Shown: positions 1 to 64,000 of the stretch, one piece after another
Numbering within the stretch: position 1 is the stretch's first letter
Layout: each line of letters starts with the position of its first letter
IMG/VR virus record: IMGVR_UViG_3300044646_001937
Coordinates: 62,001 to 126,000 of that record
DNA: 64,000 nucleotides
Strand: one strand, 5' to 3'
Notes under the pieces: model-generated
Told to the model about the DNA's origin: nothing
The model's database searches: none
The model's input: the letters and a program-made list of their open reading frames with translations, nothing else
Translations under genes and position numbers: made by a program

Positions 1-2
1 GG

Positions 3-446
3 GGCAACAGTGCTTTTCGAAGAGCTGACAACCTACAAAGCGATGCTTTTAATAAAGCTACTGAAGGATTAAAAAACACATTTAAGTTGCCTGAACATAT
101 TGCCAGATATGGACAAAATAATCTAAAGCCTGAAGATACAATCAAAGCTGTGCAAGATACGTATCAGGGTAAATATGATACGGACGTATTCAATAGAGAG
201 CATCCTACGCTTGCAGGTATAGGCAAATGGCTCACAGAGCATAACATTAATCCTCAGCATGCCGCTCTAGCTGCTGGTGGTGCAGGATTGTTAGCAGGTG
301 GATATGGTTTGGCTAAATTGCTTGGTAACAATAAACCTAAAGAAGAAGAACAAGAACAAGAACCTATGGATCCTAGAATGTTTATGTCGCCGCCTCCCCC
401 TCCACCGCAACCGCAAAGAGGACCATACAATATAGTATTTAATTAA
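3..446 (+). CDS. 5'-truncated hypothetical protein with glycine-zipper helix and Pro/Gln tail
   Basis: Frame is open from position 3 (GNSAFRRAD...) through the 87..446 ORF; contains AALAAGGAGLLAGGYGLAKLLG. Confidence 0.75.
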   Translation, partial: GNSAFRRADNLQSDAFNKATEGLKNTFKLPEHIARYGQNNLKPEDTIKAVQDTYQGKYDTDVFNREHPTLAGIGKWLTEHNINPQHAALAAGGAGLLAGGYGLAKLLGNNKPKEEEQEQEPMDPRMFMSPPPPPPQPQRGPYNIVFN

Positions 447-447
447 T

Positions 448-1308
448 ATGAACACACAAGAACAAGCATATCTAAACGGGTTCATTAAAAAAGCTGCAAG
501 CTATGGTGTAGACGCAGATACTGCGTTTGCTATACTAAAGATGGCTAATGATGGTCCTCAGCTAATAAGTGGAGGTGGGAGTCTTATAAATTCGTCAACC
601 TCTAAACCAACGCCAGAACCAACAAGTTTAACTGGACTTAAAGGATCAGGTACAGGAATGATGGCTCCAGGAAACGGATTTGAAAGAGGGTTTAAAAACA
701 TGATGGAAAGCTTTAGACCTGCACCTAAACCTATCAGTGGTGGAAGCTCTTTTGCGTCAGCGCCAGCTCAGCAATCTGCAGCCCCTGCAGGACCTTCCAG
801 CAAACCAGGAACTGGCGGCCTGATAGATACGTCAGGAAAATTGACGCTTACACCTAATAGTCCAATCTCAACTACAACTCCGTTAATTCAAGGTGGCGCT
901 AGTACGTTTGCAAGCAATCAAGGAACTCTTCCCCAAGCCTCTACACCTAAACCTAGTCAGTCTGCAGCAGGCATGAATGAGGGGTTGGCTTCACATATGC
1001 ATCTTAATGAGTTGCCAGCACAACCAGCAGCACCAGCTCAACAACCGCAGCAACCAGCAGCTCAACCTAGCGCTGGACCTAGTGACGCTTTCTTAAGAAA
1101 GATTATGGGAAGCTATGATCCTAACAGTAAAGTAGACAGAGCTCAAGCAGATAGGGTGAGACAGTTATATGCTCAAGGCAAAACAACTGCAAAGGATATC
1201 TACGGTTCTCCTGAGTATCAAATAAACAGAGAAGCTCTAGGAGCTAGAAAAGGAGCCAACAGATCTGCGTATAGCGGATTAAAGCCTGCTCCTGGCATTC
1301 CTAGATAA
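448..1308 (+). CDS. low-complexity K-x-A motif protein (putative virion internal protein)
   Basis: 286 aa, P/Q/A/S/G rich; N-terminal AYLNGFIKKAASYG module resembles modules in 52565..55045. Confidence 0.7.
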   Translation: MNTQEQAYLNGFIKKAASYGVDADTAFAILKMANDGPQLISGGGSLINSSTSKPTPEPTSLTGLKGSGTGMMAPGNGFERGFKNMMESFRPAPKPISGGSSFASAPAQQSAAPAGPSSKPGTGGLIDTSGKLTLTPNSPISTTTPLIQGGASTFASNQGTLPQASTPKPSQSAAGMNEGLASHMHLNELPAQPAAPAQQPQQPAAQPSAGPSDAFLRKIMGSYDPNSKVDRAQADRVRQLYAQGKTTAKDIYGSPEYQINREALGARKGANRSAYSGLKPAPGIPR

Positions 1309-1325
1309 TCTAATATGATAAAAAG

Positions 1326-1356
1326 AAAAGACCTATCGAAAGGTAGGTCTTTTTTT
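1326..1356 (+). terminator. intrinsic terminator, probably bidirectional
   Basis: AGACCTATC-GAAA-GGTAGGTCT 9-bp stem, GNRA loop, 3' T-tract and 5' A-tract. Confidence 0.85.
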
Positions 1357-1368
1357 GTATAATAGTTT

Positions 1369-2907
1369 ATGTTTAAAGAAGCAATAGATGTCAAAAATCT
1401 TCCAGCATATGAGATGTATTCTGACAGCTCATATCCTACGAAGACTATTGAAAATCCATATCTGAGAACATTAGCTCATGTTGCTTTTGGAAATAACATA
1501 GCACCATTTAGAAGAGATGGTGAAGACATGCGAGACGCTATGCTTAGAAGAGATAGAAGTATAGACCTTGCCAAATTGAAAGGTAAATCACTACTCACAA
1601 ACCCTATAGTAGAAGCTACCGGTATTAGCGAAAAGCTTTCACCTCTGACGGGAGGAAATATGAACAAAGCTATAAACAATTTGCATGAAAATTTAGCAGG
1701 TACTAACACTATGGGAGCATTTAAACAGCAATCAGCTAACGATGTAGAGGATACTATGGAAGCTTTAAAAAGTAATATATACAAAAAAGCTTTTCAGGTG
1801 ATAGAAGCTTCCACACCCACAGCTCATGGGTTTAAATTTCTGTCAGATACTATGGGAAGAGTAGGGGGGTTGCCGACTGCCTTGATGGTTGGGCAGGAAA
1901 AAACATTAGACATGCTGGGTAACCCAACTAGAAAAGATTTTAATAGTCAATTATCACACCTTCAAGCTGACCGAAGATTGAAAAACACTGTATTGAGATT
2001 AGGGCATACAGATCCTGTGAACGATATTCAAAGATTGTGGAAAAATAAAAACCTCAACCCTGCTTTAAAAGCTCTAGGAACGTTGACGGCTCCAGTGAAT
2101 GCGCTGCAAGCGTCTTTAACCAGAGCTAGTCACTACAATCCAGCTACAGATACTGCTGTAGTATATGGTAAAATTCCTGAAATTGCGCATCATGAGCTTG
2201 GGCACGCTAGAGATTTCAATAATTCTCAGCTAGGCGGACTTGGTAGAGCTGCTGGTATGTTTGCAGAAAACAAAATGATGCCTGCGGTGGCTGGTCCTGT
2301 TACTCAATTTCTCGAAACTCAAGCAAACATAGAAGCTGAAAAAGGATATAAAGGAGATAAAAAAGAATTTAGAAGAAGATTGTGGCCTGCTAGAGCTACA
2401 TACTGGGGAAATAGTTTGTTCGGTGCTGCAATGATGCATCCAGGATTAAGAGATAAAGCATTAGAATACATGACAGGCTCACCAGGAGAAGAGGGATTTG
2501 CAAAATATAGAGAAGTTGGAAACCATCCTATTGATACCTTGCTGGGAGAAGATGATGATGCAAGAGGAATGCTATTGAGAACTGCTCTTCTAATGACTGC
2601 GCCTACAGCTATATCAGCACTAGGAGGAAGATTGTTTGCTGAAACTAGAAATTTGTTTGGTAACAAGAAAACTAAGAAAGCTGAACTGGTAGAAGCTATC
2701 AAACACAAGATAGCTAAAGATCTTTTAGAGGGAGGCAAGGCTGACAATATGCCTGATTCTAGATATCCTAAAAAAGAATTGCTCAAAGGGCTAGCTCACG
2801 AGAAAGAGCATGTGAAGAATCCACAGATTGCTAAAGAAATAGCAAAAGATCATCTGGAAGAAACAGGCTCTTATTATACAAAACTCGAAAAAGCTAAAAT
2901 AGATTGA
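1369..2907 (+). CDS. HExxH metallopeptidase-like domain fused to C-terminal DUF5661-like domain
   Basis: HHELGH at about 2188-2205; C-terminus GLAHEKEH...IAKEIAKDHLEE...YYTKLEK matches the DUF5661 pattern as I recall it. Confidence 0.6.
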   Translation: MFKEAIDVKNLPAYEMYSDSSYPTKTIENPYLRTLAHVAFGNNIAPFRRDGEDMRDAMLRRDRSIDLAKLKGKSLLTNPIVEATGISEKLSPLTGGNMNKAINNLHENLAGTNTMGAFKQQSANDVEDTMEALKSNIYKKAFQVIEASTPTAHGFKFLSDTMGRVGGLPTALMVGQEKTLDMLGNPTRKDFNSQLSHLQADRRLKNTVLRLGHTDPVNDIQRLWKNKNLNPALKALGTLTAPVNALQASLTRASHYNPATDTAVVYGKIPEIAHHELGHARDFNNSQLGGLGRAAGMFAENKMMPAVAGPVTQFLETQANIEAEKGYKGDKKEFRRRLWPARATYWGNSLFGAAMMHPGLRDKALEYMTGSPGEEGFAKYREVGNHPIDTLLGEDDDARGMLLRTALLMTAPTAISALGGRLFAETRNLFGNKKTKKAELVEAIKHKIAKDLLEGGKADNMPDSRYPKKELLKGLAHEKEHVKNPQIAKEIAKDHLEETGSYYTKLEKAKID

Positions 2908-2957
2908 TTTTCTAGATAGGAATTGAAAATCATAGACGTATAATATAGTATATAGTG

Positions 2958-4721
2958 ATGATTGACCAAACAAAAACAATACCACAGTTAGATCCGGCAG
3001 TATCTTTGACAGACCAGGATTTGCTGATTGTGCACCAGGGTGCGCTAGATGGTATTGGAGGAGAGACAAAGAATTTTACACTAACATTACTAAGACAGGC
3101 TATTCTTGGCTCTTCTGAAAGCACAGCCAGAGAAGTAGAATTGCGTAATAATGGGCAGTATCTACAGTGGAGATATGTTGGCGACAGTAATTGGATAAAC
3201 CTTGTAGCAGTGGCTACATTGACTGGAGCTATTGGCGCTACAGGAGCTACCGGCGACACAGGATTAAGAGGACTTACAGGAAGCACAGGAGCCACTGGTA
3301 ATCAGGGAAGTACTGGTGATCATGGCAGTACTGGTGCAACAGGACCTAGCGGGCTTCAGGGAGCTTCTGGGGTTTCTGACAAATATCAGACCACATCCAA
3401 TACCCCATTAACTATTGGTGACGGTGTTAATAGTCAGCAAACTCTCACAGTAGGGTTAGGGTTAAGCTATACTATCAATCAAACATTGCTGATCTCTCAT
3501 CCATCAGAGACAGGCAAACATATGCATGGCGCTGTCAGCAGCTATAATCCTGCTACTGGTGAGCTAATTGTAGATATTACCTATCATAGCGGTAGTGGTA
3601 GCTATAGTAGCTGGATTGTTAATCTTGATGGTGCTGTAGGTGTTATGGGTAGCACCGGAGCTACAGGGGCTACCGGATATGGAGCTACTGGTGCTACAGG
3701 TCTAACTGGGGCAACAGGTCCTGCTGGGTCTAATTTTACAGTTCATCCTAACAGTGGTCTAGAATATCAGAACAGTGTACTCACAACTATCTATAACACA
3801 CTAATAGCTGACAGCGTTAATAGTGTTGCTGTAGGTGGTGCGGCTACTGCAGCTGCTGCTGCATGGAAAGCTAAGTCTCTTGTGGACGTTTTGGATACTA
3901 TTCTTTTTCCTGATATAGCTCCTACTTATACTGTACCTAGTATAAGTATAACTTATACGCAATCTGGTATACTAGAAATAGGTACACCTATTAATCAGAC
4001 TATTACAGTCACAGCTACCGAGAATGATGCTGATGCTTTCTCATATCTTTCAGTAAATCGTGACGGATCTTCAATATACAATTCTAATAGTCCTACAATA
4101 CAGTCAGCCTCAGACATAGGTGCACAGTATGGTTATGATAATCCTAATAACCCTAATAGAAAATATGTAGTTTCTCACACAGATACTACTGGCACAGTTT
4201 CAAGCAATACTGTCTCATGGAACGCTACTGGTAACTATGGTGCTGGACTAGCTAAAAATAATAATAAAGGAATTACTGATGCTAGAGCAGCTCTAGTTCG
4301 TTCTACCAATGCCCCTCAAGCAGCAAGCACGGGGTTTTCTTCTTCTAGTGTGAGTGTGTCAGGGATATATCCATACTTCTATGGTAAATCTAGTACATTA
4401 CCTACCGCCGCAGCTATTGCCGCTTTGATATCTGCAAACTCAGGACACAAAGTTCTATCCAGCGCTTCAGATAATATCACTGTAACTTTTAATGCTGCTG
4501 CCGAATACATCTGGCTAGCTGTACATAGCAGTTATCAGGCAAAGACCAAATGGTATAACACAGGATTGAACAATGGAAGTATAGGAGCCGGTCAATTTAT
4601 TCTAGCTCCTGTTCAATACGCAATAGACTCACCTCAATCACTTTGGTCAGGTGAAGCATATGATATTTATATAAGTTCTGGAGCAACTAACACAGAAGGC
4701 TCGATTATTTTTCAAAACTAG
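2958..4721 (+). CDS. collagen-like fibre protein
   Basis: GAT/GST Gly-X-Y tracts; ELRNNGQYLQWRYVGD motif of phage collagen proteins; C-terminal ~300 aa paralogous to 4764..7211. ATG 2958 preferred over GTG 2955. Confidence 0.75.
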   Translation: MIDQTKTIPQLDPAVSLTDQDLLIVHQGALDGIGGETKNFTLTLLRQAILGSSESTAREVELRNNGQYLQWRYVGDSNWINLVAVATLTGAIGATGATGDTGLRGLTGSTGATGNQGSTGDHGSTGATGPSGLQGASGVSDKYQTTSNTPLTIGDGVNSQQTLTVGLGLSYTINQTLLISHPSETGKHMHGAVSSYNPATGELIVDITYHSGSGSYSSWIVNLDGAVGVMGSTGATGATGYGATGATGLTGATGPAGSNFTVHPNSGLEYQNSVLTTIYNTLIADSVNSVAVGGAATAAAAAWKAKSLVDVLDTILFPDIAPTYTVPSISITYTQSGILEIGTPINQTITVTATENDADAFSYLSVNRDGSSIYNSNSPTIQSASDIGAQYGYDNPNNPNRKYVVSHTDTTGTVSSNTVSWNATGNYGAGLAKNNNKGITDARAALVRSTNAPQAASTGFSSSSVSVSGIYPYFYGKSSTLPTAAAIAALISANSGHKVLSSASDNITVTFNAAAEYIWLAVHSSYQAKTKWYNTGLNNGSIGAGQFILAPVQYAIDSPQSLWSGEAYDIYISSGATNTEGSIIFQN

Positions 4722-4763
4722 TATATAATACTATAAAACTAACAAACAACCAGGAGTAACGAT

Positions 4764-7211
4764 ATGTCGATTCTATTAAATGACAACTTAAATGTAGCAG
4801 CACAGAAACCAACAGATGCAAGGTACGGTCCATGGGCCAGTACAGTAGCTGCACTAGCTGGAATTCCAGCATTTCAACGCTATAAAGGTCTTACTGTAGG
4901 CGTTCTGGTTGGTGGAGTTGTTAATGAATACTGGTTTGATGATGGTATTGCTGACAGCGATCTGGTAATTAAGATTGTTGCTGGCAATAATGGAGCCACT
5001 GGCGCTACAGGACAGTCTGGCGAACAAGGGTCTACTGGAGCTACAGGTGAAGTTGGTCCTAGCGGGGCCACTGGAGCTACAGGTGAAGTTGGACCTAGCG
5101 GAGCTACAGGCGCTACAGGTGAACAAGGCTCGACTGGGGCTACAGGTCAAGCTGGTGAGCAAGGCTCTACAGGGGCAACAGGTGAATTAGGTTCTACAGG
5201 TGCTACTGGTGAAGTTGGTCCTACTGGCAGCACTGGCGCTACCGGACCTAAAGGTGATACAGGTTTAGGCTTTAGCGTATTTACTACAGGAGACACATTA
5301 GGCGACTTGTCTCTTGGTACAAACGCAAACATTGGTCAGTTTGGTTTGGTTAAAGGTGGAGAGATGTATGTTTACATGGGTGCAGGAGCTGGAGCTACTG
5401 GACCTGGTGATAGCTATAATTATGTTAGCGATCTTACTGTTGAGTCGTTATTGATTGGTTCTACTGGTGCTACAGGACAGTCTGGCGAGCAAGGATCTAC
5501 TGGTGCTACTGGAGAACTAGGTTCAACAGGTGCCACAGGTGAGGTCGGACCTAGCGGAGCCACAGGTGCCACAGGTGAGGTCGGACCTAGCGGAGCCACA
5601 GGTGCCACAGGTGAAGTTGGTCCTAGTGGAGCTACTGGCGCTACAGGTGAACAAGGCTCCACCGGCGCAACTGGGCAAGCTGGTGAACAGGGTTCTACTG
5701 GAGCTACTGGAGAATTAGGTTCTACGGGTGCTACTGGCGTTGCTGGCCCTAGCGGGGCCACTGGAGCTACAGGTGAAGTTGGTCCTAGCGGGGCCACTGG
5801 AGCTACAGGTGAAGTTGGACCTAGCGGAGCCACAGGTGCCACAGGTGAATTGGGGTCTACTGGCGCTACCGGTGTTCAGGGACCTACAGGGGCAAGCGGT
5901 GTATCCGATAGATACTTATCTACATCTACCACAGAGTTGACTATCGGTGATGGTCCTTTAGCAGATGGAATACAAACACTCACAGTTCAGACAGGTTTAA
6001 GCTACTCAATCAATCAGGACATCACCATATCGCATCCCACAGACATAACCAAGCACATGCATGGTTTTGTGGTTAGCTATAACTCTGGTACAGGTGTATT
6101 GGTTGCAAATATTGTTGAGCATGCAGGTACGGGAACATATTCTAGTTGGACAGTAAACCTGGATGGCGCTGTCGGTGCTATGGGTAGTACTGGTGCAACT
6201 GGTGCTGCAGGTATTGATGGTCCTACAGGCGCTACAGGAGCAGATGCTAGCAACAGTTTGTACAATACTAGTATAGCGACACAGGTAATGAGTGTGCTTG
6301 TCGGTGGAGCGCAACCTGCGTTGGCTGGAGATTGGAACGATCTGACAATTACGCAGGTGTTGGATGCAATCTTGTTCCCAACATTAAATCCTTCCTACAC
6401 AATTCCTACTATCAATTTGAGTACATCACAGACTGGTACAAAGGAAATTGGTTCTACTGTAAGTCAGACTCTTAACCTGGTTGGAACTAAGAATGATGCT
6501 GGTGCGTTTACAGCACTCACTATTTCTAGAACAGGTGGAGCTGGTGCTGGTACATTAACCACAACATCTAGTCCAACAATTGCATCAGCTACAGACATTG
6601 ATGATCAATATGGGTATGCAAATCCTAACAACCCTAACAAAACATATACTCTATCATATAACGAAGACTATGTGGTTGTAGATGGAACTACCAGCTGGAC
6701 TGGTAAAGGTGATTACTCTGCTGGAGCAGCTAAAAAGAATAACAAGGGAGATGACGACACTAGAACAGCTCTAGTTAGAAACTCTGGTACTCCTCAGGCA
6801 GCTGATACAAATTTTGGAGCTGATACAGACTCTATTACAGGTATCTATCCTTACTTCTATGGTAAGGTAAGCACTCAACCCTCTGCAGCAGACATTGCTG
6901 GACATATTCAGCAAGGTACCGGCGGATCTACTAAAGTTTTGGCTAGTGCAAACGGTACAGTATCTGTCACGTTCGCTGCTACAAACCACTATATCTGGCT
7001 AGCTGTTCCAGCAACCGCTACACTGAAGACCAAATGGTACAATACAGGAATTAATAATGGAGATATTGGCAACCCTGGAGACTTTATTCTTGCTCCAGAT
7101 GCACACGATGTGACTTCTCCTAACGGCTATTGGAGTGGTGTGAGTTATAACATTTATATCAGTTCAGGAGCAACGCAGACTACAGGAGCACACGAGTTTA
7201 GAAATAGTTAA
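4764..7211 (+). CDS. collagen-like fibre protein with two long Gly-X-Y blocks
   Basis: 815 aa; 31 and 50 uninterrupted triplets; AGGAG SD upstream. Confidence 0.8.
4983..5261 (+). repeat. collagen Gly-X-Y block 1 (31 triplets)
   Basis: [18 protein letters not shown] ... GPK GDT counted from translation. Confidence 0.9.
5457..5906 (+). repeat. collagen Gly-X-Y block 2 (50 triplets) with 36-nt tandem units
   Basis: Two perfect 36-nt copies at 5538-5573 and 5574-5609 ([12 protein letters not shown]) plus degenerate copies. Confidence 0.9.
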
Positions 7212-7251
7212 TATTTGCTGTAAAAGATTTCTTTTATGACTAGAATATATT

Positions 7252-9165
7252 ATGGCAATTCTATTAAACGACAATTTAAAGATAGCGTTAGCTAAACCTG
7301 TAGATAGCAGATACGGTCCTTATGTAGACACTCAAACAGCCCTGAATTCGATACCTTCTTTTCAAAGGTATCCAGGGCTTGTTGTAGGTATTAGAGATAG
7401 CGGTGATGTTACAGAATACTGGTTCAAAGACGGCGTCATTGAGCTTGTTCCAAAGATCTCGGCTACATCAGCTGGGGATTGGCAGGTAATATCGACTAGC
7501 TCTAGTGTGGCAGACAATAGCTATGTAATTGCCGATTCTTCATCCGCAGGATTTACATTAACATTATCAGCTTCTCCTGTAAGCGGATCATATGTTTGGA
7601 TTCAGGATGCTAAAGGATCGTGGGAGGCTAATAATGTTATTGTAGACCCTAATGGTAATCAAATCGTAGGGTTAAGCGACTCGTTGTCTTTAAACGTGTC
7701 TAACTCTATCGTACTGCTTACATATGTAGGTGGAGATGTTGGTTGGGATGTTAAAAATGTTGCTGGTGATTTCTCTGACTATCTTACAGGAATAATCGGA
7801 GCTACAGGCGCAACTGGGGTAGGTATCTTGCCGTTGACCACTGCCGCATTAGGTTCTTTTGGAGGCAGCTCACAAATTCCAAGCCTTACTATTGATGAAT
7901 ATGGTAGAGTAGTGAGTGCTAGCAATAACAGTATTACTCCTCAGGGTATTGGAGCACTAGGTACTGCTGATATCATAGGTATAACAAAAGGAGGAACAGG
8001 AAGCACAGCAGCAGCTGCAGCGTTAACTGCTTTAGGCGCTCAAGCAGCTTTAACTAGTGCTGCTCCATTATCTATAGCACAAGGCGGAACTGGGGCTAGC
8101 ACTGAAGAAGCTTCAAAAATGGCTTTGGCTGGAGTTATCCCAATATCAATTAGACATAACAATGCTTTAACTCTCGCTACCGTAGGCACTTTAAATGGAG
8201 CTACATGGACGATCAATTCGAACATAGTGCAATACACGTCTTTTACGCAAGCAGCTTCAGCGGGAAATGCTCCCTTGGCTATTTATCAAGCTGTTTCTCA
8301 AGTAGGTATTGCAAATATGGTGATAATTGCTATAGATACAGAGAATAAAACTATCACACTTAACAATAACGCAACTGTATCTGGAACTGGAACTGTAACT
8401 GTTCAAAACTCTACATTAAACGAGATAACATTTACAGCCGGCACATCGCCAAATACTCTTGATGGTAGAGCTTTATCTATAGGTGAATCTGTTTTATTGA
8501 CGGCTCAAGCATGTGCAGTGCATCAAGGGCCTTGGCTGGTTAAAACGCTAGGCGCATCTGGTGTTTGCGGAGTTTTTGAAAGACCTTCTTGGTTTGCTGG
8601 CGGGCAGCTATTAAAAACAGCTATGATATTTGGTGCGCAATATGGATCTTCGAATGCAGGATTCACTATAACTATTGCGCCAAATGTTGGTTCAAATAAT
8701 TGTGTTATAGGTACAGGAAATCTTTCAGCCAACACACTCTCAAATAAATCAACTATTGTATCAGTTAACAACACTACGGCTTTTTCAGCTAGGCAGACTT
8801 TTGTTGCAAACTCATCAACCGTTAATCCTTACTCATTTCAAGCATCAACTACGCAATTATCTACTTTGCTCGCTCATGCTGTAGAGTGGGACAGTAATTT
8901 AATGTATATTACTCCTGGAGCTTTAAGTACAGCTAATCTTAGAAGAACAATTAATGCTGGTTATATTCCTGCATTAACTAGCGCAGATATTCTTACTCTG
9001 GGTGCAGCACAATCTACAATACAAGCCAACGCATTAACATCTACAATGCAAGGCGTGTTAGGTCAGACAATTCTAGATGCTGTAAACGATGCTTTATATG
9101 TCTGTACAGGTACAGGGGCAGCAGGTGCAGCTAAATGGAGGAAAGTTTCTTTATCTACTTTCTAA
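7252..9165 (+). CDS. tail fibre-like protein
   Basis: N-terminus paralogous to 4764 ORF (ILLNDNL...RYGP); ADSS.GFTLTL.ASP..G..VWIQD module resembling T4 gp34-type fibre repeats. Confidence 0.7.
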   Translation: MAILLNDNLKIALAKPVDSRYGPYVDTQTALNSIPSFQRYPGLVVGIRDSGDVTEYWFKDGVIELVPKISATSAGDWQVISTSSSVADNSYVIADSSSAGFTLTLSASPVSGSYVWIQDAKGSWEANNVIVDPNGNQIVGLSDSLSLNVSNSIVLLTYVGGDVGWDVKNVAGDFSDYLTGIIGATGATGVGILPLTTAALGSFGGSSQIPSLTIDEYGRVVSASNNSITPQGIGALGTADIIGITKGGTGSTAAAAALTALGAQAALTSAAPLSIAQGGTGASTEEASKMALAGVIPISIRHNNALTLATVGTLNGATWTINSNIVQYTSFTQAASAGNAPLAIYQAVSQVGIANMVIIAIDTENKTITLNNNATVSGTGTVTVQNSTLNEITFTAGTSPNTLDGRALSIGESVLLTAQACAVHQGPWLVKTLGASGVCGVFERPSWFAGGQLLKTAMIFGAQYGSSNAGFTITIAPNVGSNNCVIGTGNLSANTLSNKSTIVSVNNTTAFSARQTFVANSSTVNPYSFQASTTQLSTLLAHAVEWDSNLMYITPGALSTANLRRTINAGYIPALTSADILTLGAAQSTIQANALTSTMQGVLGQTILDAVNDALYVCTGTGAAGAAKWRKVSLSTF

Positions 9166-9187
9166 TATAGTTTAATATTACAGCCAT

Positions 9188-10942
9188 ATGATTTCTCTAC
9201 AAACACTTAGACCCAGATTTCAAGGACCAGATGGAGCAACAGGCTCTGTAGGAGCAACTGGTTTAATGGGTGCAACTGGGCTGGGGGCAACGGGAGCTAC
9301 TGGAAATATTGGAAGTACTGGAGCAACTGGAATTGGCGCCACAGGAGCAACTGGTGTTGGTACCGAAGGTTCGACTGGCGCTACTGGATTAACTGGAGCC
9401 ACTGGACCTGCCGGCGTTTCTGACAGATATCAAACCACATCTAATTCTAGTCTTAATGTAGATAACGGTACAAAAAACCTTGTTGTAGCGACAGACTTAA
9501 ACTATACACCTAATCAGAGTGTAATTATTTCATACATTACAGATCCTACTACACACATGGAGGGAACTGTAGTCAATTACACTTCTGGTTCAGGAGCGTT
9601 GGTGGTCAATGTAACTAGCCATAATGGCTCTGGTTCTAATCTATCTGGCTGGACTGTCAATTTAGCAGGTTCTGTTGGTTCTGTTGGCGCTACTGGATTA
9701 ACTGGCGCAACCGGTGCGGCTGGCGAAGGTAACCTTGTGTTTGGTAGTACAGGTTCTACAAGAACACTTACAGGGTTTAAAGAAAACGGCGTCACATCTA
9801 CGGTTAGAACTGCAGCGATTACCAATGGTAATCTAATACTAACTCTTGCAGCATTTACTCCTACAGTTACAGCCACATCTAATGGAACTTTAAATTGGGA
9901 TGTTGCTGCATCCTCGTTTACAGCTACTGCGGATAATCCATCTGATATTCTAGATCAATACATCAGCAGCGTTCTTTCTTTAACTCAATTAACTGGTAGC
10001 GTGTCTACAGATTTAGGTGGTTACACTGCTGGCAGCTACACAGCTAATCCAGCAGGCGGTGTGGATTGGTCTAGAACATTCACCACAAACAATTCTACTT
10101 CGTATATTAGGTCTACCTCAACTACAGCCAGCGGAGGAAGCGCTAGCGCTAGAGTTTCGTTTAACTATTACAATGGTACTGGTACAGACACATGGACTAG
10201 TACGGCTGATTTTTCTGTAAATTGGAATACTGTAAGTCATTCAATTAGTCTAGCTGCGCTTACTGGGAAAACATTCCTGCAAACATACGCTAGTTCGGCC
10301 TACACAGCATCAACAACAGGCTTAACAAATTCAGCTAATAGAGCGTTTACTGTTAGCGGAACTAACGGAACTCCGAGTAGTCTCACTGGTAGCGGTACAT
10401 TGAATTTCACTACACCGATACATAAAACTAACGCTAGCTCTACAGCAACATATGTAACACTAAGTACATTGTGCACAAGACCCGCAGCTGTTACAGGAAC
10501 TTCATATCAAGTTACACTAGGACCTACGAACAGCGCTAGCGTCAACACTGCCGCTTCTTTTACATATCCTTCTTTCTGGCTTTTCACTGCCAGTACGGGA
10601 ATAATTCCTACAAGAGCTGATATTGTGGAGGACAGCAGCCCTGGCGGATTTGAGTCTAGTGTTACTCAGCTGGGAGATCAGGTTAAAGTTTTAAGTACGC
10701 AACCTATTGTCAATTTAGATAGCAATCCTGTGGCATTCTGGTTTGCTGTAAGAGCTTCTGCAAGTCAGCCCACTTCGTTTAAAACAGGCGCTAGCGCAGG
10801 ACTACTTAGTGATGTGAGTGTGGTGGATGGCGGTACTGTAGCTCTACAACCTGATTCTGTTCCTTCAGGCTATTCTGCAGAGAACTATAGACTTTGGGGC
10901 ATCACCCTACAACCTGGAACCACTTACGTGAGTATATCATAA
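9188..10942 (+). CDS. collagen-containing fibre protein with Ser/Thr-rich beta domain
   Basis: GATG tracts; shared SDRYQTTS...WTVNLAG module. Confidence 0.7.
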
Positions 10943-12570
10943 TGAGTACCGATTATAATGGATTAACAAGAAACGTGTGGCCCGGTACATGGAGTACAGG
11001 GACTAACTCGCCTATTGCGCTAGACACAGAACTAAGAGGAACATTACAGAGCATAAGTGGAGATTCTGGAGATAGACTTACAGACATTCCTGGTGCAAGG
11101 CTTACAGAAGGTATGCTTGTCTATGTAAAGACAGGTTATACCGCAGGGCTTACAACAAGATCAGGTGATAGCTATTATAAATATAATCTTTTAAACGGAG
11201 AATCTAGAAGTGCTGTTACGGGCGCAATGCCTAACGCAGAAGCCAACTGGACAGAGGCATCTTTTGGTGGAGGCGGTGGAACCAACGGTGCCACAGGCGC
11301 TACTGGAGCACAGGGTGCTACAGGAACTGGAGATCGTTATAGAACAACATCCTTTACACCGCTGACAATTGGTGATGGTCTATATGGTACGCAAACCATG
11401 CAGGTAGAGACTGGCTTAGCTTTTACAGCAAATCAGTCAATTATAGTTAATGATGCGCTAAATACAATTAACTACATGGTGGGTAAAGTCATTAGCTATA
11501 ATGCTGTTGACGGTACTCTTGTAATGATGGTTGAAAGTCATTACGGTAGCGGGGCAACAGGAAGCTGGGATGTTAACCTAGCTGGTGTGCAACCTGGAGA
11601 AGGAGGTGCAACAGGAGCTACAGGAGCTCCTGGCATTGGTGGAGTTGAATGGCAGACAGTTAGCACAAATTATACATTAACTAGTAACTCTTGGATATCT
11701 GCAGATACAACTGCGGGAGGCATAACTTTAACACTACCAGCGTCTCCATCATCAGGAGATGCTATATGGATTCAGGACATATCTAACTCATGGGAAATTC
11801 ATCCTGTTGTATTAACTACCAACAACACTGTAGATATTTACGGATATAATGAAGACCTTTCATTAAACGTTGAAGACAGTCTGGTGTTACTTACATATGT
11901 AGGTGGAAATGTTGGTTGGGATGTTAAAAATATTTCAGGTGACTATAATCTTAGCTATTTAATTGGAGCAACAGGTGCTACTGGAAGCAGAGGACCTACA
12001 GGCTTGACTGGAGTAGCAGGATCTACAGGGGCGACAGGAGTTGTAGGGACAACTGGAGCAACAGGATCTGTAGGTCCAACAGGCTTAACGGGAATTACGG
12101 GACCTACTGGTGCTACTGGAGTTGGATTTGAATCTGGCGCTCTACCTAATCCTGTTATTGAAAATTTAGATTTAACTAGTTTAAATTTTCATGTATCTTC
12201 TTTTAATAATTCATTATATCTTAAAAACAACCAAATTTATTTCGTAAATGTAAATGGCGGCGATCCTACTGCTGACGTTAATTTAAATATTGTTGGAGAC
12301 GCCAACACTTCTTTAAACAGTCTTTTGTCTGTAGGTAAAACTATAACTTTTAGCGTAATGGTTGCGAATAATTCAAACGCAGGAATTTCAACTATTCGCA
12401 ATATTCTTGTAGATAATGGTGATAGTGGATTAAATGTTACAGTAAGATGGTTTAACACCACGTGGACAGGTGCAGCAGGTTTAGATGTGTACAGTTTTAC
12501 TGTATTAAAAATTGGTGAAAACCAGTTTGAGGTATTTGGAAGTATTCAAAATGCACAGGAAGTGGTATAG
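10942..12570 (+). CDS. modular collagen/fibre protein
   Basis: ATG overlaps upstream TAA (TAATG); contains the DRYRTTS module, the gp34-like module and GATG tracts. Confidence 0.7.
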
Positions 12571-12573
12571 TTT

Positions 12574-13824
12574 ATGCCTTTAATCACAACCATAGGAGCT
12601 TCGACTAGAAGGGGGTTTGATTTTGTTCTTCCTCCTAACGTTCCTGTATTGTGGTACGATAACGGCGTACTTGCTCAGGGAGCTGCGTATAATTTACAGG
12701 GAGACGGACTATATCATAATTATATAAACGGAGTAGATCAGGGCACATATACTGGCGCTTATCAAATTAATGGGGTATGGAATAGAATACTATTTGGTAA
12801 TGTAGACTCGTATGTAAACGGTTATTACAATTTAGACGGTAATTCTAAATGGTATTACGAAGGAAATGCTGCAAATGGTTATATAGCAAATTTGCCTCAA
12901 CTGGCTATCACAATAGAAGGCGATGGCAGCTCTTATTACGTCCCTACGTCAATACTTAGCGGGTGGCATTATTTTACCGACGGCGTGGACAATGGTTCTA
13001 TATCAGGAGAACACAATGTAGATGGGCAAGGTAACAAATATTTTAAAGACGGAGGTTTGTTCAACGGCAATAAAATTAACAATGATAACCTATGGCATTA
13101 TTACCTTGATGGTGTTGAAAGCGGGTTAACTAATAATGTTGAGTTTACTGATTATAATTCAACAGATCCTTACCCTATACCGGTAATTTTAATTAACGGC
13201 AGTGTACCTACAGCAGTAAATACCACCAGCAGCAGTTCTCCTGATGCGGTACCTGTACTTGTAATTAAGGGAGCACTAATTTCAGGAAATTATTATATTG
13301 CAGATTATTCGTTTGCAGCTCAAACATTTAGAGGCTATTTAAATTACACTGGATCATCAAATGTAGGAGGCTTATTTACGTTTAATAATGGCGTTTGCGC
13401 TGGCGCAGTATATGGTTGGAGTACATCTATAAATGCTGCTTGGTTTGGCACTGAAACATTCTTTTTTAGAGATGGTCAAATGTTGGATGATATAATTTAT
13501 AATATTGGTAATGTTCTATATTTTACTGGTGTTAGTTTAGAATATGGGTTTGCTTTAGATGAAGCTCAGGCAATAGAGGGGTATAACGCAACTTACGCTA
13601 ACCCGGATTTACAGGGAATTTATGATGTGTATGCACCCTTATCTAAAAAACTGTATTTTATTAATGCGTCCGGTGCGCTTGGTTCCAAAGGCTGTCAGCA
13701 ACTTGTAGTAACAGATATTATTGGCCTTACTAGTATTGATTATTACTGTGTTGGAGACTATGGAGAAGTTCTTGCGCGTAGTTACTATTATGATACATCA
13801 GCGTGTAACTCATGCGCATCTTAA
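12574..13824 (+). CDS. aromatic YYxxG-repeat protein (putative receptor/glycan-binding appendage)
   Basis: Repeated LYHNYING, WYYEG, WHYFTDG, WHYYLDG. Confidence 0.55.
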   Translation: MPLITTIGASTRRGFDFVLPPNVPVLWYDNGVLAQGAAYNLQGDGLYHNYINGVDQGTYTGAYQINGVWNRILFGNVDSYVNGYYNLDGNSKWYYEGNAANGYIANLPQLAITIEGDGSSYYVPTSILSGWHYFTDGVDNGSISGEHNVDGQGNKYFKDGGLFNGNKINNDNLWHYYLDGVESGLTNNVEFTDYNSTDPYPIPVILINGSVPTAVNTTSSSSPDAVPVLVIKGALISGNYYIADYSFAAQTFRGYLNYTGSSNVGGLFTFNNGVCAGAVYGWSTSINAAWFGTETFFFRDGQMLDDIIYNIGNVLYFTGVSLEYGFALDEAQAIEGYNATYANPDLQGIYDVYAPLSKKLYFINASGALGSKGCQQLVVTDIIGLTSIDYYCVGDYGEVLARSYYYDTSACNSCAS

Positions 13825-13836
13825 TCTATTAAAGCA

Positions 13837-15279
13837 ATGAAATATTTATCTGGAATTAAACCAACTTTAATAGGTGACAGAGGTAGAGATGTTGTATTGA
13901 GTAGTTCGTTAACTCATGTTAAATACGCTTATGCAGGAGACGTTGGCTCTGAAAATCTTGTAGCTTTTAATAGCTTTGCTCCTGGCGCAATAGCTAAAGC
14001 TGGCGGCATCTTTACTGGAAGTACAACTTTAAAAACACTAGCAGGTACATTGATAACTGCTTCGTCTAGCAGCGGTATAGTTACCATCAACATGGCCTTT
14101 GGTAACTTTTTTAAACTTGTACTCACTGAGAACGTCGTAGGTTTTGATATAATTAACATTCCTCCTGAGGCTGCGATGTTCACTTTAATCATCGAGCAAG
14201 ACTTGGTTACAAATAGATCTGTGGCATGGGTATTTAATCAAGGTACTATAAAATGGGAAAATGCTACTCCTGTAGATGTGACGAGTACTCGCACAAATTT
14301 AGATGTGTTTTCATTTAAAACGATAAATTCTGGCAGTGTCTGGTATGCTAAAGCTAATGGTCAAAATTTTGAAGGGGTAGGTACTAGCAATCCTTCTGAT
14401 GGCACTATTTTGAGTTATGAGACATTATATATTGAAATTGATAATGTTTCTTACACTAACGGAAGCAGAGAAATTCTAGCTGATGGGTTGGGGGGCACTA
14501 GACCTGGGAATGATAACTATCCTGCAACATATCCTGGAGAAGGTGCGACTCTTTTTAAGGAAGCTGCACATGCTCAGTTGTACGTGGAAGAATGTGATAG
14601 CTATTTTGATAATGGTAGTACTTTGTGGGGGTCTGATGGATCAGGAGGTTATTTAACAATTGATCAGTATCCACCATCTACTAGTACTGCTTTATGTTCT
14701 GCGGATAGCAATCAAACATTTTTTAATAACAGCATTAAAGTTGGTACGCAAGAAGTTTATCCAGACGGTATTGGAGGATACGATCTAGGTTCTGTGATCT
14801 ATATCACCTCTGATTATTTAGGAACTTATGCAAATAACGACCCATTTGAATTTGTTAATAATAGCTGGTATAGTACAGATGCTCCCCCTACTTCTACCGG
14901 TAAAGGCACTTTTGGATTATTTCAAACTATAGGAGGTAGTGGTAATTTTTATACAAATAATTCTTATGACTCAGCTACTACTTCATTAGGTTCATGTAAC
15001 TGGACTTTAGGATATTCTTTAACGGCAGAAACTATTATAGTTTCTGCAGACTATAAAGCTGACGGAAACGGAAAGGTTTATTTAGACTGTGGCAAAAATA
15101 CCGGGGACATAGTGTATACAGAAACCATACCTTGTGATGCTTACAGTGGCTATCCTTGCAATGGCGATTACAGCGGATATCAGATTACTTATAAATTTGA
15201 TCTTAACGCTTGGACGTCATCTAGTATTGCAGGTAACGGGCAAGGTTATTTTACTATTGAGGGTGTTAGAACAGCTTAA
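13837..15279 (+). CDS. tail fibre-associated protein
   Basis: N-terminal ~180 aa paralogous to 15341..15880 (GG.FTG...GN.F.L..TE.V...IKW...D.....T...G). Confidence 0.6.
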   Translation: MKYLSGIKPTLIGDRGRDVVLSSSLTHVKYAYAGDVGSENLVAFNSFAPGAIAKAGGIFTGSTTLKTLAGTLITASSSSGIVTINMAFGNFFKLVLTENVVGFDIINIPPEAAMFTLIIEQDLVTNRSVAWVFNQGTIKWENATPVDVTSTRTNLDVFSFKTINSGSVWYAKANGQNFEGVGTSNPSDGTILSYETLYIEIDNVSYTNGSREILADGLGGTRPGNDNYPATYPGEGATLFKEAAHAQLYVEECDSYFDNGSTLWGSDGSGGYLTIDQYPPSTSTALCSADSNQTFFNNSIKVGTQEVYPDGIGGYDLGSVIYITSDYLGTYANNDPFEFVNNSWYSTDAPPTSTGKGTFGLFQTIGGSGNFYTNNSYDSATTSLGSCNWTLGYSLTAETIIVSADYKADGNGKVYLDCGKNTGDIVYTETIPCDAYSGYPCNGDYSGYQITYKFDLNAWTSSSIAGNGQGYFTIEGVRTA

Positions 15280-15340
15280 TTTATGTTAAACCTTGGTTTT
15301 TGCATAAATTAACTTATAATAGGTATTATCGTTAGCGTAT

Positions 15341-15880
15341 ATGAAACAACTCAATACATTAAAACCTAGATTTAAAGGACCTTCAGGTAAAGAAGTTCTA
15401 TTGCGGACTAGTGTGAGTCATCTGCAATGGATGCTTCAGGGTGATACTGACTGGCAAAATCTGGCTTCTCTGGATGAGTTGGCTCCTAATAAGATGTCTA
15501 AGACGGGAGGAGTTTTTACAGGACCTATTCAAGTTAGAAGTATTGTGGAAACTATTGCTATAGTGTCTATCTATACAGGAACTGCTGTATTTGACATGTC
15601 GGTAGGTAATGTTTTTAATTTGCAAATGACTGAAGACGTTTCTGCTCTGGATATCGGAAATATCCCTTCTGGAGATGTAGTTTCTTTTACGCTACTAGTC
15701 ACTCAAAATAATAGTGAAGCTAAAACACTAAATTGGGCAGGGTCTAATATACCTATTAAATGGCCTGGCAACGCTGCTCCCGTACTAACAACTGATATAG
15801 GTAAAACTGATATTTATACTCTTCTAACTATTGATCAGGGTGTTTCATTTTTTGGTTTTGTTAGCGGGCAGGTATATTAA
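15341..15880 (+). CDS. tail fibre-associated protein
   Basis: Paralog of the 13837 N-terminus; HLQWMLQGDTDWQNL motif. Confidence 0.6.
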   Translation: MKQLNTLKPRFKGPSGKEVLLRTSVSHLQWMLQGDTDWQNLASLDELAPNKMSKTGGVFTGPIQVRSIVETIAIVSIYTGTAVFDMSVGNVFNLQMTEDVSALDIGNIPSGDVVSFTLLVTQNNSEAKTLNWAGSNIPIKWPGNAAPVLTTDIGKTDIYTLLTIDQGVSFFGFVSGQVY

Positions 15881-15892
15881 TTTAACATAACT

Positions 15893-16984
15893 ATGTTAGG
15901 CTTTTCTTTTTCAGCTTTAGCGGGACATAAAGAGCCTATAGTTAGGGTGACTAGCTTGGCTAATCCTCCTGCTCCAGATCCTGATGGATTGCCTGTTTTG
16001 CAGAATGTGGTTGTATCGGGAACAACAACAACTCAAACGTATGTAACCTGGACGCTAGGCACAGACGACGATGCAGGAGTTACTATTTGCCATGTACAAT
16101 GCTATAGCTCTCAAGTGGAGGGGGTTTCTAATATTTATGTAACCTCTAAGACAGGAAGAATTACAGCACTTGTCGACTCTTTAACTCCTGGAACTACATA
16201 CACAGCAAAAGTAAGTGCTATAAGATACGCATCAGGAGGCGCGGAATATTCTTCAGATGGTTGGGCGTATTCAAATTCGTTTTTAACTTTGAGCGTACCT
16301 AGTGATTTTACGGGACTCAAAGACAGTGTGTGGTATATAAACGGTGAACCAGCTGCAGGTTTATCTAATACAGGTACTGGCGTATATAATGGAGAATATT
16401 ATATACAGGGAAATGCTACCGGATTTCAATATGTTCCTAGTTTAGGCTGGTGCGGTATATGGGCGGGTTTGACATACATTGGAGGAAATGTCGCGAACGG
16501 ACGGTATTATTGCTCTAGCTGCACTCCTGAGCAACTTTGGTTTGTAAATGGTGGCCCAATACAGAATTTATATTTTGTGAATGGAGTAGCAATAGATTAT
16601 ACTCTCGCTACAGCAGCAAGCGGTACGGGTAGTTTTGGCGGTGTTTATTATAGTAATTGGCAGCCATACACAGGATCTGTAAATGGCACATATTATAACT
16701 ATGGGCAATCTACAACCTTGGATTCTTCAGGCTCAGGCACTGTATCAAATGGAGATACCTCATTGTATTATGTAAATGGACAAAAATTTACAGGCCAAAA
16801 TACTTCATCAGGGATATTTTACATTAATGGGGTCGCTACAGATCTAGGTCCTGACGGTACAGGTGTTGTGGATGGTAAATACTATTATGGTGGTATGTAT
16901 GTGGGCGAAGTGGCAAATCCTTACGATTCAGGCCAAACATCCAGTCAGGGTAGCAGGTTTAGCGCAGGAGTTACTTACGCTTAA
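15893..16984 (+). CDS. FN3-like domain plus YYxNG repeat protein
   Basis: VTWT...SLTPGTTYTAKVSA FN3-like signature; repeats WYING, YYIQG, YFVNG, YYVNG, FYING. Confidence 0.6.
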   Translation: MLGFSFSALAGHKEPIVRVTSLANPPAPDPDGLPVLQNVVVSGTTTTQTYVTWTLGTDDDAGVTICHVQCYSSQVEGVSNIYVTSKTGRITALVDSLTPGTTYTAKVSAIRYASGGAEYSSDGWAYSNSFLTLSVPSDFTGLKDSVWYINGEPAAGLSNTGTGVYNGEYYIQGNATGFQYVPSLGWCGIWAGLTYIGGNVANGRYYCSSCTPEQLWFVNGGPIQNLYFVNGVAIDYTLATAASGTGSFGGVYYSNWQPYTGSVNGTYYNYGQSTTLDSSGSGTVSNGDTSLYYVNGQKFTGQNTSSGIFYINGVATDLGPDGTGVVDGKYYYGGMYVGEVANPYDSGQTSSQGSRFSAGVTYA

Positions 16985-16985
16985 T

Positions 16986-18053
16986 ATGATTACTGAAAAA
17001 TATATACTAGATAAAATAGCGTTTTGCTTTGCCAGGCCTAAAGATCTAACAGTCTTTTTTGCTATAATTGATCCTGATGTTTGGCCTGGAGAACCACCTG
17101 ATTTAAATCTACCTAAAGACAAAGATCTCATATGGAGTGAGCCTGTTAATGGAGTTTATTTGATCAACTTGCCGCTGATGGCCATGTTTAAACCTAAGCT
17201 TACTAGCATTGAGGAATTGTTTTTAGAAATTATTGATGCTGGTTTTAAAATTCAATCCAATAGATTCACTGTTCCATCTAAGTCAGCTTTACTTTCTATT
17301 ACCCCCATCACAGACAAACCATCTATAGCCGTAGTAAGTATGTTTTCTCCTAAAGGGCTACGCAACTATTGGGAACAGTTTTTAATTGATACTTTGCTGC
17401 CTGAAGACGTTTGCGTAGATGTGATATTTGGAGACAATACAGTCAGCGATGATGTTAAAGTTTGGTTTGATGGGTTTAAAGACAGGATGTCTGAAAAATA
17501 CCATAAGGTATACAGAATAGACCTAGGTGCCGCACACAGTTTTCAAGATGACATTAACTATCTTGAGACAAATAAACATGCACACGTAGCTAGAACATAC
17601 TCTAAGTTTATTGGTCAACTAGTAGATCATTACGATTATATTTTAAAAGTGGAAGATGATATGGAGCCTACCCCGGACGGGTTATTGCGATTGTACACGC
17701 ACATGAAAACGCTTAAAAGCAACAATCCAAAGATTGCTTCTGTGGCTGGTTATTACCCACAAAAAATGGATCCTACTACCGCTTGCATAAGCATGCAGCC
17801 AAAGGTTTGGGGTAAAATTCCTAAAATAAAAAATATCAAACCAAAACTATTTAGAGTAGAGATGCAGGGAGGGGGATTTACTCTATACAATACTGAAGCA
17901 CTTAAAAAAGTTCTTCCATACAGACTAGTTTTTAAAACGCTTTCAGGTAATTTTTATATGACAGGTTGGGACGGATATATCGGTGAAGAGTGGTCTAAGC
18001 TTGGGTGGAGGCAGTATTGCGACGGATCAATACTCTGTAACCATCATTATTAG
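16986..18053 (+). CDS. GT-A fold glycosyltransferase-like protein
   Basis: YDYILKVEDD acidic motif and GGGFTLY; ATG at 16986 after TAAT. Confidence 0.55.
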   Translation: MITEKYILDKIAFCFARPKDLTVFFAIIDPDVWPGEPPDLNLPKDKDLIWSEPVNGVYLINLPLMAMFKPKLTSIEELFLEIIDAGFKIQSNRFTVPSKSALLSITPITDKPSIAVVSMFSPKGLRNYWEQFLIDTLLPEDVCVDVIFGDNTVSDDVKVWFDGFKDRMSEKYHKVYRIDLGAAHSFQDDINYLETNKHAHVARTYSKFIGQLVDHYDYILKVEDDMEPTPDGLLRLYTHMKTLKSNNPKIASVAGYYPQKMDPTTACISMQPKVWGKIPKIKNIKPKLFRVEMQGGGFTLYNTEALKKVLPYRLVFKTLSGNFYMTGWDGYIGEEWSKLGWRQYCDGSILCNHHY

Positions 18054-18084
18054 GGAAGGCGGATTAAAAAATATTATAGTGTTC

Positions 18085-18113
18085 TCGATTTTTTGTTCTG
18101 TTTGCGTTATAAT
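18085..18113 (+). promoter_or_regulatory. sigma70-like promoter
   Basis: TCGATT-17-TATAAT in intergenic gap. Confidence 0.5.
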
Positions 18114-18139
18114 AAATGTATCGCAACACAACAAAATAG

Positions 18140-19270
18140 ATGAATAACTATATACTTAAGCCAGATAAAATAGCTAAAGAATTTGAGGACGATCCTTCTA
18201 GTGTAAGAGGCATTGCAGCTAGATTGACTTATTGCGGAAGAAACACAGGCAACCTGGTTTATTACAAAGGTATTGAGTCTGTACTCTCACAGGACATACC
18301 TGTAGCAGATTGGTTTGATGTCCCTAAAGACGCAGATAATTTAATATTACCTGCAGCAAATCAACTAGGTAGACATACTAACTTAGGAGCGATAGCTAAG
18401 TTATGGGAAGGGTTAGACAAAAATGTAGTCACACTTGGGTTGGGAGTACAATGCAGAACAATACAAGATCTTATAATCACTGACGGTACAAGAAAGTGGT
18501 TAGATTTTTTAGTTAAAAAAGCTGCAGGCAAAAAGTCTTTTCTAGGTGTAAGAGGTAAGACTACTGAGAAGGTAATCAATGATATCTACGGCTACGAGGC
18601 AGCAAGGGTCTGCGGTTGTCCTTCTCAGTTTATTTCTACTCCTGAATTTATACTAAGTAATATAAAGAACAGGCTTGATAAGCCTCTACTGAGTTTGAGC
18701 GTTAATTCTGCCGAGCCAGGCTTAAGAATGTTTGATAAATATACTACAGCATTAATAAATGAAATCATTAAATATGATGGGAGTTATATGCTACAAGCTC
18801 CCGAGCATAGTCTAGTGAGGATACTTAGGAAAAGCGTGGATGAAGATTTAAGCGAAGGTAAATTGGATTTTGATCCTAAAGATTTACACAACATAGACTG
18901 TTCTAATTTCTTTAGAAATAAAGCGACAGCTTTTTTCAATATGGGTGAATGGCAAGATATGCTGCATCGCTACGACTATAATATAGGCTTCAGAATACAT
19001 GGAACAATGTTTTCTCTAGCCTGTGGTGTTCCTTCCTTTTTGATCAATGTTGATGAACGTACTCGTGAGTTTGCTGAAACGATGATGCTTCCATATACAG
19101 AAGATTACAAAATTAGCGACATTGTAGGCTACGCTAAAGAAAGGATGATAAATCATGATTATGAGGGAATGTTAAAAAAGTGGAAAAGTAATGCTCAGAT
19201 GTTTAGGCAACTTATGGAAACTAACGAGATAGAGCTTTCTAAGCAATTTTTAACTTTTTGGTGCAATTAA
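18140..19270 (+). CDS. polysaccharide pyruvyltransferase family protein
   Basis: NTGN, GVRG..T, GCPS, GFRIHG motifs in family order. Confidence 0.8.
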   Translation: MNNYILKPDKIAKEFEDDPSSVRGIAARLTYCGRNTGNLVYYKGIESVLSQDIPVADWFDVPKDADNLILPAANQLGRHTNLGAIAKLWEGLDKNVVTLGLGVQCRTIQDLIITDGTRKWLDFLVKKAAGKKSFLGVRGKTTEKVINDIYGYEAARVCGCPSQFISTPEFILSNIKNRLDKPLLSLSVNSAEPGLRMFDKYTTALINEIIKYDGSYMLQAPEHSLVRILRKSVDEDLSEGKLDFDPKDLHNIDCSNFFRNKATAFFNMGEWQDMLHRYDYNIGFRIHGTMFSLACGVPSFLINVDERTREFAETMMLPYTEDYKISDIVGYAKERMINHDYEGMLKKWKSNAQMFRQLMETNEIELSKQFLTFWCN

Positions 19271-19274
19271 ATTT

Positions 19275-20813
19275 ATGGATAACTTATATTTACCGATACC
19301 AAAAGACTTTGTTGTATCTACATACAGAAAGTTAAATAAAGACATTCATGATTACAATGACATGGAGTGTCGAATACACTACATTGTTATAGGAAAAAAA
19401 GAAGGAAGGGCGTATAACATTAAAGATCTTCTGCCTGCAGATTTTCTGGCTGAATCATACGTGGAATATAATGTCGATCTTACTGGCATGTCTGAGCTGC
19501 AACTACAAGAGCACTATGTATTGCACGGCAAAAAAGAGCAAAGAATTTATTCTGTAGATTTACCTGACGATTTTGACGTTGAAGTGTATCGCTACATGAA
19601 TAGAGATATTTTTGATCAAACTGACGGATGGTTGAAGAGACACTATTATCAGCACGGGCAATACGAACAGCGTATATACTCTGATAGGCTGTACGATAAA
19701 TCTTTTTTTATTAATTACAATAATTTACATGAATCTGCCACATATGCAGATTATTTAAGTGATATTAGACAAATAAAATCTCAAGAGATTTTAGATATAA
19801 TCAACAGTACTCCTGACTTAGACGGTTATTTGCTGCTAGTGAGTCACGACAATTCAATTTACGGAGCTACTCATTATCTGTATTTATTGTTTGAATACCT
19901 CAGGTCTAAAAATTTTAAAGTAAAAATTTTAGATGCTGATTTTAACCCAATGCTTAAAGAAAAGTATGCAGTGAGTGATAGCGATATCTTATACTATAAA
20001 AAAGATGCTACGCTGCTATACCATATTTGCGTTAAAGCAAACCCTAGAAAAATATTTTTTAACTCTATGAGTTTCCCTATGGCGGAAGCTGCGAAATACC
20101 TTAATAGAGAAAGGTTAATAATTCACAGTCATGAAGTAAGACCTCACTATATATGTAGTTATCCTCCTGATTTCGTAGTAGCCAATACGATAGCTGAGCA
20201 ATATGAAGAATTACCTAAAGTACAACCTCCCATTATTTCTAATGAAACTTTAAAGCTGATAGACATCGAATTTGCTAAGCAGTCTTGTGTTAAAAATTAC
20301 TTAGGTGAACTGCAAACTGATAAAATTACTATAGGGATGTGTGGTAGTTTAACTACCAGAAAAAACTATAAGTTATTTATTGAGCTTGCTGAAAATTTAA
20401 AGCAGTTTAACTTTTTATGGGTAGGCGGGCATCAGGATGTTGGGGAAGATGTGGATAACTTTTACCATGTCAAAAACGTCGAGTTGCCTTACAGGTATTA
20501 CAATCTGATGGACTATTTTATACTTTGTTCTACAGAAGATCCTTGTCCTTATGTTGTACTGGAAAATCTTTATGTAGGTAATAAGGTTTTAACTTTTGAG
20601 AAAAACATATACACCAGACACGATAAAGTTTTTCTGACTGGACAGTTGTTTGAGTTCCCTGGCGAGATAAGCTATGAGAACGCCTACAAGCATATCGTAG
20701 CTAACTGCAAGAGTAAGAAGACCGCAGATACTCTAAATTACGGTAGGGATTATATTCTGAACAATTACGTTAATTTTAAACAGGAGTATCTTGCCACTTT
20801 GCTGCATACTTAA
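19275..20813 (+). CDS. GT4-type (GT-B) glycosyltransferase with three N-terminal repeats
   Basis: STEDPCPYVVLE..YVG acceptor/donor motif; three repeats of F....Y...N.D......HY...G..E.R. Confidence 0.7.
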   Translation: MDNLYLPIPKDFVVSTYRKLNKDIHDYNDMECRIHYIVIGKKEGRAYNIKDLLPADFLAESYVEYNVDLTGMSELQLQEHYVLHGKKEQRIYSVDLPDDFDVEVYRYMNRDIFDQTDGWLKRHYYQHGQYEQRIYSDRLYDKSFFINYNNLHESATYADYLSDIRQIKSQEILDIINSTPDLDGYLLLVSHDNSIYGATHYLYLLFEYLRSKNFKVKILDADFNPMLKEKYAVSDSDILYYKKDATLLYHICVKANPRKIFFNSMSFPMAEAAKYLNRERLIIHSHEVRPHYICSYPPDFVVANTIAEQYEELPKVQPPIISNETLKLIDIEFAKQSCVKNYLGELQTDKITIGMCGSLTTRKNYKLFIELAENLKQFNFLWVGGHQDVGEDVDNFYHVKNVELPYRYYNLMDYFILCSTEDPCPYVVLENLYVGNKVLTFEKNIYTRHDKVFLTGQLFEFPGEISYENAYKHIVANCKSKKTADTLNYGRDYILNNYVNFKQEYLATLLHT

Positions 20814-20873
20814 AGAAATTAATCTTGTGTAGCTTTTGAGTTTAACGGATACTGACCTATATAGATTCCTGAT

Positions 20874-21989
20874 ATGAAAAATGATATAGTTATATATTCT
20901 CCTACAGTTACGCACTTAGAAAATCTCAATGTGAGACTTAGCGTCGAGGTTTTAATAGCTGAGGAAAAAAAGATTCTCTGGTATGAGACAGCTAGCGAGT
21001 ATGAGGCTTTTTTGCTTTCTGAGCGTATGGACGCTTTTTTGGTTGCAGTTCTTCCGTTGGCTATGCGCATCAAAAAAAACATAATTTGTGAAGCACCTGT
21101 AACTGAGCAATTTTTACATAATTTAAACCAGTTATTAATACCCCTTCTCTGCAAAGGCGATTCAAGATTATTTCACTCAAAAATTAGTGCTTCTAGTGAT
21201 GCTTCAAAGTTAATCTCTGCAAATGGTGTAGCTACTGGAATGTCTTGTGGGGTTGATAGTTTACATACAACATTAACGTATTTAAATTCGTCGTTTACAT
21301 CGATGAATTTAACGCATCTTTATACCGGTAATTATTTGTACGGCAATAAAGGAGCCATATATGATCGCGCAGATTTAGTTGCAAAAGATTTGAATTTAAA
21401 ATTAGTTAAGACACACACTAATATTTCGGAGCTTTTTAAAGAGTTTAACTTACCTCATGTACCAACCCATTTTTTCAAAACAATCTTCGGAGTGCTATGC
21501 TTGAAAAAGTTATTTAAAATTTATTACTATTCGTCTGCTGGAGATTTTGCTAGTAATTTTTTATTGAAAAATAATTCAGACAAAGACACTACCGATATAG
21601 AGCTTTTGCTTTTATATATGTTTTCAACGCCAGATTTCCAGCTTATCAGTGGAGGAGGAAGTGTTGATAGATTACAAAAAACAAAAGAATTAATTAATTT
21701 TGACCCAGCTCAAAAATATTTAAATGTTTGTTTAAACCCTTATCTAGCGGTTAATTGTGGGAAGTGTGGAAAATGTTTAAGAACTTTATTATCGTTAGAT
21801 ATGCTCGGGGCTTTGGACTTATTCAGAAATGTTTTTAATGTAGATGAATACTTAAAAAACAGGTTAGACGCTTTTATGTTTTTAGTAAAAGGAAATCCGT
21901 CGAGAAACCCTTATTTAAGTGGCGTATACCAGTATTTTTTGACTAAAGAACCAAATTTAATACAGAAAGCAAAAAAGCAATTAAAGTAA
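20874..21989 (+). CDS. PP-loop (adenine nucleotide alpha hydrolase-like) protein with Cys cluster
   Basis: MSCGVDS PP-loop at 21240; LNVC...NCGKCGKC. Confidence 0.6.
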   Translation: MKNDIVIYSPTVTHLENLNVRLSVEVLIAEEKKILWYETASEYEAFLLSERMDAFLVAVLPLAMRIKKNIICEAPVTEQFLHNLNQLLIPLLCKGDSRLFHSKISASSDASKLISANGVATGMSCGVDSLHTTLTYLNSSFTSMNLTHLYTGNYLYGNKGAIYDRADLVAKDLNLKLVKTHTNISELFKEFNLPHVPTHFFKTIFGVLCLKKLFKIYYYSSAGDFASNFLLKNNSDKDTTDIELLLLYMFSTPDFQLISGGGSVDRLQKTKELINFDPAQKYLNVCLNPYLAVNCGKCGKCLRTLLSLDMLGALDLFRNVFNVDEYLKNRLDAFMFLVKGNPSRNPYLSGVYQYFLTKEPNLIQKAKKQLK

Positions 21990-21990
21990 T

Positions 21991-22959
21991 ATGAGTTTGC
22001 CTCCTTTAAAAATAGTGTTAAAAACCAAAGATGAAGATTTTTTAATAGAGTCTTGGCTGGAGTATTACAAAAATCTTGTTGGTGAAGAGAATATAATTAT
22101 TTACGACGACCACAGCACATCGACACATGTGTTGGATACTTATAGTAAGTATAAAAAAGTAGATATCAGAAAGATGCCAAAAGAGTTTGCACATTTTCAT
22201 GGCTTACATACTTATCTTGAACTGCGCGAGGAGATGAAACAAGCGTGCATGTATTACACTATTATAGACACTGATGAATTTTTGTGTTTTTTTGATCACG
22301 ATAAAAAAACAATAGATAATTCTAAGGTTTTAGACTTTATATCAGCAAACAATCATCGTGATGTGTTTCCTACCACATGGATATTTAACATGTACCATGG
22401 TTCATGTTTTAAAAAACTCACAGATGTCAGAGATTTTAATTTTGAGCTGAGTACAGTTAACGTTGATTTGGGTAAAGCGATTGCTTCTAGCAGTGGCAGG
22501 GCAGGTGAAAATATTGGACATAACATTAGCACGGCAACAAATACTTCAAATAAAGTTAAAATGCAATCTTGCCCAGAATTATTATTATTGCATACAAACC
22601 ATGTTAACTGGGAAAGTAGAATTAAAACTAGAATAAATTTTGCTAGGCAGGCTGGAGTAAAATTTAACAGCCTAGAAGAACTACTTGAGCAAATAAAAAA
22701 TAAAAGTAAAAAGACATATCACGAAATCGACATCTTTGAGTATTACACAGATAGAGAAAAATTTTTTAATAACAAAGCAGTTAAAATGCAGCATAACCAT
22801 ATGGTAATGACTACCGACGTGCTTAGCTCGTGGAGCAATAACCAAGCCATATCAAAAACATCCTTAACAGACGTTAATTTTGATCTGCGCGAAAAAATTA
22901 ACAACTTGTTTGAAAGGCAGTTCAACAAACCGGATAAGTTTGATTTTGTTAAAGCTTAA
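21991..22959 (+). CDS. glycosyltransferase family 2-like (Glyco_tranf_2_4 type)
   Basis: KDEDFLIESWLEYY, IYDDHST, IDTDEFL. Confidence 0.7.
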   Translation: MSLPPLKIVLKTKDEDFLIESWLEYYKNLVGEENIIIYDDHSTSTHVLDTYSKYKKVDIRKMPKEFAHFHGLHTYLELREEMKQACMYYTIIDTDEFLCFFDHDKKTIDNSKVLDFISANNHRDVFPTTWIFNMYHGSCFKKLTDVRDFNFELSTVNVDLGKAIASSSGRAGENIGHNISTATNTSNKVKMQSCPELLLLHTNHVNWESRIKTRINFARQAGVKFNSLEELLEQIKNKSKKTYHEIDIFEYYTDREKFFNNKAVKMQHNHMVMTTDVLSSWSNNQAISKTSLTDVNFDLREKINNLFERQFNKPDKFDFVKA

Positions 22960-22982
22960 TATATCTCTTGAAATTTTAAGTT

Positions 22983-24101
22983 ATGGAGGATAAAATAAAT
23001 TTTAAACAACCGCAACTACATTTTATGGACTTAACAAAATTAACCTTACAAGAGATAGATCAGCTAATTGCCCGTACAAGAAAAGAAAAAGTGTTGGAAC
23101 ACCACGACGCGTATGTTTCTGCGCTAGCTCCTGAGGTTACAGAGCTTAGACAAAAATTAATGGAAGCTGACAGACTTTTTCTTGCTCCTCTTCTTAAGCT
23201 AAGAGAAGAAAAAATCTTAGAAGAAGAAATCAAAAAAGCTCTTGAAGAAAACCCTTTAATTAAAGAAGTGGAAAAAGAGGTTACTGGAAAATCCGAAGCA
23301 ACGGCTAAGCCTAATGTGTCGGCTCCTTCAGTCAGTACAAGGCGCAATCACTATCTTCTACCTTTACTTAAGAAGGCTATGGCCGCCAGATGTCATACAT
23401 GGTTAGTCGGTCCTGCAGGTAGCGGTAAATCTACCTTGGCAGCTAATGCCGCAGCAGAATTAAAGATGCCTTATGCTGCACTCAGTGTTTGCAGTCAGAC
23501 TACTAAAACAGATTTCTTGGGTTATCTTGACGCACACGGCGTTTATAGATCTACTAGCTTCCGCGAGATCTATGAGAATGGTGGCATCTTCTGCCTGGAT
23601 GAAGTAGATAACGGAAATGCTAACGTATTGGCTGTGCTTAACAGCTCATTATCTGGAGACGAAACATTGTTCCCTGATAAGGTGGTTAAGAAGCATAAAA
23701 ACTTTGTGGTTGTATCTTGCGCCAACACTTTTGGCCTTGGTTCTTCTATTAGTTATGTCGGACGTACACAGATCGACGCAGCCACACTAGATCGCTTCTT
23801 CTTTGTTGAGATGCCATATGATGACGGTCTTGAAGCTCATGTTGCTGGCTTCCCTGGTGTAGCTTCTCCTAAATGGAATGATGGCGCAGGTAAAGTTCCT
23901 ACAGTTGAATCTTGGTTGGCTACAGTGCAGAAGGTTAGAGATGCTGTGGCTGAGTTGGGAGCAAAAGCAATTATTTCTCCTCGCGCTACCTACAACGGTA
24001 TTGCACTGATTAAGCAGGGAGTGCCTCAGCAGTTCCTTGAAAAGGGTCTTTTGTACAAGAGCCTTTCTGCTGAAACTGTAGCTAAAATTCGCCAGGCTTA
24101 A
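22983..24101 (+). CDS. MoxR/CbbQ/CobS-like AAA+ ATPase
   Basis: Walker A GPAGSGKST, Walker B LDEVD, DAATLDRF arginine finger; N-terminal coiled coil. Confidence 0.85.
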   Translation: MEDKINFKQPQLHFMDLTKLTLQEIDQLIARTRKEKVLEHHDAYVSALAPEVTELRQKLMEADRLFLAPLLKLREEKILEEEIKKALEENPLIKEVEKEVTGKSEATAKPNVSAPSVSTRRNHYLLPLLKKAMAARCHTWLVGPAGSGKSTLAANAAAELKMPYAALSVCSQTTKTDFLGYLDAHGVYRSTSFREIYENGGIFCLDEVDNGNANVLAVLNSSLSGDETLFPDKVVKKHKNFVVVSCANTFGLGSSISYVGRTQIDAATLDRFFFVEMPYDDGLEAHVAGFPGVASPKWNDGAGKVPTVESWLATVQKVRDAVAELGAKAIISPRATYNGIALIKQGVPQQFLEKGLLYKSLSAETVAKIRQA

Positions 24102-24105
24102 TAGC

Positions 24106-24885
24106 ATGGATACAACTATCAAATTCGAATCTACAGAGGATTTTGTAGATTTCGTAGATCATGCCAGCATGATGGATGTACTCAGCTCAGCCAGATCTGG
24201 CTGGGTTGATGGGGCTGTAGCGATACATGACCTATTGCAGAGTTTGTCGTTGTATATTGAACCTGAAAAGTTCTGGAAAGAGTTTAATCCAAATCTAAGT
24301 GGGTTGTTCTTTGATATTGGTCTTGTTTGTGCAGGTATTCCTGAATGCTGGTTAGAACCTCAGGATGCACAGAACAGAGGTTCATATGTATCTACTGATC
24401 CTGACGAAGAACGTAGAATTATCAACATAGGCTACAATGTTACTACTCCATATAATTTCTCTAAAACAAGCGTTATTGAGCGTGGAGCAATTACTGCCAT
24501 TCTTGCCTATCTTTTAGAGCAGTCTGGAAGAGCTGTAAGTATTACGCAGTACTGCAGCATATCCAAGAATAATCATAACTTCTACGGATCTCTAGTTGTT
24601 AAGCCTGCGGATAGATTATTAGACATGGACTTGTTGAGCTTCTGGCTTGTAAGTCCTGATTCTTTCCGTAAATGCTGGATGCGTGTGCTGGAGGGTTTAC
24701 CTAATGCGAAGAAGTTAGGTTTAGATAACGGGATGTACGGTAGTCCTGAACCCTTGTACGGCATCGAGCTTTCTGATGTCTTTGTTAGAGGAATCAGGAA
24801 CAAGGCAGATCTTTGGACAAGACAGGATAGCGTGGATTGGGTGTGCAATTCACTAGAGAAGTTGCAGATTAAATATTTAGTGTAA
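24106..24885 (+). CDS. AAA+ partner protein (degenerate VWA/CobT-like)
   Basis: Directly follows the AAA gene; FDIGLVCAGIPECW resembles phage AAA-partner family motif. Confidence 0.45.
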   Translation: MDTTIKFESTEDFVDFVDHASMMDVLSSARSGWVDGAVAIHDLLQSLSLYIEPEKFWKEFNPNLSGLFFDIGLVCAGIPECWLEPQDAQNRGSYVSTDPDEERRIINIGYNVTTPYNFSKTSVIERGAITAILAYLLEQSGRAVSITQYCSISKNNHNFYGSLVVKPADRLLDMDLLSFWLVSPDSFRKCWMRVLEGLPNAKKLGLDNGMYGSPEPLYGIELSDVFVRGIRNKADLWTRQDSVDWVCNSLEKLQIKYLV

Positions 24886-24892
24886 TAAACAG

Positions 24893-24920
24893 TTGATCTG
24901 TTTTAGTTGCTAGGTATAGT
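24893..24920 (+). promoter_or_regulatory. sigma70-like promoter
   Basis: TTGATC-16-TATAGT, 9 nt before ATG 24930. Confidence 0.45.
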
Positions 24921-24929
24921 CATAGAACT

Positions 24930-26081
24930 ATGCCTACTAACTTACATTGTTTAGGTGTTCCGCACACCGTAACTCACCCAGATTATTCAGCCTGTGCTTT
25001 CACGCAGAAAGTACTTAAGTTCTTGGAGATGTACAAGGACGACCCTAATTATAAAACAATTCATTACGGTCATCCTGACTCATTAACATCTGCACATGAG
25101 CATGTTAATGTAACAAATAACGATATTCTCCAGCAAACTTACGGTAATTATGATTGGCGTAAAAACCAGTTCAAACACGATTCAGGAGATCTAGCGCATA
25201 CAGTTTTTAATTCATGGGCGGCAAAAGCTATTATTGAGCGTAAGCAAAAAGGGGATCTTGTACTAGCCTTCTGGGGAGGTACAGCCCAGGCATGTAATGA
25301 CGCTAATGTAGATGGTGATCTAATTGTTGTTGAGCCTGGTATTGGTTCTGGAGGAGCTTTCGCAAAGTTTAGGTGCTATGAATCGCATCCGTTGAGAGCA
25401 GCATTTGTAGGTACTAATGGAGTAGCCAGATGCTATCCTGAATGGTATTGGCGCGTTGTTCCAAATTATTTCGATCTCAGAAATTTTGACACCACTATGG
25501 AGCGTGAAGACTACGCTTTGTATATTGGGCGTATTGGGGGCAACAAGGGGCTAGATATCGCCATTGACGCTTGTAAGCGTATGGGTATTAAACTGAAGAT
25601 TGCTGGTCAAGGTGGGCCTGAGGGGGTAGGGCTTAAGGAATGGCCTGACCATGTTGAATTTGTCGGCTACGCTGATATTGAGAAAAGAAAAGAATTGATG
25701 GGTAAGGCTAAGTTCGGTTTCTTACTCAGTATTTATTGGGAACCGTTTGGTGGTACAGCTGTAGAGATGATGCTTAGCGGTTGTGTGCCTATTTTAAGTG
25801 ATATGGGTGCAATGACTGAGTATTGTGTAGATGGCTTAAACGGATTTAGGTGCAATACTATGGGCGATATTCTTAGAGCTATCAGGCTTGTTGATACTAT
25901 TGACAGGGATAAGATGATTCAATTTGCTAGAGACAACTTTAGTCTTGAAAACGTGAAGCCTAAGTTTGATCGAGCTTTTGATGATTTTAAAGATGTGTTT
26001 GGCGGTAAGGGTTGGTACGAAGATCACAATCGGCCATTGAAAACTGGACAAGGCTTGAACTACCGCGCATTATATGTATAA
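24930..26081 (+). CDS. GT4 family glycosyltransferase
   Basis: GRI...KG, EPFGGTAVEMMLSG (E-x7-E motif). Confidence 0.85.
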   Translation: MPTNLHCLGVPHTVTHPDYSACAFTQKVLKFLEMYKDDPNYKTIHYGHPDSLTSAHEHVNVTNNDILQQTYGNYDWRKNQFKHDSGDLAHTVFNSWAAKAIIERKQKGDLVLAFWGGTAQACNDANVDGDLIVVEPGIGSGGAFAKFRCYESHPLRAAFVGTNGVARCYPEWYWRVVPNYFDLRNFDTTMEREDYALYIGRIGGNKGLDIAIDACKRMGIKLKIAGQGGPEGVGLKEWPDHVEFVGYADIEKRKELMGKAKFGFLLSIYWEPFGGTAVEMMLSGCVPILSDMGAMTEYCVDGLNGFRCNTMGDILRAIRLVDTIDRDKMIQFARDNFSLENVKPKFDRAFDDFKDVFGGKGWYEDHNRPLKTGQGLNYRALYV

Positions 26082-26961
26082 AAAATCTGTACTTTTTTAT
26101 ACCCAAAATAGATGGGCTTTCGGTCAAATACACCATGCTCTCATTAAGAGATTTTGGGAGCATGGGTATTACTGCCACTTGCTAGACTGGGGACAACATT
26201 ATAGTGAATTAGATTGGAAATTTTTAAATCTTAAATTTGATATATTTGTAACTACACCGGAAGCAATTCGCGCTTTAAAGTATAACAAAATAGACCCAAG
26301 TAAAATTGTATCTGTAGCACACGCTGAAAAAGACATTGTGGGTGGGATAGCCGCGCAAGATGTCAAAATATTTGACGACATTAAATCATTTGGTGTAGTA
26401 AATAGTGATCTAGCAGTTGCTGCGGCCAAGCTGGGTGTTGCTAGAATTCCTGATTTGGTTAAAGTGGGGATAGACTTTGATCATTTCTATTTACAGAAAT
26501 CTGATAGCTTAATCACACTGGGTTATGCTGGTGAAGTTAAGCATATAGCTGCAGATAACGAAGACTGTAAAAGAGCGCATCTTGTGAATACTGTGATGGA
26601 GAAGTCTAAAATAAACTTTAGACAACATCAATTTTTCCACCACCTTGCAATGTCCGGGTACTATTCAACTATAGATGCCTGTATATGCTCATCAAGATCT
26701 GAAACTGCTGGGCTCCCCAACATGGAGGCGGCGGCGGCTGGAAGATTAGTATTGTCTACAGGTGTAGGATACTTCGATGGTTCTTATGGAGTATTGCTAC
26801 GCACTCCTGAGAATGAGTTTGTTGAAGATGCTGTTGCAGCTTTAGAGATGTACAAAGATCCTGCCCTATATTCTGAAGCTTGCGAAAAGTCACAGCAATA
26901 TTCCAGAGATCATCATGATTGGAGTCATCATATTGATGGCTGGTTAAAACTGTTTGCTTAA
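26074..26961 (+). CDS. GT4-like glycosyltransferase
   Basis: SSRSETAGLPNMEAAAAGRLVLSTGVG. Confidence 0.75.
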   Translation: MYKKSVLFYTQNRWAFGQIHHALIKRFWEHGYYCHLLDWGQHYSELDWKFLNLKFDIFVTTPEAIRALKYNKIDPSKIVSVAHAEKDIVGGIAAQDVKIFDDIKSFGVVNSDLAVAAAKLGVARIPDLVKVGIDFDHFYLQKSDSLITLGYAGEVKHIAADNEDCKRAHLVNTVMEKSKINFRQHQFFHHLAMSGYYSTIDACICSSRSETAGLPNMEAAAAGRLVLSTGVGYFDGSYGVLLRTPENEFVEDAVAALEMYKDPALYSEACEKSQQYSRDHHDWSHHIDGWLKLFA

Positions 26962-26962
26962 A

Positions 26963-27727
26963 ATGAATTCAACTAGATATCTAATTAATTGCATAGAGAA
27001 TAGTGTGCCTGTGTCTTTTTCAAAATACGGAGATGGTGAATATTTTGCGGCTTCTGGATGCGCTGGAGCAAACTGTGACGGTGACAGATATACTCTGAAG
27101 CTCAAGGAAGAGCTGATAGATAGTATTAGATATATGGTAGATGTTTCTGAGAATGCAATGATAGGTCAATGGCCTGATGTAAATGTAAAAGCGTTTTGGC
27201 AGAGTCTGTGCACAAAGCAAATAAATTGGGTAGACTACCATACAGTGCTTCCATGCAATAAGGATACGCAAGACAAGATAGAGCTATTGAAGGCTGTTAA
27301 AAAAAGTAGTTTAAATAAAATATACGTATGCAATCCATTGTTAATTAAAGCACAGCATTTGCTGGATATTAACCACATGGTGCATGTGCCTTTTAACAAT
27401 TGGTTTGATACTGAGCTATACTCTAAGGTACTGGAAAATACCGTAAAAGCCATAACTAGCAGTAGGCCGAATATAATTATGACCAGTGCAGGTATGGGAG
27501 CTAAAGTATTAATTGCAGCTTTAAGTAAACAGTTTCCAAATAACATCTATCTAGATTTTGGATCAGCACTGGACAAGATATGTACTAAAAAAACATCTAG
27601 AGGTTGGGAGAGAGATTATGATGCGTACATGCAAGATCTAGCGGACATTCTTCCTAGCGATTGGGATAACCCTATATTCGATAGTGTTTATCTAGCTGCA
27701 GCAGAAACATTCGGGAGGCATTTATGA
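26963..27727 (+). CDS. GT-D fold (DUF1792-like) glycosyltransferase
   Basis: SFSKYGDGEY and YLDFGSALD motifs. Confidence 0.65.
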   Translation: MNSTRYLINCIENSVPVSFSKYGDGEYFAASGCAGANCDGDRYTLKLKEELIDSIRYMVDVSENAMIGQWPDVNVKAFWQSLCTKQINWVDYHTVLPCNKDTQDKIELLKAVKKSSLNKIYVCNPLLIKAQHLLDINHMVHVPFNNWFDTELYSKVLENTVKAITSSRPNIIMTSAGMGAKVLIAALSKQFPNNIYLDFGSALDKICTKKTSRGWERDYDAYMQDLADILPSDWDNPIFDSVYLAAAETFGRHL

Positions 27728-28368
27728 GAAACTGCGTAATTATTACATCTGTAATAGAGCCGTCCAGCGCGCCGTTGAGTTACACAGACAAAAGAAGCGT
27801 ATACTCTAAAGATGAGAGGTACGTCCAGACTCTCGAGACGCTAGAGTCAGTTAAAAAATATATACCTGACACTGACATAGCTATAGTAGAATGCAGTCCT
27901 GTTTCTAAGATGCTGTATGATCTAAGTACAAAAGCAGATGTGTTTTTAAACTTGTACCCTAACGAAGAAATTAGGAAAAACCCTAACAAGGGTGTAGCTG
28001 AGGCAAGGATGCTTCTAGCTATGCTGGATATTATAGAAAAATGGGAGTATCAGAACGTATTCAAGCTTACAGGGCGCTATCTTTTAAATAGCGACTTTGA
28101 CTATTCTCTATGGGACAACAAAAGCATAACAGTTAAAAAAACAAACCACTACTCCGGTCCTTCGATACACACCTTCCTGTACAAGTTCAACAAAGACAGC
28201 ATCTCAAAGCTTAAGGAAATTTGCAGTTATTTAATAGCCAGCAACGACCCAGCTCCAGTTGAGCAAGTTTTTCATAAGTATCTTTCAGACACACCTCATA
28301 TTAGCATAATAGGCAATATTGGCGTCACTGCCAGATGGTCTTGCTATAATCACATAGACCTTTTTTAA
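27724..28368 (+). CDS. glycosylation-associated hypothetical protein
   Basis: FKLTGRY motif; operon context (ATGA overlap). Confidence 0.45.
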   Translation: MRNCVIITSVIEPSSAPLSYTDKRSVYSKDERYVQTLETLESVKKYIPDTDIAIVECSPVSKMLYDLSTKADVFLNLYPNEEIRKNPNKGVAEARMLLAMLDIIEKWEYQNVFKLTGRYLLNSDFDYSLWDNKSITVKKTNHYSGPSIHTFLYKFNKDSISKLKEICSYLIASNDPAPVEQVFHKYLSDTPHISIIGNIGVTARWSCYNHIDLF

Positions 28369-28370
28369 TT

Positions 28371-28928
28371 ATGCAACATTACTATAACACGCTAGGAGAA
28401 GATTGGTTTAATTATAGCCAACTGTATGATCGGTTTGCTAGAGAATGCAGCAACGATTCAATTATTGTCGAGGTTGGATCTTGGGTGGGTAGGTCTATTT
28501 GCTATCTTGGCGTAGAGTTAGTTAATAACAACAAGCTGCCTAAAGTATATGCTGTGGATACTTGGCTAGGGAGTTCTGAACATCAAAATCATGATATAGT
28601 GAAACGAGATGAGCTCTACGCCACTTTCTTAAAAAACATCTCACCTCTGGGAGATTTAATCACACCATTGAGATTAGACTCTTTGGCTGCAGCAGAAACG
28701 TTTGAAAACGAGTCTATTGATTTTTTGTTTCTAGATGCTAGTCATTACTATGAGGACGTTAAAAAGGATATTGTTGCCTGGTATCCTAAAGTGAAGACTG
28801 GAGGCATTTTTTCAGGGCATGACGTAGATGGCGGCTGGCCTGGGGTGAATAGAGCAATTAACGAGAGCCTAGAGCTGCAGGGTTATATTATACCTCCTCC
28901 AGGTAAATGGTTTGAGAAGAAAAAATAA
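28371..28928 (+). CDS. class I SAM-dependent methyltransferase (Methyltransf_24-like)
   Basis: VEVGSWVGRS, IDFLFLDASH, VKTGG.FSGHD. Confidence 0.85.
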   Translation: MQHYYNTLGEDWFNYSQLYDRFARECSNDSIIVEVGSWVGRSICYLGVELVNNNKLPKVYAVDTWLGSSEHQNHDIVKRDELYATFLKNISPLGDLITPLRLDSLAAAETFENESIDFLFLDASHYYEDVKKDIVAWYPKVKTGGIFSGHDVDGGWPGVNRAINESLELQGYIIPPPGKWFEKKK

Positions 28929-28952
28929 CTAAGAGACAGCTTTATCTGTTTC

Positions 28953-28961
28953 TGGTATAAT
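28953..28961 (+). promoter_or_regulatory. extended -10 promoter
   Basis: TGGTATAAT in intergenic gap; same 9-mer at 30778 and 36504. Confidence 0.55.
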
Positions 28962-28985
28962 CAGAGAAAATAACCGTATACGACT

Positions 28986-29483
28986 ATGCCTAGAAAAATT
29001 ACACACTCTGGTCTTTTAGCTGATAGACCTAACCCATTAAGCGTTCCCAACTCGTATTATTTCGCTACTGACGAGGGTAAGTATTACTCCTCGGAAGGGG
29101 AAAACTGGGTCGAGCGTATTGTAGACGTTGATGACCTTGCACCAGATACAGAAGCTTACCTTGCTTGCGGGATTACTCATTCAGGCGCAATTGATCCTAT
29201 TAAAATAGGCGCTGGTCCTGTAAGCAATTTGAGTGGTGAAATTACAGTAGCAGGTACATCTCAAAATGTAAGCGAAGCTAATGAACATAGGAGGTATTTT
29301 ATGCTCCAAAACATCTCTGATACCGATATGTATGTAGGTGTAGGTTATACTCCTGAAGTGGGCTTAGGTTTGCTGATTGCTAAAAACGGAGGCACTCTTA
29401 CATGTGATTCTTTTGTTCCTTCAGAAGAAATCAATGTTATTTGCAGTACTGTGGGTAAGAAGTTTACAGCATTTGAGGCGTAA
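28986..29483 (+). CDS. hypothetical beta-rich (putative virion) protein
   Basis: 165 aa ORF in tight operon. Confidence 0.55.
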   Translation: MPRKITHSGLLADRPNPLSVPNSYYFATDEGKYYSSEGENWVERIVDVDDLAPDTEAYLACGITHSGAIDPIKIGAGPVSNLSGEITVAGTSQNVSEANEHRRYFMLQNISDTDMYVGVGYTPEVGLGLLIAKNGGTLTCDSFVPSEEINVICSTVGKKFTAFEA

Positions 29484-29485
29484 TT

Positions 29486-30772
29486 ATGAGAATATTTAAT
29501 CCCGCAGCTTCTTCAGGAGGTGAAATTGGCGCAACTGGTGCTCAGGGTCCGCAGGGACCTGGAGGCGGAGGCGGCGCTGGAGGCTTGATGTTTTATTTAA
29601 ACCAGAACACATCTCCAGACAGTACTACAGGCCTGCCTACAACTAGCTCTGTCGTAACTGGATTTGCAGTAAAAGAATTAGGTAGAATTGCTGACACAGT
29701 TCAAACAACCATTACTACCGAGCATTTACCTATTAACGCATTTAATCTTGTAGCCGGGTTTGTTAGCGATGTTCAAGATCCTAGCATCACAACTATCCCT
29801 CCTGGGTTATGGGATTTAAATTTCTGGGCTAGCAGCACAGCTAATGCCAATAACCAGACTGTAGTACAGGTCAAAGCATACGTTTATAATGGCACAACAC
29901 TGGGCGCTCCTTTTGCTATTTCTGATGAGTTGTACATCTATGATCCTACTGTAGTTGCCCAGTATACAGCAAATCTCGTGGTTGGGGCGGGAGTAACAAT
30001 AACATCCAGCGATCGTATCTATATTGAGATATGGGCCAAGGGTTCATCCAACAACTACACACTCACACTTAAATTTGGGGCAGGTACTCCCACACATCTT
30101 CATACAACTATTCCTAGTGTAAGCGGTACAGGTTTGATGAAAATTGTGGATGGTTTACCTCAAACACCTGCTTCACTGATTGTTAATGCTGACATTGCTA
30201 CAAATGCAGCCATAGCTATTAGTAAAGTTAATTTAAATTATTTTAACTTGTCGATGAATGTGCCTGTTGGTGCGTTAGAAACTATTCCTCGAAATCGTGG
30301 GTTTTCTACTTGGTCTACAGTTAGTGGGCAAATATTTTTTACAATGTTCACACCCATACAAGATATTGAAGTTAACTATTTAAGCTTTTTGGCTGGAAAC
30401 GTTACTCCTACCGCTTCAACAGTGACTGTGGGAATTTATTCTTATAATGACTCAACCGGAGATGCAACAAAATTGACTGAAACAGCTAATATTTCTGGAA
30501 GTATAACGCAAAACGCGTTTAATTTAAAGCCAATATCATATGTAAAGTTAATGGGTGGTAATCGTTATGCAGTAGGTTTTTTTGCGACGGGCGGAACACA
30601 ACCAAGCCTTGCCGGATATAATAGCGGATATGCGCCAGTTAATGATGTTTCTCCTGCTATTGCAAGAAAATCATTTGCATCAAGCTATTCATCGCTTCCT
30701 GTATCGATTAATTTAAATTCCGATGGGGCACAGACAGGGAATGTATTTTGGGCGAGGCTGTCTACTTCTTAA
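29486..30772 (+). CDS. fibre-like protein with short collagen motif
   Basis: GATGAQGPQGPGGGGG near N-terminus; Thr/Ser-rich beta body. Confidence 0.6.
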   Translation: MRIFNPAASSGGEIGATGAQGPQGPGGGGGAGGLMFYLNQNTSPDSTTGLPTTSSVVTGFAVKELGRIADTVQTTITTEHLPINAFNLVAGFVSDVQDPSITTIPPGLWDLNFWASSTANANNQTVVQVKAYVYNGTTLGAPFAISDELYIYDPTVVAQYTANLVVGAGVTITSSDRIYIEIWAKGSSNNYTLTLKFGAGTPTHLHTTIPSVSGTGLMKIVDGLPQTPASLIVNADIATNAAIAISKVNLNYFNLSMNVPVGALETIPRNRGFSTWSTVSGQIFFTMFTPIQDIEVNYLSFLAGNVTPTASTVTVGIYSYNDSTGDATKLTETANISGSITQNAFNLKPISYVKLMGGNRYAVGFFATGGTQPSLAGYNSGYAPVNDVSPAIARKSFASSYSSLPVSINLNSDGAQTGNVFWARLSTS

Positions 30773-30777
30773 TTTAG

Positions 30778-30786
30778 TGGTATAAT
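30778..30786 (+). promoter_or_regulatory. extended -10 promoter
   Basis: TGGTATAAT. Confidence 0.5.
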
Positions 30787-30809
30787 ATATTGATAACCAA
30801 TCTTTTAGT

Positions 30810-30953
30810 ATGAAGATAAATAGAGTCAAAATTATACCAGACAAAACCCAACTTCCTTTAATCTCGCCACAGATTGTTAAGGAAGTTCAAAAGCAAACTA
30901 GGCAGGTGTTCAAGTATACCTCTGCTTTAAAAAAAGCTTTTAACCTTAAGTAA
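30810..30953 (+). CDS. small basic protein (47 aa, not in ORF track)
   Basis: MKINRVKIIPDKTQLPLISPQIVKEVQKQTRQVFKYTSALKKAFNLK; fills the gap and ends in TAAT-ATG. Confidence 0.55.
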   Translation: MKINRVKIIPDKTQLPLISPQIVKEVQKQTRQVFKYTSALKKAFNLK

Positions 30954-30954
30954 T

Positions 30955-31218
30955 ATGCTAGGTCTAAGCAAGATCGCAAAGTCGATGCAGCTTAAAAAGC
31001 TGATAGAGGCAAAGCAGATGTCCGACAAACGGGACTATGGAACTAAAAACACCATACTTGCAGACCTACTGAACAACTACCCAAAGCAATTTGAAGTAGA
31101 CTCCGCATTGAACAATAAGTACGTTGGACTTACCCATAAGCCTAGCGGATTTAAAATTCACGCACCTAGGAATTTAATACCATACGGAATTGAAAACAAA
31201 GCCAATCGTGTCAGTTAA
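30955..31218 (+). CDS. hypothetical protein
   Basis: 87 aa ORF, TAAT-ATG junction. Confidence 0.65.
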   Translation: MLGLSKIAKSMQLKKLIEAKQMSDKRDYGTKNTILADLLNNYPKQFEVDSALNNKYVGLTHKPSGFKIHAPRNLIPYGIENKANRVS

Positions 31219-31378
31219 AAAAGTGTTTGAGGACCATCGCAAAGAGATGTACGAGGAGTGCAGGTCAATCATTGGAGGCACAATGGTTCTTAAATTAAAT
31301 GAGGTGCTATATTTAAAAAAGCCTCTTGCAGTTAAACAGACAATAGTTGAATATATTTTAGAACATCATGATTACTGA
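31190..31378 (+). CDS. small hypothetical protein, start uncertain
   Basis: Fills gap between neighbours. Confidence 0.4.
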   Translation: MKTKPIVSVKKVFEDHRKEMYEECRSIIGGTMVLKLNEVLYLKKPLAVKQTIVEYILEHHDY

Positions 31379-31976
31379 ACTGAACCAAGATGAGATTAAT
31401 CTACTCATCGACTATGGTAAAAAATGGACCCAGACAGGATTGAGTACTGAGCCTGTCGACATGGACAAGGCTATACTTGCTATTGCAAAAGCGTACACTT
31501 TTGCAGGTTTGAATATGCCTAAGGTTTTTCTGGGTCCGTTTAATAACCCTCTAGACTGTGCAAAAGCTCAAGTGTTCATCAAGAACCTTGGCGAAGATGT
31601 GGATATAGAGAATGTTAAAGAATTAGATATTCCTCCAGATACAGTGTTCAAATTAAAGGACATTGAGAAGGCGCTAGATGAGCAGATGCATGGGTTTAGT
31701 GATAGCTCATGGCTTTGCACATACGACTATGTCAAAGAGGTTTTTGGCGTAGGTGAGCTTGAGGTGTTTGAGGGGCTATTTGAGACTGCAAAAAATGTAG
31801 GCTGGTGGGCACCTTACGATAAGGTAGTATTTATTCAGGAGCGCCCATTAGAAGTGCATTTTAACGAGGCTGGAGAACTTCATAACGAGGACGGTCCAGC
31901 TATTAAATGGAGAGGCGACAATGATTATATGGACATCTATATAATCAACGGAGAAGTACAGCCTCCTCCAGAGTAG
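31368..31976 (+). CDS. DUF6745-like protein
   Basis: GWWAPYDKVVFIQERP...GELHNEDGPAIKW pattern. Confidence 0.65.
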   Translation: MITELNQDEINLLIDYGKKWTQTGLSTEPVDMDKAILAIAKAYTFAGLNMPKVFLGPFNNPLDCAKAQVFIKNLGEDVDIENVKELDIPPDTVFKLKDIEKALDEQMHGFSDSSWLCTYDYVKEVFGVGELEVFEGLFETAKNVGWWAPYDKVVFIQERPLEVHFNEAGELHNEDGPAIKWRGDNDYMDIYIINGEVQPPPE

Positions 31977-32037
31977 GCCATGTCGGTGACTTCACCGAAA
32001 TGGTATAAAAGGCTACCCTAACCGGTAGCCTTTTTTT
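31977..32037 (+). terminator. tandem hairpins with intrinsic terminator
   Basis: Hairpin GCCATGTCGGTG-ACTT-CACCGAAATGGT, then GGCTACC-CTAACC-GGTAGCC plus T7. Confidence 0.8.
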
Positions 32038-32075
32038 AGCTATCAGGCTTTGCTGATTTGTAGTACAATTAGGAT

Positions 32076-32852
32076 ATGGAAAAATCTAAAGTTGCCTCGA
32101 AAAAGAAACCCAAGGATCAGCCAAGAAAAGATACTAGCCCAAAAGTATATCAGAGAGAAAAAATAGATTTTGATCTTCATATCAGAGAGCTTCCTTGGAC
32201 TGAGAAACAGAAAGCGCTTATAGAGCTGGGAGGAAGTAAAGACTGCAGGATCATATTCCTAGCCGGCCCTGCGGGTAGCAGTAAAACACTTAGCGCTGTA
32301 CGTATAGGATTAGAACTTCTTAATCAAAAGAAAGTTAGCGATCTTGTATTTGTCAGGGCAGCTGTAGAAAGTGCAGACTCTAAACTAGGGTTTCTTCCTG
32401 GAGATATTGCAGGAAAATATGAGCCATATATGGGTCCCTTTGAAGACAAGATTGAGGAGCTTCTGCCTGCTGGTGAAGTTAAGCGTCTCAAGGGTGAGGG
32501 AAGGTTTATCTATCAGCCTATTAACTTTGTGCGTGGAGCTAGCTGGACAGCGAGGTGTGTAATTATAGATGAGTGTCAGAATATGACTATCAACGAAATC
32601 CAGACACTGCTTACCCGTATTGGTAAGTTTACCAGAATGATTCTTTGTGCTGATAGCGCTCAAAGCGATCTACCTAAAGCTAAGCAGGGAGGCTTTGATA
32701 AGTGCTTGCATATGTTCAATACAGAGCAAGCAGAGAAGATGGGTATTTATAGCCTAGCTTTTACTAACGAAGATATTATGCGCAGTGAGCTGTGTAAATT
32801 TATTGTGCAAACCTTTGAGGATAATCATAACGTATTACATCCACAGCACTAG
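32076..32852 (+). CDS. phoH: PhoH-family ATPase
   Basis: GPAGSSKT, LGFLPG, FVRG.S, IIDECQNMT, TLLTRIG, DIMRSEL. Confidence 0.92.
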   Translation: MEKSKVASKKKPKDQPRKDTSPKVYQREKIDFDLHIRELPWTEKQKALIELGGSKDCRIIFLAGPAGSSKTLSAVRIGLELLNQKKVSDLVFVRAAVESADSKLGFLPGDIAGKYEPYMGPFEDKIEELLPAGEVKRLKGEGRFIYQPINFVRGASWTARCVIIDECQNMTINEIQTLLTRIGKFTRMILCADSAQSDLPKAKQGGFDKCLHMFNTEQAEKMGIYSLAFTNEDIMRSELCKFIVQTFEDNHNVLHPQH

Positions 32853-32853
32853 T

Positions 32854-32955
32854 ATGAAAACACTTGGATATATTTTAATGGGTCTAGGTATTATAGCCTC
32901 CAGTGCTATAGGTACACTTGTAGGGTTAATCGTATTAGCTAGAATATTTTTCTGA
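32854..32955 (+). CDS. 33-aa single-pass membrane peptide (not in ORF track)
   Basis: MKTLGYILMGLGIIASSAIGTLVGLIVLARIFF; TGATG overlap with the next gene. Confidence 0.55.
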   Translation: MKTLGYILMGLGIIASSAIGTLVGLIVLARIFF

Positions 32956-33566
32956 TGAGAAGAGACCTGTGTATATTTGCGATATTTGCCTTCATTTGTC
33001 TGAGTGATATATTCCCAGGACAACATGAGGACGAGTCGTATATTATACGCAGAATATATCTGGATGTGTTGGGGGTTGTACCTTTACCTCATGAGGTAGA
33101 CTGGTATTGCGTATATAACGATAACGGCTATAACATGGCTGTAGAGTGGGTGCTTGCTAGACCTAGAGATAAGTGGACTCCAGGTTGGGATCATATGAGC
33201 ATAGAAGACATTAGAAAAACTCTGATGTCTCATAATTATAAGCACTTTAAAAAGATGCCACTGAGTAGAGAGCAACTCAACAGGCAGTTGTGTTATATAG
33301 CCGGAGAAGAATATACAGGAGATTATTCTACGGTTATACAAGCTAGAGGTAAGCTAATCAAATATGCTCTAGAAGCAACAGACAGTGATGTTGATGCTAT
33401 TGACCATCTTGCCTACCAGCTGATGAGTAGGGTTACTACCGTGAGTGAAGCCAACTATCTTAAAGATAAGCTAAAAGAGTATAAGCTTAGCGCTAAAACA
33501 GAGCAGCTAGCATGGGAGTCTGTTCTAGATGAGCTGCTGGGGCTGGAAGATGTAATGAACAGATAG
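32955..33566 (+). CDS. exported protein resembling DUF1549/DUF1553 (PVC-superphylum) motifs
   Basis: Signal-like N-terminus; IRRIYLDVLGVVP..HEV and LAYQLMSR.TT.SE...AWESVL. Confidence 0.5.
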   Translation: MRRDLCIFAIFAFICLSDIFPGQHEDESYIIRRIYLDVLGVVPLPHEVDWYCVYNDNGYNMAVEWVLARPRDKWTPGWDHMSIEDIRKTLMSHNYKHFKKMPLSREQLNRQLCYIAGEEYTGDYSTVIQARGKLIKYALEATDSDVDAIDHLAYQLMSRVTTVSEANYLKDKLKEYKLSAKTEQLAWESVLDELLGLEDVMNR

Positions 33567-33857
33567 CTAGCTGTTCATTATAGAGTTATTGGGTCCGCTC
33601 AGCTTGCTTCTTTTTTTCCGTTCTGTTTTTACCTTATTCAACTCTTTTGGAGTTAAGATATGTTCTAGAGAAGCGTCATCTATAGGCTTATCCAGATCTA
33701 CGGAAACTTCTTTTACGTCGCTTACAGGAGAACCACTCACAGGATCTGCCTGATACAATTGGACTCGTTCTGATTTAGTGTCAGGAATAATACGCTGCTC
33801 TATTATTTCCGCAGGATCTAGTTCTACGGAAATAGCTATATCAGAATCGTCAGTTAC
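33567..33857 (-). other. start-less 96-codon -1 frame extension of 33854..34705
   Basis: Open frame VTDDSDIAISVELDP...NNSIMNS* begins at the A9 run; its stop abuts the convergent stop at 33566. Confidence 0.6.
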
Positions 33858-34705
33858 TTTTTTTTTAAGCTGGAAGCATTTTCGTCCTGCATGTTAATCC
33901 CCTCGAATTCGACGGGTTTAAGACTAGCAATATAGGCTGCTTCTTCCTGTTCTTTCTTTTCTCTTCTAGCTTCTAGCAGCTTATTCCAGGCTAACACCAG
34001 AGTGACTGCAAGAGGATCAAATACAAAGATCAGAGCAAAGATAAAATATCTCACTGCCTCGTCTACAGTAGATCCTGTGGCGGCTGCGATGAACTTAAAC
34101 GAGCCTACATCTGTTGTGGTGTTCATACCTATCTTCAATTCAGATATATCCTTCTCAATTTCAATGATTCTTTCTCTGTCTTTAGTCAAAGATTCTTCTT
34201 TCTGTTTGATCTCAAGATTGGCTTCTTCGATAGCTTTGTATGCCTGCTCTCTAGGCGCTTTATAATTGCCAGCATCTTTGACTCGCTGCTCCTGATCTTG
34301 TCTCAGCGTGGTGAGACTTTTGATGCGTTCGCTATATTCAGCTACGCCTGTTTCAATAGCTGTCTTTTCTGTGGTCAATGCTTCAATCTTACTTTCAAAA
34401 GTACCTACAGTAGCAGAATGCACCTGATAGGCTCCTGTAAGGAAGCCGAAGATACCTAGACTGGTAACCCCCATAAGAGTCAGCACAGCAATGCAAAGAT
34501 ATGTCTTCAGCAGGAAGCTGATATGCTTCCAATAGGTATGCAGGAAACTGGCTGCGACCAGCTTACCTATCTCAAGGCTGCTGGCCATAATCCCGATTGC
34601 CAGGCTGCTTCCAGAGAACAGAACAATAAGCCCCTTGATGCTGAAGAAGGCCGCGCACCCGGCCACAAACAAAGCACTAAAAGCGACAAGTATAATGAAT
34701 AGCAT
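33854..34705 (-). CDS. multi-pass membrane protein with coiled coil (DUF4407-like)
   Basis: AFFSIKGL, SLEIGKLVAASFL, VTSLGIFGFL, FVFDPLAV. Confidence 0.7.
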   Translation of the reverse strand: MLFIILVAFSALFVAGCAAFFSIKGLIVLFSGSSLAIGIMASSLEIGKLVAASFLHTYWKHISFLLKTYLCIAVLTLMGVTSLGIFGFLTGAYQVHSATVGTFESKIEALTTEKTAIETGVAEYSERIKSLTTLRQDQEQRVKDAGNYKAPREQAYKAIEEANLEIKQKEESLTKDRERIIEIEKDISELKIGMNTTTDVGSFKFIAAATGSTVDEAVRYFIFALIFVFDPLAVTLVLAWNKLLEARREKKEQEEAAYIASLKPVEFEGINMQDENASSLKKK

Positions 34706-34791
34706 ATTACTATTATAATACTATTATTTTTTAGTGTATACACTAATTATACCCCCCCCCTGTGTAACCGGCTAGTCTTGTGGTATAGTAA

Positions 34792-34893
34792 TTTGAATCG
34801 GAGGTTTATAGCTTTTGATTCAAAGTTTGCCGAAAGGCATTTAATTTCATTGCCGTCGCAGCCTCCATGCGATGGTAAACCTAACCTGGAGGC
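34792..34893 (+). ncRNA. structured 5' leader, candidate pseudoknot translational regulator
   Basis: 8-bp hairpin, TGCC-GAAA-GGCA, and an 11-bp stem whose loop GCCTCCA complements TGGAGGC (SD). Confidence 0.5.
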
Positions 34894-34902
34894 ATAGAGT
34901 AT

Positions 34903-35337
34903 TTGAAAGTTATGTTTGGAATTATTTGCAAAATTAACGGGAAAGAAGCTTTGTATAACTGCGCGCCGTTCAGGTCTCACGATGTCGCATCGTGCGAGGC
35001 GGACATCTTAAATGAGATGTACCCAGAGAATAAGTATAGTGTAATTGATTTATGGGCGGCGACGACAAATAAACGTAGCTCGGGGGGGAAAAAATCCCTC
35101 CACGCACAAATCCACAGACTAATGAAGGCTAGCGGAGTAGTTTATTACCTTGCCAAATTTGGTGAGGGCATAGACTACAACTCCCACGGTCAGTGGGGCA
35201 TGATGTTCGCGCACGAGATTCACAAGAAGCTCGTTGACGCGGAACATGTGGTGACTGGTTACACACGAAACCATGCATTCCACAGGCTCGGCAGAGGCTG
35301 CGCCAATCGTGGAGCAGAAATCTACTGGAGTTGGTAG
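34903..35337 (+). CDS. hypothetical protein
   Basis: 144 aa; GGAGG 10 nt before TTG (ATG 34912 alternative); TGGTATAGT promoter at 34781. Confidence 0.6.
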   Translation: MKVMFGIICKINGKEALYNCAPFRSHDVASCEADILNEMYPENKYSVIDLWAATTNKRSSGGKKSLHAQIHRLMKASGVVYYLAKFGEGIDYNSHGQWGMMFAHEIHKKLVDAEHVVTGYTRNHAFHRLGRGCANRGAEIYWSW

Positions 35338-35340
35338 TTC

Positions 35341-35383
35341 ATGCGCACATCAGGGTTCAATTCCTTGATGTGCGCATTTTTTT
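35341..35383 (+). terminator. intrinsic terminator
   Basis: 15-bp stem ATGCGCACATCAGGG/CCTTGATGTGCGCAT, loop TTCAATT, T7. Confidence 0.85.
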
Positions 35384-35393
35384 AGCTATCAGA

Positions 35394-35429
35394 CAAAAAG
35401 AAAGCTGGCCTGGATTTCTCCAGACCAGC
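35394..35429 (-). terminator. intrinsic terminator
   Basis: GCTGGTCTGGA-GAAA-TCCAGGCCAGC then TTTCTTTTT on the minus strand. Confidence 0.8.
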
Positions 35430-35456
35430 CGTCTCGTTCGCAACGACTAACTAATA

Positions 35457-35879
35457 CTAAACAACTGCTTTGATATCTGGATTCATAATCTCCAGCTGTA
35501 GAATAGGAAAGCCCAACTCTGGATTATAGTCAAGCTTGGCTCTCACTACATTCTTAATTTCTACCATTTTACCAAGACTTGTCGATACAAATACTTTGGT
35601 ATCTTCGGTATTTTTTCCAGGAACAAATGTAACATTTCTCTGAGAGGCAGCTACGTTTTCTTCTTCACTCTTGGCTATCCAATCCTCATACAACGCTGCA
35701 GCGCAAGATTGCTTATTTTTAGCTTCAGCAGCTTTATGATCTTCATATGTAAACTTCTGAATATCTTCCAGCCATTTCTTCATTTCTTCGATAGTCATAT
35801 TGAATCCTGCAATCTTAAGTTCAATGTCATCGTTGATCTGCTCTTTCGGGGCTTTGGTAGTTTTGATTGTTTTGCTCAT
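35457..35879 (-). CDS. hypothetical protein
   Basis: ATG 35879 (MSKTIK) preferred. Confidence 0.6.
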   Translation of the reverse strand: MSKTIKTTKAPKEQINDDIELKIAGFNMTIEEMKKWLEDIQKFTYEDHKAAEAKNKQSCAAALYEDWIAKSEEENVAASQRNVTFVPGKNTEDTKVFVSTSLGKMVEIKNVVRAKLDYNPELGFPILQLEIMNPDIKAVV

Positions 35880-35886
35880 ATGTTTG

Positions 35887-36459
35887 TTAGGGTTGTTTTT
35901 GATAAGTGCCAGTTTCACAATAGTCGTAAAACCTTGCAAGCAAGTGCAAAAAGTCACTCAGTCTGTTAATATATTTAATCAGCAAATCTCTGCAAGCATA
36001 TTCTTGATTAGCTTTTTCTGTATCTACTAGAAACACTAAAGCTCGTTCAGCTCTTCTGCAAATTTTAGAACTTAGATCTGCTCTAGCTCCTTTTTCTGAG
36101 TTGCCATATAACACCCAGCCTTGCTGATCCAGTTCTTTCATATCCTGCAGAACATCTACTTTCTGGTCAAGTAAATCCATGTCTGCTTCTTTTACATAGT
36201 CATACTTCTCAACATATTCTTTTCTTTTTTCAGGTTCAGAAACAAGCTCACCCATGAAAAGGGTCAGTGAGTGCTGTATAGTTTCCAGATATGCTCTGTA
36301 GCTGTCTTGTTTATCTAGTGAAGCTTTTAGAAAACCTATGGCTGCATTCAACTCGTCCACATCTCCAACCAGTTGAATTCTATAATCTTGTTTACTTACT
36401 CGTTTACCAAACAACAAGCCAGTTGTTCCTTTGTCTCCTGATTTTGTAGCAATACGCAT
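35887..36459 (-). CDS. pduO: PduO-type ATP:cob(I)alamin adenosyltransferase
   Basis: TKSGDKGTT.L..G.RVSK, GDVDELNAAIG, CRRAER, YINRLSD. Confidence 0.9.
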   Translation of the reverse strand: MRIATKSGDKGTTGLLFGKRVSKQDYRIQLVGDVDELNAAIGFLKASLDKQDSYRAYLETIQHSLTLFMGELVSEPEKRKEYVEKYDYVKEADMDLLDQKVDVLQDMKELDQQGWVLYGNSEKGARADLSSKICRRAERALVFLVDTEKANQEYACRDLLIKYINRLSDFLHLLARFYDYCETGTYQKQP

Positions 36460-36503
36460 TCCTATATATGATCTTCTGCAGTCAGAATAATCAAGAGGTT
36501 TTA

Positions 36504-36512
36504 TGGTATAAT
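36504..36512 (+). promoter_or_regulatory. extended -10 promoter
   Basis: TGGTATAAT. Confidence 0.55.
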
Positions 36513-36553
36513 ATTATGAAGGCTAGTTAGCCTTTTTATTAAACAATACAACA

Positions 36554-36892
36554 ATGAAAATATCGCATGACAAAATCGCAATGGTCGTATGTAAGGAGTA
36601 CAAGACGTTCCAGGATGTGTTTGACACCGAGGACTACGAAGACGTTATATCCTATCATGAAGCTGCAGATCTCCCTATTGAGGAGATGACAAACATGATG
36701 AATTATTTGAAGAGGCATATTGAAGTTGCCTCTAAACCAGACGAGTTTGATCAACTTGTGGTAATGCTGGATGATTACTATTATCCTAAAATGGCACCAC
36801 TGGTGAACCTCACACCAGAAATGGGTCCAGTGGCCTTTGGTCGTTGGAACAGCAAGAAGAAAAAATTCGTCAAAACAGGATACCTACAATGA
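36554..36892 (+). CDS. hypothetical acidic protein
   Basis: 112 aa ORF. Confidence 0.65.
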   Translation: MKISHDKIAMVVCKEYKTFQDVFDTEDYEDVISYHEAADLPIEEMTNMMNYLKRHIEVASKPDEFDQLVVMLDDYYYPKMAPLVNLTPEMGPVAFGRWNSKKKKFVKTGYLQ

Positions 36893-37113
36893 CAACATCT
36901 GAAGGGGCCGATGGGCCAACGTTTGTGTTGCCCACTAACACAAATCCTCCAAGAGAGGAGCCTGAGGAGTGGGTTGTCAATATAACTGAATCTCCATGGA
37001 GATTGATCGGTTTTAATGACAGTGGCATTTGGAACAGTAGAGGGCAGCAAAGACACAGTTCAACCAACGAGGAATTACAACAGCAGCTCGCCATGTTGAA
37101 TAGAGTTCGCTAA
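36889..37113 (+). CDS. small hypothetical protein
   Basis: ATGA overlap start at 36889; followed by a terminator. Confidence 0.5.
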   Translation: MTTSEGADGPTFVLPTNTNPPREEPEEWVVNITESPWRLIGFNDSGIWNSRGQQRHSSTNEELQQQLAMLNRVR

Positions 37114-37125
37114 CCCTTGAAATAG

Positions 37126-37164
37126 AAAAAGCCTGGACCCCAAAAGGAATCCAGGCTTTTTTTT
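37126..37164. terminator. bidirectional intrinsic terminator between convergent genes
   Basis: A5-GCCTGGA...TCCAGGC-T8. Confidence 0.8.
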
Positions 37165-37176
37165 AGCTGTCAGAGA

Positions 37177-39027
37177 CTAGTCGATAGTACAAGCTCCGCC
37201 AGCACATGCAATTTCACCTTTGAAATCAGTGTTGTCTTTTCTTTCTTTGATGTCTTCGAAGCTGAAGTTTTCTGCTATTTGAGAAAACGCTTTATCCAGG
37301 ATTTCAAATACTTCCGGATGCGGGGGCTGGCTATAAGGCAAGTACTTATAATCTCCACCGTCATAAGGAATAAGACTAATCCCATAATACGAGTCCTTGT
37401 TTTCGATCATCCACTTCTTGATCGCCTCTTTTTCGTGTTCATGATAGTTGATTGTAAGGCTGATGTTGTGAGTGTTAACACCTTCGACGTGACCAGGCAC
37501 AATCCAATTATCGTACAATTTTTTAACACGCTCAAGACATTGTACGGCAGTTTCTTGAGATCTGAGTAGTGTGGTGTCATAGAGTTTTACAGGTACCTGC
37601 ATGATCATGTCGTTGCTGTTGAAAGGATCATCAACAACAAAGGCAGGAAATCGCTTGGCCAAGGCCTTAGCAAGAGCGCTGAACTTATCCATGCGCACTC
37701 GCCTAATATATCTGATCTCATGTCCCGCATGTACGCCCGCTGTGGTTCCCAGCCAGCTGCTGCTTGTGCCGCTAGGTTTGGTTGTAGTGATTCTCCTAGC
37801 TGGCTTGATGCCGAGCTTAGCTGCCCACTCTCTATTAATTTCGACAGAAAGTTTTGCTCCGTCTTGCAGGTTTTCATTAGTGAGAATTTGCTGATTTTCA
37901 GCCTGACCAGTGATCGATACACCGAGAAGTGACTCGTCCTCTGCATTTTCTTTCCATCCTGGGTGAACATATTTAAAGTCTGTGTATGATGCTTGTAGGG
38001 TTCCTATGATTGTAGCAGCTTCTACTGCTTGAAGCCACTCTTCTCTAGAAAAGCATTTGGCTGCGTTGATTTCTGTCAGGTTACATACTCCTCGCGACTT
38101 CAATGCAATTTCATGGCAAGGGTTAAAGCCGAGGTCATCGCTGTCACCAGTAAGCGACAACCCCGGCTCAGCTTGCCCTCCGTCGAAGCATGCCTGTATG
38201 ATATAAGCGGCTTTGCTGGCAAACTCAGGATCGTCTTTTCTTAAGACTGCACTGTTGTTTGCTCTTGCTAGCTCTGGGTATTTCTCCCACCAGTTGCCTG
38301 CCTTGCAGTGAACAAGCTCTTGTTCATCTGCATCAAAAAGACTAATCAATGCACCTCTACGTACTCCACCTACAACAACGCAATCTGCTACAAGACAGCA
38401 GATTCTATGACATTCAAAAGGAGTAAGCTTGCGTCCTTCAGATTTCCTAAGAATTGCTCTTACGTTTGCATGCATCTTGATCAATGCCTTAGGTCCGCTA
38501 GATGTTCCTCCTGTACTCAACGGACTGCCCATAGGGCGAATTTGAGTGTAGTCAAATTGAAGGTCAGGATTGGTAAACAACGCCACTAAAGAATCACACC
38601 AACCTTCTGCAGAATCTTCGATGATATATGGAGCCACAACAAAGCCTTCAGGTACAAGGTCTAGCTGTGATACATGGCGCTTCTTTACACTGAAGCCTAC
38701 CCCCGCGCCGCTCATACTCATGTAAAAAAGATCAGCGAAGTCTTTTACAGAAGTAATGTTTAGGAAGCTGCAGTTGTACATGCGGTTGTGTCTACGCTCA
38801 ATAGCCTCACCTGCAAACTGAAAGCTCCTCATGCTAGGAACTACCCTGCCAGCAAAAACCTGTTCATATGCCTTTGAGATTTCTTTCTCAAGATTTGGAA
38901 ACTTCTTAACATGCATATCTAGGTTACGCTTGATAGTTTCCTCTTTGGTTTCTCTTCTCTGTTCTTCAGGAAGATACTTTGCATAGGTGCGATAGTGAAC
39001 GATTTTTGATAGAAATTCTTTACTCAT
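37177..39027 (-). CDS. nrdJ: class II adenosylcobalamin-dependent ribonucleotide reductase, monomeric RTPR type
   Basis: RMYNC, GGVRRGA, NPCHEI, CNLTEIN, KPSGT, C-terminal CAGGAC; no small subunit nearby. Confidence 0.9.
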   Translation of the reverse strand: MSKEFLSKIVHYRTYAKYLPEEQRRETKEETIKRNLDMHVKKFPNLEKEISKAYEQVFAGRVVPSMRSFQFAGEAIERRHNRMYNCSFLNITSVKDFADLFYMSMSGAGVGFSVKKRHVSQLDLVPEGFVVAPYIIEDSAEGWCDSLVALFTNPDLQFDYTQIRPMGSPLSTGGTSSGPKALIKMHANVRAILRKSEGRKLTPFECHRICCLVADCVVVGGVRRGALISLFDADEQELVHCKAGNWWEKYPELARANNSAVLRKDDPEFASKAAYIIQACFDGGQAEPGLSLTGDSDDLGFNPCHEIALKSRGVCNLTEINAAKCFSREEWLQAVEAATIIGTLQASYTDFKYVHPGWKENAEDESLLGVSITGQAENQQILTNENLQDGAKLSVEINREWAAKLGIKPARRITTTKPSGTSSSWLGTTAGVHAGHEIRYIRRVRMDKFSALAKALAKRFPAFVVDDPFNSNDMIMQVPVKLYDTTLLRSQETAVQCLERVKKLYDNWIVPGHVEGVNTHNISLTINYHEHEKEAIKKWMIENKDSYYGISLIPYDGGDYKYLPYSQPPHPEVFEILDKAFSQIAENFSFEDIKERKDNTDFKGEIACAGGACTID

Positions 39028-39138
39028 ATTGTTTTTTATTTGTTTGTATAGGTTTACCTAACCTAACATTTATAGTACCAAAATAACTGTTTAGCCTACA
39101 GAAAATTAGTTTTCGATACGATATATTTATATCTTGCC

Positions 39139-39585
39139 TTATCTCTGTCCAAGTATATAGGGCTGACTTAACGACAATTGCCTGATGACTATTCCCATAT
39201 CCAGGGCTCTAGTCAATGAAGAATGATCTCTATGGTAGAGTTGGTCGTAGATTACTTCTTTCACACCATGTTCAGCTATGAGATCTAGGCATTTGCTGCA
39301 CGGAAGCATGGTCACATAAAGATAGTGAATGCTATCTTTTTCAGCATATTTCAAGCAGTTGAATTCTGCATGTATGACAAAAGGTCTGCGTGCATCTCTA
39401 TCAGACCAATCTAGCTCTACTCCAGGCAGAGCACCATTATACCCTGTGGCTATGGTACTTCTGTCTTTTCTAAATGCTGCAGCTCCTACGCTGATGTAAG
39501 GGTCTGGAGATCTTTGACTTGCTGCATAAGCGAGCAGCATTCCGTATTCATCCCAATTTGGACGGGGCTTTTCTGAATTATTCAT
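39139..39585 (-). CDS. dCMP deaminase (ComEB/Dctd family)
   Basis: TGYNG, HAEFN, PCSKC zinc motifs. Confidence 0.9.
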   Translation of the reverse strand: MNNSEKPRPNWDEYGMLLAYAASQRSPDPYISVGAAAFRKDRSTIATGYNGALPGVELDWSDRDARRPFVIHAEFNCLKYAEKDSIHYLYVTMLPCSKCLDLIAEHGVKEVIYDQLYHRDHSSLTRALDMGIVIRQLSLSQPYILGQR

Positions 39586-39591
39586 GAGTGC

Positions 39592-39780
39592 TTACGCTAG
39601 CACTTCGTAAGCAGCCCTGCAAAGATTTTTTAGCAGATGTTCCATTTCCTCGTCATCTACTCTATCAAAGTTATGAAACGTTGGACGCTCGCCATCGAAA
39701 TCAACTTTAAGCACACAGGAGCCATCATATACGATGGTTATCTGGTCTGTGTCTGTATTATAATCAAATTCGAATGTCAT
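39592..39780 (-). CDS. small acidic hypothetical protein
   Basis: 62 aa ORF in operon with dCMP deaminase. Confidence 0.6.
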   Translation of the reverse strand: MTFEFDYNTDTDQITIVYDGSCVLKVDFDGERPTFHNFDRVDDEEMEHLLKNLCRAAYEVLA

Positions 39781-39824
39781 CTGCGTTGTTGTGTTTTGAA
39801 TAACTTTCTAATAATATATCTAAT

Positions 39825-40517
39825 ATGCCTAGTTCTAAACAAGAAAAAATAACTAAACTTAAGGAATATTTTAGGAACATGCGTTTGGACGCATCTGTGA
39901 TGGGAAGGACTCTAGGAAGCTCATCTTCATATGTTTCGCCTCAAATAATGCTAGATACCACCAAGAAGCTGCTGGATGTGTTTGGTAGAAAGGTTGAACC
40001 TGATGATCGTGATAACGTCATCTTTTCCAAGTTTATGGGGCCTGAAGATCATATTAGAGAACATATTGAGCATGATGCAGGTAAGATTCAATTTAAAGCA
40101 AAGTCTAAGCTAAGACAAAAAAGAAACCTGTCATGGTTGCATGCAGGCTTCTTTTCTCCTCAGGTAAAATCTGTTTTTGTAGGTAACTCATTAAGTCAAA
40201 ATATTGAGGGTGTAAATCCGATGGAGCAGTATATGCTTGCACATAAAGTTACCAAAATGGGTGAGGGCGGTATCGGTTCTACTGAGGCTATTCCAGAATC
40301 TTCTAGAGAGGTAAATGAGTCTCAGTTTGGTTTACTTGACCCTATTCAAACAGTAGAGGCAACGACCATCGGGGTAGTAAATTTTTTCGTACATAATACC
40401 AGAAAAGGTACTGATGGAAAACTTTACAGACAGGTAATTGATAATGCTACTGGCAAGCCTGTATGGATTGATCATCATGAGTTTCTTTCTTCGGTTATAG
40501 ATATTCCTGAGCATTAG
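39825..40517 (+). CDS. RNA polymerase beta subunit, middle fragment (rifampicin region, fork loop)
   Basis: [19 protein letters not shown] ~ [42 protein letters not shown] ~ [23 protein letters not shown]. Confidence 0.85.
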   Translation: [230 protein letters not shown]

Positions 40518-41023
40518 TCTTTTGTTACTGGTCCCCACTTGCCTACAGGACATTTTTCTGTGGCTAGGTGCAGCTTTGCTGAAGTGCATCCGCATTGCTT
40601 GCATTTACCCATACCCATGTTTCCATCTTTATCCCAGAATGGGCAGCTATCGCAAATACTTTTTCGAAGCTCGTAAACTTCTTTAGTTGCTATAGGCATT
40701 CCGTTAGACACCCAATTTTTCATAGACCCTGCAAAGTTTTTAATTGGGCGCAGCACTGAATTGTCCACCTCAGTATCAGGAGTATCAGGTGAAGCTTCTT
40801 CTACTACTTGCAGCGTATTGCCCGCAGCTTTCTCACTATCTTTTTGCTTGTATTTAGCTACAATCATGTCTGCTTTTTTTCTAGATACAATGAAGACGTC
40901 ATCAAGCCAAACACCTTCAGCTTGTATCTCTTCTGCAAAGTCTGGTGCATGCAATTTATGCCTCTCCATAAGTTCTCTAGGGACATGCACGAAAGATTGC
41001 GCTATTTTTTGTTCAGGATGCAT
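40514..41023 (-). CDS. protein with C-terminal Cys cluster
   Basis: CDSCPF...CKQCGC...KCPVGKW. Confidence 0.65.
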   Translation of the reverse strand: MHPEQKIAQSFVHVPRELMERHKLHAPDFAEEIQAEGVWLDDVFIVSRKKADMIVAKYKQKDSEKAAGNTLQVVEEASPDTPDTEVDNSVLRPIKNFAGSMKNWVSNGMPIATKEVYELRKSICDSCPFWDKDGNMGMGKCKQCGCTSAKLHLATEKCPVGKWGPVTKD

Positions 41024-41027
41024 ATGA

Positions 41028-42827
41028 TTAGGGGTATTTAGTGTTATCTAAGGTGTAATCGTATTGATATGTATTTTTGTTAGCCCCAATTTCACGGTCA
41101 GGATTTTCTTTTGTGCCGCAAAGTTTTCCTAGGGTGAAAGAAGGAATATTGCAAAAATTATTTTTAAGACCTATAGCTCTGGAGTTGTAGGTAAAATAGT
41201 CAAATCCAAATGTCGGTATTTTGAAGGTGCCTGTGTGATCGTCATCCACATACAAACTAATATATTTTGGGTCTTTGCTTGTGGTTGCTTCTGTTTCTGT
41301 TTGCGGAATTTTAATGCCGACGTAGCCCGGAAAAAAGCACATAGTATCCTCTAAAGGAGTTACCGCTCTTAGTAAGTAAAATACCTCACACGCACCACTA
41401 ATACAAGTCACATCTTCTGCAGTTAATGTTACTCTTTTTGTTATTTTTTTAATTGGTCTTTTTGCGTAATACCAATCATATACATCCTTACACTTATTAG
41501 TATCTTCTACAAACTTATATATACCAGTGCAGTAGTTAGTCTCTCCATCATGATATTTTTCTACTTCTAAATTATATGTTTTTAAACAATCCGTACAACA
41601 GCAGCCTTTCAAGAAAGAAATTTTATCGCATCCTCCTTCTTCTGACGACCAAACAACGTTATCTCCACTATGTTCAAGCGTTTGGAAGACGTAATAATAT
41701 TCGTACCACCACCAGTCAATATTACCCTCAGAGTCGCCGTCTTGAGGACCAGGCATGTAGCCGTGGCAACTGTAAGCATCTTCAGGAGGACAAGAAGTCC
41801 ATGAATCTGTGTTATTGTCTGGTCCGTCGCAATCTCCGGAAATTTCAAAAACAGCTCTTTTTTTAGTTATGCGATCATATTTGCAAAAATCATCTCTGCC
41901 ATCATAATATTGTCCGTTTTTTTTAGGAATTTCCAGCAATTCATATATCTCATCAGTAAGTTTTGAGGCATCATTCTCGAGCTGTTCTTTTTGTTCCTTT
42001 GTCATAGGGATCCTATAATCACTTACCAAGTTAGCTGCAGCGCTCGTAAATGTTGAAGATCCTGTAGCCCCTACGATGCTACCTGAACCGTCTATTATGT
42101 AATAACCAGTAGACCCGTAACTGCCAGAAGGGCCTGAAGATCCCACGGGTGCTGACGCGCCTATTACTCCAGAAGATCCATCAGGTACTTTACGTAAAAA
42201 GTCATAAATAGACTGAGCCTCATTTATTTTAGGTAGCACTCTAGTTAGGTTGGGTAGCATTTCCTCGTGGGCTTGCTGGTAATTTTGAACAATGACCATT
42301 TCAATAGGCTGAAACCTGGTGTTTGATGGATACCTTATCTCAATTTCTATCTCACAAGACCAATCTGTATTTTCTTTATGACTGATTGGGCATCCGCACG
42401 TCATACAATCCTGGTACTTGTCTATGACAATTGTAGGAGGTATAGAAGGATCGTATGAATCAATTATATTAGAAACTCCTCCAGTGTTTTGTCCCCAGCG
42501 GTTAGGTGGGAGTACATTTGTAGCTCCAGTACCACCAATTGTGTAATCGGGTCCACCGTAAGAAGCTCCACTGCTTCCACTGCTTCCACTGCTTCCCGGG
42601 ATACCGAAATACCAACCTGTGGCTCCGGTTGGTTCAGTGCCATCTATCCTTCTTCCGTCTGCATCATACTTTGGTTCTATTTTTGGTCCGCAGTATTTGC
42701 AGTCTGCAAGGTACAAGAGATTTTTAAAAAGAGCAGTAGCTCCAGTACTGCCTGTAGATCCTCCTGTGGCTCCTGTGCCTCCAATTGTATAATCTATTAT
42801 TCCGCTAAATGATGAGGCGCCTGTCAT
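41028..42827 (-). CDS. Cys-rich protein with GATG/GSSG linkers (putative virion appendage)
   Basis: 599 aa; CKYC, CMTCGC, CCCTDC; repeated GATG. Confidence 0.6.
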   Translation of the reverse strand: MTGASSFSGIIDYTIGGTGATGGSTGSTGATALFKNLLYLADCKYCGPKIEPKYDADGRRIDGTEPTGATGWYFGIPGSSGSSGSSGASYGGPDYTIGGTGATNVLPPNRWGQNTGGVSNIIDSYDPSIPPTIVIDKYQDCMTCGCPISHKENTDWSCEIEIEIRYPSNTRFQPIEMVIVQNYQQAHEEMLPNLTRVLPKINEAQSIYDFLRKVPDGSSGVIGASAPVGSSGPSGSYGSTGYYIIDGSGSIVGATGSSTFTSAAANLVSDYRIPMTKEQKEQLENDASKLTDEIYELLEIPKKNGQYYDGRDDFCKYDRITKKRAVFEISGDCDGPDNNTDSWTSCPPEDAYSCHGYMPGPQDGDSEGNIDWWWYEYYYVFQTLEHSGDNVVWSSEEGGCDKISFLKGCCCTDCLKTYNLEVEKYHDGETNYCTGIYKFVEDTNKCKDVYDWYYAKRPIKKITKRVTLTAEDVTCISGACEVFYLLRAVTPLEDTMCFFPGYVGIKIPQTETEATTSKDPKYISLYVDDDHTGTFKIPTFGFDYFTYNSRAIGLKNNFCNIPSFTLGKLCGTKENPDREIGANKNTYQYDYTLDNTKYP

Positions 42828-42830
42828 AGT

Positions 42831-45395
42831 CTAGGCAATATTTTTGGGTACACCAGCAAAAGGATTATCATATCCGGTGGCATTGTTCCAGGGAGGAGGA
42901 GCCTCGGTGGATGCTCCTGAAGTTCCTTTATTTCCTGTAAAGCTGGTGGCTCCCACTGAGCCGTAAGCACGAAACTCCTTTTTATCTTTATCATAAAAGC
43001 CAAGCTTACCATCCTTCATTGTAAATGTTGCGCTAGCTCCTGAAGAGCCTTCATACCAATTAGTTTTTGTGGGTTCAGGAAATGCTAGAGTATAGAATAT
43101 TCTTTTTTTACCCTGACCATCACACATCATGATTGGATACCACTTAGGTTCGGATCCGGCAGGCACGATAGGCATATCCCACAATTTTCCGTCAGCTCTA
43201 GCTATCTGCATGTTTTTAAGGCCTGTTATTGTGCCTTTACACATATCAATCATCATGCCGTTTTCTGTACAACATGGATTTTGTGCAGGATATATGTTGT
43301 TTACAAATAGATCACGCAGCTCGATAGCAAGTCTTTTTCTTCTATTAGGTCTTACAAGCGCACCGGTGGCTCCCCCTGTATGTGCGACCCATTTTCTTTG
43401 CGCAGCACTCCAAACCTGGCCATGAGGCGAAACAGGTTTATCGTCTACGCATCCAAAATTACACCCACCATTACCGCTGCTTATTGTCCCGCCAGCACCA
43501 CCTCCACCACCTCCACCACCACCTCCGCCACCACCTCCGCCACCACCTCCGCCACCACCTCCGCCACCACCTCCGCCACCACCTCCGCCACCACCTCCGC
43601 CACCACCTCCGCCACCTCCAGAATCAGTTCCTCCGTTACCTGCGCCGTCACTTCCGCTAGTTCCAGGTAAACATCCTCCAGTTATTGCATTGCCGCCATA
43701 AATATCTCCAGCGCCATCTTCATTGTCGTCAAAATCCATGAAAATATCGACATGCGGAGTGGCCATTAAATATACAGATTTACCACAACCGCGTGGAGTT
43801 CCTGGAGCATTTTCGGCTACTGCAGAAACTTTAAAACAGCCACGACCAACGCTGCCGTCAGCTCCATATATGGTGATTGTACTTGCCTGTTTAGGTTGAT
43901 AAGGAAAATCTAAGTAAATTTCAGAGCATAAATCCGTATAGTAATTGTTACGGATAAGACTTCCACATGCAGGATATTCGTAATTAGTTGTATCACTTAC
44001 CTGCTGAATTGTAGGTGGTGGAGAATATTTGAGTCCTTGAACTCTCTGCCTACCTACCACCGCTCCTGCAGAGTTTACAAAGCTAATATTTAACTCTCTC
44101 AGTCCATCAAGAGTTACACCTGGTACAGCACCATGAATACCGTATACATTACCATTAAGTACTGCATCATTGTATTTAGCCACCGCCACAGGGTCATTCT
44201 GAAAATCAACAGGCAATGTAAGTGAGACTAGTTGTTTAACTTGGTACCAATTAGTCTGATATTCTATCGGATATGTGGGACATGCCTGGATTTCCATATC
44301 TCCTCTTATCTCTACACCACATACAGGATTTTCGTCAGTAGTAGGTGCAAGTATGGAATATTTTGGCGTATGCTCTTTTACTGCGCGACCATAGATTGAG
44401 CTTTTATCAGAGTACCGTAATTCTTTACAACCTGGATTAGGTATATTGAACTCGATGTCTCCATCAAGTTCCAAACTGCAATCAGGAGCACCATTTCCTT
44501 TAGCAAGCGTTATAGGTTTATTTATTTTAACATATTTAGAGTCGCCAGTGATGCTTACCTCTCCATCAATAGCAACATCCGAACATGCCTCAATTTCTGC
44601 TGAATAGCTAAAATCAAATCCACAAGAATTTTTATCATTAACGTTTAACGTAGACTTTTGTTTTTTAACAACTTTTCCTGTAAGATTGATTGCGTTGGTA
44701 GCTTGAAATTCTTCACATACATCTGCGTTAAAAAAACCAGTCATTGTCAATTGACATGGATTTTGATTGATTGCACTCAACTCAAGATTAGAACCTTTGA
44801 ATGCATCTGAAAACTGTATGTTATTATTGATTGTGTAATAGGGACAACCGTCATACTGAATATCTCCTACCAGGGCGACTCCGCAATCTTCAACAGTAAC
44901 TAAATTTAAGCTACCGGATAATGACTCTCCAAAGTTAACTGCAGATTCTGTGATTATCCTATCGCAGGCTTCAATATCAAATTTACCTGTAACTCTAAGA
45001 CTGCAATCATTAGGCGCATCGTCTGTTAATGCCTCATCATCTGACGAGCCTGGCTTTACTGGCCCGCTAGCCTCAATAACTAAAAAACTGTTCTTTGCTG
45101 CCAGATGTAAAAACTGAATGTCGGCGCTAGCTCCAAACTTTTCGCACGCAGGAAAGGGTTTTACTGGAGGCGGGTAATAGGTAGGCGGAATACCTAGCGT
45201 GTCAGGAAATTCATATGTACAAGAAGGCTCTAGATCAATTAGCGGAGTTTCAGGTAATGTTAATGTAAAAGTAATTCCAGGAGGTAGAGCACAATCGCTT
45301 GCTTGTGATGTTGCAGAGCGAGGAACATATTCCGCAAAGTACTTTGGATCATCTTTGCCTAGGTTAATTGAATCTGGATCTATTTCTAAAGACAT
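42831..45395 (-). CDS. Cys-pair repeat protein with 41-Gly linker (putative virion appendage)
   Basis: Six C-x12(-16)-C repeats; Gly41. Confidence 0.65.
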   Translation of the reverse strand: MSLEIDPDSINLGKDDPKYFAEYVPRSATSQASDCALPPGITFTLTLPETPLIDLEPSCTYEFPDTLGIPPTYYPPPVKPFPACEKFGASADIQFLHLAAKNSFLVIEASGPVKPGSSDDEALTDDAPNDCSLRVTGKFDIEACDRIITESAVNFGESLSGSLNLVTVEDCGVALVGDIQYDGCPYYTINNNIQFSDAFKGSNLELSAINQNPCQLTMTGFFNADVCEEFQATNAINLTGKVVKKQKSTLNVNDKNSCGFDFSYSAEIEACSDVAIDGEVSITGDSKYVKINKPITLAKGNGAPDCSLELDGDIEFNIPNPGCKELRYSDKSSIYGRAVKEHTPKYSILAPTTDENPVCGVEIRGDMEIQACPTYPIEYQTNWYQVKQLVSLTLPVDFQNDPVAVAKYNDAVLNGNVYGIHGAVPGVTLDGLRELNISFVNSAGAVVGRQRVQGLKYSPPPTIQQVSDTTNYEYPACGSLIRNNYYTDLCSEIYLDFPYQPKQASTITIYGADGSVGRGCFKVSAVAENAPGTPRGCGKSVYLMATPHVDIFMDFDDNEDGAGDIYGGNAITGGCLPGTSGSDGAGNGGTDSGGGGGGGGGGGGGGGGGGGGGGGGGGGGGGGGGGGGGGGGGAGGTISSGNGGCNFGCVDDKPVSPHGQVWSAAQRKWVAHTGGATGALVRPNRRKRLAIELRDLFVNNIYPAQNPCCTENGMMIDMCKGTITGLKNMQIARADGKLWDMPIVPAGSEPKWYPIMMCDGQGKKRIFYTLAFPEPTKTNWYEGSSGASATFTMKDGKLGFYDKDKKEFRAYGSVGATSFTGNKGTSGASTEAPPPWNNATGYDNPFAGVPKNIA
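43519..43614. repeat. 8 perfect copies of the 12-mer CCACCTCCGCCA (poly-Gly on minus strand)
   Basis: Counted directly; Gly codons span 43497-43619. Confidence 0.95.
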
Positions 45396-45730
45396 TAGAG
45401 TAATCTATTGAAGATGGTATAGAAAAGCAATGTTAAAGGACTTATAATCATTGCTTCTACTGAAAGGCTTGAACAAGAAGCCATAAAGCCAAGCCAAAAA
45501 CTTACGCAAACAGGACAGATTAAAAGTCTGACAATAAAACTTTCTGAGTAGTATTCATTCAGAAAGTCTGTGTATGTGCCGCTGTATCCTTCTTTGTGTA
45601 CATTATTATAATCAACAACATGAAAGAATCTATCTAATCTAAACAAGGTCATGTATTCTACAAACGCATTTGTTCTAAGCCAAATGAGTAAGAGATAACC
45701 TAGAAAGAAGGATACAGCTGCAATGCGCAT
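45395..45730 (-). CDS. small membrane protein with CPVC motif (DUF1360-like)
   Basis: Hydrophobic helices; LICPVCVSFW. Confidence 0.55.
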   Translation of the reverse strand: MRIAAVSFFLGYLLLIWLRTNAFVEYMTLFRLDRFFHVVDYNNVHKEGYSGTYTDFLNEYYSESFIVRLLICPVCVSFWLGFMASCSSLSVEAMIISPLTLLFYTIFNRLL

Positions 45731-45731
45731 A

Positions 45732-46025
45732 CTATCCGGCTTTTTCCAATTCAGTGATACGCTTTTCCAGCTCTAGAAGTAGATTGCGCTGGGCTACTGT
45801 AGCAATACGCATGCTTTGAAGCCTATTCAACTGATCTGTAAGCTTACGGATATTTTCATCCTGCTCAGCAAGATTGGTATCTGCCTGCCTAAGACCATCC
45901 GCCACTAGCAATAGTGACACATGTTTTTGATCTACGTCTGTTTCAGTTACGATTGGTAACTCTACTCGCTGTGGGGTTTCTGTTTCTGTACTCATTGTGG
46001 TTTCTGTTGTTTGTTGTGGTTCCAT
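45732..46025 (-). CDS. coiled-coil hypothetical protein
   Basis: 97 aa, heptad pattern. Confidence 0.65.
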   Translation of the reverse strand: MEPQQTTETTMSTETETPQRVELPIVTETDVDQKHVSLLLVADGLRQADTNLAEQDENIRKLTDQLNRLQSMRIATVAQRNLLLELEKRITELEKAG

Positions 46026-46192
46026 TACTCTAACGCATTGTTGTCGGTTAATAATTCTTTGATCTCTGCCTGGATGCGCTTTACTTCTTCGTTGTGGGCT
46101 TTAACCACATCTCGTTTGTTTCTTTTAGCGACTTCCAGATCAATTACGAGGTTGTAAATTTTCTGTTCCTTAGTTGTTTCTTGTTCAGGCAT
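46025..46192 (-). CDS. 55-aa coiled-coil protein (not in ORF track)
   Basis: MPEQETTKEQKIYNLVIDLEVAKRNKRDVVKAHNEEVKRIQAEIKELLTDNNALE; TAATG overlap with the next gene. Confidence 0.7.
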   Translation of the reverse strand: MPEQETTKEQKIYNLVIDLEVAKRNKRDVVKAHNEEVKRIQAEIKELLTDNNALE

Positions 46193-46229
46193 AATGACTT
46201 ATTGTTTTGAGTAGTTGCTACTCTTAATA

Positions 46230-46258
46230 ACAATACGACATACTAAAAAAGGCTGCAA
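46230..46258 (-). promoter_or_regulatory. sigma70-like promoter
   Basis: TTGCAG-17-TATTGT. Confidence 0.55.
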
Positions 46259-46269
46259 GGGATTTTAGC

Positions 46270-46300
46270 AAAAAAAAAGACGCAGCTTTTGGCTGCGCCT
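46270..46300 (-). terminator. intrinsic terminator
   Basis: AGGCGCAGC-CAAAA-GCTGCGTCT plus T-run on the minus strand. Confidence 0.8.
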
Positions 46301-46327
46301 CTTTTTATTCTAACTAGATATTCAGGA

Positions 46328-46828
46328 TTAGACTGTGCCGGTAGCTCCGGTAGAGCCCTTGACTCCTGTTGCTCCAGTTGCTCCAACTGCTCCGGTTGCG
46401 CCAATGATGTTTTCATCACCAGAAGCTGTACCGCCGCTTGCTCCAGTGTTGACTGTCACCTTAAGCAAGTCGCCTTGGGTAAGGTCAGTGCCTGGACGCC
46501 CTGTACCACGCACGTATTCAATCACATAGCTGATGTCTTTTTTCTCTGTAGCTCTTAGTGTTAATGGTGCGCTAAGATCAGTGCCAGGAAGAACATAAAG
46601 TTCTGCTGGGTTAGTTGTGTGAACAATAATGGTAGCTCTGATGATGTCTCCAGCGGGTACATCAGAAAACACAAGCGTGTCTCCATTAGCATAATCGAGT
46701 TCATCAATTACACCGTAGCTAACCTGAAGCTTCTCATAGCGAGAGCTCTTCAGTCCACCCACGTCTTTAGCTGTGGGTGTTCCTGGCACATTTACTGCAA
46801 CTTTCTTAACTGAGATATTTTTAGGCAT
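46328..46828 (-). CDS. putative virion protein with C-terminal GAT collagen tail
   Basis: Ends [24 protein letters not shown]. Confidence 0.65.
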   Translation of the reverse strand: MPKNISVKKVAVNVPGTPTAKDVGGLKSSRYEKLQVSYGVIDELDYANGDTLVFSDVPAGDIIRATIIVHTTNPAELYVLPGTDLSAPLTLRATEKKDISYVIEYVRGTGRPGTDLTQGDLLKVTVNTGASGGTASGDENIIGATGAVGATGATGVKGSTGATGTV

Positions 46829-46931
46829 ATATATTTTCTATTTAGTTGTTTTTGTTTTAACAACAGAAAGCCATGACGCAACAGGAACAATTGTTCCCAG
46901 AGGATCGCGGATCTACTCCATTGCTAAAAGT

Positions 46932-46960
46932 ATTATTGCAGATCCTTTGGAGCTAGTCAA
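46932..46960 (-). promoter_or_regulatory. sigma70-like promoter
   Basis: TTGACT-17-AATAAT. Confidence 0.5.
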
Positions 46961-46963
46961 CAG

Positions 46964-47689
46964 CTATCTAAATCGTTCTTTTAAAGTGCCTAGATGCTTA
47001 GATCTATCATGAGCGTTTCTGCCTAGGATGTTGTAGCGGCGATAGTAATTTTTATTTGTGGTGAGCCTTTGAATGGGTGCCCTCCTAATCTTATGTTCAA
47101 GATACACCTCACCATTCCACACGTTTGCCTGTTTGTAGTAATTGTCGTCGTACAATACGTCCAGCAGAAAGCTTACTCTAGCTGCGTAAGCGCCGTCGTC
47201 AAAAGCGTATAAGTTTCTGTTAGCAAAATCACTGCTCTTTGTGTCTGTGACAGTGAAGTTATTATCAGCATATATAGGCTCTCTAGATACATTCAAATCT
47301 CTAGGAGTTGTTTCAAGGTTAAGCATGTCAAAGTCTTCATGCTTAATAAAGTCTACCAACTCTTGATCTATATCTTGAAGAGTCAGGCAATCGTCTTGCA
47401 GAAAAATTACATAGTCATAGTTGTTTTTAGCGATAAGCTCTAGAGATCTACGAAAAGATTCTGGGTATGAGATTTCCTGGTATCTTATAGTTTCCAGGTT
47501 TTTAATTTGCTCAAAATACCTGCCGCCTAACAGCTGAGCAATGTAGGGTTCTGAAGAATTGTGGAAAGCGTAAAAAGTAGAATCAAACTGATTCCTAAAA
47601 CTGATATCACTCAGGTCTTTATCTCGATATTCAAACAGCTCTGCTCTTTCGTCTGAATATGTTTGTGTAAACGAGCAAATCTTTCTCAT
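46964..47689 (-). CDS. GT-A-like hypothetical protein
   Basis: YDYVIFLQDD motif, compare YDYILKVEDD in 16986 ORF. Confidence 0.45.
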   Translation of the reverse strand: MRKICSFTQTYSDERAELFEYRDKDLSDISFRNQFDSTFYAFHNSSEPYIAQLLGGRYFEQIKNLETIRYQEISYPESFRRSLELIAKNNYDYVIFLQDDCLTLQDIDQELVDFIKHEDFDMLNLETTPRDLNVSREPIYADNNFTVTDTKSSDFANRNLYAFDDGAYAARVSFLLDVLYDDNYYKQANVWNGEVYLEHKIRRAPIQRLTTNKNYYRRYNILGRNAHDRSKHLGTLKERFR

Positions 47690-47691
47690 CG

Positions 47692-48348
47692 CTAGTCTGC
47701 TCCTACAAGAATACCATACAGCTTATCTATCTCATCACCGTTATAGAGCATTCTGTTAGCATTGTATATTTTCTCTCCCCACGCGGCTTTCATTGTCCCA
47801 TCTGATATTCCTAGATCTTTTAAAACTCCGTAAAGTTTTACCTGCGAGTTCTTGATCATGATGATAAAGATCTGTTTGTCTGGTAGAAACATAATTCTAG
47901 CAGACTGCCCAGTTCTGGCCTCTGGATTGATGTGCGACTCTGGAATACCGTCTTGCCTAATCCTAGAATAGATACCTGGCAGCAATCTCTGCTGATTTAC
48001 ATTCTCATATTCTGAGCCGTTGTATATCACAGTATTGTGATTAGTTACATAAGGTACATGCGCAATAGTCGTACTCTTTGTTTCTACAACTTTACCTGAC
48101 GGTTTGTGTATTAGCTCTACAGTACCCTTTAGAGGGACAGTAAGATCTTTTTTCTCTAGTACAGCTTTCTTTTGTTCTGATGTGGTAATCTTATGCTCTC
48201 CAATACTTAAGTTCTTTACATTAAGTTTGAAGTCTTGCGTTTCAATTGCATTTAGTTTTTTACCAAAAGCATCTACAGCTGTATTGAACAGCATCTTTCG
48301 CAAATTAAACGGGTCATATAAATTGCGTGTGTCTTTTGGTGGCTGCAT
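47692..48348 (-). CDS. RNA polymerase beta subunit, N-terminal fragment
   Basis: [30 protein letters not shown] ~ [41 protein letters not shown]. Confidence 0.8.
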   Translation of the reverse strand: [218 protein letters not shown]

Positions 48349-48351
48349 AGA

Positions 48352-49278
48352 TTACTCTTTCATCAATTTCTGAAGATACGCTTTGTTCTGCTCATCTTCA
48401 AGAAGTTTTGCCATCTCAGGATATTTAGATACAATCTCCAGTTCTTTTTCTTTTGATTGTGCGGCTTCCTGCTGCTTGCCTACCATAACTTTATCGATAA
48501 GCTTATTCGCCAATCTTGTTTTTGTAGCGTTACCAATAGCGTCAATCACTGCAGCCTTTTTTACGCTTCCATATTTAAGTGTGCTAGGAGATGACAAAGA
48601 ACCAACATTGCCATGATAGTCTAAAAGACCTGGAAGTCTTGACTGCCCTCCTATGTTGATGTTTATGTTTCCAGGACCTCCTTGCCCAAATGGTCTTTTT
48701 TTCCTTTTACCAAACAGCGCGTTAGCGCCCATGAGTGCAGCACCTATACCTAGAGCAGGCATAGCGTACTGACCGTACTCACCTAACTGGTTTTTAAAAA
48801 ACTCGTTTCCCTTATCCCAGCCTTGAGATACCAAATTCTGAATATATGGAAAATAACCGCCCGCAGCAGCAGCATTTGATCTAATATTTTTTAGAAAATC
48901 AGCACCTTGCTCTAAAGTGCTAGATAATGGCGCTTCTTGTGATTTTGGGTCATTAGTTTGTGGATTTAACTTTCTTGTGACCTCACCAGCGACATCTGTA
49001 GCTCCGCCGACTGTGTCTTTCACCATTCTTCCAGCAGCTCTAACACCTTTACCAAAATCAGTTCCATACAATCCTGCGGCACCTAGCGCTGCTGCGCCTG
49101 TTGCTTTTGGATAACTCTTTGCAACGCCCTTTATAGCGCTACCCATGTTACCTAAAGAATATTTTGTAAAATCTACAACGGGTCTAGCTAGCCTGCCGAT
49201 GCCCTGCCAATTGACGGCAGCATTTTTCTCAAACTCTTCTTGTATCCCGCGTTCTAGTTCAGTGATATCTAATTTCAT
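48352..49278 (-). CDS. K-x-A/glycine-zipper protein
   Basis: FEKNAA, VKKAA; GAAALGAAGL, ALGIGAALMG helices. Confidence 0.6.
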   Translation of the reverse strand: MKLDITELERGIQEEFEKNAAVNWQGIGRLARPVVDFTKYSLGNMGSAIKGVAKSYPKATGAAALGAAGLYGTDFGKGVRAAGRMVKDTVGGATDVAGEVTRKLNPQTNDPKSQEAPLSSTLEQGADFLKNIRSNAAAAGGYFPYIQNLVSQGWDKGNEFFKNQLGEYGQYAMPALGIGAALMGANALFGKRKKRPFGQGGPGNININIGGQSRLPGLLDYHGNVGSLSSPSTLKYGSVKKAAVIDAIGNATKTRLANKLIDKVMVGKQQEAAQSKEKELEIVSKYPEMAKLLEDEQNKAYLQKLMKE

Positions 49279-49279
49279 A

Positions 49280-50557
49280 TTATACGTAAGGTTGTAATTC
49301 TACTCTTGTTGGCATTTTTTCTTCCATATACTTGTCAGGATTTTCTCTCATCTCTTTTTTCAGCATATAGGTAAGATATGCTGAACCTGCTGCAGATCCT
49401 AGCAATCCTGTGGATGCTGCATCTAACGCATTGTTTATTGGGCTGGCTGCCATGAGCTTTTGTCCTATAGCTCCCAGTGACCTGCTTACTGAATCGTCAG
49501 AGATATCTACATCGTGAAGATTGTGGCGAGCAGTCTTATCAAATAATGCTGCGTGAGCTATACCATTGCAGAAGGCATCAATGCATGGAGTTTCAGCTTC
49601 CATATCTGAGGCTGTTTTGATTCTTGATAGTAAATCAATATAGTCTTTTTGTGCCTGCATAAGCTCTTGCTGTATTTGAGCTTTCTGCTGCATATAATAA
49701 TCTTTTTTAGCTTCTCTAAAACCTTCCTGTCCGCCGATTAGCATGCGTGCTGGATGTCTGCTTAGTGTATTGACTGCACGACCAATCATCCCCACATTTT
49801 CTTCAGCGTTTTTATCGCTAAGCATCATGTTCCTGAACCTTGCATCAGTGAGCATGTCTTCTCTGTTCTTACGATCATTCATCATGGTTTCGCGATCAGA
49901 GCGCTCTATAGCTTTGTCAATATCTCCGCCGACAAGTCCTCCTGCCAGAGCTCCTCCACCTGCAGCTAGTAATTTACCTACAACGCTTTTAGGAAGAGTG
50001 CCAAGCATTGCTCCTGCCGGAATGCCTAGGTATGAGCCTATGTTTCTTTTGATATGTCCTCCGACCCCACCCGATTCTTCAGGCTCAAACACATGCTCCC
50101 TGGATCCATCAAGGTGCTCAATTACGTTAGAGTGGCGTACACCTTTTCTTCCTGGTCCAGATTCCATCAAAGCGCCAGCCGCTGCTCCGGCTGCTGCTCC
50201 TGGCAACCCAGCAAATCCTCCTCCAGCTAATGCGCCAAGCAGCTTCAGTCTGTTTCTGTTTTCTCCTGTAGTTAATGAATAGCCTGGAGTGTAGCTGGTG
50301 GTCATCTCACCCTCGGGAGATTCAATTACAGAGTTTACTGCCTCTTGATATCTTGCAATTTTATGCTGAGGCATCAGCTCTTGAGGAATTGGAATTTTCA
50401 GCACATCAGAGGGATCTCCCTCAGGGTATGCCTTTCTTTTTTGCAAATCTTTTTCCCTAGCAAGCTGTAGTGCGCTAAAAAGACTTTTACCTAGCATTTT
50501 AGATGCTAGATAGCTTTCTTCGGGTGAGAGTGGAAGGTCTACTGCGCTTTTGTTCAT
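49280..50557 (-). CDS. K-x-A/glycine-zipper protein
   Basis: NKSA, HKIAR, IKTAS, DKTAR; several GxxxG helices. Confidence 0.6.
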   Translation of the reverse strand: MNKSAVDLPLSPEESYLASKMLGKSLFSALQLAREKDLQKRKAYPEGDPSDVLKIPIPQELMPQHKIARYQEAVNSVIESPEGEMTTSYTPGYSLTTGENRNRLKLLGALAGGGFAGLPGAAAGAAAGALMESGPGRKGVRHSNVIEHLDGSREHVFEPEESGGVGGHIKRNIGSYLGIPAGAMLGTLPKSVVGKLLAAGGGALAGGLVGGDIDKAIERSDRETMMNDRKNREDMLTDARFRNMMLSDKNAEENVGMIGRAVNTLSRHPARMLIGGQEGFREAKKDYYMQQKAQIQQELMQAQKDYIDLLSRIKTASDMEAETPCIDAFCNGIAHAALFDKTARHNLHDVDISDDSVSRSLGAIGQKLMAASPINNALDAASTGLLGSAAGSAYLTYMLKKEMRENPDKYMEEKMPTRVELQPYV

Positions 50558-50558
50558 A

Positions 50559-50936
50559 TTATTTAGCTGTTTCTTTTTTGCTTCCGTAGATGATAAACAC
50601 CCTGAAGCTTCCCTGAGTCGTCCATGTATCTTTCCATAGAGTTATCAGATATTTTTTGTTGTTCATAAGCTCATTCAGCATGTCCTGATCTTTTTGCTGT
50701 TCAGGATCTAGTATTATGTTTTTAAACACATAATCTGCCATCTCATCTTTTGATGCCCTCTTTTTGATTCCTTTAGCCTGCTCAAAAGCATCAATGATCT
50801 TTTCAGGATCAAATGCCTTATTGCTAACTTCGTTCTTAATGTTTCTTTTTGAAGAAGCAGAAAGATCAGACGAGCTAACACCAAAGTCAAAGTGTTCTGT
50901 GGCTTTGGTTTCTTTGTCTATGTTAATTAAGTCCAT
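50559..50936 (-). CDS. hypothetical protein
   Basis: 125 aa; KKRAS. Confidence 0.6.
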   Translation of the reverse strand: MDLINIDKETKATEHFDFGVSSSDLSASSKRNIKNEVSNKAFDPEKIIDAFEQAKGIKKRASKDEMADYVFKNIILDPEQQKDQDMLNELMNNKKYLITLWKDTWTTQGSFRVFIIYGSKKETAK

Positions 50937-51282
50937 GTTCTCTTTTAAGGTTTTCTGTTATGTGGCGCACAAGATTAATCTTTTCACGCTCGCGCGCAAG
51001 AGCATTGTTTACATCTTCTACGCTCTTGTCCATCTCATCCATAGATAATCCTGCCAGAGCTCCTCCAGTAAGCGAACCCTTCAAACCTGTTTCAACTGCG
51101 CCAGGAACCATATTTCCAAAATTTTTAAGCATGTCGGTAGTGATGAATGCTATCTTATGCACACCTTCTCCAGTATTGATGTTTTGTAATGCGCCTTCTA
51201 GCTCAATAAGCGAAGAACCTTTTTTGCTGAGTTCTTGCGCAAGCTGAGCTTTGATAGCTTTAGCATATTTAGTAAGTTCCAT
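50923..51282 (-). CDS. K-x-A/glycine-zipper small protein
   Basis: TKYAK, HKIAF, GSLTGGALAG. Confidence 0.6.
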   Translation of the reverse strand: MELTKYAKAIKAQLAQELSKKGSSLIELEGALQNINTGEGVHKIAFITTDMLKNFGNMVPGAVETGLKGSLTGGALAGLSMDEMDKSVEDVNNALAREREKINLVRHITENLKREHGLN

Positions 51283-51284
51283 AT

Positions 51285-51659
51285 TTAGTATTTTTTAACT
51301 GTAGAAATTCCAGTTTTGGGGTCGTAGTCTGTAAATTTTCTTTCTTGTAGTGTACTATACATTATATTGCCTAGACCAAACCCAGCCAAGCTCAATAATA
51401 ATCTACCTGGTCTGGAAATCTTTGAATAGGATGCAGCTGTATGTGCTATAGCTGCTCCAGCCGCACCTGCGAGCAACTGATCAAACGCCTCAGGAGAATT
51501 AAGCATATGCATGAGGCTTTTCTTTTTCTGGTCAGGCAACCCATGATCTTCTTTTATAAATTTAAAGATCTTTGAAGGGTGCTGCAATACATCGTCTCCA
51601 AACAGGTTTAACCCGTTTGCTACTGGTGTTGCTGCAGATGATAGTCCGAATATAGGCAT
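51285..51659 (-). CDS. small protein with glycine-zipper helices
   Basis: LAGAAGAAI, LSLAGFGLG. Confidence 0.6.
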   Translation of the reverse strand: MPIFGLSSAATPVANGLNLFGDDVLQHPSKIFKFIKEDHGLPDQKKKSLMHMLNSPEAFDQLLAGAAGAAIAHTAASYSKISRPGRLLLSLAGFGLGNIMYSTLQERKFTDYDPKTGISTVKKY

Positions 51660-51662
51660 AGA

Positions 51663-52562
51663 TTATTCTGTTCTAATAGCCCTGGCCGCTAGCGCTGGTA
51701 GAGACGCTGCACCTAGTGCAAGCGCCTCATCCCCTATCCGACTAGACAAAGGCTTGCGATTTCTTTCAATCTCTCTGTCTGGATTAATTGCATCCATCAG
51801 TTTGCTTGCTCCGTGAGTTCCAAGATAGGCGAGAATAGTGGTGTTTACAGGATTTTCACTAGCATAGTCTACAGCACCTGAGGCTAGATCTTGAGTGCCT
51901 TCTGTGAGACTTTTTAAATGACTAGCAAGATCGTTTGCATCCATGCCATGTCCAGTGCCTGTGTAAGGGTTATATGCAGCAGCTTTAAACTGATCTTTAG
52001 CTCCATCTAATAGAGCTGACGGATCAATCAGCATAGAATCTGTGGTAATTGGTGCTGGAGGTTCCTGGACAGTTTGCTGCTGAGATATTGGTGCAGCCTC
52101 TTGCGGTTGAGTTTTAGCCTGCATCATTTTCAGCTTCTGCATAAACTTTTTAGATGGACTATATCTCCAGTTCTGTCCTTGCTCATGCTGAAGCATAAAC
52201 GTAGGGTTTTCAGCTCCTGTAGCCAGTGTCATATAAATGTTGTCTGGACTTGCCCTGTGAATCTGCGCTGTACCCTTGTTGATCGCTCCCTCTTCAAAGT
52301 TGAGCATGTTGTCGTCTGCAAGCCTTGATATGGGTGTGTCTTCTGCAGGATACTCGCCAGGAAAGCCTCCAAAGCTATAGACAAGATTTCCATCAGACAG
52401 TCTTAGCCCATCTTTGGTTCTAACATATTTCCACTTAGCCTGGCTGCTGATGTTAGGAAGAATGTTTTCGTTAACAGGCATACTGTTTACGTCAAAAGAA
52501 GAAACCTTTTCTATCTCTTCTTTTATTCCAAGATAAAAAGCCGGTAGATCTAGAGCTATCAT
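51663..52562 (-). CDS. hypothetical protein, K-x-A group
   Basis: 299 aa; EKVSS, FKAAA. Confidence 0.6.
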   Translation of the reverse strand: MIALDLPAFYLGIKEEIEKVSSFDVNSMPVNENILPNISSQAKWKYVRTKDGLRLSDGNLVYSFGGFPGEYPAEDTPISRLADDNMLNFEEGAINKGTAQIHRASPDNIYMTLATGAENPTFMLQHEQGQNWRYSPSKKFMQKLKMMQAKTQPQEAAPISQQQTVQEPPAPITTDSMLIDPSALLDGAKDQFKAAAYNPYTGTGHGMDANDLASHLKSLTEGTQDLASGAVDYASENPVNTTILAYLGTHGASKLMDAINPDREIERNRKPLSSRIGDEALALGAASLPALAARAIRTE

Positions 52563-52564
52563 AA

Positions 52565-55045
52565 CTATTTAGCTGAAAGTACTGGGTTGGCTTTGTTGTG
52601 TGCAGCAGTCAAAGGATTACCAGCGTTGGCGCCTACACCGTAAGAATCTTTCCAGCTGTTCATAAGCTTAGGAAGAAAATGCTGTCCGGCTACTGCTCCA
52701 GCCATAGGAAGAAGTATAGATGAAATACCAGGACCATCATCGTCGTCATCGCTAAGGCCTCTGCTAATTGCAGAACCTAGGAGTGCTCCTCCTCCTGTAC
52801 CCAGCATAGAGTTAGACATGAATGGAACAATCCTATGTCTGTCGTTATTGAGCATATCATCAGACTCTTTGAGCATTCCTTCAATAAAAGCTTCGTTAGC
52901 TCCTTCTTTAACCAACTGCTCTCTGAAGCCTTCCCATGCTTTCAGATATGCTGCTATCTTTTCTGACTCTTCAAGCTCTTTTGCTTTTTTTGTTCTGCTC
53001 TCAAGAATTTTAGTCTCTGCTTGTTTATATAATTCGACCAAAGATTCGCTAAGCATTCCTCTTGCAAAAGCATCATCGACCCCTAGCTCTTCTGCCATTT
53101 TCTTAAAGCCACTCACGCTAAATTCAAGAATTGCGTCAAACTCTGCTGTTTTAGGAATTGCTGTTCCTCTGGATGCTTTTTCCTTTAGCCATGCATCTAC
53201 TGCTGCAGGAGATCCTCCTGCACTAATCATCTTGGCTCTTTCTCTTTCTTCTCCTGGCATTCTGCTGATAGATGCTTGAGCTTGAGCTGGTGTAATTGCT
53301 CCACTCCTAACTCCCTGGTTTAATACCTGAGCTCCCCTCTCATAGTGCGATGGTGTACGGGCTTTTTGTTGCGTACTGTCTTGTGGCTGTGAGTTTTCCT
53401 GGATGATTGTCTCGCTGGCAGCCTGTGTGGGAGGGTTAGTTTCTGTGGAAGCCTGGGGGTCAGCTGCGGCTGATGGTGATGTTTGCGCTGCAGGTGCGGC
53501 TGGTTGCTGCGCTTCTGGTTGTGCATTAATAACTGCACCTCTTGATGGCATGCCTGGTGATTTGGTGCCAATGGCACCGGCCCTAGAAGGCATCCTGCTT
53601 CCCCTGGATTGCGGTAGGGGCACATTTGAAATAATAGGCTGTCTACCATTATTTTGATACAGCTCATCTAGCTGCTGTGCATTGAGGGTGTGTGGTTGGG
53701 GCTGTTCTTCTGAGGACTGAGTGGCCTGTTGTGTTTGTGAGGGTTGTTGTGTTTGTGCGGGCTGCGTTCCAGGTTTTGCCTGAGCTGGCATGGCATTTAC
53801 CACACCCTGCGCGCCGGCTGCTACTCCTTGATTTGAGTCTGGCTGATTAAATCCTTTGTAAATATCTCTGACTGCATTAGCTCCTGTAAGCCCAGTTGCC
53901 AAGGGACTGGTAACCGGAGCAATTATTGGAAATACGCCACCTGCTCCGCTACTCAATCCGGCTAAGGTATCAATTCCTGCTCCAAGGTAATCATTGTCTT
54001 TGAATCTGTTGTATGCCGAGCCAAGGCTAAGACCTGACCCTACAAAAGGAATAGCTCTGGGGGCACTTTGAGCTAGAATTTTAGCTACAGCAGGCATTGC
54101 GGCTTGTCCTGTGGAAACTGCACCTTTTCCATAATTACCGTCAGAAAACTCATTCAATGCATTTAAACCTGCGGCTGCGCTACCCAAACCTGTAAGCACT
54201 TTTCCTGCAGTGCCGACACCCTTAGCTAGGTTGCTAGCGCCAGGAGCGGGTGATCCTCCTGCAGGTGGAACTCCGCCGCCGCCAGTGGGGGGAGTTGGTG
54301 GCGCTCCTCCGCCTCCTTGACCTGCCCTAGCGGCATTGAATTTGTTGACCACATTGTTGGCCATGTTCTTTGCTCCCTGCCAAGCATTGGTAGCCTTTTG
54401 CTTTACTCCACCCACAAAGTTGCCAGCTGCTGAAGTTGGTTGAGGTGCTGCTTGTGGGTTTGTTGGGTTAGCCTGTGGAAGACCAGCCCTGGCAGCAGGT
54501 GCTGCTTGTGCAGGAGACGACTCTATGTCGATGACCTGGTTGTTTAGCTTTGGACTATTAGTCTTTGCGCCTGCTGTTCCTTTTGAGGGTGAAATAACCT
54601 CGTCTGGAGTGAGCACCTTTGTGGCTTGAGCTTCTGTGGTGGTGTTGTGAAGCCTTGGACTGTTTGCTTGTGATGCTGAGGAAGAGCTTGCTGGGGGGAC
54701 TACGTTAGCATTCCTGGGTACAATAGCGTTGGGCTTTACCTTTGGAGCTCTTTTTGTGTTCTTTGGGGCACTCTTTCCTGCTCCTGGGGTTGTTGCGTTC
54801 TGAGGTGCTGGAGGAGTTTTTGGCTTCAGCTTGACCTCTTGAGGATACGACTGAGAGTTGTAGCCCTTCTGGAACTCTTGAGCTTTCTGTCTGATTCCTT
54901 GCATGAACTTTCCGAACTGATCCTGAGGAAGACCCATTGCCATCTTTGTTGCAGCCTCTTTGCTCATCCCCAGCCCTACTGCTTCGTCCACGAAGCCGTC
55001 GATCATGCTTTGAAAGATTTCTTTTTCCTGTAGGTTGCTGCTCAT
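52565..55045 (-). CDS. large low-complexity K-x-A protein with membrane-type helices (ejection-protein-like)
   Basis: 826 aa; KEAA, KMAM, KTAE, KMAE, KQAE, KIAA; IPFVG...DYLGAGID helical hairpin. Confidence 0.65.
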   Translation of the reverse strand: MSSNLQEKEIFQSMIDGFVDEAVGLGMSKEAATKMAMGLPQDQFGKFMQGIRQKAQEFQKGYNSQSYPQEVKLKPKTPPAPQNATTPGAGKSAPKNTKRAPKVKPNAIVPRNANVVPPASSSSASQANSPRLHNTTTEAQATKVLTPDEVISPSKGTAGAKTNSPKLNNQVIDIESSPAQAAPAARAGLPQANPTNPQAAPQPTSAAGNFVGGVKQKATNAWQGAKNMANNVVNKFNAARAGQGGGGAPPTPPTGGGGVPPAGGSPAPGASNLAKGVGTAGKVLTGLGSAAAGLNALNEFSDGNYGKGAVSTGQAAMPAVAKILAQSAPRAIPFVGSGLSLGSAYNRFKDNDYLGAGIDTLAGLSSGAGGVFPIIAPVTSPLATGLTGANAVRDIYKGFNQPDSNQGVAAGAQGVVNAMPAQAKPGTQPAQTQQPSQTQQATQSSEEQPQPHTLNAQQLDELYQNNGRQPIISNVPLPQSRGSRMPSRAGAIGTKSPGMPSRGAVINAQPEAQQPAAPAAQTSPSAAADPQASTETNPPTQAASETIIQENSQPQDSTQQKARTPSHYERGAQVLNQGVRSGAITPAQAQASISRMPGEERERAKMISAGGSPAAVDAWLKEKASRGTAIPKTAEFDAILEFSVSGFKKMAEELGVDDAFARGMLSESLVELYKQAETKILESRTKKAKELEESEKIAAYLKAWEGFREQLVKEGANEAFIEGMLKESDDMLNNDRHRIVPFMSNSMLGTGGGALLGSAISRGLSDDDDDGPGISSILLPMAGAVAGQHFLPKLMNSWKDSYGVGANAGNPLTAAHNKANPVLSAK

Positions 55046-56327
55046 ATGGTAAGATTCTAGAATCAGATTTAGATTTTTCTTGTTTTATTGTAGTAGATTC
55101 GCTCTCGTTTTGCAACAAACTATCCTCTTTCTTCTCTCTAGCCTTTTTTTTAGGTATCCTAGCACAGCCTACTCTGTTGACCTTTCCTAGAGCTGCTGTG
55201 TCCTTTTTGAACAGCCAGACCAGTTCTCTGTAGCATTCTTTGGTGTTGTGGTTGAGTTCTGGAATGTTGTCTTCTCTGATTTCTCTCATATAGGTCTCAG
55301 CAAGACTGTAGCAGTTGTGAAGATAGTTGATCATCTTGCTGATGTCTTTGTAGCTGGAAACTAGCTTGGGTACTTCCTTGTGGTCTACATTAGAAGTAAG
55401 GATGCTCATGTGCTTTCCAGGATTGTGCTTGTTGAAGTAGTCAGCACAGAGCTTTGCACGCTCAAAGAGACTTTCTCTGTTCTTTTCTTTTTCTAGAAAG
55501 AAGACCAGATGAGTATGAGGACGATATTTCTTGCATAGAATAGAGTCTACACTGATTTCGTTGCTGTAGATGTAGCTAGAGACGCACTTCTTCTTGTTGA
55601 GCATTCTAGAGAAGAAGCTAGCGTTAGACTTGAAGAAGAGCTGATAGTCTTTTTTCATAAGCTCAGCTGAAGAGTACTTTTTGTCTTCTTGTAGAATCAC
55701 AGCCTGAAAGCAGACCATAGTAGAGAAGAGAGATTCTACATCATAGTGGTTGTTGAACTTTCTGTAGGCTCTCAGGCAGGTTTTAGGATCTAGAGTACGA
55801 TTGTCTAGGCAATGCTTGCTATAGGATAGATCTACAGGATTTTTAAGATTAGTAAGAATGCTGTCCTTACCATTGCTTACTATGTTGGTAGTATCGCAAC
55901 CTAGGCTTAATAGCAGATGAGTTTCTAGATTTTTTCTTTTAAGACCAAACCTATTGCTGTTTCCAGTAGTATCACTCAGTACCAGCTTTCTAAAGACAAC
56001 CTTTTCATGATTAGAGAGCAAGTGCCAGTTCTCTACATAGTCATTAGGGTTAGTATAGTTGATAGAGTGTTTAGAGAGAACAGGCCTAGAGCTAGTCACA
56101 TATGAGGATAGTGAGGAGAAGTCATTACCAGAGCCTATGAAGCGGTCTATTGCTTCTCTAGAGGGAGGAGGTATGTTTCCGTGCTTATCCTCACAGTAGT
56201 AGTAGCTGTCTTTGTTCTCTTCACTAGCACTCATAGAGCAAGAGTGCCTTGTTTCAAAGCAATCCTCAGAGGGAGAGGATGATAAAGCTATGAATTCTTC
56301 GAAAGTAAGCCTTGAGGAGCGAGCCAT
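54705..56327 (-). CDS. HUH (Rep-like) endonuclease-like protein; true end probably near 55138
   Basis: EIS...YRPHTHLVF HUH motif; last 113 codons overlap the next gene and cover its promoter. Confidence 0.45.
   Translation of the reverse strand: MARSSRLTFEEFIALSSSPSEDCFETRHSCSMSASEENKDSYYYCEDKHGNIPPPSREAIDRFIGSGNDFSSLSSYVTSSRPVLSKHSINYTNPNDYVENWHLLSNHEKVVFRKLVLSDTTGNSNRFGLKRKNLETHLLLSLGCDTTNIVSNGKDSILTNLKNPVDLSYSKHCLDNRTLDPKTCLRAYRKFNNHYDVESLFSTMVCFQAVILQEDKKYSSAELMKKDYQLFFKSNASFFSRMLNKKKCVSSYIYSNEISVDSILCKKYRPHTHLVFFLEKEKNRESLFERAKLCADYFNKHNPGKHMSILTSNVDHKEVPKLVSSYKDISKMINYLHNCYSLAETYMREIREDNIPELNHNTKECYRELVWLFKKDTAALGKVNRVGCARIPKKKAREKKEDSLLQNESESTTIKQEKSKSDSRILPYEQQPTGKRNLSKHDRRLRGRSSRAGDEQRGCNKDGNGSSSGSVRKVHARNQTESSRVPEGLQLSVVSSRGQAEAKNSSSTSERNNPRSRKECPKEHKKSSKGKAQRYCTQEC
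55087..55115 (-). promoter_or_regulatory. sigma70-like promoter for the leftward operon
   Basis: TTGCAA-17-TACAAT. Confidence 0.7.
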
Positions 56328-56464
56328 TGAGATATTGGTAAGATAGAGAGGGTATGAGAGTCAATAGGGAATGAGAGAAGTATCTAGTGAGAGAGTGGGA
56401 TTAGTGGGGAGTAAGGGAAATGTAGACATCTACTATCTATATACGTGTCTCTGGCACCCATGTA

Positions 56465-56493
56465 TTGCAACTTAGAGGGAAGCAGGGTATACT
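56465..56493 (+). promoter_or_regulatory. sigma70-like promoter for the rightward RNAP operon
   Basis: TTGCAA-17-TATACT. Confidence 0.7.
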
Positions 56494-56516
56494 CTAGTGA
56501 AAAGTCCCAGTGCCAT

Positions 56517-56822
56517 ATGAAATCCCTTAAGAAAATCAAAACTATCACAGTTCGAGGCAAGAGGTATAGGTTTATTGTAAAAAAACTCAAGGATGCCAGA
56601 GGACTTACAGATCACCCCGAGACCAAAGGCAAAGCTGTAACCATTGATGAGAGGGAAAGAGGAAAGAAATTGCTGGCAACTCTCATCGACGAGCTTATAC
56701 ACTGTGCTATATGGGAGATACAAAACGACATAGTAGATCAGATATCAGATGATATGGCAGACATACTATGGAGATGCGGTCTTAGGTTTAAAGACGAACT
56801 GGAAGAAACAGAAGAAGAATAA
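56517..56822 (+). CDS. zincin-like small protein with variant DELIH motif
   Basis: ATG 56517 lies downstream of the promoter; TLIDELIHC ~ TLIHELIH. Confidence 0.5.
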   Translation: MKSLKKIKTITVRGKRYRFIVKKLKDARGLTDHPETKGKAVTIDERERGKKLLATLIDELIHCAIWEIQNDIVDQISDDMADILWRCGLRFKDELEETEEE

Positions 56823-56824
56823 AT

Positions 56825-59800
56825 ATGCCGAATAAGAGCCACAAGTATGTTTTGGACAATGGGAAGTTGAAGAAAGTTCTTGGAACCACCAAAGCCAAGT
56901 ACAGCATTCCAGACCCATCATCCTTTTTCAGCCCTGTTACAAATCTGATTCCAGGTATCAGTTCTGTGTCTGGTGCTCGCGTATTGATTGGAGACAAGTC
57001 ATCCCTCCAGGCAATGACCCTGGTAAACAGAGAGGCTCCGCTGATACAGTCGGCCCCTAAGAACGTAAAAGGCGTAACCACCGAGAGCTTCAGCAAGCAG
57101 TTCGGTAAGCTTGTAACCGTAAACGCTAAAGCTGACGGAACAGTTACCAAGATAGACGAAGACCATATTGTGATCAAAGACAAGCTGAGTAAGCTTCATG
57201 AACACGACCTCTATAACAACTATATTGTAGGAAGAGAAAGCTACCTACACCACACTCCTGTGGTTAAGGTTGGAGACAAGGTCAAAGCTGGAGACCTCCT
57301 AGCCACATCGAACTATTCTGATGGTAAGGGTATGCTTGCTCTTGGTATGAACCTCAAGACAGCTATCATGCCCTACAGATCTCTTAACTTTGAAGATGCT
57401 CTGGTTATTTCCGAGACAGCAGCAAAGAAACTAGAGGGAGAGCAGCTGATTCCTGTACGCATGGAAATTGCTAGAGGGATGATAGTAGACAAAGACCAGT
57501 ACGTCTCGATGTTCCCTAATAAATTCTATAACGAGCAGTTGTCTAATATTGCTAGCAATGGTGTGGTCAAAAAAGGAACAGTATTGAACCATGGAGATCC
57601 AGTGATTCTAGCCTGCCAGCCTAAGTCGCTTAAATCTCTAGATATTCAGTTGGGTAATTTGTCTAAAGCTGTAAAGAATGCGTTCTCAGACGTAGGAACC
57701 ATCTGGGAGTATGAATATCCTGGTGAAGTCACAGACGTATCGGTCACATCAAAGCTAATAGCTGTTACGGTTAAGACAAAAAGACCTATGAGCTATGGAG
57801 ACAAACTAAACATGCCGTTCGGAGCAAAAGGCGTTGTACACATTGCTCCTGATACACAGATGCCCCAGGGAGAAGACGGCAAACCTGTAGATGTATTGCT
57901 CAACACTATGAGTATTACCTCTCGCGTTGCTCCAGGATTGGTAAATACTATCGGGCTAGGTAAGCTGGCAGAAAAGAAAGGAAAGGCCCTGAACATGTCG
58001 GGCTTTACCGAAGGTTCCGCAGTCCAAAAGGTGGCCGATGTTTTGGCTAAGAACAATATTAAAGATACCGAGAAACTGTATGATCCTATTTCAGGCAAAC
58101 ATATTGATGTGATGACAGGTCCGCTATACTTCAACAGATTACATCATATTGCCGAAGATAAAATATCTACAAGATCGGCAGCAACCACCTACGACATTAA
58201 CATGCAGCCCTCTAAAGCAGGATCGCATGAAAAAGCTAAACGTCTAGGTAATCTGGCTACCACCGTAGCACTATCAAACGACGCTAAAGCCGTACTTAGA
58301 GATGTTGCCACAGTCAGAGCCACAAAGAATGACGAGTTTTGGACAGCCTTGAAACTAGGGCATGCTCCACCTCCACCAAAAACCCCATTCATATTTGAGA
58401 AGTTCCTAAGCCACCTCAAAGGCTCTGGAGTGAATGTGGTTCAAGACGGTTCTAAGTTTCATATCATGCCTCAAACAGATAAAGATGTTGTAGCACTTTC
58501 ACAAGGAGCAATTACAGAACCTCTAGGCTACAAACTTAAAAAAGATGCACTCATGCATGAAGAAGGAGGACTTTTTGATCCTACACTCACAGGCATTCAT
58601 GGCAACAACTACAATCATGTGGAGTTAAATCATAAAATCCCAAACCCGATGGCTGAAGAGCATCTCAGAAAATTACTGAAGATGACTAAGGCAGCATATG
58701 ATGACGCTATCGCATCAGGAGAATTAGAGAATAAGCTTAAGGCTATGAATCTGGACGATAAGATCACAGAGCTAAAGCAATTGGTAGCGTCCAAGAGAAA
58801 ATCAGGCAGAGATGACGCTATTAAAGCTCTAAGCTTCCTGACAATGCTTAAAGAAAAAAACCTAAAGCCTGACGACATGATGCTCTCAAAGCTGGCGGTA
58901 ATTCCTGCCCAGTATAGACCTGTAATGGTTCAGGGAAATCAGACTCTGACCGCAGACGTGAACGAGCTCTATAAGGACGTGATGCTGGTTAACAAGTCAT
59001 ATGGAGAAGCCAAAGATTCTCCAGACATAGACAAGGAACATTTAACTGAAGCAAAAAAGCAAATCTATGCAGGAGTCAAAGCTGTCTATGGTTTGGGTGA
59101 ACCTATTAAGCAAAAAAGTGTAGAAAAGAACTACAAAGGCTTATTAGCATCGGCTTTAGGTTTGCAAGGCGGATCAGCCAAAGAATCTATGTTTCAGGCA
59201 AAGGTGGTAAACAAGCCTATTGATCTTGTAGGCAGAGCAGTGTTGCTTCCTGACTCTAAATTAGACTTGAATCAGGCTAGTATTCCTCAGCAGGTAGCAT
59301 GGAGTATCTATTCTCCTTTTGTTATTCGCAGATTGGTAAGACAAGGCATACCAGCCACCAAAGCCAGAGAATATTTAGACAACAAGCATCCTCTGGCACT
59401 GTCAGCACTACAGGACGAGATGACAGATCGCCCAGGCATTGTTACCAGAGATCCGCAACTTTCAAAGTACAACTTTCAGGGTATGTACCTAAAAATGAAT
59501 CCTGATCCAAAGGACTTTTCGATTAAATTAAATCCTTTGGTGTTTAAGGGGTATGGCGGAGACAGTGATGGTGACCAGCTTAACGTACAGCTACCAGCTA
59601 GTGAAGACGCAAAAGAGGAAGTTAAAGAGAAATTGCTTCCTGAAAAGAATCTTATCTATCACAGAACATTTAGTCCAATATTCACACCATCCAACGAAGC
59701 TGCTACCGGTTTATTCGCTGCAAGTTTTGAAGATAATAAGAATACTCCTAAGAAATACAGCTCTCCCCAGGACGTGGTTAAAGATTTTTTAGCAGGAAAG

Positions 59801-59830
59801 CTTGATGTTGGTGACAGAGTAGAGTTATAA
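56825..59830 (+). CDS. fusion of RNAP beta C-terminal part and beta' N-terminal part (catalytic subunit)
   Basis: beta motifs NFEDA, GDKL....G.KGV, RLHHIAEDK; beta' motifs NHVEL, VIPAQYRP, DLVGRAV, TRDPQL, GGDSDGDQ. Confidence 0.93.
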   Translation: MPNKSHKYVLDNGKLKKVLGTTKAKYSIPDPSSFFSPVTNLIPGISSVSGARVLIGDKSSLQAMTLVNREAPLIQSAPKNVKGVTTESFSKQFGKLVTVNAKADGTVTKIDEDHIVIKDKLSKLHEHDLYNNYIVGRESYLHHTPVVKVGDKVKAGDLLATSNYSDGKGMLALGMNLKTAIMPYRSLNFEDALVISETAAKKLEGEQLIPVRMEIARGMIVDKDQYVSMFPNKFYNEQLSNIASNGVVKKGTVLNHGDPVILACQPKSLKSLDIQLGNLSKAVKNAFSDVGTIWEYEYPGEVTDVSVTSKLIAVTVKTKRPMSYGDKLNMPFGAKGVVHIAPDTQMPQGEDGKPVDVLLNTMSITSRVAPGLVNTIGLGKLAEKKGKALNMSGFTEGSAVQKVADVLAKNNIKDTEKLYDPISGKHIDVMTGPLYFNRLHHIAEDKISTRSAATTYDINMQPSKAGSHEKAKRLGNLATTVALSNDAKAVLRDVATVRATKNDEFWTALKLGHAPPPPKTPFIFEKFLSHLKGSGVNVVQDGSKFHIMPQTDKDVVALSQGAITEPLGYKLKKDALMHEEGGLFDPTLTGIHGNNYNHVELNHKIPNPMAEEHLRKLLKMTKAAYDDAIASGELENKLKAMNLDDKITELKQLVASKRKSGRDDAIKALSFLTMLKEKNLKPDDMMLSKLAVIPAQYRPVMVQGNQTLTADVNELYKDVMLVNKSYGEAKDSPDIDKEHLTEAKKQIYAGVKAVYGLGEPIKQKSVEKNYKGLLASALGLQGGSAKESMFQAKVVNKPIDLVGRAVLLPDSKLDLNQASIPQQVAWSIYSPFVIRRLVRQGIPATKAREYLDNKHPLALSALQDEMTDRPGIVTRDPQLSKYNFQGMYLKMNPDPKDFSIKLNPLVFKGYGGDSDGDQLNVQLPASEDAKEEVKEKLLPEKNLIYHRTFSPIFTPSNEAATGLFAASFEDNKNTPKKYSSPQDVVKDFLAGKLDVGDRVEL

Positions 59831-59873
59831 ATGTACAGGCACAATAGTCTTTATTTTTATAACTTTTTAGTTT

Positions 59874-60074
59874 ATGCTTGATGAAAATATATGGATGCAA
59901 CTCAGCGAAGATGAAAAATTTGCAGAGTTACAGACGTATTTAAATACTATAATTAAAATAGATGAAGGCCTGCATGAGCTAAGTCATACCCCAGAGCAAG
60001 GAAAGCTTGCCTGTATGAAAAAAGAACTGCAGTCAAAAGTTTTTAAAATAATAGAAATAGAAAACGCAATATGA
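59874..60074 (+). CDS. small helical hypothetical protein
   Basis: 66 aa; 4-nt overlap with the next gene. Confidence 0.55.
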   Translation: MLDENIWMQLSEDEKFAELQTYLNTIIKIDEGLHELSHTPEQGKLACMKKELQSKVFKIIEIENAI

Positions 60075-60961
60075 AAGTATCTGAACTAATCAACTCCTAC
60101 AGCAGTATAGTTAAAGTGGCTGAAGCAAATAAACTCACGCAGAAGAGCGTGAAGCAGGCCTTTGTCGCCAATCCAAATGTGCCCCCTCCACAACCCGGTC
60201 AACCAGTACAGCAGGCACTACCTCCAGGACAGCAAGATCCACAGCAGCAGGCTGCAGCCCAACAGCAAGCTCAAGCGGCACCAGAACAACAAGCTGCACC
60301 ACAACAGGCAGCTCAGCCTGGCCCGCAGGTAACGCAATTAATGCAGCTTGTACAGCAGCTACCTCCAGAAATGCAGCAGCAGATTGGCGGCGCACTGCAG
60401 CAGCTACAGCAAATGCCTCCCCCTCAGCAGGAGCAGACAGCAGGTCAGCTAATACAGCAAATCTCTGCAAGCATGCAGCAACAGCAGGCACCTCAGCAGG
60501 CACCCGCACAACCACCACAAGCACCTCAACAGCCACAGGCGGCTCCTCAGCCAATGGAAGCACAGGCAGGACTTGAGGAAGATCTTTATGCTGCATCACA
60601 AGGCATGCAGCAACCTCCTCAGGATCCATCACAACAGATGCCACCCCAACAACAAGACCCAGCAGCAGAAGATGCGGCGCAGGCAGAGCAATCAGCCATT
60701 GAAGCCAAAAACGAGTTAGATAATGTTAAAGTAACCCTATCAGTTAGAGAACTACTTGATCTGGTAGGTAAGGGTTCCGCCACAGCATCATTATTGAAGG
60801 TCAAGCAGCTGGCCGACACACATCAGCAAAAGATGGAACAGACAAAGCAGAAAGCCGAAGCTGATCAGCAGAAGGCTCAAGCACAGCAACAGCAGCAACA
60901 ACAAGCAGACCAGCAAGGCATGATGGGCGGAGGCATCTACCCAACACCGATGGGTACGTAA
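60071..60961 (+). CDS. Gln/Pro/Ala-rich disordered K-x-A protein
   Basis: 296 aa; KVAE, KQAF; long Q-rich tract. Confidence 0.7.
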   Translation: MKVSELINSYSSIVKVAEANKLTQKSVKQAFVANPNVPPPQPGQPVQQALPPGQQDPQQQAAAQQQAQAAPEQQAAPQQAAQPGPQVTQLMQLVQQLPPEMQQQIGGALQQLQQMPPPQQEQTAGQLIQQISASMQQQQAPQQAPAQPPQAPQQPQAAPQPMEAQAGLEEDLYAASQGMQQPPQDPSQQMPPQQQDPAAEDAAQAEQSAIEAKNELDNVKVTLSVRELLDLVGKGSATASLLKVKQLADTHQQKMEQTKQKAEADQQKAQAQQQQQQQADQQGMMGGGIYPTPMGT

Positions 60962-60971
60962 TTTTCAAGAT

Positions 60972-61382
60972 ATGCCAGACTACTCTAAACTAGCGGCCTT
61001 CTTAAATTCTTTTGATGTCCTTGACCCAGGATATGACGCAGTCTCTTTTATTAAAGAGAAGATTGCCCAGGATCTACAGGATGCAAACACAATTAACAAT
61101 GGCGATGAAGAAGATCTTCAAGATAACGACATCACCATGTCTACACCAGAACAGCAGGATAACGAGAACGTTGAAGGCAAGGAGATGGAAGGGGCCTTTA
61201 AAGAACTTGAGGCGTTAAATCAGATAGATGAGGAGAAGAAGGAAGTCATTAAGCCCAAAGAGCAGTCCACCTATTCTGCAATGCAAACAGATTTTCCGTC
61301 TGTTTCGGTGCTTGGCAATCATCCCAATATCAACAAGCAAGCTTCGTTATTTACATTGTTGCAGAAAAAACTTAAAGCATAA
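60972..61382 (+). CDS. acidic K-x-A protein
   Basis: 136 aa; EKIAQ, NKQAS; TAATG overlap with beta'-C. Confidence 0.65.
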   Translation: MPDYSKLAAFLNSFDVLDPGYDAVSFIKEKIAQDLQDANTINNGDEEDLQDNDITMSTPEQQDNENVEGKEMEGAFKELEALNQIDEEKKEVIKPKEQSTYSAMQTDFPSVSVLGNHPNINKQASLFTLLQKKLKA

Positions 61383-63232
61383 TGGCTGTAACTACCACAG
61401 GACAGGTATTGTTGAAGTTCTTCCTACCTCAACAATTTCATAATCTAGTTCAGGATGTCATTTTAGATAAAAAGGGCATCTCTAAGCTTTTTGCAGAATT
61501 AGCGGAAAAGGCTCCTGAAGAATATAGTAAAATTGTATCAGATCTTACTAGATTAGGTTTCGAGATTGCTACAAGACAAGGTACGTCTATTACTTTAAAA
61601 GATCTAATCTCTCCCATCAATAAAGATAAAGAGTGGGATGAGTTTGAAAAATTTAAAGAAGAAACAGAAAAGTCAAACGACTCAAAAAGCATTAAAGACA
61701 ATAAGATCTTTAATAAATACAACGACATGATGTCTAGTATTGAAAAAGATCTATTGAATAAGGGTCTTGCTGATAATAAGTCATTGGCTAAGATTATCAT
61801 GGCAGGATCCCGAGGTTCTCCAGCACAATACAGAGGAACAATTGCAACACAGGGAATCGTAGTGGATGCAGAGGGTAAGCCTAAAATGGATCTACCTATT
61901 AAAAGTTCTTATGCTGAAGGCTTATCTTTACCAGAATATTTAGCTACTTCGTTTGGTACTAGGTCTGGGGAAGTGTTAAAAAAGATTAGTGTGGCGCAGG
62001 GCGGGTATGGCTCCAAGCAATTTGCAAGAGCGCTAATGCCTCTACAGGTAGTAGAGGCAGACTGCGAAACAATGAACGGTATCAGTGTTTCTGTAGACGA
62101 CAAAGAATCAGCAGGGTCCTATCTAGCCAAAGGAGTGTTAGACTATAATAGGAATAACGAAGTGACATTAAAAATGCTCAACGATCTTAGAAATAAGAAA
62201 GTTGAGAAGATTGTTATTCGTACACCCATGACATGTCAGTCTAACAAAAAACATCACTCAGGTGGTTTGTGTCAGATGTGTGTAGGTAAAAGAGAAAAGG
62301 GAATGGCAGCAATGGACAGCTATGTAGGTCTGGTGGCAGGTACGGCTGTAGCGGAACCATTAACAGAAAGCGCGATGAAGGCCAGACATTCAGGAGGCGC
62401 AGCCACGTCACTAGGAGGACAATCAGGCTTTAAGCTAATCAATCAGCTGGCCAACGTACCTAAGACATTTGTAGGCAGAGCCCCCCTAGCTCAAGAGGAC
62501 GGATTTGTTACTAAAGTAGAGAAAGCTGACGCTGGAGGTTACTTTATAACCGTGAATAATGAAGAGCATTATATTGGGATTGATCAGGAACCTAAAGTAC
62601 AGCAAGGAGACAGAGTAGAACAGGGACAGGTATTAAGTACAGGTCTTGTAGATCCTAGAGAGGTTGTAAAATATAGAGGAATTGGAGACGGGCGTAAGTA
62701 TTATATGGAGGCAATGAAGAAAGCATTCGACGACAGCAGTCTTCCTGTAAATCGCAGAAATTTTGAGCTGATTGCGAAAGCTGCTGTAGATCATGTCAAA
62801 ATCACAGACCCCGAAGGTATAGGTAATTATCTTCCAGATCAGGTGGTGTCATACTCAGCTATTGAGAAAGACTATAACCCCAGAAGTAACTCTAAGATGC
62901 TTAGGATAGATATGGCCTATGGTAAATATATGGAGAAACCTGAGCTTCACTACACCATTGGCACCAGAGTTACCTCCGCCGTAATCAGAGATCTCAAAGA
63001 ACATGAGATTGAATCTGTACTGGTTAACGATCAACCCCCCAACTTTGAACCAGTAATGGTACGTCTGGTGGACGTACCAGAGCATCATGAAGACTGGATG
63101 CATGTATTAAACAGCACCAACCTCGCAAAAAGGTTTGTAAATATGGTCAACAGAGGATCTACATCAGACACAAAAGGCCCTAGCCCTATACCTGGGTTAG
63201 CTATGGGTGTTGGGTTTGGACAGAAAGATTAA
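61382..63232 (+). CDS. RNA polymerase beta' subunit, C-terminal fragment
   Basis: TTGQ, GSRGS, PIKSSYAEGL, bridge helix GTRSG...GGY, Zn site C..TC..CQMC, trigger loop EPLTESAMKARHSGG. Confidence 0.92.
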   Translation: MAVTTTGQVLLKFFLPQQFHNLVQDVILDKKGISKLFAELAEKAPEEYSKIVSDLTRLGFEIATRQGTSITLKDLISPINKDKEWDEFEKFKEETEKSNDSKSIKDNKIFNKYNDMMSSIEKDLLNKGLADNKSLAKIIMAGSRGSPAQYRGTIATQGIVVDAEGKPKMDLPIKSSYAEGLSLPEYLATSFGTRSGEVLKKISVAQGGYGSKQFARALMPLQVVEADCETMNGISVSVDDKESAGSYLAKGVLDYNRNNEVTLKMLNDLRNKKVEKIVIRTPMTCQSNKKHHSGGLCQMCVGKREKGMAAMDSYVGLVAGTAVAEPLTESAMKARHSGGAATSLGGQSGFKLINQLANVPKTFVGRAPLAQEDGFVTKVEKADAGGYFITVNNEEHYIGIDQEPKVQQGDRVEQGQVLSTGLVDPREVVKYRGIGDGRKYYMEAMKKAFDDSSLPVNRRNFELIAKAAVDHVKITDPEGIGNYLPDQVVSYSAIEKDYNPRSNSKMLRIDMAYGKYMEKPELHYTIGTRVTSAVIRDLKEHEIESVLVNDQPPNFEPVMVRLVDVPEHHEDWMHVLNSTNLAKRFVNMVNRGSTSDTKGPSPIPGLAMGVGFGQKD

Positions 63233-63309
63233 CCTGTTACGGAACAAGAAGGTTCTTGATATACAAGTAGAAAGTTTATAAAATTGATTTAAATCTAAGA
63301 TAATTTACT

Positions 63310-64000
63310 ATGCGCAAAACAACTCTTAAAAAACAGGCAGCAGACGACCAGATCGAGGGAGCCTTTTTCCAGCTTGCCTACCAAAGACTGCAAGATACTC
63401 TTAAAAATCTTATTCCTTATCTTGTAGGATTTGAAATTGTTAAGAAAAACCCAGAGAATACAAAAGCCCTGGGCGTCTTTGGGTTTAGGTCAAAAAATGG
63501 ACAGATTTTGTTTGTACCTGCCTTTTTCATTAATGGTAAAGTAAAGAACCTGGATTTGCTTTATAGTAAGAACAATGAACAGTTCTACCCCCTAAACGAA
63601 GATTTTGCAGAAATGTTCATTAAAGATGAACTTTTGGGGTTGGGTGAAAACTCTAACGAAAACAGGACTTCAGTCATGCGCGATGCCTCCCAGGGAGACT
63701 ATCGTCAGATGGCTATTCCTCCCAGAACAGGTAGATATGCTATCGCCTCTGTTTTGGATTATGTGGAAAACTCAGATAACAAGACCAAGAAAGCTTTCAC
63801 AGAGCTTATTGAAAAAGACGCTGAGTTCTGTGAGTCACTGCTGAGATTTTACCCTCTTGAGAAAGTAGCAAAAGCTATTGCCCTTGAAGATGGTAAAGAG
63901 TATCGCAAATCAGACCAGGCCGCAAAGAAGATCGAACTGGTTAAGATGAAGGATAAGGAAAAGGTTAAAAAGTTAAACGATTCTCAAAAGTCCACCCTCA
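63310..64000 (+). CDS. 3'-truncated K-x-A protein (not in ORF track)
   Basis: Open to window end: MRKTTLKKQAADDQIEGAFFQLAYQRL...GFEIV...ALGVFGF...VPAFFING. Confidence 0.75.
   Translation, partial: MRKTTLKKQAADDQIEGAFFQLAYQRLQDTLKNLIPYLVGFEIVKKNPENTKALGVFGFRSKNGQILFVPAFFINGKVKNLDLLYSKNNEQFYPLNEDFAEMFIKDELLGLGENSNENRTSVMRDASQGDYRQMAIPPRTGRYAIASVLDYVENSDNKTKKAFTELIEKDAEFCESLLRFYPLEKVAKAIALEDGKEYRKSDQAAKKIELVKMKDKEKVKKLNDSQKSTL

What the first reader, a model, noticed from the sequence alone, without database searches (positions are those of the whole stretch)
448..63339. Recurrent K-x-A signature and GF helical module across about a dozen unrelated low-complexity proteins
Seen: K-x-A(A/S) sits near N-termini or domain borders in 448 (KKAA, KMA), 1369 (KEA, KKAE, KIA), 48352 (KNAA, KKAA), 49280 (KSA, KIA, KTAS, KTA), 50559 (KRAS), 50923 (KYA, KIA), 51663 (KAAA), 52565 (six sites), 60071 (KVA, KQA), 60972 (KIA, KQAS) and 63310 (KQAA). 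A module (A/S)xxxGFxxxAxxxG recurs: AYLNGFIKKAASYG, MIDGFVDEAVGLG, SVSGFKKMAEELG. Many of these ORFs carry glycine-zipper helices. Known: T4 and phiKZ prohead proteases cut many internal head proteins at a short shared motif. Inference: a head-packaging and cleavage code for a set of ejected proteins, with Lys/Ala specificity unlike the Glu-specific T4/phiKZ enzymes. K-x-A is short and will also occur by chance.
Basis: partly seen in the sequence, partly recalled or inferred. Interest (0 to 1): 0.75.

Follow-up and report, generated by a model that had tools for sequence, protein, structure and literature searches.

The report
Jumbo-phage head cargo tag and cut-site
An uncultured 204-kb phage and its many relatives put the same 35-residue helical tag on a changing set of small proteins and on a head-assembly protein, and keep a short Lys-x-Ala motif in their head-assembly proteins, which most likely marks proteins for loading into the capsid and for cutting by the head protease.

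Summary
The window is bases 62,001-126,000 of a complete 204,454-bp jumbo phage.

**GF module.** It is a conserved 35-residue helix-turn-helix hairpin.
- It starts 8 small genes, one of them in the window (448-1308).
- It ends an ATP-grasp enzyme.
- It occurs twice inside a "hub" protein encoded between the prohead protease and the capsid gene.
- It is found in 663 unannotated protein clusters.
- Between related genomes only the tag aligns, not the cargo. This is the pattern of the T4 capsid-targeting sequence.

**K-x-A.**
- It is not enriched by composition alone.
- As a conserved motif at exactly this spacing it is about 5 times over expectation.
- All of the excess lies in seven proteins: the prohead protease, a scaffold-like protein, four other head-region proteins (window ORFs 60972 and 63310 among them) and one protein encoded near the terminase gene.
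- The capsid protein has the motif only at its N-terminus.
- The cultured relative Arash shows the same bias.

**Best reading.** A gp21-fold protease cuts at [LIMV]-x-K-x-A, and the hairpin addresses cargo to the prohead. Neither cleavage nor packaging has been shown.

Most of the dozen listed window ORFs lack the module.

The parts
1..446 (+). 3' part of a 228-aa GF-tagged gene (genome 61760-62446). Its tag lies just upstream of the window. It has a glycine-zipper segment and a Pro-rich tail.
448..1308 (+). 286-aa protein. Its first 35 residues (448-552) are the canonical GF tag, with K14-K-A16 and K31-M-A33. The rest is low-complexity Pro/Ser/Gln/Ala sequence.
   Evidence: it is P0100
1369..2907 (+). 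512-aa protein with an HELGH zinc-protease-like motif and a C-terminal DUF5661. Its N-terminal 138 residues are paralogous to the N-terminus of a 1203-aa structural-region protein. It has no GF module.
47692..48348 (-). N-terminal fragment of the RNA polymerase beta subunit (context). It matches residues 36-222 of Arash gp206, which is abundant in Arash virion preparations.
48352..49278 (-). 308-aa conserved core gene. It has a 20-residue N-terminal leader ending in a conserved K-x-A, after which the orthologues diverge. It has glycine-rich segments.
49280..50557 (-). 425-aa conserved core gene with two glycine-zipper segments and a conserved K-x-A at residues 3-5.
50559..50936 (-). 125-aa conserved gene. 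Its K-R-A site is not conserved in relatives.
50923..51282 (-). 119-aa conserved gene with conserved K5-Y-A7 and K43-x-A45.
51285..51659 (-). 124-aa conserved gene with glycine/alanine-rich hydrophobic segments.
51663..52562 (-). 299-aa conserved gene. Its N-terminal leader resembles that of 48352 and ends in K-x-S here and K-x-A in the relatives.
52565..55045 (-). 826-aa low-complexity protein with three glycine-zipper segments. Residues 319-397 are paralogous to a head-module gene next to the protease.
54908..55030 (-). Divergent GF-like hairpin at the N-terminus of the 826-aa protein.
53024..53149 (-). Divergent GF-like hairpin, internal copy 1 of the 826-aa protein.
52844..52966 (-). Divergent GF-like hairpin, internal copy 2 of the 826-aa protein. 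It is conserved in the orthologues of two related genomes.
56825..59830 (+). RNA polymerase beta C-terminal part fused to the beta' N-terminal part (context). K-x-A is at expectation here.
60071..60961 (+). 296-aa Gln/Pro-rich protein with a conserved K28-Q-A30 just before the low-complexity part.
60972..61382 (+). 136-aa acidic protein with three conserved K-x-A sites (residues 6, 30 and 122): 3 observed against 0.13 expected.
61382..63232 (+). RNA polymerase beta' C-terminal part (context).
63310..64000 (+). 5' part of a 736-aa gene that runs on to window coordinate 65520. It is a homologue of the Arash structural protein gp218. It has nine conserved K-x-A sites against 2.4 expected.

Best explanation
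Two linked head-assembly signals.

(1) The GF module as a targeting domain.
- The GF module is a 35-residue helix-turn-helix hairpin with consensus M-N-T-x-E-Q-A-Y-x-x-G-F-V-K-R-A-x-E-Y-G-x-S-x-x-E-A-x-x-L-L-K-x-A.
- It serves as a capsid-targeting or docking domain.
- A hub protein carries two or three copies. Its gene lies between the prohead protease gene and a scaffold-like gene, just upstream of the capsid gene.
- A fast-changing set of small genes, and some enzymes, carry one copy at the N-terminus. These proteins are thereby co-assembled into the prohead, as T4 internal proteins are through their capsid-targeting sequence.

(2) K-x-A as the protease cut site.
- The gp21/assemblin-fold prohead protease recognises [LIMV]-x-K-x-A, usually followed by S, E, A or G.
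- It cuts the capsid protein's N-terminal 26 residues.
- It cuts the tag, at K14-x-A16 and K31-x-A33, which frees the cargo.
- It cuts N-terminal leaders of several conserved proteins.
- It cuts at many sites in itself and in scaffold-like proteins, which are thereby cleared from the head.

What is shown:
- the module family and its architectures
- the gene order
- the variable cargo
- the spacing-specific conservation of K-x-A and where it is concentrated
- the protease fold

What is inferred:
- that the motif is a cleavage site, and on which side of it the cut falls
- that the tag loads proteins into capsids
- that the cargo is ejected into the host
For: GF module:
- It is paralogous in 8 N-terminal copies, in the C-terminus of an R2K ATP-grasp protein, in two copies in the hub, in an 81-aa ORF and in a 139-aa head-module gene.
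- The profile finds 663 clusters at E <= 1e-3 and 211 at E <= 1e-10. They have two architectures: residues 1-35 on unrelated C-termini, or 2-3 internal copies.
- The gene order protease, hub, scaffold-like, 130-aa, tagged 139-aa, 165-aa, capsid is repeated on unrelated contigs and in two related genomes.
- Related genomes of 190-198 kb each hold 8-9 matches to the module, including a cluster of 4-5 tagged genes in which only the tag aligns between genomes.
- T4 precedent: internal proteins are diverse and share only the capsid-targeting sequence (PMC3012670).
- In the AF2 model of the hub, module 1 lies in a confident four-helix domain and module 2 is a confident hairpin.

K-x-A:
- Conserved K-x-A in three genomes numbers 111 against 54 expected. 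It is second of all a-x-b pairs, after the collagen pair G-x-T.
- Seven proteins hold 64 of these sites against 11.6 expected. The rest of the proteome is at background.
- Only the +2 spacing is enriched: 16 against 2.25, p 2.6e-9.
- In 115 protease homologues, K and A of K-x-A are 0.95 and 0.87 conserved, against 0.66 and 0.62 for other K and A. Conserved K followed by conserved A at +2 occurs 9 times against 1.3 expected, and 0-2 times at other spacings.
- In 121 scaffold-like homologues, all 12 sites are kept while the middle residue varies. The +2 count is 11 against 2.2 expected.
- The capsid protein has the motif only at residues 3-5 and 24-26, conserved at 0.97 and 0.99.
- The Arash capsid protein keeps a K-x-A just upstream of the same conserved N-terminal stretch.
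- In Arash, gp220, gp222, gp223 and gp225 are enriched. Tail, portal and RNA polymerase are not.
- Codon usage at the sites is ordinary, so selection acts on the protein.

Protease:
- PHROG 'head maturation protease' at E 2.4e-9.
- T4 gp21 is the top structural match at Z 7.4 over 140 residues; the next match is Z 4.1.
- Known relatives also read the residues two apart, at P3 and P1: I/L-x-E in T4 (PMC12991175) and A-x-E in SPN3US, which also cuts itself (PMC10052503).
Against: - No proteomic or biochemical datum shows a cut at K-x-A or a tagged protein in a virion. The clade is uncultured.
- Six of the protease's twelve sites and many sites in ORF 63310 lie in regions modelled as folded. Either many sites are not cut, or those proteins are fully degraded.
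- The cargo parts of 89 tagged proteins are not specifically depleted of K-x-A: 76 against 99 expected, but control spacings give 78-91.
- The complex prediction of the tag with capsid protein, hub and scaffold-like protein gave no answer.
- In Arash the K-x-A-rich proteins were detected with 80-100% peptide coverage in virion preparations. This does not fit complete removal, though that preparation also contained many non-structural enzymes.
- Foldseek alone gave no significant match for the protease model.
- The gene set used in the first conservation test was chosen after I had looked at the alignments. The genome-wide ranking and the family tests do not depend on that choice.
Confidence: 0.55

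Rival explanations
1. K-x-A is a conserved contact or structural motif of the scaffold network, not a cleavage site. For example, it could be a short strand that docks on the capsid protein or on another core protein. On this reading the GF hairpin is simply the oligomerisation unit of the scaffold.
For: - Many sites lie inside regions modelled as folded.
- The K-x-A-rich Arash proteins are seen at high coverage in virion preparations.
- Cargo is not specifically depleted of the motif.
Against: - The motif occurs in proteins of unrelated sequence, including the protease itself.
- It lies at the extreme N-terminus of the capsid protein and at the ends of leaders after which orthologues diverge.
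- A fixed i/i+2 pair with a free middle residue is what related proteases read (PMC12991175, PMC10052503).
Confidence: 0.2
2. The GF tag addresses proteins to something other than the capsid. Candidates are a membrane or envelope site (together with the glycine zippers), a host factor, or the R2K ATP-grasp ligase as a handle for peptide modification. The head-module copies would then be a separate use of the same hairpin.
For: - The tag is fused to an R2K ATP-grasp enzyme here, and to ATP-grasp plus HExxH domains in relatives.
- Glycine-zipper segments often sit just before the module.
- The complex prediction did not place the tag on capsid, hub or scaffold-like protein (which counts neither for nor against).
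Against: - The hub and a tagged 139-aa gene lie inside the head-morphogenesis block in every genome examined.
- The tag carries two copies of the motif that marks head proteins.
- The variable-cargo locus copies the T4 internal-protein pattern (PMC3012670).
Confidence: 0.17
3. Both features are chance products of Lys/Ala-rich, helix-prone low-complexity sequence.
For: - Composition-only tests show no significant K-x-A excess in the named ORFs.
- The profile matches to solved structures are idealised designed helical repeats.
Against: - The profile finds 663 clusters in 1.84 billion proteins, with E down to 1e-31.
- The conservation is specific to the +2 spacing in three independent protein families and in a relative with about 30% identity.
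Confidence: 0.03

Closest known systems
Phage T4 capsid-targeting sequence (CTS) of the internal proteins, with prohead protease gp21
   Same: - A conserved N-terminal leader sits on a diverse, fast-changing set of small proteins.
- The leader carries the protease's motif.
- The protease has the same fold (Z 7.4 to 5jbl).
- Scaffold and protease themselves are rich in sites.
- The motif reads the residues two apart, at P3 and P1.
   Different: - The leader here is a folded hairpin of about 35 residues, not a peptide of about 10, and shows no detectable sequence relationship to the T4 one.
- The same module is also repeated inside a head-module hub protein and fused to enzymes.
- The proposed site is K-x-A rather than I/L-x-E.
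- Nothing is shown experimentally.
phiKZ / SPN3US / 201phi2-1 head maturation (gp175 / gp245; cuts after S/A/G-x-E) with packaged RNA polymerase and ejection proteins
   Same: - A jumbo phage with a split multisubunit RNA polymerase whose homologue in a relative is abundant in virion preparations.
- Many candidate head proteins have N-terminal propeptide-like leaders.
- The protease is expected to cut itself.
   Different: - Relatedness is only distant (nearest cultured relative: Arash, about 30% identity).
- The capsid protein is small (319 aa).
- The motif has Ala, not Glu, at the last fixed position.
- The GF tag is not found in cultured phage records by tblastn.
Herpesvirus assemblin and its scaffold
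   Same: - The protease fold class is the same.
- Cleavage after Ala, commonly before Ser (V/L/I-x-A then S; from my own knowledge). This resembles K-x-A followed by S/E/A.
- Cleavage releases the scaffold from its capsid-binding end (PMC8537868).
- The protease has internal self-cleavage sites.
   Different: - Here protease and scaffold are separate genes.
- Lys replaces the hydrophobic residue at the first fixed position.
- A hydrophobic residue sits two places further upstream.
- The resemblance in specificity is an inference from motif statistics only.
P22-type scaffolding protein C-terminal helix-turn-helix coat-binding domain
   Same: - A small helix-turn-helix hairpin, placed at the extreme C-terminus in many hub homologues.
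- It could be the element that holds on to the capsid shell.
   Different: - There is no sequence relationship.
- The P22 hairpin is basic, while this one is net acidic (from my own knowledge of P22).
- P22 has no protease.
- Binding to the capsid protein was not supported or refuted here.

Membership tests
T4 gp21 / HK97 gp4 / herpesvirus assemblin-fold prohead serine proteases (genome 133187-134629, outside the window) | Sequence match to a curated head-maturation-protease family | tested here: met
   PHROG 18299 'head maturation protease', E 2.4e-9, residues 64-215. There is no Pfam hit and no sequence hit in the Protein Data Bank.
T4 gp21 / HK97 gp4 / herpesvirus assemblin-fold prohead serine proteases (genome 133187-134629, outside the window) | Assemblin-like fold of the catalytic domain | tested here: met
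   VIA-align places T4 gp21 (5jbl_B) first: Z 7.4, rmsd 3.8 A, 140 of 164 residues, next match Z 4.1. Foldseek alone was not significant, and the model's mean pLDDT is only 68.6.
T4 gp21 / HK97 gp4 / herpesvirus assemblin-fold prohead serine proteases (genome 133187-134629, outside the window) | Catalytic His and Ser in equivalent positions | tested here: inconclusive
   Invariant H104 and S155 in 32 homologues are candidates. I did not verify residue-level superposition on gp21 H85/S140.
T4 gp21 / HK97 gp4 / herpesvirus assemblin-fold prohead serine proteases (genome 133187-134629, outside the window) | Gene placed in the head-morphogenesis block next to scaffold and capsid genes | tested here: met
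   Order protease, hub, scaffold-like..., capsid in this genome and its relatives.
T4-type capsid-targeting-sequence system | Shared N-terminal leader on otherwise unrelated small proteins in a variable locus | tested here: met
T4-type capsid-targeting-sequence system | Leader is necessary and sufficient for encapsidation | not testable with these tools
   This needs reporter fusions and purified particles. The complex prediction gave no answer.
T4-type capsid-targeting-sequence system | Leader removed by the prohead protease at its consensus site | not testable with these tools
   The tag holds two nearly invariant K-x-A sites. Cleavage itself has not been observed.
T4-type capsid-targeting-sequence system | Sequence homology to the T4 CTS | not tested
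   I made no comparison with the T4 leader. The PHROGs scan of two tagged proteins and of the hub found no family.
phiKZ-like (S/A/G-x-E) head maturation | Cleavage motif ending in Glu | tested here: not met
   The conserved, spacing-specific pair is K-x-A. E-x-A and other pairs are not comparably enriched.
Pfam / PHROGs / solved-structure families, for the GF module | Significant match to any described family | tested here: not met
   No Pfam hit and no PHROGs hit. The matches to solved structures are all designed helical repeats. Names in the sources are all 'hypothetical protein'.

The most novel reading that the evidence does not exclude
An abundant, uncultured clade of roughly 190-290-kb phages uses a modular addressing system not described before.
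- One folded 35-residue hairpin serves as the repeated unit of a scaffold hub.
- The same hairpin serves as the 'postcode' on a hypervariable set of cargo genes, including ATP-grasp ligases and metalloproteases.
- It is coupled to an assemblin-fold prohead protease whose specificity (Lys at P3, Ala at P1) is unlike any characterised phage head protease and close to the herpesvirus Ala-Ser rule.
Probability: 0.4. Interest if true: 0.8.

Novelty: new variant of a known kind. Interest (0 to 1): 0.68.

Why it matters
If the reading holds, several things follow.
- It gives a sequence rule ([LIMV]-x-K-x-A) and a portable 35-residue tag. Together they predict, from sequence alone, which proteins of a large uncultured phage clade are loaded into the capsid and where they are trimmed.
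- It assigns a role to 663 clusters of "hypothetical" proteins.
- It points to a variable locus of probably injected effectors, which are candidate anti-defence proteins, as in T4.
- It adds a head protease specificity that resembles the herpesvirus enzymes. This bears on the shared origin of these proteases.
- It bears on host immune sensors that detect phage head proteases through their cleavage motifs (PMC12991175).
- The tag could also be used to load foreign proteins into capsids, as the T4 CTS is.

Tried and rejected
- **Composition-only K-x-A enrichment in the named ORFs:** not significant. I would have closed the motif as chance had I stopped there.
- **Pfam and PHROGs on the named ORFs and the tagged proteins:** nothing for the module. 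Only weak EF-hand/dockerin-like hits on a loop in the hub.
- **Megablast and tblastn against cultured phage records:** no match to the tag or the hub. Only distant RNA polymerase relatives appeared.
- **IMG/VR scan with ORF 49280:** nothing.
- **Solved-structure sequence search with the module profile:** only designed helical repeats.
- **ESM Atlas look-ups:** no informative neighbours.
- **Complex prediction:**
I left it out and did not send it to any other remote tool.
  - The accepted job gave "no answer", which counts neither way.
- **Depletion of K-x-A in cargo regions:** inconclusive, because control spacings were equally low.
- **DNA-level explanation of the motif:** rejected, because codon usage at the sites is ordinary.
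- **A second leader type (48352 and 51663):** found in no other gene.
- **Plain HMM search for GF copies in ORF 52565:** failed. Only the profile-profile comparison supports them.

Full report
**Where the window lies**

The window is bases 62,001-126,000 of a 204,454-bp virus record with direct terminal repeats, rated 100% complete. I placed the whole genome in the script box and called ORFs crudely.

No cultured phage matches at the DNA level. The nearest cultured relatives by the RNA polymerase subunit are Salmonella phage Arash and some Vibrio phages, at about 30% identity.

The capsid protein, the protease and the scaffold-like protein each have 200 or more homologues, down to about 50-70% identity among the 120 listed for each. 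Many sit on metagenomic contigs of 170-290 kb, and every name the sources give is "hypothetical" or uninformative. So this is a large, uncultured jumbo-phage clade.

**Checking K-x-A the simple way**

Against each protein's own composition:
- The 11 named ORFs hold 45 K-x-A against 32.4 expected, a ratio of 1.39. The rest of the proteome has 1.11.
- K-x-A ranks 11th of 276 a-x-b pairs.
- Sites cluster in the first 40 residues (14 against 5 expected; 9 of 11 named ORFs against 40 of 163 others). But these ORFs had been picked for that property.

On this evidence the motif is not distinguishable from chance.

**The GF module is real and much larger than reported**

An all-against-all BLAST of the proteome showed that the first 33-45 residues of ORF 448 are shared with a series of small genes just upstream of the window. 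A profile search of all six frames found these copies in the genome:
- eight N-terminal copies in genome 58,987-63,308, two of them in ORFs my crude caller had missed
- one copy at the C-terminus of a 417-aa R2K-type ATP-grasp protein (Pfam PF18299)
- one at the start of a 139-aa gene in the head block
- one in an 81-aa ORF
- two inside a 376-aa protein, which I call the hub

The consensus is M-N-T-x-E-Q-A-Y-x-x-G-F-V-K-R-A-x-E-Y-G-x-S-x-x-E-A-x-x-L-L-K-x-A.

A profile of 12 copies, searched against 1.84 billion representative proteins, found 663 clusters at E <= 1e-3 and 211 at E <= 1e-10. They have two architectures:
- A single copy at residues 1-35, in front of unrelated C-terminal parts of 30 to 760 residues. 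These include an HExxH-plus-ATP-grasp protein and another HExxH protein.
- Two or three internal copies in proteins of 200-540 residues that share acidic N-terminal motifs with the hub.

None of these proteins has a name or a Pfam domain. PHROGs, Pfam and solved structures give nothing beyond designed helical repeats, which fits an idealised helix-turn-helix hairpin. Cultured phage records have no match.

An alignment of those segments with their orthologues matches the tag profile in register (hhalign probability 90%, E 1.6e-6, 36 columns). I count them as probable divergent copies. The remaining named ORFs have no copy.

**Genomic setting of the module**

- The hub gene lies directly after the prohead protease gene (PHROG 18299, E 2.4e-9).
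- After the hub come a 299-aa coiled-coil, scaffold-like gene, a 130-aa gene, the tagged 139-aa gene, a 165-aa gene and the 319-aa capsid gene. The capsid gene is a homologue of the Arash capsid protein and gives a weak PHROG major-head hit.
- The same order is found on two unrelated short contigs and in two related genomes that I fetched whole.
- Five related records each contain the module (9, 8, 7, 7 and 1 matches). The three largest records show the same layout of hub, two small head-block genes and a cluster of tagged small genes.
- Between genomes the tagged genes align only over the tag, while the capsid protein is 93-97% identical.

An AlphaFold2 model of the hub puts module 1 inside a confident four-helix domain (residues 89-167, pLDDT above 93). 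Module 2 is a confident hairpin (residues 300-341, pLDDT about 91).

**K-x-A revisited through conservation**

Aligning N-termini with the orthologues from the two related genomes showed K-x-A kept at the end of short conserved leaders, after which the sequences diverge. Four tests followed.

1. Set-based test.
   - Set: 16 proteins of the head block and the window cluster that have orthologues in both relatives.
   - Identically conserved K-x-A in the first 40 residues: 16 sites against 2.25 expected (p 2.6e-9). It is the top a-x-b pair.
   - Control spacings: K-A, K-xx-A and K-xxx-A are at expectation.
   - The other 100 proteins: 9 against 4.6.
   - I chose that set after seeing the alignments, so I also ran an unbiased genome-wide ranking.
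2. Genome-wide ranking.
   - Conserved K-x-A is the second most over-represented pair, 111 against 54. Only G-x-T of the collagen-like fibres is higher.
   - Seven proteins carry 64 of those sites against 11.6 expected:

     | Protein | Conserved sites | Expected |
     |---|---|---|
     | 353-aa protein near the terminase gene | 11 | 1.0 |
     | 503-aa head-block protein | 11 | 1.9 |
     | prohead protease | 12 | 2.5 |
     | scaffold-like protein | 12 | 2.6 |
     | window ORF 60972 | 3 | 0.13 |
     | window ORF 63310 | 9 | 2.4 |
     | 130-aa head-block protein | 6 | 1.2 |

   - Without these seven, the proteome is at background.
   - The extended pattern is [LIMV]-x-K-x-A-[SEAG]-[DE].
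3. Protein families.
   - Protease, 115 homologues at 48-99% identity: K and A of K-x-A are 0.95 and 0.87 conserved, against 0.66 and 0.62 for other K and A. A conserved K column is followed by a conserved A column at +2 nine times against 1.3 expected, and 0-2 times at every other spacing.
   - Scaffold-like protein, 121 homologues: all 12 sites are kept, ten of them at 0.97 or more, while the middle residue varies. The +2 count is 11 against 2.2 expected.
   - Capsid protein, 119 homologues: the only K-x-A sites are K3-x-A5 and K24-x-A26 (0.97 and 0.99 conserved). There is none in the remaining 290 residues.
4. Phage Arash.
   - K-x-A is enriched in gp220 (10 against 3.0), the protease homologue gp222 (7 against 3.2), gp223 (8 against 3.0) and gp225 (7 against 1.8). 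It is not enriched in tail, portal or RNA polymerase proteins.
   - The Arash capsid protein keeps a K-x-A just upstream of the same conserved N-terminal stretch (local script only).

Two further points:
- Codon usage at the sites is ordinary, so the constraint is on the protein.
- RNA polymerase subunits, portal, giant proteins and tail-region proteins of this genome are at expectation.

**The link between the two features**

The tag itself contains two of these sites. K14-R-A16, usually followed by S-E, is invariant. K31-x-A33 at its end is nearly invariant.

**The protease**

An AlphaFold2 model built on 32 homologues is of moderate quality (mean pLDDT 68.6). Foldseek alone found nothing significant. 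In the second-look alignment, T4 gp21 is the top match, well above the rest: Z 7.4, 140 of 164 residues, next match Z 4.1.

Enzymes of this fold read two residues spaced by one:
- I/L-x-E in T4 (PMC12991175)
- A-x-E in SPN3US, which also cuts itself and whose propeptides hold several motif copies (PMC10052503)
- from my own knowledge, V/L/I-x-A followed by Ser in herpesviruses, whose scaffold is released from the capsid protein by such a cut (architecture in PMC8537868)

**Interpretation**

The most economical reading is as follows.
- K-x-A is the recognition motif of this clade's prohead protease.
- The proteins densest in sites (protease, scaffold-like protein, the 503-, 353- and 130-aa proteins) form the core that has to be degraded and cleared.
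- The capsid protein loses a short N-terminal piece.
- Tagged cargo is loaded through the hairpin and then freed by cuts in or after it.
- The window's conserved minus-strand cluster (48352-55045) and the two small genes between the polymerase genes (60071, 60972) are candidates for packaged proteins with short cleavable leaders. The grounds are:
  - they lie next to genes for RNA polymerase subunits, whose Arash homologues gp206 and gp216 were among the most abundant proteins in the virion preparation
  - they are conserved and syntenic in relatives
  - several have conserved N-terminal K-x-A
  - they carry glycine-zipper-like segments, as the hub does
  - ORF 52565 shares a segment with a head-block gene

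That they are ejected into the host is inference only.

**Weak points**

- Nothing here shows a cut or a packaged protein.
- Many sites lie in regions modelled as folded.
- Cargo is not specifically depleted of the motif.
- The complex prediction was uninformative.
- The Arash proteomics detected K-x-A-rich proteins at high coverage, in a preparation that also contained many enzymes.

I put 0.55 on the combined model. It is higher for [quoted passage not shown] and lower for "the cut is exactly after the Ala".

**Comparison and novelty**

In logic this works like the T4 CTS/gp21 system and the phiKZ-type propeptide system. The protease passes the sequence, fold and gene-context tests for the gp21/assemblin class.

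It differs in four ways:
- the targeting element is a folded hairpin
- the hairpin is also the repeat unit of a hub protein and is fused to enzymes
- the element has no detectable relative in Pfam or PHROGs, and no natural relative among solved structures
- the inferred specificity is Lys/Ala rather than Glu

I therefore file it as a new variant of a known kind.

Noticed in passing
window 54705-56327 (-) and 52565-55045 (-): A 540-aa ORF overlaps the start of the 826-aa ORF by 341 bases. Relatives conserve only its residues 4-427. In one relative the homologous match ends two bases from the start of the next gene. The last 113 residues here look like read-through of a lost stop or an assembly frameshift.
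   Followed up: partly
window 47692-48348 (-), 39825-40517 (+), 56825-59830 (+), 61382-63232 (+): The multisubunit RNA polymerase is cut in an unusual way. There are two separate small genes for the beta N-terminal region, a fusion of the beta C-terminus with the beta' N-terminus, and a separate beta' C-terminal gene. In Arash the first three are one 1525-aa protein.
   Followed up: partly
window 2955-12570 (+) and 46328-46828 (-): Five consecutive large fibre-like genes have long G-A-T-G-x-x collagen-like runs and shared domains, plus a 166-aa protein with the same repeat at its C-terminus. These produce the top-ranked conserved pair G-x-T.
   Followed up: no
window 42831-45395 (-): An 854-aa protein contains an uninterrupted run of about 45 glycines (residues ~593-633).
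   Followed up: no
window 12574-33566 (+): A long block of same-strand genes with lower G+C (0.34-0.39). I did not examine them.
   Followed up: no
window 1369-2907 (+); genome 149155-152766: The HELGH protein shares its first ~138 residues (32% identity) with the N-terminus of a 1203-aa coiled-coil-rich protein in the structural region. This may be a second shared N-terminal addressing element. Its C-terminus is DUF5661.
   Followed up: partly
L005:10455-10652 (genome 60455-60652); relatives P0025, P0008, P0034 and the G2 orthologue of window ORF 51663: A second small mobile element, C-W-E-G-Y-E-x-V-P-G-K-x-P-Y-S-x-D-S-C-R-P-K, follows the tag in a 65-aa protein. It turns up in otherwise unrelated proteins of relatives.
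   Followed up: no
L005:11398-11751 (genome 61398-61751): In one gene the tag is not N-terminal. A 43-residue element starting M-P-F-K-S-N-A-Q-R-R-W-M-Y-A-N-E-P-E-M-A-K-K-W precedes it. The same arrangement recurs in database hits P0020, P0066 and P0084.
   Followed up: no
L006:9687-10817 (hub, residues 165-189) and hits P0043, P0105, P0140, P0145: An EF-hand/dockerin-like loop, D-V-D-K-D-G-K-I-E-A-S-D-L, occurs in the hub and directly after the tag in several tagged proteins. Pfam hits are weak (E 0.005-0.03).
   Followed up: partly
L005:4105-6696 (genome 54105-56696): An 863-aa protein with KTSC and MazG-like domains lies just upstream of the tagged-gene cluster. It resembles the multi-domain 'polyvalent' proteins of phages (from my own knowledge).
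   Followed up: no
L010:6591-7652 (genome 193591-194652): A 353-aa protein of unknown function, encoded near the terminase large subunit gene, has the highest density of conserved K-x-A in the genome (11 against 1.0 expected). It may be a further core or scaffold component encoded away from the head block.
   Followed up: partly

What the first reader, a model, noticed from the sequence alone, without database searches (positions are those of the whole stretch)
16986..28928. 12-kb glycan-assembly island directly after Thr-rich collagen fibre genes: candidate virion glycosylation system
Seen: GT-A-like, GT2-like, three GT4-like and one GT-D ORF, a pyruvyltransferase, a PP-loop enzyme and a SAM methyltransferase follow the fibre operon on the same strand. 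GAT/GST tracts occur in at least nine ORFs of two operons. No base-modification gene is visible in the island, nor a sugar-nucleotide synthesis or export gene. Known: Bacillus BclA GXT collagen is O-glycosylated on Thr; GT-D enzymes extend glycans on serine-rich adhesins; some phages and giant viruses glycosylate virion proteins. Inference: the phage builds a multi-sugar, pyruvylated and methylated glycan on its own fibres or capsid. Alternatives are host-surface conversion or DNA glycosylation.
Basis: partly seen in the sequence, partly recalled or inferred. Interest (0 to 1): 0.8.

Follow-up and report, generated by a model that had tools for sequence, protein, structure and literature searches.

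The report
Variable sugar-building island beside phage fibres
A 204-kb lake-water phage carries, inside its tail-fibre gene block, a 12-kb strain-variable set of about seven sugar-transferring enzymes plus sugar-decorating enzymes; it most likely coats the phage's own collagen-like fibres with a complex glycan, but remodelling of the host surface is not excluded.

Summary

The virus is not T4-like. It is a freshwater jumbo phage with its own multisubunit RNA polymerase.

In about ten relatives the GT-A gene always comes first, in most of them directly after fibre genes. Behind it lies a 4-6 kb stretch whose content changes from phage to phage: GT8, GT61, GT64, GT92, sulfotransferase, RmlC. Lake samples suggest whole cassettes swapped at gene boundaries. 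All island enzymes are soluble. The genome has no large membrane protein of flippase or polymerase size, no sugar-nucleotide genes and no hydroxymethylase.

Cytoplasmic glycosylation of virion fibres is the best-supported reading (about 0.45). It is circumstantial. Host-surface conversion, the usual reading of such clusters, remains a strong rival (about 0.3). GT clusters beside phage fibres are already known, so this is a new variant of a known kind.

The parts
1327..1352 (+). Hairpin plus T-run terminator that opens the fibre/island block
   Evidence: Custom scan. One of only two strong + strand terminators upstream of 35 kb in the scanned 1-36000 (a third lies at 35344-35374).
2955..4721 (+). 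Collagen-like fibre protein with G-X-T tracts
   Evidence: 28 G-X-Y triplets, 54% Thr at Y; 13 G[AS]TG motifs.
4764..7211 (+). Collagen-like fibre protein, the richest in GAT/GST
   Evidence: 91 triplets; 46 G[AS]TG motifs; translation.
7252..9165 (+). Tail-fibre-like protein
   Evidence: phrog_972 and phrog_9648 tail fibre/tail protein N-terminal match.
9188..10942 (+). Collagen-like, Ser/Thr-rich fibre protein
   Evidence: Pfam Collagen (weak) and collagen-like tail phrogs; 26 triplets.
10942..12570 (+). Collagen-like tail fibre protein. The ATG start at 10942 is more likely than the TTG at 10894.
   Evidence: Pfam Collagen E 4e-7 and 24 tail-fibre phrogs; start from my own gene call.
12574..16984 (+). 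Four fibre-module genes: 416 aa, 480 aa (tail fibre phrog_7760), 179 aa and a 363-aa fn3 protein with YYxNG-type repeats
   Evidence: Homologues precede ORF1 in L004, L012, L013 and L021.
16986..18053 (+). ORF1: GT-A-fold glycosyltransferase of a new family. It is the conserved anchor at the 5' edge of the island.
   Evidence: AF2 pLDDT 91. GT-A matches at Z 15-19, led by the LH3 accessory domain, Mnn9 and COLGALT1. Invariant E223-D224-D225. First island gene in every relative that holds it; directly after fibre genes in most.
18140..19270 (+). Polysaccharide pyruvyl (ketal) transferase
   Evidence: PF04230, E 9e-19. Paired with PP-loop homologues in bacteria.
19275..20813 (+). GT4-like (GT-B) glycosyltransferase with three N-terminal repeats of about 40 aa
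   Evidence: Glyco_trans_1_4 and Glycos_transf_1 just under the cut-off. Homologues follow ORF1 in L004, L005, L012, L013, L015 and L019.
20874..21989 (+). QueC/MurL-like PP-loop-type enzyme with a Cys4 cluster; presumed to adenylate a carboxylate
   Evidence: Invariant GxSxGxDS and C286/C295/C298/C301. Atlas neighbours are DUF6395, QueC and MurL, and one cluster is fused to PS_pyruv_trans. Bacterial homologues sit beside pyruvyltransferase.
21991..22959 (+). GT2-like (Glyco_tranf_2_4 / GT92-like) glycosyltransferase
   Evidence: PF13704, E 3e-10, over the cut-off.
22983..24101 (+). CobS/MoxR-like AAA+ ATPase. Conserved backbone gene, not shown to be glycan-related.
   Evidence: AAA_5 E 1.5e-14; phrog_249 E 1e-47. 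58-87% identical in relatives, against 36-72% for the 5' island genes.
24106..24885 (+). DUF7192 protein, the constant partner of the AAA+ ATPase (backbone)
   Evidence: PF23822, E 1.4e-11. 47-97% identical in relatives.
24930..26081 (+). GT4 glycosyltransferase (phrog_3408)
   Evidence: Glycos_transf_1 E 1e-15; phrog_3408 E 3e-107. 48% identical to the GT that lies between the collagen and tail-fibre genes of Synechococcus phage ACG-2014f.
26074..26961 (+). GT4-like C-terminal-half protein (phrog_18799)
   Evidence: Borderline Glyco_trans_1_4 (26.9 against a cut-off of 27 bits); phrog_18799 E 3e-55.
26954..27727 (+). GT-D-fold glycosyltransferase (probable start at ATG 26963)
   Evidence: AF2 pLDDT 93.8. 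The only significant PDB folds are DUF1792 structures 4phr, 4pfx and 5v4a. Invariant D27-G-E29. Atlas neighbours carry PF08759/PF22882.
27724..28368 (+).
   Evidence: Atlas: nearest clusters come from giant viruses and phages. The structural neighbours of the best hit are GT8, GT2 and GT15. Indirect evidence; no Pfam hit.
28371..28928 (+). SAM-dependent methyltransferase of the sugar O-methyltransferase type
   Evidence: Methyltransf_24 E 5e-20. The only PDB relative is 6g7d; its identity as a mycobacterial mannoside 1-O-methyltransferase is from my own knowledge.
28986..30772 (+). 165-aa protein and a 428-aa fibre-like protein with an N-terminal G-X-Y tract. The island is bracketed by fibre-type genes.
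   Evidence: Translation. The 428-aa protein matches parts of large fibre proteins in L005 and L006.
32009..32032 (+). Hairpin plus T-run terminator that closes the block

Best explanation
Shown: the island is a strain-variable glycan-assembly locus. It sits in a fixed hotspot of a freshwater jumbo-phage lineage, between the tail-fibre genes and a conserved CobS-DUF7192-PhoH backbone.

Inferred mechanism:
1. The genes are made together with the fibre genes.
2. The soluble enzymes work in the host cytoplasm on host nucleotide sugars.
3. The conserved GT-A enzyme (ORF1) puts the first sugar on fibre proteins, most plausibly on Thr of the G-X-T collagen tracts.
4. The GT4, GT2-like, GT-D and small GT-A enzymes extend the chain.
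5. The pyruvyltransferase adds a pyruvate ketal, and the adjacent PP-loop enzyme modifies a carboxyl group, for example by amidation.

The result would be a glycan coat on the virion fibres. Its structure would differ between strains because whole enzyme cassettes are exchanged.
For: Enzyme identities.

Position:
- The island lies on the same strand as the fibre genes with gaps of 1-86 nt. It lies inside a 30.6-kb stretch with no strong terminator between 1327-1352 and 32009-32032, and fibre-like genes sit on both sides.
- In L004, L006/L007, L012, L013, L019 and L021, ORF1 directly follows fibre genes.
- In L005 the GT genes are interleaved with fibre genes.
- The GT4 of 24930-26081 has its only isolate homologues in an unrelated T4-like cyanophage. 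There it lies between a collagen protein and the tail fibre, next to a 2OG-Fe(II) oxygenase.

Self-sufficiency for a cytoplasmic protein route:
- No island protein has a hydrophobic segment.
- The genome has no large polytopic membrane protein of the size of a flippase or polymerase, and no sugar-nucleotide genes.

Fold hints:
- The only solved GT-D enzymes extend O-glycans on serine-rich adhesins (the role is from my own knowledge).
- ORF1's top structural neighbours are collagen-modifying GT-A domains.

Kinship with virion-glycosylating viruses: the GT-D and 214-aa families have close homologues in giant-virus-like contigs. Mimivirus fibril glycans are pyruvylated and O-methylated (PMC8456856).

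Variability:
- Relatives carry GT8, GT61, GT64, GT92, sulfotransferase and RmlC in the same slot.
- Contigs from other lake samples break at gene boundaries.
Against: - No direct evidence of a glycoprotein. No isolate, no RNA data and no timing data exist.
- Co-location may only mean that fibres and accessory genes share one plastic region. That is how the same pattern is read in cyano- and pelagimyophages and in jumbo cyanophages (PMC7029224; PMC7824862).
- ORF1's lead over other GT-A folds is small (Z 18.9 against 15-17). The LH3 match is to its residues 293-517 and the COLGALT1 match to its N-terminal GT-A domain (residues 49-293); from my own knowledge both are accessory rather than catalytic domains.
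- ORF1's sequence relatives are second domains of tandem GT2 proteins, which are typical of polysaccharide synthases.
- The pyruvyltransferase/PP-loop pair lies in bacterial polysaccharide clusters beside giant multi-domain GTs.
- Collagen genes are not always near: about 20 kb away in L016's record, none in L021's 81-kb fragment, and no fibre genes next to ORF1 in L008.
- The terminator argument assumes that the phage's own RNA polymerase obeys intrinsic terminators.
Confidence: 0.45

Rival explanations
1. Host-surface conversion. The soluble phage GTs and decorating enzymes act at the inner face of the host membrane on the host's own lipid-linked O-antigen, capsule or EPS intermediates. The host's priming enzyme, flippase and polymerase or ABC exporter finish the job. 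The changed surface blocks superinfection by competitors or stops progeny from sticking to debris.
For: - This is the standard reading of polymorphic GT clusters next to tail fibres in cyano- and pelagimyophages and jumbo cyanophages (PMC7029224; PMC12801897; PMC7824862).
- Pyruvyltransferases and the PP-loop partner occur in bacterial polysaccharide loci.
- ORF1's sequence relatives are tandem GT2 polysaccharide-type enzymes.
- Cassette-wise variation resembles that of O-antigen loci.
Against: - Seven transferases build a whole new glycan rather than one side branch, yet no priming transferase, flippase, polymerase, ligase, Gtr-type membrane protein or sugar-nucleotide gene is encoded.
- The island sits inside the structural block, with fibre-type genes on both sides and no terminator between. 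That is an odd place for an early exclusion function.
- The GT-D fold is so far known only from protein O-glycan extension (own knowledge).
Confidence: 0.3
2. Glycosylation of another acceptor. This could be other virion proteins such as capsid or decoration proteins, a host protein, or a lipid or small molecule. In this case the fibre linkage is only positional.
For: - In mycobacteriophages the known acceptors are the capsid and tail-tube C-termini (as summarised in PMC12619734).
- The GT4 at 24930-26081 has small-molecule glucosyltransferases among its nearest solved relatives.
- In L008 and L003, island genes occur with no fibre or collagen gene in view on the strand and side of the island genes.
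Against: - Nothing in the window points to a specific alternative acceptor.
- The anchor gene ORF1 keeps its place next to fibre genes over 44-75% sequence divergence.
Confidence: 0.17
3. DNA hypermodification: the transferases glycosylate modified bases of the phage genome.
For: Phage GTs are classically DNA glucosyltransferases, and multi-sugar DNA glycans are known (references cited in PMC12619734). The methyltransferase matches a phrog labelled 'DNA methyltransferase'.
Against: - The genome has no thymidylate-synthase-family hydroxymethylase, and no base-modification gene lies in the island.
- A pyruvyl ketal transferase, a GT-D enzyme and a methyltransferase whose only solved relative I know as a sugar O-methyltransferase all point to a polysaccharide-type product.
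Confidence: 0.03

Closest known systems
Polymorphic glycosyltransferase clusters in the tail-fibre hypervariable region of T4-like cyano-/pelagimyophages and jumbo cyanophages ('LPS/capsular polysaccharide modification systems')
   Same: Several paralogous GT families sit next to fibre genes. Content differs between close relatives. No experimental function is known (PMC7029224; PMC7824862).
   Different: Those clusters usually include sugar-nucleotide genes (kinases, nucleotidyltransferases, epimerases) and lie in T4-like genomes. Here none is present. The phage is an unrelated lineage with its own RNA polymerase. The slot is anchored by one conserved new GT-A gene and includes GT-D, pyruvyltransferase plus PP-loop enzyme, and a methyltransferase.
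Mimivirus/Megavirinae fibril glycosylation gene clusters
   Same: Virus-encoded GTs with a pyruvyltransferase and a methyltransferase; the fibril glycans carry a pyruvate ketal and an O-methyl group (PMC8456856; PMC10117803). Collagen-like proteins occur with collagen GTs (R699, PMC9546862; R699 is among ORF1's fold matches). The GT-D and 214-aa families are shared with giant-virus-like contigs.
   Different: Giant viruses also encode the sugar-nucleotide pathways and replicate in eukaryotes. The main fibril protein there is a GMC oxidoreductase, not a collagen tail fibre (PMC11042495, abstract). Here the acceptor is unproven.
Mycobacteriophage virion glycosylation (Freeman et al. 2023, cited in PMC12619734) and virion glycoproteins of jumbo phage XacN1
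   Same: Phage-encoded GTs thought or shown to modify virion proteins in the cytoplasm.
   Different: Those phages have one or two GTs, and the acceptors are capsid and tail-tube C-termini. Here there are about seven GTs plus decorating enzymes beside collagen-like fibres. No homology was tested.
Synechococcus phage ACG-2014f locus: collagen protein - GT - 2OG-Fe(II) oxygenase - tail fibre
   Same: The GT is 48% identical to the 24930-26081 protein and lies between collagen and fibre genes.
   Different: That locus has a single GT with an oxygenase, in a T4-like Kyanoviridae genome. No 2OG-FeII_Oxy_3 gene is present here.
Bacillus BclA exosporium collagen (GXT repeats O-glycosylated on Thr) and Thr-glycosylated worm cuticle collagen
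   Same: Collagen-like G-X-T tracts with Thr at the Y position in 50-58% of triplets. Thr glycosylation in these models is from my own knowledge.
   Different: No rhamnose or anthrose pathway genes are present, and no homology of the GTs to the Bacillus enzymes was tested.
Serine-rich-repeat adhesin glycosylation (Fap1/GspB accessory GTs, including the GT-D enzyme dGT1/DUF1792)
   Same: Stepwise cytoplasmic O-glycan extension by soluble GTs. The fold of the 26954-27727 protein matches DUF1792 alone, with a D-x-E motif (PMC9804384).
   Different: There is no SecA2/Asp export locus and no GtfA/GtfB pair. Sequence identity is only 14-16%. The acceptor would be Thr in collagen tracts rather than Ser-rich repeats.

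Membership tests
GT-A fold glycosyltransferases (ORF1, 16986-18053) | Single Rossmann-like alpha/beta/alpha GT-A fold | tested here: met
   AF2 pLDDT 91. 287 PDB matches at E<=1e-3; those listed are nearly all GT-A enzymes. Z 15-19 over residues 109-355.
GT-A fold glycosyltransferases (ORF1, 16986-18053) | Acidic DXD-type metal/nucleotide-sugar motif | tested here: met
   E223-D224-D225 are invariant in 28 homologues. The motif's position relative to the nucleotide site was not checked residue by residue.
Collagen glycosyltransferases (GT25 COLGALT1 / LH3 / Mimivirus R699) | Sequence membership in the family | tested here: not met
   No Pfam, NCBIfam or PDB sequence hit. Only 9-14% identity in the structural alignments. 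Sequence relatives are GT2-clan tandem enzymes.
Collagen glycosyltransferases (GT25 COLGALT1 / LH3 / Mimivirus R699) | Transfers sugar to collagen residues | not testable with these tools
   Needs an enzyme assay with G-X-T peptides or fibre fragments.
GT-D fold glycosyltransferases (DUF1792) | GT-D fold | tested here: met
   AF2 pLDDT 93.8. 4phr, 4pfx and 5v4a are the only PDB hits with E<1e-3 (E 6e-8 to 7e-7, TM 0.54-0.57); the next hit has E 0.016.
GT-D fold glycosyltransferases (DUF1792) | DXE Mn2+-binding motif | tested here: inconclusive
   D27-G28-E29 are invariant in 30 homologues, and the motif is defined in PMC9804384. Superposition onto the DUF1792 motif was not inspected.
GT-D fold glycosyltransferases (DUF1792) | Pfam GT-D / GT-D-like model over the cut-off | tested here: not met
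   PF22882 scores 16.9 bits against a cut-off of 27. A few homologues and atlas clusters do carry PF22882 or PF08759.
PP-loop ATP pyrophosphatases | SGGxDS-type PP motif | tested here: inconclusive
   Invariant G122-x-S124-x-G126-x-D128-S129 (S-C-G-V-D-S), a variant of the motif. Neighbours are QueC/MurL/DUF6395-like only by language-model features and by models of the best hit.
PP-loop ATP pyrophosphatases | Significant match to a PP-loop family or solved structure | tested here: not met
   No Pfam or NCBIfam family. No PDB hit even with a profile at E<=1. Only weak DUF6395 matches in 14 of 23 members.
Polysaccharide pyruvyl transferases (PF04230) | Family model over the cut-off | tested here: met
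   68.8 bits against a cut-off of 25.3.
Phage 'LPS / capsular polysaccharide modification' clusters | Several polymorphic GT genes that differ between related phages | tested here: met
Phage 'LPS / capsular polysaccharide modification' clusters | Accompanying sugar-activation genes (sugar kinase, nucleotidyltransferase, epimerase) | tested here: not met
   No PF01370 or PF00483 match in the 204-kb genome. RmlC is present in the relatives L006/L007.
Phage 'LPS / capsular polysaccharide modification' clusters | Changes the host surface polysaccharide | not testable with these tools
   No host and no isolate are known.
Virion-protein glycosylation systems of viruses (mycobacteriophages, chloroviruses, Mimivirus) | Virus-encoded GTs within or next to structural genes | tested here: met
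Virion-protein glycosylation systems of viruses (mycobacteriophages, chloroviruses, Mimivirus) | Glycan covalently bound to a virion protein | not testable with these tools
   Needs virions or heterologous co-expression followed by mass spectrometry.
DNA glycosylation systems | Hydroxymethylpyrimidine synthesis (ThyA-family hydroxymethylase) or another base-modification gene | tested here: not met
   No PF00303 match in the genome. None in the island.

The most novel reading that the evidence does not exclude
A lineage of freshwater jumbo phages that encode their own RNA polymerase keeps a dedicated, rapidly exchanging 'glycan toolbox'. It holds GT-A, GT4, GT-D, GT8, GT61, GT64 and GT92 enzymes with pyruvyl, methyl and sulfo decoration, partly shared with giant viruses. 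The toolbox dresses the phage's collagen-like tail fibres in strain-specific glycans made in the bacterial cytoplasm. This would be a phage counterpart of the Mimivirus fibril coat. The conserved new GT-A enzyme (ORF1) would act as a Thr-directed collagen O-glycosyltransferase, and a pyruvyltransferase/PP-loop pair would make an amidated pyruvate ketal.
Probability: 0.35. Interest if true: 0.8.

Novelty: new variant of a known kind. Interest (0 to 1): 0.55.

Why it matters
Protein glycosylation of tailed-phage virions is documented in only a few cases.

If fibres of abundant lake phages are glycan-coated, several things follow:
- Host-range prediction from fibre sequence alone would be incomplete.
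- Phage-phage and phage-grazer recognition could depend on sugars.
- The many 'LPS genes' annotated in aquatic phages would need re-reading.

The locus also offers three concrete and testable enzyme leads:
- a new GT-A family tied to fibres;
- a viral GT-D family shared with giant viruses;
- an uncharacterised pyruvyltransferase/PP-loop pair that also occurs in bacterial polysaccharide loci.

If the rival reading is right, the locus is one more example of host-surface conversion. That would be useful but ordinary.

Tried and rejected
- T4-like identity. The first GT4 hit pointed to T4-like cyanophages. The T4 late promoter TATAAATA is absent upstream of the genes, and the window encodes split RNA polymerase beta/beta' subunits whose nearest isolates share about 30% identity. 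Rejected.
- Megablast of the island against 50,697 phage records found nothing.
- Sequence searches of PDB gave nothing useful for ORF1, the GT-D family, the PP-loop family, the 512-aa GT, the 295-aa GT and the pyruvyltransferase.
- The 214-aa ORF is not homologous to the DUF5672 protein that occupies a similar place in L004.
- A sigma-70 promoter and terminator consensus scan of 14-34 kb stayed at chance level. Only my stricter hairpin scan was informative.
- No repeats that would mark cassette borders, apart from a 15-nt match at the starts of two genes.
- No Rfam family and no tRNA in the window.
- No RNA run holds the sequence, so timing of expression could not be read.
- DNA glycosylation is rejected as unlikely.
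- CobS and DUF7192 as part of the glycan system: rejected as unsupported. They are the best-conserved genes of the region and belong to the backbone.
- The Freeman et al. paper could not be read. It is cited only through PMC12619734.

Full report
WHAT THE WINDOW IS

The window is bases 62001-126000 of a 204,454-bp IMG/VR virus record with terminal repeats, judged complete. It encodes split multisubunit RNA polymerase beta/beta' subunits at 56825-59830 and 61382-63232. Their nearest isolate relatives, Salmonella phage Arash and some Vibrio phages, share only about 30% identity. Near-identical DNA occurs in lake-water and freshwater metagenomes. So this is an uncultivated freshwater jumbo phage of a poorly known lineage. 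It is not a T4-like phage: no T4 late promoter precedes the genes.

CHECK OF THE OBSERVATION

From 1369 to 31976 all long ORFs run on the + strand.

The first part holds fibre genes:
- 2955-4721, 4764-7211, 9188-10942 and 10942-12570 carry long G-X-Y tracts with Thr at the Y position in 50-58% of triplets and Ala or Ser at X. They match collagen and tail-fibre families.
- 7252-9165 and 13837-15279 match tail-fibre phrogs.
- 15893-16984 is an fn3 protein.

Nine window ORFs have at least four G-X-Y triplets and seven have at least two G[AS]TG motifs. They lie in a + block and a - block at 41-47 kb.

The island itself (16986-28928) holds twelve ORFs, not nine.

Firm calls:
- Pyruvyltransferase, 18140-19270 (PF04230, E 9e-19).
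- GT2-like enzyme, 21991-22959 (PF13704).
- GT4, 24930-26081 (E 1e-15; phrog_3408, E 3e-107).
- Methyltransferase, 28371-28928 (Methyltransf_24, E 5e-20). Its only solved relative is 6g7d. From my own knowledge that is a mycobacterial mannoside 1-O-methyltransferase, which points to sugar rather than DNA methylation.

Borderline GT4-like calls:
- 19275-20813, which also has three N-terminal repeats of about 40 aa.
- 26074-26961.

- ORF1 (16986-18053) folds with pLDDT 91 into an N-terminal domain of about 108 residues plus a GT-A domain. The PDB matches listed are nearly all GT-A enzymes, and E223-D224-D225 are invariant.
- The 26954-27727 protein folds with pLDDT 93.8. Its only significant PDB neighbours are the three DUF1792 GT-D structures; the next hit has E 0.016. 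D27-G-E29 is invariant, as expected for the DXE motif that defines GT-D enzymes (PMC9804384). Its probable start is the ATG at 26963.

The 'PP-loop enzyme' (20874-21989) is supported only in part.
- For: an invariant G-x-S-x-G-x-D-S and four invariant Cys, and QueC/MurL/DUF6395-like neighbours by language-model features.
- Against: no PP-loop family or solved structure passes any threshold.

- A CobS/MoxR-like AAA+ ATPase at 22983-24101.
- A DUF7192 protein at 24106-24885.
- A 214-aa ORF at 27724-28368. Its nearest clusters come from giant viruses and phages, and the structural neighbours of its best hit are GT8, GT2 and GT15 enzymes.

WHAT THE SURROUNDINGS AND RELATIVES SHOW

ORF1 homologues exist only in metagenomes. 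I read about ten related loci.

The common layout in the close relatives is:
1. Fibre genes, namely homologues of the 480-aa, 179-aa and fn3 proteins, often with collagen genes.
2. ORF1.
3. 4-6 kb of variable genes.
4. CobS, then DUF7192.
5. Sometimes further GTs.
6. The 165-aa and 87-aa proteins, then PhoH, then the 203-aa protein.

Backbone proteins are far better conserved than the 5' island genes. In L013, CobS is 87% identical, DUF7192 97% and the GT4 of 24930-26081 93%. ORF1 is 72%, the 512-aa GT 43% and the GT2-like enzyme 36%.

The variable slot holds other enzymes in other phages:
- GT8, GT92, GT61 and RmlC in L006/L007.
- GT64 and two GT61 in L012.
- GT92-like, GT8, a sulfotransferase, DUF6625, GT61 and a Methyltransf_24 in L016.
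- DUF5672 and a DXD sugar-binding GT in L004.

In L005 the GT genes are interleaved with large fibre proteins. In L026 the 3' cassette (295-aa GT, GT-D, 214-aa ORF, methyltransferase) is kept as a unit.

Contigs from other lake samples were laid on 17000-22990.
- One sample has ORF1 at about 98% identity but nothing at 85% or more alike beyond 18.1 kb.
- Another sample matches up to 20789, the end of the 512-aa GT gene, and then runs on unlike.
- Contigs show presence rather than absence. Even so, the breaks fall at gene boundaries, as expected for cassette exchange.

The island is therefore a hypervariable hotspot anchored by ORF1.

Collagen linkage is frequent but not strict.
- G-X-T genes lie within 10 kb upstream in L004, L006/L007, L013 and L019.
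- They lie about 20 kb away in L016's record.
- They are absent from L021's 81-kb fragment.
- In L008, a 323-kb contig, ORF1 with two GT92 genes lies next to PSCyt1/PSD1/DUF1501 genes, not fibre genes.
- L003, a fragment with a lambda-type tail protein L, carries the PP-loop/GT2/pyruvyltransferase/GT set among nucleotide-metabolism genes.

An independent case is the T4-like Synechococcus phage ACG-2014f. Its homologue of the 24930-26081 GT (48% identity) lies between a collagen protein and the tail fibre, next to a 2OG-Fe(II) oxygenase.

OTHER EVIDENCE ON FUNCTION

- No island protein has a hydrophobic segment. The genome has no polytopic membrane protein of the size of a flippase, polymerase or priming transferase.
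- The genome has no Epimerase, NTP_transferase, 2OG-FeII_Oxy_3 or thymidylate-synthase-family gene. The enzymes must therefore use host nucleotide sugars, and DNA glycosylation through hydroxymethyl bases is unlikely.
- On the + strand, no strong hairpin terminator lies between 1327-1352 and 32009-32032. TATAAT-like boxes precede fibre genes and island genes alike. Fibre genes and island probably share transcription; this is inference.
- Bacterial homologues of the PP-loop protein (50-58% identity, about 545 aa) lie directly after a pyruvyltransferase, beside giant multi-domain GTs, in an Oxalobacteraceae and a Marinobacter genome. This is not so on a Paracoccus plasmid. One atlas cluster fuses the two domains. 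The pair is thus a functional module; I infer that it modifies a carboxyl group.
- The GT-D family has homologues at 44-52% identity in contigs with RING, Ulp1-protease, SWIB, HSP70 and topoisomerase IA genes. By my reading these are giant-virus contigs. The atlas places the nearest clusters of both the GT-D protein and the 214-aa protein in Nucleocytoviricota and Uroviricota.
- ORF1's GT-A domain has 277 representative relatives (E up to 0.001) in the 50%-identity library. Most of those sampled are second domains of tandem GT2 proteins. The full-length architecture is confined to this phage group.

MECHANISM AND RIVALS

I commit to cytoplasmic glycosylation of the virion fibres as the most likely mechanism, at about 0.45. 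ORF1 would start the chain, the other transferases would extend it, and pyruvylation, carboxyl modification and O-methylation would finish it.

What is shown: the enzyme types, the position, the variability, and the lack of membrane and sugar-activation genes.

What is inferred: the acceptor, the order of steps, and the timing.

The main rival is conversion of host surface polysaccharide, at about 0.3. That is how the literature reads similar clusters (PMC7029224; PMC7824862). The polysaccharide-type relatives of ORF1 and the bacterial context of the pyruvyltransferase/PP-loop pair favour it.

Against the rival:
- Seven transferases are present but no priming or export function.
- The location is inside the structural block.

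Another acceptor (0.17) and DNA modification (0.03) are weaker options.

COMPARISON AND NOVELTY

Already described:
- GT clusters beside phage fibres.
- Virion glycoproteins in jumbo phage XacN1 (PMC5852040).
- Glycosylated mycobacteriophage capsids and tail tubes (via PMC12619734).
- Pyruvylated and methylated glycans on Mimivirus fibrils (PMC8456856).

New here:
- The lineage.
- The fixed hotspot with a conserved new GT-A anchor.
- The particular enzyme set (GT-D, pyruvyltransferase plus PP-loop enzyme), and in relatives eukaryote- and giant-virus-type families plus a sulfotransferase.
- The strain-level cassette exchange suggested in lake samples.

I rate it a new variant of a known kind, with interest 0.55.

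Noticed in passing
window 56825-59830 and 61382-63232 (+): Split multisubunit RNA polymerase beta/beta'-like genes. The nearest isolate phages (Salmonella phage Arash, Vibrio phages D69/D181/D148) share only about 30% identity, so the phage belongs to a barely described jumbo-phage lineage.
   Followed up: partly
window 22983-24885 (+): A CobS/MoxR-like AAA+ ATPase with a DUF7192 partner. It is the best-conserved gene pair of the region in all relatives, and its role is unknown. In L008 a similar ATPase pairs with DUF2201 instead.
   Followed up: partly
window, intergenic sites such as 1353-1368, 2935-2954, 18110-18125, 28950-28965: TATAAT-like boxes, often preceded by G or TG, lie only 6-40 nt upstream of start codons of 29 genes across the genome. 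No T4-type TATAAATA late promoter is present. The promoter class and the polymerase that reads it are unknown.
   Followed up: partly
window 12574-13824 and 15893-16984 (+): Fibre-module proteins full of short aromatic repeats (W/Y-Y-x-N/D-G). By eye they resemble cell-wall or glucan-binding repeats and could be sugar-binding receptor modules. No family hit apart from fn3.
   Followed up: no
window 19275-19700 (+); L006 9550-9993: Three repeats of about 40 aa (…Y..N.D………HY…G..E.R.Y) at the N-terminus of the 512-aa GT. In L006/L007 and L020 the same repeat region forms a separate ORF of about 147 aa just before ORF1. It may be a targeting or binding module.
   Followed up: no
L010, L011, L025: Homologues of the GT-D protein at 44-52% identity sit in contigs with RING finger, Ulp1 protease, SWIB, HSP70, DnaJ, XPG and topoisomerase IA genes. 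By my reading these are giant-virus contigs, which points to a glycosyltransferase pool shared by giant viruses and phages.
   Followed up: partly
L008 (323-kb contig), 13633-19286: An ORF1 homologue with two GT92 genes lies next to PSCyt1/PSD1 and DUF1501 genes, which from my own knowledge are families typical of Planctomycetota and Verrucomicrobiota. A faint PSCyt2 hit also marks the 184-aa protein after PhoH in L006, which is homologous to window 32955-33566. This is a possible clue to the host.
   Followed up: no
L003 (12.7-kb fragment): The PP-loop (80% identical), GT2-like, pyruvyltransferase and 512-aa-GT genes occur in a contig with a lambda-type minor tail protein L, a GMP-reductase-like gene, a GH46 enzyme and a dCMP deaminase. 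The module moves between unrelated phage types.
   Followed up: partly
window 41028-46828 (-): A second, minus-strand block with collagen-like tracts of different make-up: 41028-42827 is Ser-rich at X, 42831-45395 has few Thr, and 46328-46828 is GAT-type. None of these proteins matches a phrog.
   Followed up: no
window 24922-24936 and 28978-28992: A 15-nt near-repeat (ATA-G/C-A/G-ACTATGCCTA) spans the start codons of the GT4 gene and of the 165-aa gene, at the two edges of the 3' cassette. It could be a recombination joint or only a shared start context.
   Followed up: no
window 17000-22990, in runs X5 and X7: Contigs from other lake and crustacean-associated samples match ORF1 at 95-99% identity but lose likeness at 18.1 kb (X7) or 20.8 kb (X5), both at gene boundaries. 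This is strain-level replacement of island cassettes.
   Followed up: partly
window 10894-10942 and 26954-26963: The mechanical ORF starts (TTG) are probably too early. ATG 10942 and ATG 26963 are the likelier starts of the fourth collagen gene and of the GT-D gene.
   Followed up: partly

What the first reader, a model, noticed from the sequence alone, without database searches (positions are those of the whole stretch)
34792..34905. Structured leader with an H-type pseudoknot that sequesters the Shine-Dalgarno
Seen, after the promoter at 34781: hairpin TTTGAATC/GATTCAAA (34792-34824); TGCC-GAAA-GGCA (34828-34839); and an 11-bp stem TTGCCGTCGCA/TGCGATGGTAA (34850-34878). The loop of that stem, GCCTCCA, is the exact complement of TGGAGGC (34887-34893), the SD 10 nt before TTG 34903. 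A second GGAGG (34800-34804) and AGGTTTA (34802-34808, complementary to TAAACCT 34876-34882) offer competing pairings. Known: SD-hiding pseudoknots occur in preQ1/SAM-II riboswitches and in autoregulatory operators. I could not match it to a known class. Inference: an undescribed riboswitch-like or protein-responsive switch, at one of the few genes here with an SD.
Basis: partly seen in the sequence, partly recalled or inferred. Interest (0 to 1): 0.7.

Follow-up and report, generated by a model that had tools for sequence, protein, structure and literature searches.

The report
Portable structured leader of a phage moron
The stretch is the 5' untranslated leader of a small add-on gene in a 204-kb freshwater phage; its 45-base core is identical in related phages in front of several unrelated genes, so it is probably a reusable expression module, but nothing here supports it hiding a working ribosome-binding site.

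Summary
The window lies in a 204,454-bp phage genome with terminal repeats. Bases 34733-35389 are a one-gene insert: promoter, roughly 115-nt leader, a 141-aa gene of unknown function, and a terminator. Many relatives lack this insert. Hairpin 1 is the 5'-terminal hairpin that commonly follows a promoter type repeated at least 10 times in the genome, and it covaries. The second GGAGG and its competing pairings are not conserved. P2, the 11-bp stem, its CCUCC loop and the GGAGG form an 88-nt module. The module's core (34857-34901) is identical in every copy found. It sits in front of at least four unrelated reading frames, and one contig has a crossover inside it. The Shine-Dalgarno reading fails. 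TTG 34903 is missing in relatives, ATG 34912 is the conserved start, GGAGG lies 16-19 nt upstream of it, and the genome shows no Shine-Dalgarno enrichment. The loop-GGAGG helix is plausible by energy and geometry but never varies, so covariation cannot test it. The 11-bp stem shows one compatible and two disruptive changes. No Rfam family matches. Best reading: an undescribed, conserved cis-acting leader module that also serves as the homology patch for swapping genes. A ligand or protein switch is possible but not shown.

The parts
34733..35389 (+). One-gene insert (moron cassette): promoter, leader, gene, terminator
   Evidence: Relatives L013 and L016-L036 join the 5' end of the 283-aa gene directly to the shared terminator region CAGACAAAAAG...GTCTCGTTCGCAAC. 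Both edges of the insert lie at a T-run followed by AG.
34752..34760 (+). C9 tract upstream of the promoter
   Evidence: Shared with two other promoters of the same type in the genome and with L002/L003. Function unknown.
34781..34789 (+). Extended -10 element TGGTATAGT; transcription start inferred at about 34795-34797
   Evidence: Consensus TGGTATAAT-ATATTGA at 10 or more sites in the genome, usually followed at once by a hairpin. The start site is inferred from spacing, not measured.
34792..34824 (+). Hairpin 1: 5'-terminal stem-loop of the transcript (15 pairs, loop UAU)
   Evidence: z = -5.0. Sense strand -14.1 against antisense -4.7 kcal/mol. In L014 five pairs change and all stay paired, including G.U to U.G. 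Weak in L002, whose promoter has a different origin.
34828..34839 (+). P2: 4-bp hairpin with a GAAA tetraloop; 5' edge of the portable module
   Evidence: Invariant in all module copies. Also present in the long leaders of L014 and L010. A decayed copy marks the other edge of the 67-aa gene insertion in L004.
34840..34856 (+). Variable part of the module: linker plus the lower 5' arm of the 11-bp stem
   Evidence: The only variable sites inside the module's 5' part: 34844, 34845, 34846, 34848, 34852, 34855 and 34856.
34850..34878 (+). S1: 11-bp stem-loop (34850-60 with 34868-78), 7-nt loop
   Evidence: -16.3 kcal/mol. G34852A keeps its pair, while G34855T and T34856C each break one.
34857..34901 (+). 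Invariant core of the module
   Evidence: Identical in the window, L002/L118-120, L003, L004/L108-117, L115 and Logan contigs of runs X24, X28, X17 and X30. Flanks are 89-92% identical.
34861..34867 (+). Loop GCCUCCA, 5' strand of helix S2
   Evidence: Exact complement of 34887-34893. Duplex energy -12.0 kcal/mol. Never varies.
34867..34878 (+). Three-codon mini reading frame ATG CGA TGG TAA inside the 3' arm of S1
   Evidence: Read directly from the sequence. Invariant because the core is invariant. No evidence that it is translated.
34879..34886 (+). 8-nt connector ACCUAACC (loop L3 of the pseudoknot model)
   Evidence: 8 nt is the minimum reported to span an 11-bp stem 1 in the IBV pseudoknot (PMC7618472).
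34887..34893 (+). UGGAGGC, 3' strand of S2; holds the GGAGG that was read as a Shine-Dalgarno
   Evidence: Ends 19 nt before ATG 34912. The gap is 17 nt and 16 nt in other junction types.
34894..34911 (+). A/U-rich spacer before the start codon; region of the 3' recombination junctions
   Evidence: Junctions with different genes lie after 34901, 34905 and 34914. TTG 34903-05 is TTT in L004 and L115.
34912..35337 (+). Gene for a 141-aa protein of unknown function (the cargo)
   Evidence: Gene callers start it at this ATG (P0001). No hit in Pfam, PHROGs or PADLOC. The structure model is unusable, pLDDT 48.8.
35341..35383 (+). Intrinsic terminator of the cassette (15-bp stem plus T7)
   Evidence: Other cargos carry a different terminator hairpin ahead of the same T-run.

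Best explanation
The finding is the 5' untranslated region of a one-gene moron in a freshwater jumbo phage.

The leader has two modules. The first is the promoter with its 5'-terminal hairpin 1, a generic unit repeated around the genome. It most likely protects the 5' end of the transcript.

The second is an 88-nt portable unit, 34826-34914. It consists of a GAAA-capped hairpin (P2), a fold centred on the CCUCC/GGAGG helix, and an A/U-rich spacer that places the start codon 16-19 nt after the helix.

I think this second unit acts in cis on the mRNA. It would be a compact structure just upstream of a Shine-Dalgarno-free, A/U-rich start site, and it would set or gate how well whatever gene follows is translated. 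The gating would most likely be through a trans-acting factor that recognises its sequence, in the manner of the T4 gene 32 operator, rather than through a metabolite.

Because the unit is conserved, it also serves as the homology patch through which these phages exchange the downstream gene.

Shown: the cassette nature of the locus, conservation of the core, its portability, a crossover inside it, ATG as the start, and the lack of Shine-Dalgarno use in the genome.

Inferred: that the RNA folds as drawn, that the helix forms as a pseudoknot together with the 11-bp stem, and that the effect is on translation.
For: Cassette: many relatives lack 34733-35389. Its promoter and terminator are identified.

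Generic hairpin 1: the same promoter plus immediate hairpin occurs elsewhere in the genome. The hairpin covaries in L014 and is specific to the sense strand.

Conservation: the window and L003 are 91.8% identical in the neighbouring gene (82.7% at third codon positions) and 89-91% in the promoter and hairpin region, but 58 of 58 in the core plus spacer. The window and L002 are 89.8% identical in the gene and 100 of 102 in the leader. The two geneX alleles are only 63-64% identical as proteins, yet follow the same core.

Portability: the core precedes MFGIIC..., MHTREEY.../MFTKEEY..., ATGAGCAGAGCA / ATGAGTACACTC..., and ATGCAGAATATT.... In L004 it lies between two genes.

Fixed distance to the ATG: 19, 17 or 16 nt.

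Crossover inside the core: L115 has the window-type left half and the L004-type right half and gene.

Fold: S1 is -16.3 and the S2 duplex -12.0 kcal/mol. The S2 helix appears in the consensus fold. S1 of 11 bp with an 8-nt L3 equals the minimal IBV geometry.

Context: the long leaders at the same locus in L014 and L010 are clearly structured, with 8 of 33 pairs changed on both sides.
Against: No base pair of the module shows a compensatory change. S2 never varies. S1 shows two disruptive changes against one compatible change. The single double change in the alternative fold is undone in L115.

The module alone folds only about 2 sd better than shuffles. A loop complement of this kind is expected about 0.8 times per genome by chance.

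Identity could partly reflect recent spread by recombination rather than selection on the RNA.

The module is single-copy in each genome searched, which is unusual for the target of a dedicated regulator.

There are no RNA data; the transcription start is inferred. The host is unknown. With a loop L1 of 0 nt, not all 7 pairs of S2 can form together with a full S1.
Confidence: 0.45

Rival explanations
1. An H-type pseudoknot hides a functional Shine-Dalgarno (GGAGG), and a ligand or protein shifts the balance to turn translation on or off, as in preQ1 and SAM-II riboswitches or autoregulatory operators.
For: The loop and the GGAGG segment are exactly complementary over 7 nt. The pairing is energetically favourable and the geometry is allowed. 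GGAGG is rare near starts in this genome, so its presence is notable. The core is conserved.
Against: TTG 34903 is not conserved, and ATG is the start. GGAGG lies 16-19 nt from that ATG, while the few genes here that carry GGAGG have it 4-13 nt away. The genome as a whole does not use Shine-Dalgarno sequences. There is no Rfam match. The downstream genes are unrelated and have no recognisable function, so no common metabolite logic appears. The proposed competing pairings are not conserved.
Confidence: 0.13
2. The module has no function of its own. The core is simply a shared patch of DNA that recombination keeps copying between phages, analogous to the PeSL motifs of T4-type phages, and its hairpins are incidental.
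For: The locus is a hot spot of insertion, deletion and replacement. L115 shows a crossover inside the core. Junctions with cargo lie at three different places. There is no covariation. PeSL motifs are a precedent (PMC2839356).
Against: No substitution occurs in 45 nt across more than 10 contigs from lake, freshwater and marine metagenome runs dated 2016-2025. Meanwhile the adjacent 31 nt vary at 7 sites and the flanks differ by 8-11%. The start codon keeps a near-constant distance from the core whatever the gene. PeSL motifs themselves are functional promoters and terminators, so even that precedent does not argue for a functionless patch.
Confidence: 0.22
3. The core works as DNA. It could be a binding site with nested inverted repeats for a phage protein, or a promoter for the phage's own RNA polymerase, placed just upstream of the gene it serves.
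For: Conservation at the level of sequence without covariation, and a fixed distance to the ATG, fit a promoter or operator. The phage encodes subunits of its own multisubunit RNA polymerase. In one Logan contig the module follows a stem-loop with no recognisable promoter between them.
Against: The module is single-copy in each genome, whereas a polymerase-specific promoter should recur. It bears no resemblance to the repeated TGGTATAAT type beyond 6 of 9 bases (read from the sequence). In the window a promoter of the repeated type lies about 100 nt upstream, with a sense-strand-specific RNA hairpin after it. S1 relies on G.U pairs, which exist only in the + strand RNA.
Confidence: 0.1
4. A different fold of the same module. 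There is no 11-bp stem. Instead the CCUCC/GGAGG helix carries a small apical hairpin (GAUGG-UAAA-CCUAAC, 34871-34885) that resembles the 11-nt GAAA-tetraloop receptor, and the GAAA loop of P2 docks into it. The result would be a compact tertiary fold of the kind seen in riboswitches and ribozymes.
For: The standard receptor is CCUAAG/UAUGG, and variants at the wobble pair still bind (PMC11381326). Here the strands are CCUAAC/GAUGG, with a GAAA tetraloop 32 nt upstream. This fold would explain why 34871-85 is invariant while the 5' arm of S1 takes disruptive changes. The consensus fold without pseudoknots predicts the G74-C81 and G75-C80 pairs.
Against: Such a co-occurrence appears in 26 of 40 shuffled genomes under my loose definition. 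Only two G-C pairs close the apical hairpin. The exact variant CCUAAC/GAUGG was not among the passages of the measured set that I read. There is no covariation.
Confidence: 0.1

Closest known systems
PeSL mobile regulatory cassettes of T4-type phages (PMC2839356, PMC4122927)
   Same: Conserved regulatory DNA flanks genes of unknown function in hypervariable regions. Close relatives differ by insertion, deletion and replacement of such genes, and crossovers fall inside the conserved motif. The same is seen here.
   Different: A PeSL is a terminator stem-loop followed by a sigma-70 promoter, and it is repeated many times per genome. Here the repeated unit is a promoter followed by a transcribed hairpin. 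The module in question is an 88-nt leader next to the start codon, single-copy per genome.
Translational operator of phage T4 gene 32 (PMC535899)
   Same: A pseudoknot at the 5' side is followed by a poorly structured A/U-rich tract that runs into the start codon. The predicted layout here is the same.
   Different: The T4 operator is autogenous, because the gene it controls encodes the single-strand binding protein that binds it. It also carries UUAAA/UAAA repeats and a normal Shine-Dalgarno. Here the downstream gene varies, there are no such repeats, and no partner protein is known.
Pseudoknot riboswitches that sequester the Shine-Dalgarno (preQ1-I/II, SAM-II, SAM-V)
   Same: The 3' strand of the second helix is a purine-rich GGAGG segment close to a start codon.
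   Different: No covariance model matches. GGAGG is 16-19 nt from the start. The downstream genes share no pathway. S1 is much longer (11 bp), and no conserved pocket-like loops can be argued from the data.
Minimal IBV-type H-type pseudoknot (PMC7618472)
   Same: Stem 1 of 11 bp, stem 2 of 6-7 bp and an 8-nt loop 3. This is the shortest loop reported to span such a stem.
   Different: The IBV element is a frameshift stimulator inside a reading frame with a slippery site upstream. Here it lies in a leader. Loop 1 is 0 nt here, so the junction must fray.
T4 RegB target sites (GGAG in the initiation regions of early mRNAs; PMC3014915)
   Same: A GGAG in the leader of what is probably an early transcript, which secondary structure could shield from a nuclease.
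   Different: The genome has no RegB homologue. The flanking sequence does not fit GGAGRAYARAA (read from the sequence).

Membership tests
Known RNA families (Rfam 15), including preQ1, SAM-II/V and other pseudoknot riboswitches | Match to the family's covariance model | tested here: not met
   No match at gathering score in the whole window. The local search at E up to 10 gave only chance-level hits (mir-958, htlv_FSE, snoR41, Yfr13). Twelve related loci also gave nothing.
Shine-Dalgarno-sequestering pseudoknot switch | The sequestered purine tract is a working Shine-Dalgarno, that is, within about 4-12 nt of the real start codon | tested here: not met
   The conserved start is ATG 34912. TTG 34903 is TTT, or absent, in relatives. 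The spacing is 19, 17 or 16 nt.
Shine-Dalgarno-sequestering pseudoknot switch | The organism uses Shine-Dalgarno-led initiation | tested here: not met
   Shine-Dalgarno-like motifs occur upstream of 14% of starts against 11% at random places. G is depleted, A/T is enriched, and T occupies position -1 in 64% of 180 genes. This covers phage genes only; the host is unknown.
Riboswitch (any class) | Association with genes of one pathway or transporter | tested here: not met
   At least four unrelated downstream genes, none with a family hit.
Riboswitch (any class) | Ligand binding that changes the fold | not testable with these tools
   Needs in-line probing or calorimetry.
H-type pseudoknot (structural class) | Two helices in crossing order, with loops long enough to span them | tested here: inconclusive
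   The order S1a-S2a-S1b-L3-S2b is present. An 8-nt L3 equals the reported minimum for an 11-bp S1. L1 is 0 nt, so 1-2 pairs at the junction must open (inference).
H-type pseudoknot (structural class) | Covariation in both helices | tested here: inconclusive
   None of the 7 S2 pairs varies. In S1, 8 of 11 pairs never vary, 1 changes compatibly and 2 are broken in some copies. The sample is four haplotypes in the alignment plus L115.
T4 gene 32-type translational operator | A 5' pseudoknot followed by an unstructured A/U-rich tract that reaches the start codon | tested here: inconclusive
   The layout is predicted from sequence and energy only.
T4 gene 32-type translational operator | Autogenous control: the regulated gene encodes the binding protein | tested here: not met
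   The downstream gene differs between copies.
PeSL-like mobile regulatory cassette | A conserved regulatory motif flanks genes of unknown function that are gained, lost or replaced between close relatives, with crossovers in the motif | tested here: met
   The crossover inside the core is in L115.
PeSL-like mobile regulatory cassette | The motif is a terminator stem-loop plus a sigma-70 promoter, repeated many times in the genome | tested here: not met
   The promoter-plus-hairpin unit is repeated, but its hairpin lies after the -10 element, inside the transcript. Terminators are separate. The 88-nt module is single-copy.
GAAA tetraloop / 11-nt receptor contact | A GAAA tetraloop together with a CCUAAG/UAUGG internal loop | tested here: inconclusive
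   GAAA on P2 and CCUAAC/GAUGG at 34871-85. The definition and tolerated variants come from PMC11381326. The co-occurrence is not beyond chance.
RegB-type nuclease target | A RegB homologue in the phage and the site consensus GGAGRAYARAA | tested here: not met
   PF10715 gave 11 bits against a cut-off of 27. The sequence here is GGAGGCAUAGA.

The most novel reading that the evidence does not exclude
The 88-nt unit is a self-contained, transferable translation-control device. It would be a pseudoknot or tetraloop-receptor fold recognised by one trans-acting factor (a phage or host protein, or a small molecule). That factor would give the same on/off behaviour to whichever gene the phage population slots in behind the unit, in a virus whose genes otherwise lack Shine-Dalgarno sequences. 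The same conserved RNA would then be both the regulator and the docking site for gene exchange.
Probability: 0.15. Interest if true: 0.65.

Novelty: new member of a known kind. Interest (0 to 1): 0.4.

Why it matters
Hypervariable regions of large phages are full of small genes of unknown function, and little is known about how their expression is set. Here a defined leader travels independently of the gene behind it and is kept letter-perfect across lakes and years. If it is a working expression module, it would show how such phages give newly acquired genes a ready-made control unit. It would also provide a compact, portable translation element for organisms that do not use Shine-Dalgarno sequences. 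If it is only a recombination patch, it still marks precisely where and how these genomes exchange genes.

Tried and rejected
RNA family and copy searches:
- Rfam at gathering score and at a permissive threshold found nothing.
- A covariance model of the module was run over the phage's own genome and four related records. It found one copy each in the window's genome and in L002's record; the three other records gave only weak hits (E 0.17 or worse) or none.
- Mismatch-tolerant searches for each sub-motif in the own genome found a single copy only.

Searches for more copies:
- Exact-word scans of the viral collection with five different words from the leader gave only four true contigs; all other hits were chance hits in coding DNA.
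- The single metagenome scan gave one more copy, of a known type.
- More distant homologues of the cargo either lack the leader (L007, 8-nt gap) or had no DNA available.

Structural ideas:
- An outer helix, 34843-49 with 34904-10, looked compensatory in L004. It is not significant and is broken in L115.
- The tetraloop-receptor idea is no more than a lead.

Protein and host questions:
- No RegA, RegB or ribosomal protein bS21 is encoded in the genome.
- Cargo function: no Pfam, PHROGs or PADLOC hit, and the Atlas gave nothing usable. The AlphaFold model had pLDDT 48.8, so no fold search was run.
- Host: a genome scan with the PduO protein found nothing, and the Atlas taxa are mixed. The host remains unknown.

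Coding and data limits:
- The core is not coding. All three + frames have stops, and the antisense reading frame is absent in L004.
- No RNA run is shown to hold the stretch, so there are no transcript data.
Full report
WHERE THE WINDOW LIES. The window is bases 62001-126000 of a 204,454-bp virus record with direct terminal repeats. It encodes tail-fibre-like proteins, PhoH, a B12-dependent ribonucleotide reductase, a PduO-type adenosyltransferase, a dCMP deaminase and a protein related to the beta subunit of multisubunit RNA polymerases. This makes it a jumbo phage. The sequencing runs that hold it are lake and freshwater metagenomes, with partial matches in marine runs. No isolate in GenBank's phage set resembles the locus. 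The host is unknown.

CHECK OF THE OBSERVATION. As RNA, hairpin 1 extends to 15 pairs, five of them G.U. It folds far better than shuffles (z = -5.0 for the part downstream of the inferred start) and far better than its antisense strand. The 11-bp stem is worth -16.3 kcal/mol and the 7-bp loop-GGAGG duplex -12.0 kcal/mol. The loop complement is not remarkable on its own. Hairpins of 9 or more pairs whose loop finds a 7-nt or longer complement within 40 nt occur 0.8 times per shuffled genome of this size, and twice in the real genome. The 88-nt module alone scores z about -2.

WHAT THE LOCUS IS. Bases 34733-35389 are an insert. In many relatives (L013, L016-L036), the start of the neighbouring 283-aa gene abuts the shared terminator region that in the window begins at about 35390. 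The insert carries:
- its own promoter, an extended -10 TGGTATAGT at 34781-89;
- a leader of about 115 nt;
- a 141-aa gene with no recognisable family;
- a strong terminator at 35341-83.
The promoter belongs to a type (TGGTATAAT-ATATTGA) found at 10 or more places in the genome. It is commonly followed at once by a hairpin. Hairpin 1 is therefore a generic 5'-terminal stem-loop and not part of a gene-specific switch. In L014 five of its pairs change and all remain paired. The second GGAGG, which sits in this hairpin, is replaced by GGAGC, AGAGC or GTAGT in relatives.

THE PORTABLE MODULE. Exact-word scans found the core in four viral contigs and one extra metagenome contig. Look-ups by protein added a dozen short contigs. 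Logan contigs from four further runs were also laid on the stretch. In all of them 34857-34901 is identical. The adjacent 34840-34856 varies at seven sites, and farther upstream the sequences differ by 8-11%. The window and L003 are 91.8% identical in the neighbouring gene (82.7% at third codon positions), yet 58 of 58 in the core plus spacer. The window and L002 are 89.8% identical in the gene and 100 of 102 in the leader.

The gene behind the module differs between copies:
- the 141-aa gene in the window and L002;
- a 200-aa gene in two alleles only 63-64% identical, in L003 and L004;
- one or two genes that begin ATGAGC... or ATGAGT... after a junction at 34901;
- a gene that begins ATGCAGAAT....
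In L004 the module lies between a 67-aa gene and the 200-aa gene, and a decayed copy of P2 sits at the other edge of that insertion. L115 combines the window's left half of the module with L004's right end and gene, so a crossover took place inside the invariant core. More distant homologues of the 141-aa gene lack the leader altogether. The module therefore belongs to the locus and to the exchange process, not to any one gene. It is single-copy in each genome searched.

THE SHINE-DALGARNO CLAIM. TTG 34903 is TTT in L004 and L115, and is absent in the junction type that ends at 34901. The ATG is conserved in every copy, and gene callers use it. GGAGG therefore ends 19, 17 or 16 nt before the start. 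Across 175-180 genes of this phage, Shine-Dalgarno-like motifs are no more frequent upstream of starts than at random places (14% against 11%). The upstream region is A/T-rich and poor in G, and T occupies position -1 in 64% of genes. The few genes that do carry GGAGG have it 4-13 nt from the ATG. On this evidence GGAGG is better read as one strand of a helix than as a ribosome-binding site.

THE FOLD. Two models fit.

Its dimensions (S1 of 11 bp, S2 of up to 7 bp, L3 of 8 nt) are those of the minimal IBV pseudoknot, in which 8 nt is the shortest loop that spans stem 1 (PMC7618472). Loop 1 would be 0 nt, so one or two junction pairs must open; this is my inference. A rough sum (the stacking of S2 added to S1, less a pseudoknot penalty of about 9.6 kcal/mol taken from my own knowledge of the Dirks-Pierce parameters) still favours the pseudoknot over the hairpin alone by several kcal/mol. 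That figure is an estimate, not a tool result.

Model II is the consensus fold without a pseudoknot. It keeps S2, drops S1 and adds outer pairs. It is the minimum-energy fold for L002 and L003, where S1 has a C.A mismatch. Its apical part, GAUGG-UAAA-CCUAAC, resembles the 11-nt receptor for GAAA tetraloops (CCUAAG/UAUGG; PMC11381326), and P2 carries a GAAA loop. The co-occurrence is not beyond chance, however.

Covariation decides nothing. S2 never varies. S1 has one compatible and two disruptive changes. The one double change in Model II is undone in L115. What both models share is that CCUCC pairs with GGAGG.

HOW IT MOST LIKELY WORKS. Four facts point to a role at the mRNA level, close to translation initiation:
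- invariance of a 45-nt stretch;
- a near-constant distance to the start codon whatever the gene;
- an A/U-rich, Shine-Dalgarno-free spacer;
- the location inside a transcript that begins about 100 nt upstream.
Conservation of sequence rather than of structure suggests recognition by a factor, as in the T4 gene 32 operator, where a 5' pseudoknot nucleates protein binding that spreads over an A/U-rich initiation region (PMC535899). It does not suggest a metabolite pocket. The same conservation makes the module the homology patch for gene exchange, as described for the PeSL motifs of T4-type phages (PMC2839356). I put this combined reading at 0.45. The last concerns the shape of the module rather than its function, so it overlaps the other readings. 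The long leaders found at the same locus in L014 and L010 are clearly structured, with 8 of 33 pairs changed on both sides. This raises the prior that leaders at this locus are functional RNAs.

COMPARISON WITH KNOWN SYSTEMS AND NOVELTY. The module matches no Rfam family. It fails the defining features of a Shine-Dalgarno-sequestering riboswitch: the spacing, the use of Shine-Dalgarno sequences and a shared gene context. It is not an autogenous operator, because the cargo varies. It shares the evolutionary behaviour of PeSLs but not their make-up. The phage has no RegA, RegB or bS21 that would suggest a known GGAG-centred mechanism. I file it as a new member of a known kind: a conserved cis-acting mRNA leader in a phage hypervariable region. 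Its unusual property is that it is exchanged independently of the gene it precedes.

LIMITS. There are only five leader haplotypes, all from close relatives. There are no transcript data, no host and no covariation. The transcription start is inferred from promoter spacing. The Logan contigs are short, and only four of more than 20 candidate runs could be examined.

Noticed in passing
L014:2230-2372(-) and L010:1700-1831(-) (the same DNA as L049 and L046): At the same locus, related phages carry a different and longer leader. It shares P2 but then forms a 15-bp hairpin with a conserved loop (GGUGAUUCGAAGCAUC) and a fully covarying stem, plus a long-range helix that competes with P2. Of 33 predicted pairs, 8 change on both sides between the two sequences. 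No Rfam family matches.
   Followed up: partly
window 30778, 34781 and 36504 (+), and further sites elsewhere in the genome: A repeated promoter type, TGGTATAAT-ATATTGA, is often followed immediately by a hairpin. Three copies, including the one studied here, have a C-rich tract upstream. It is unclear whether the host sigma factor or the phage's own polymerase reads it.
   Followed up: partly
genome 191813-192211, 28956-29383 and 48702-48985 (outside the window): ARAGORN calls a tmRNA with an unusually long tag peptide ending in LLAA, directly after one of the TGGTATAAT promoters. It also calls seven tRNA genes in two clusters.
   Followed up: no
whole genome (180 gene starts): T occupies position -1 before the ATG in 64% of genes. 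The 30 nt upstream are A/T-rich and poor in G, with no Shine-Dalgarno enrichment.
   Followed up: partly
window 34727-34734 and 35377-35385: Both edges of the inserted cassette lie at a T-run followed by AG, so the insert is bounded by a short direct repeat. Cassettes with other genes end in a different terminator hairpin before the same T-run.
   Followed up: partly
L002:3440-3520: In L002 the whole promoter unit (C-rich tract, CTGACA, 17-nt spacer, GATAAT, AATATGAACG...) is repeated right after the 141-aa gene, in front of the next small gene. That phage thus has tandem cassettes, each with the same promoter but a different leader.
   Followed up: no
window 34867-34878: A three-codon reading frame, ATG CGA TGG TAA, coincides with the 3' arm of the 11-bp stem and is invariant. 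No evidence bears on whether it is translated.
   Followed up: no
window 3923-3990: This is the only other place in the genome where a hairpin of 9 or more pairs has a full loop complement downstream (8 nt, TGTACCTA...TAGGTACA). It lies inside a long reading frame and also holds a TGGTATACT motif.
   Followed up: no
window 35403-35430 (-) and 35390-35450: A second terminator, for the convergent 166-aa gene, lies in a block (CAGACAAAAAG...GTCTCGTTCGCAAC) that many relatives share, including some that lack the cassette. It is the fixed right-hand anchor of the variable region.
   Followed up: partly
window 56825-59830: A 1001-aa protein matches phage families annotated as RNA polymerase beta subunit, so this phage probably has its own multisubunit polymerase.
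   Followed up: no
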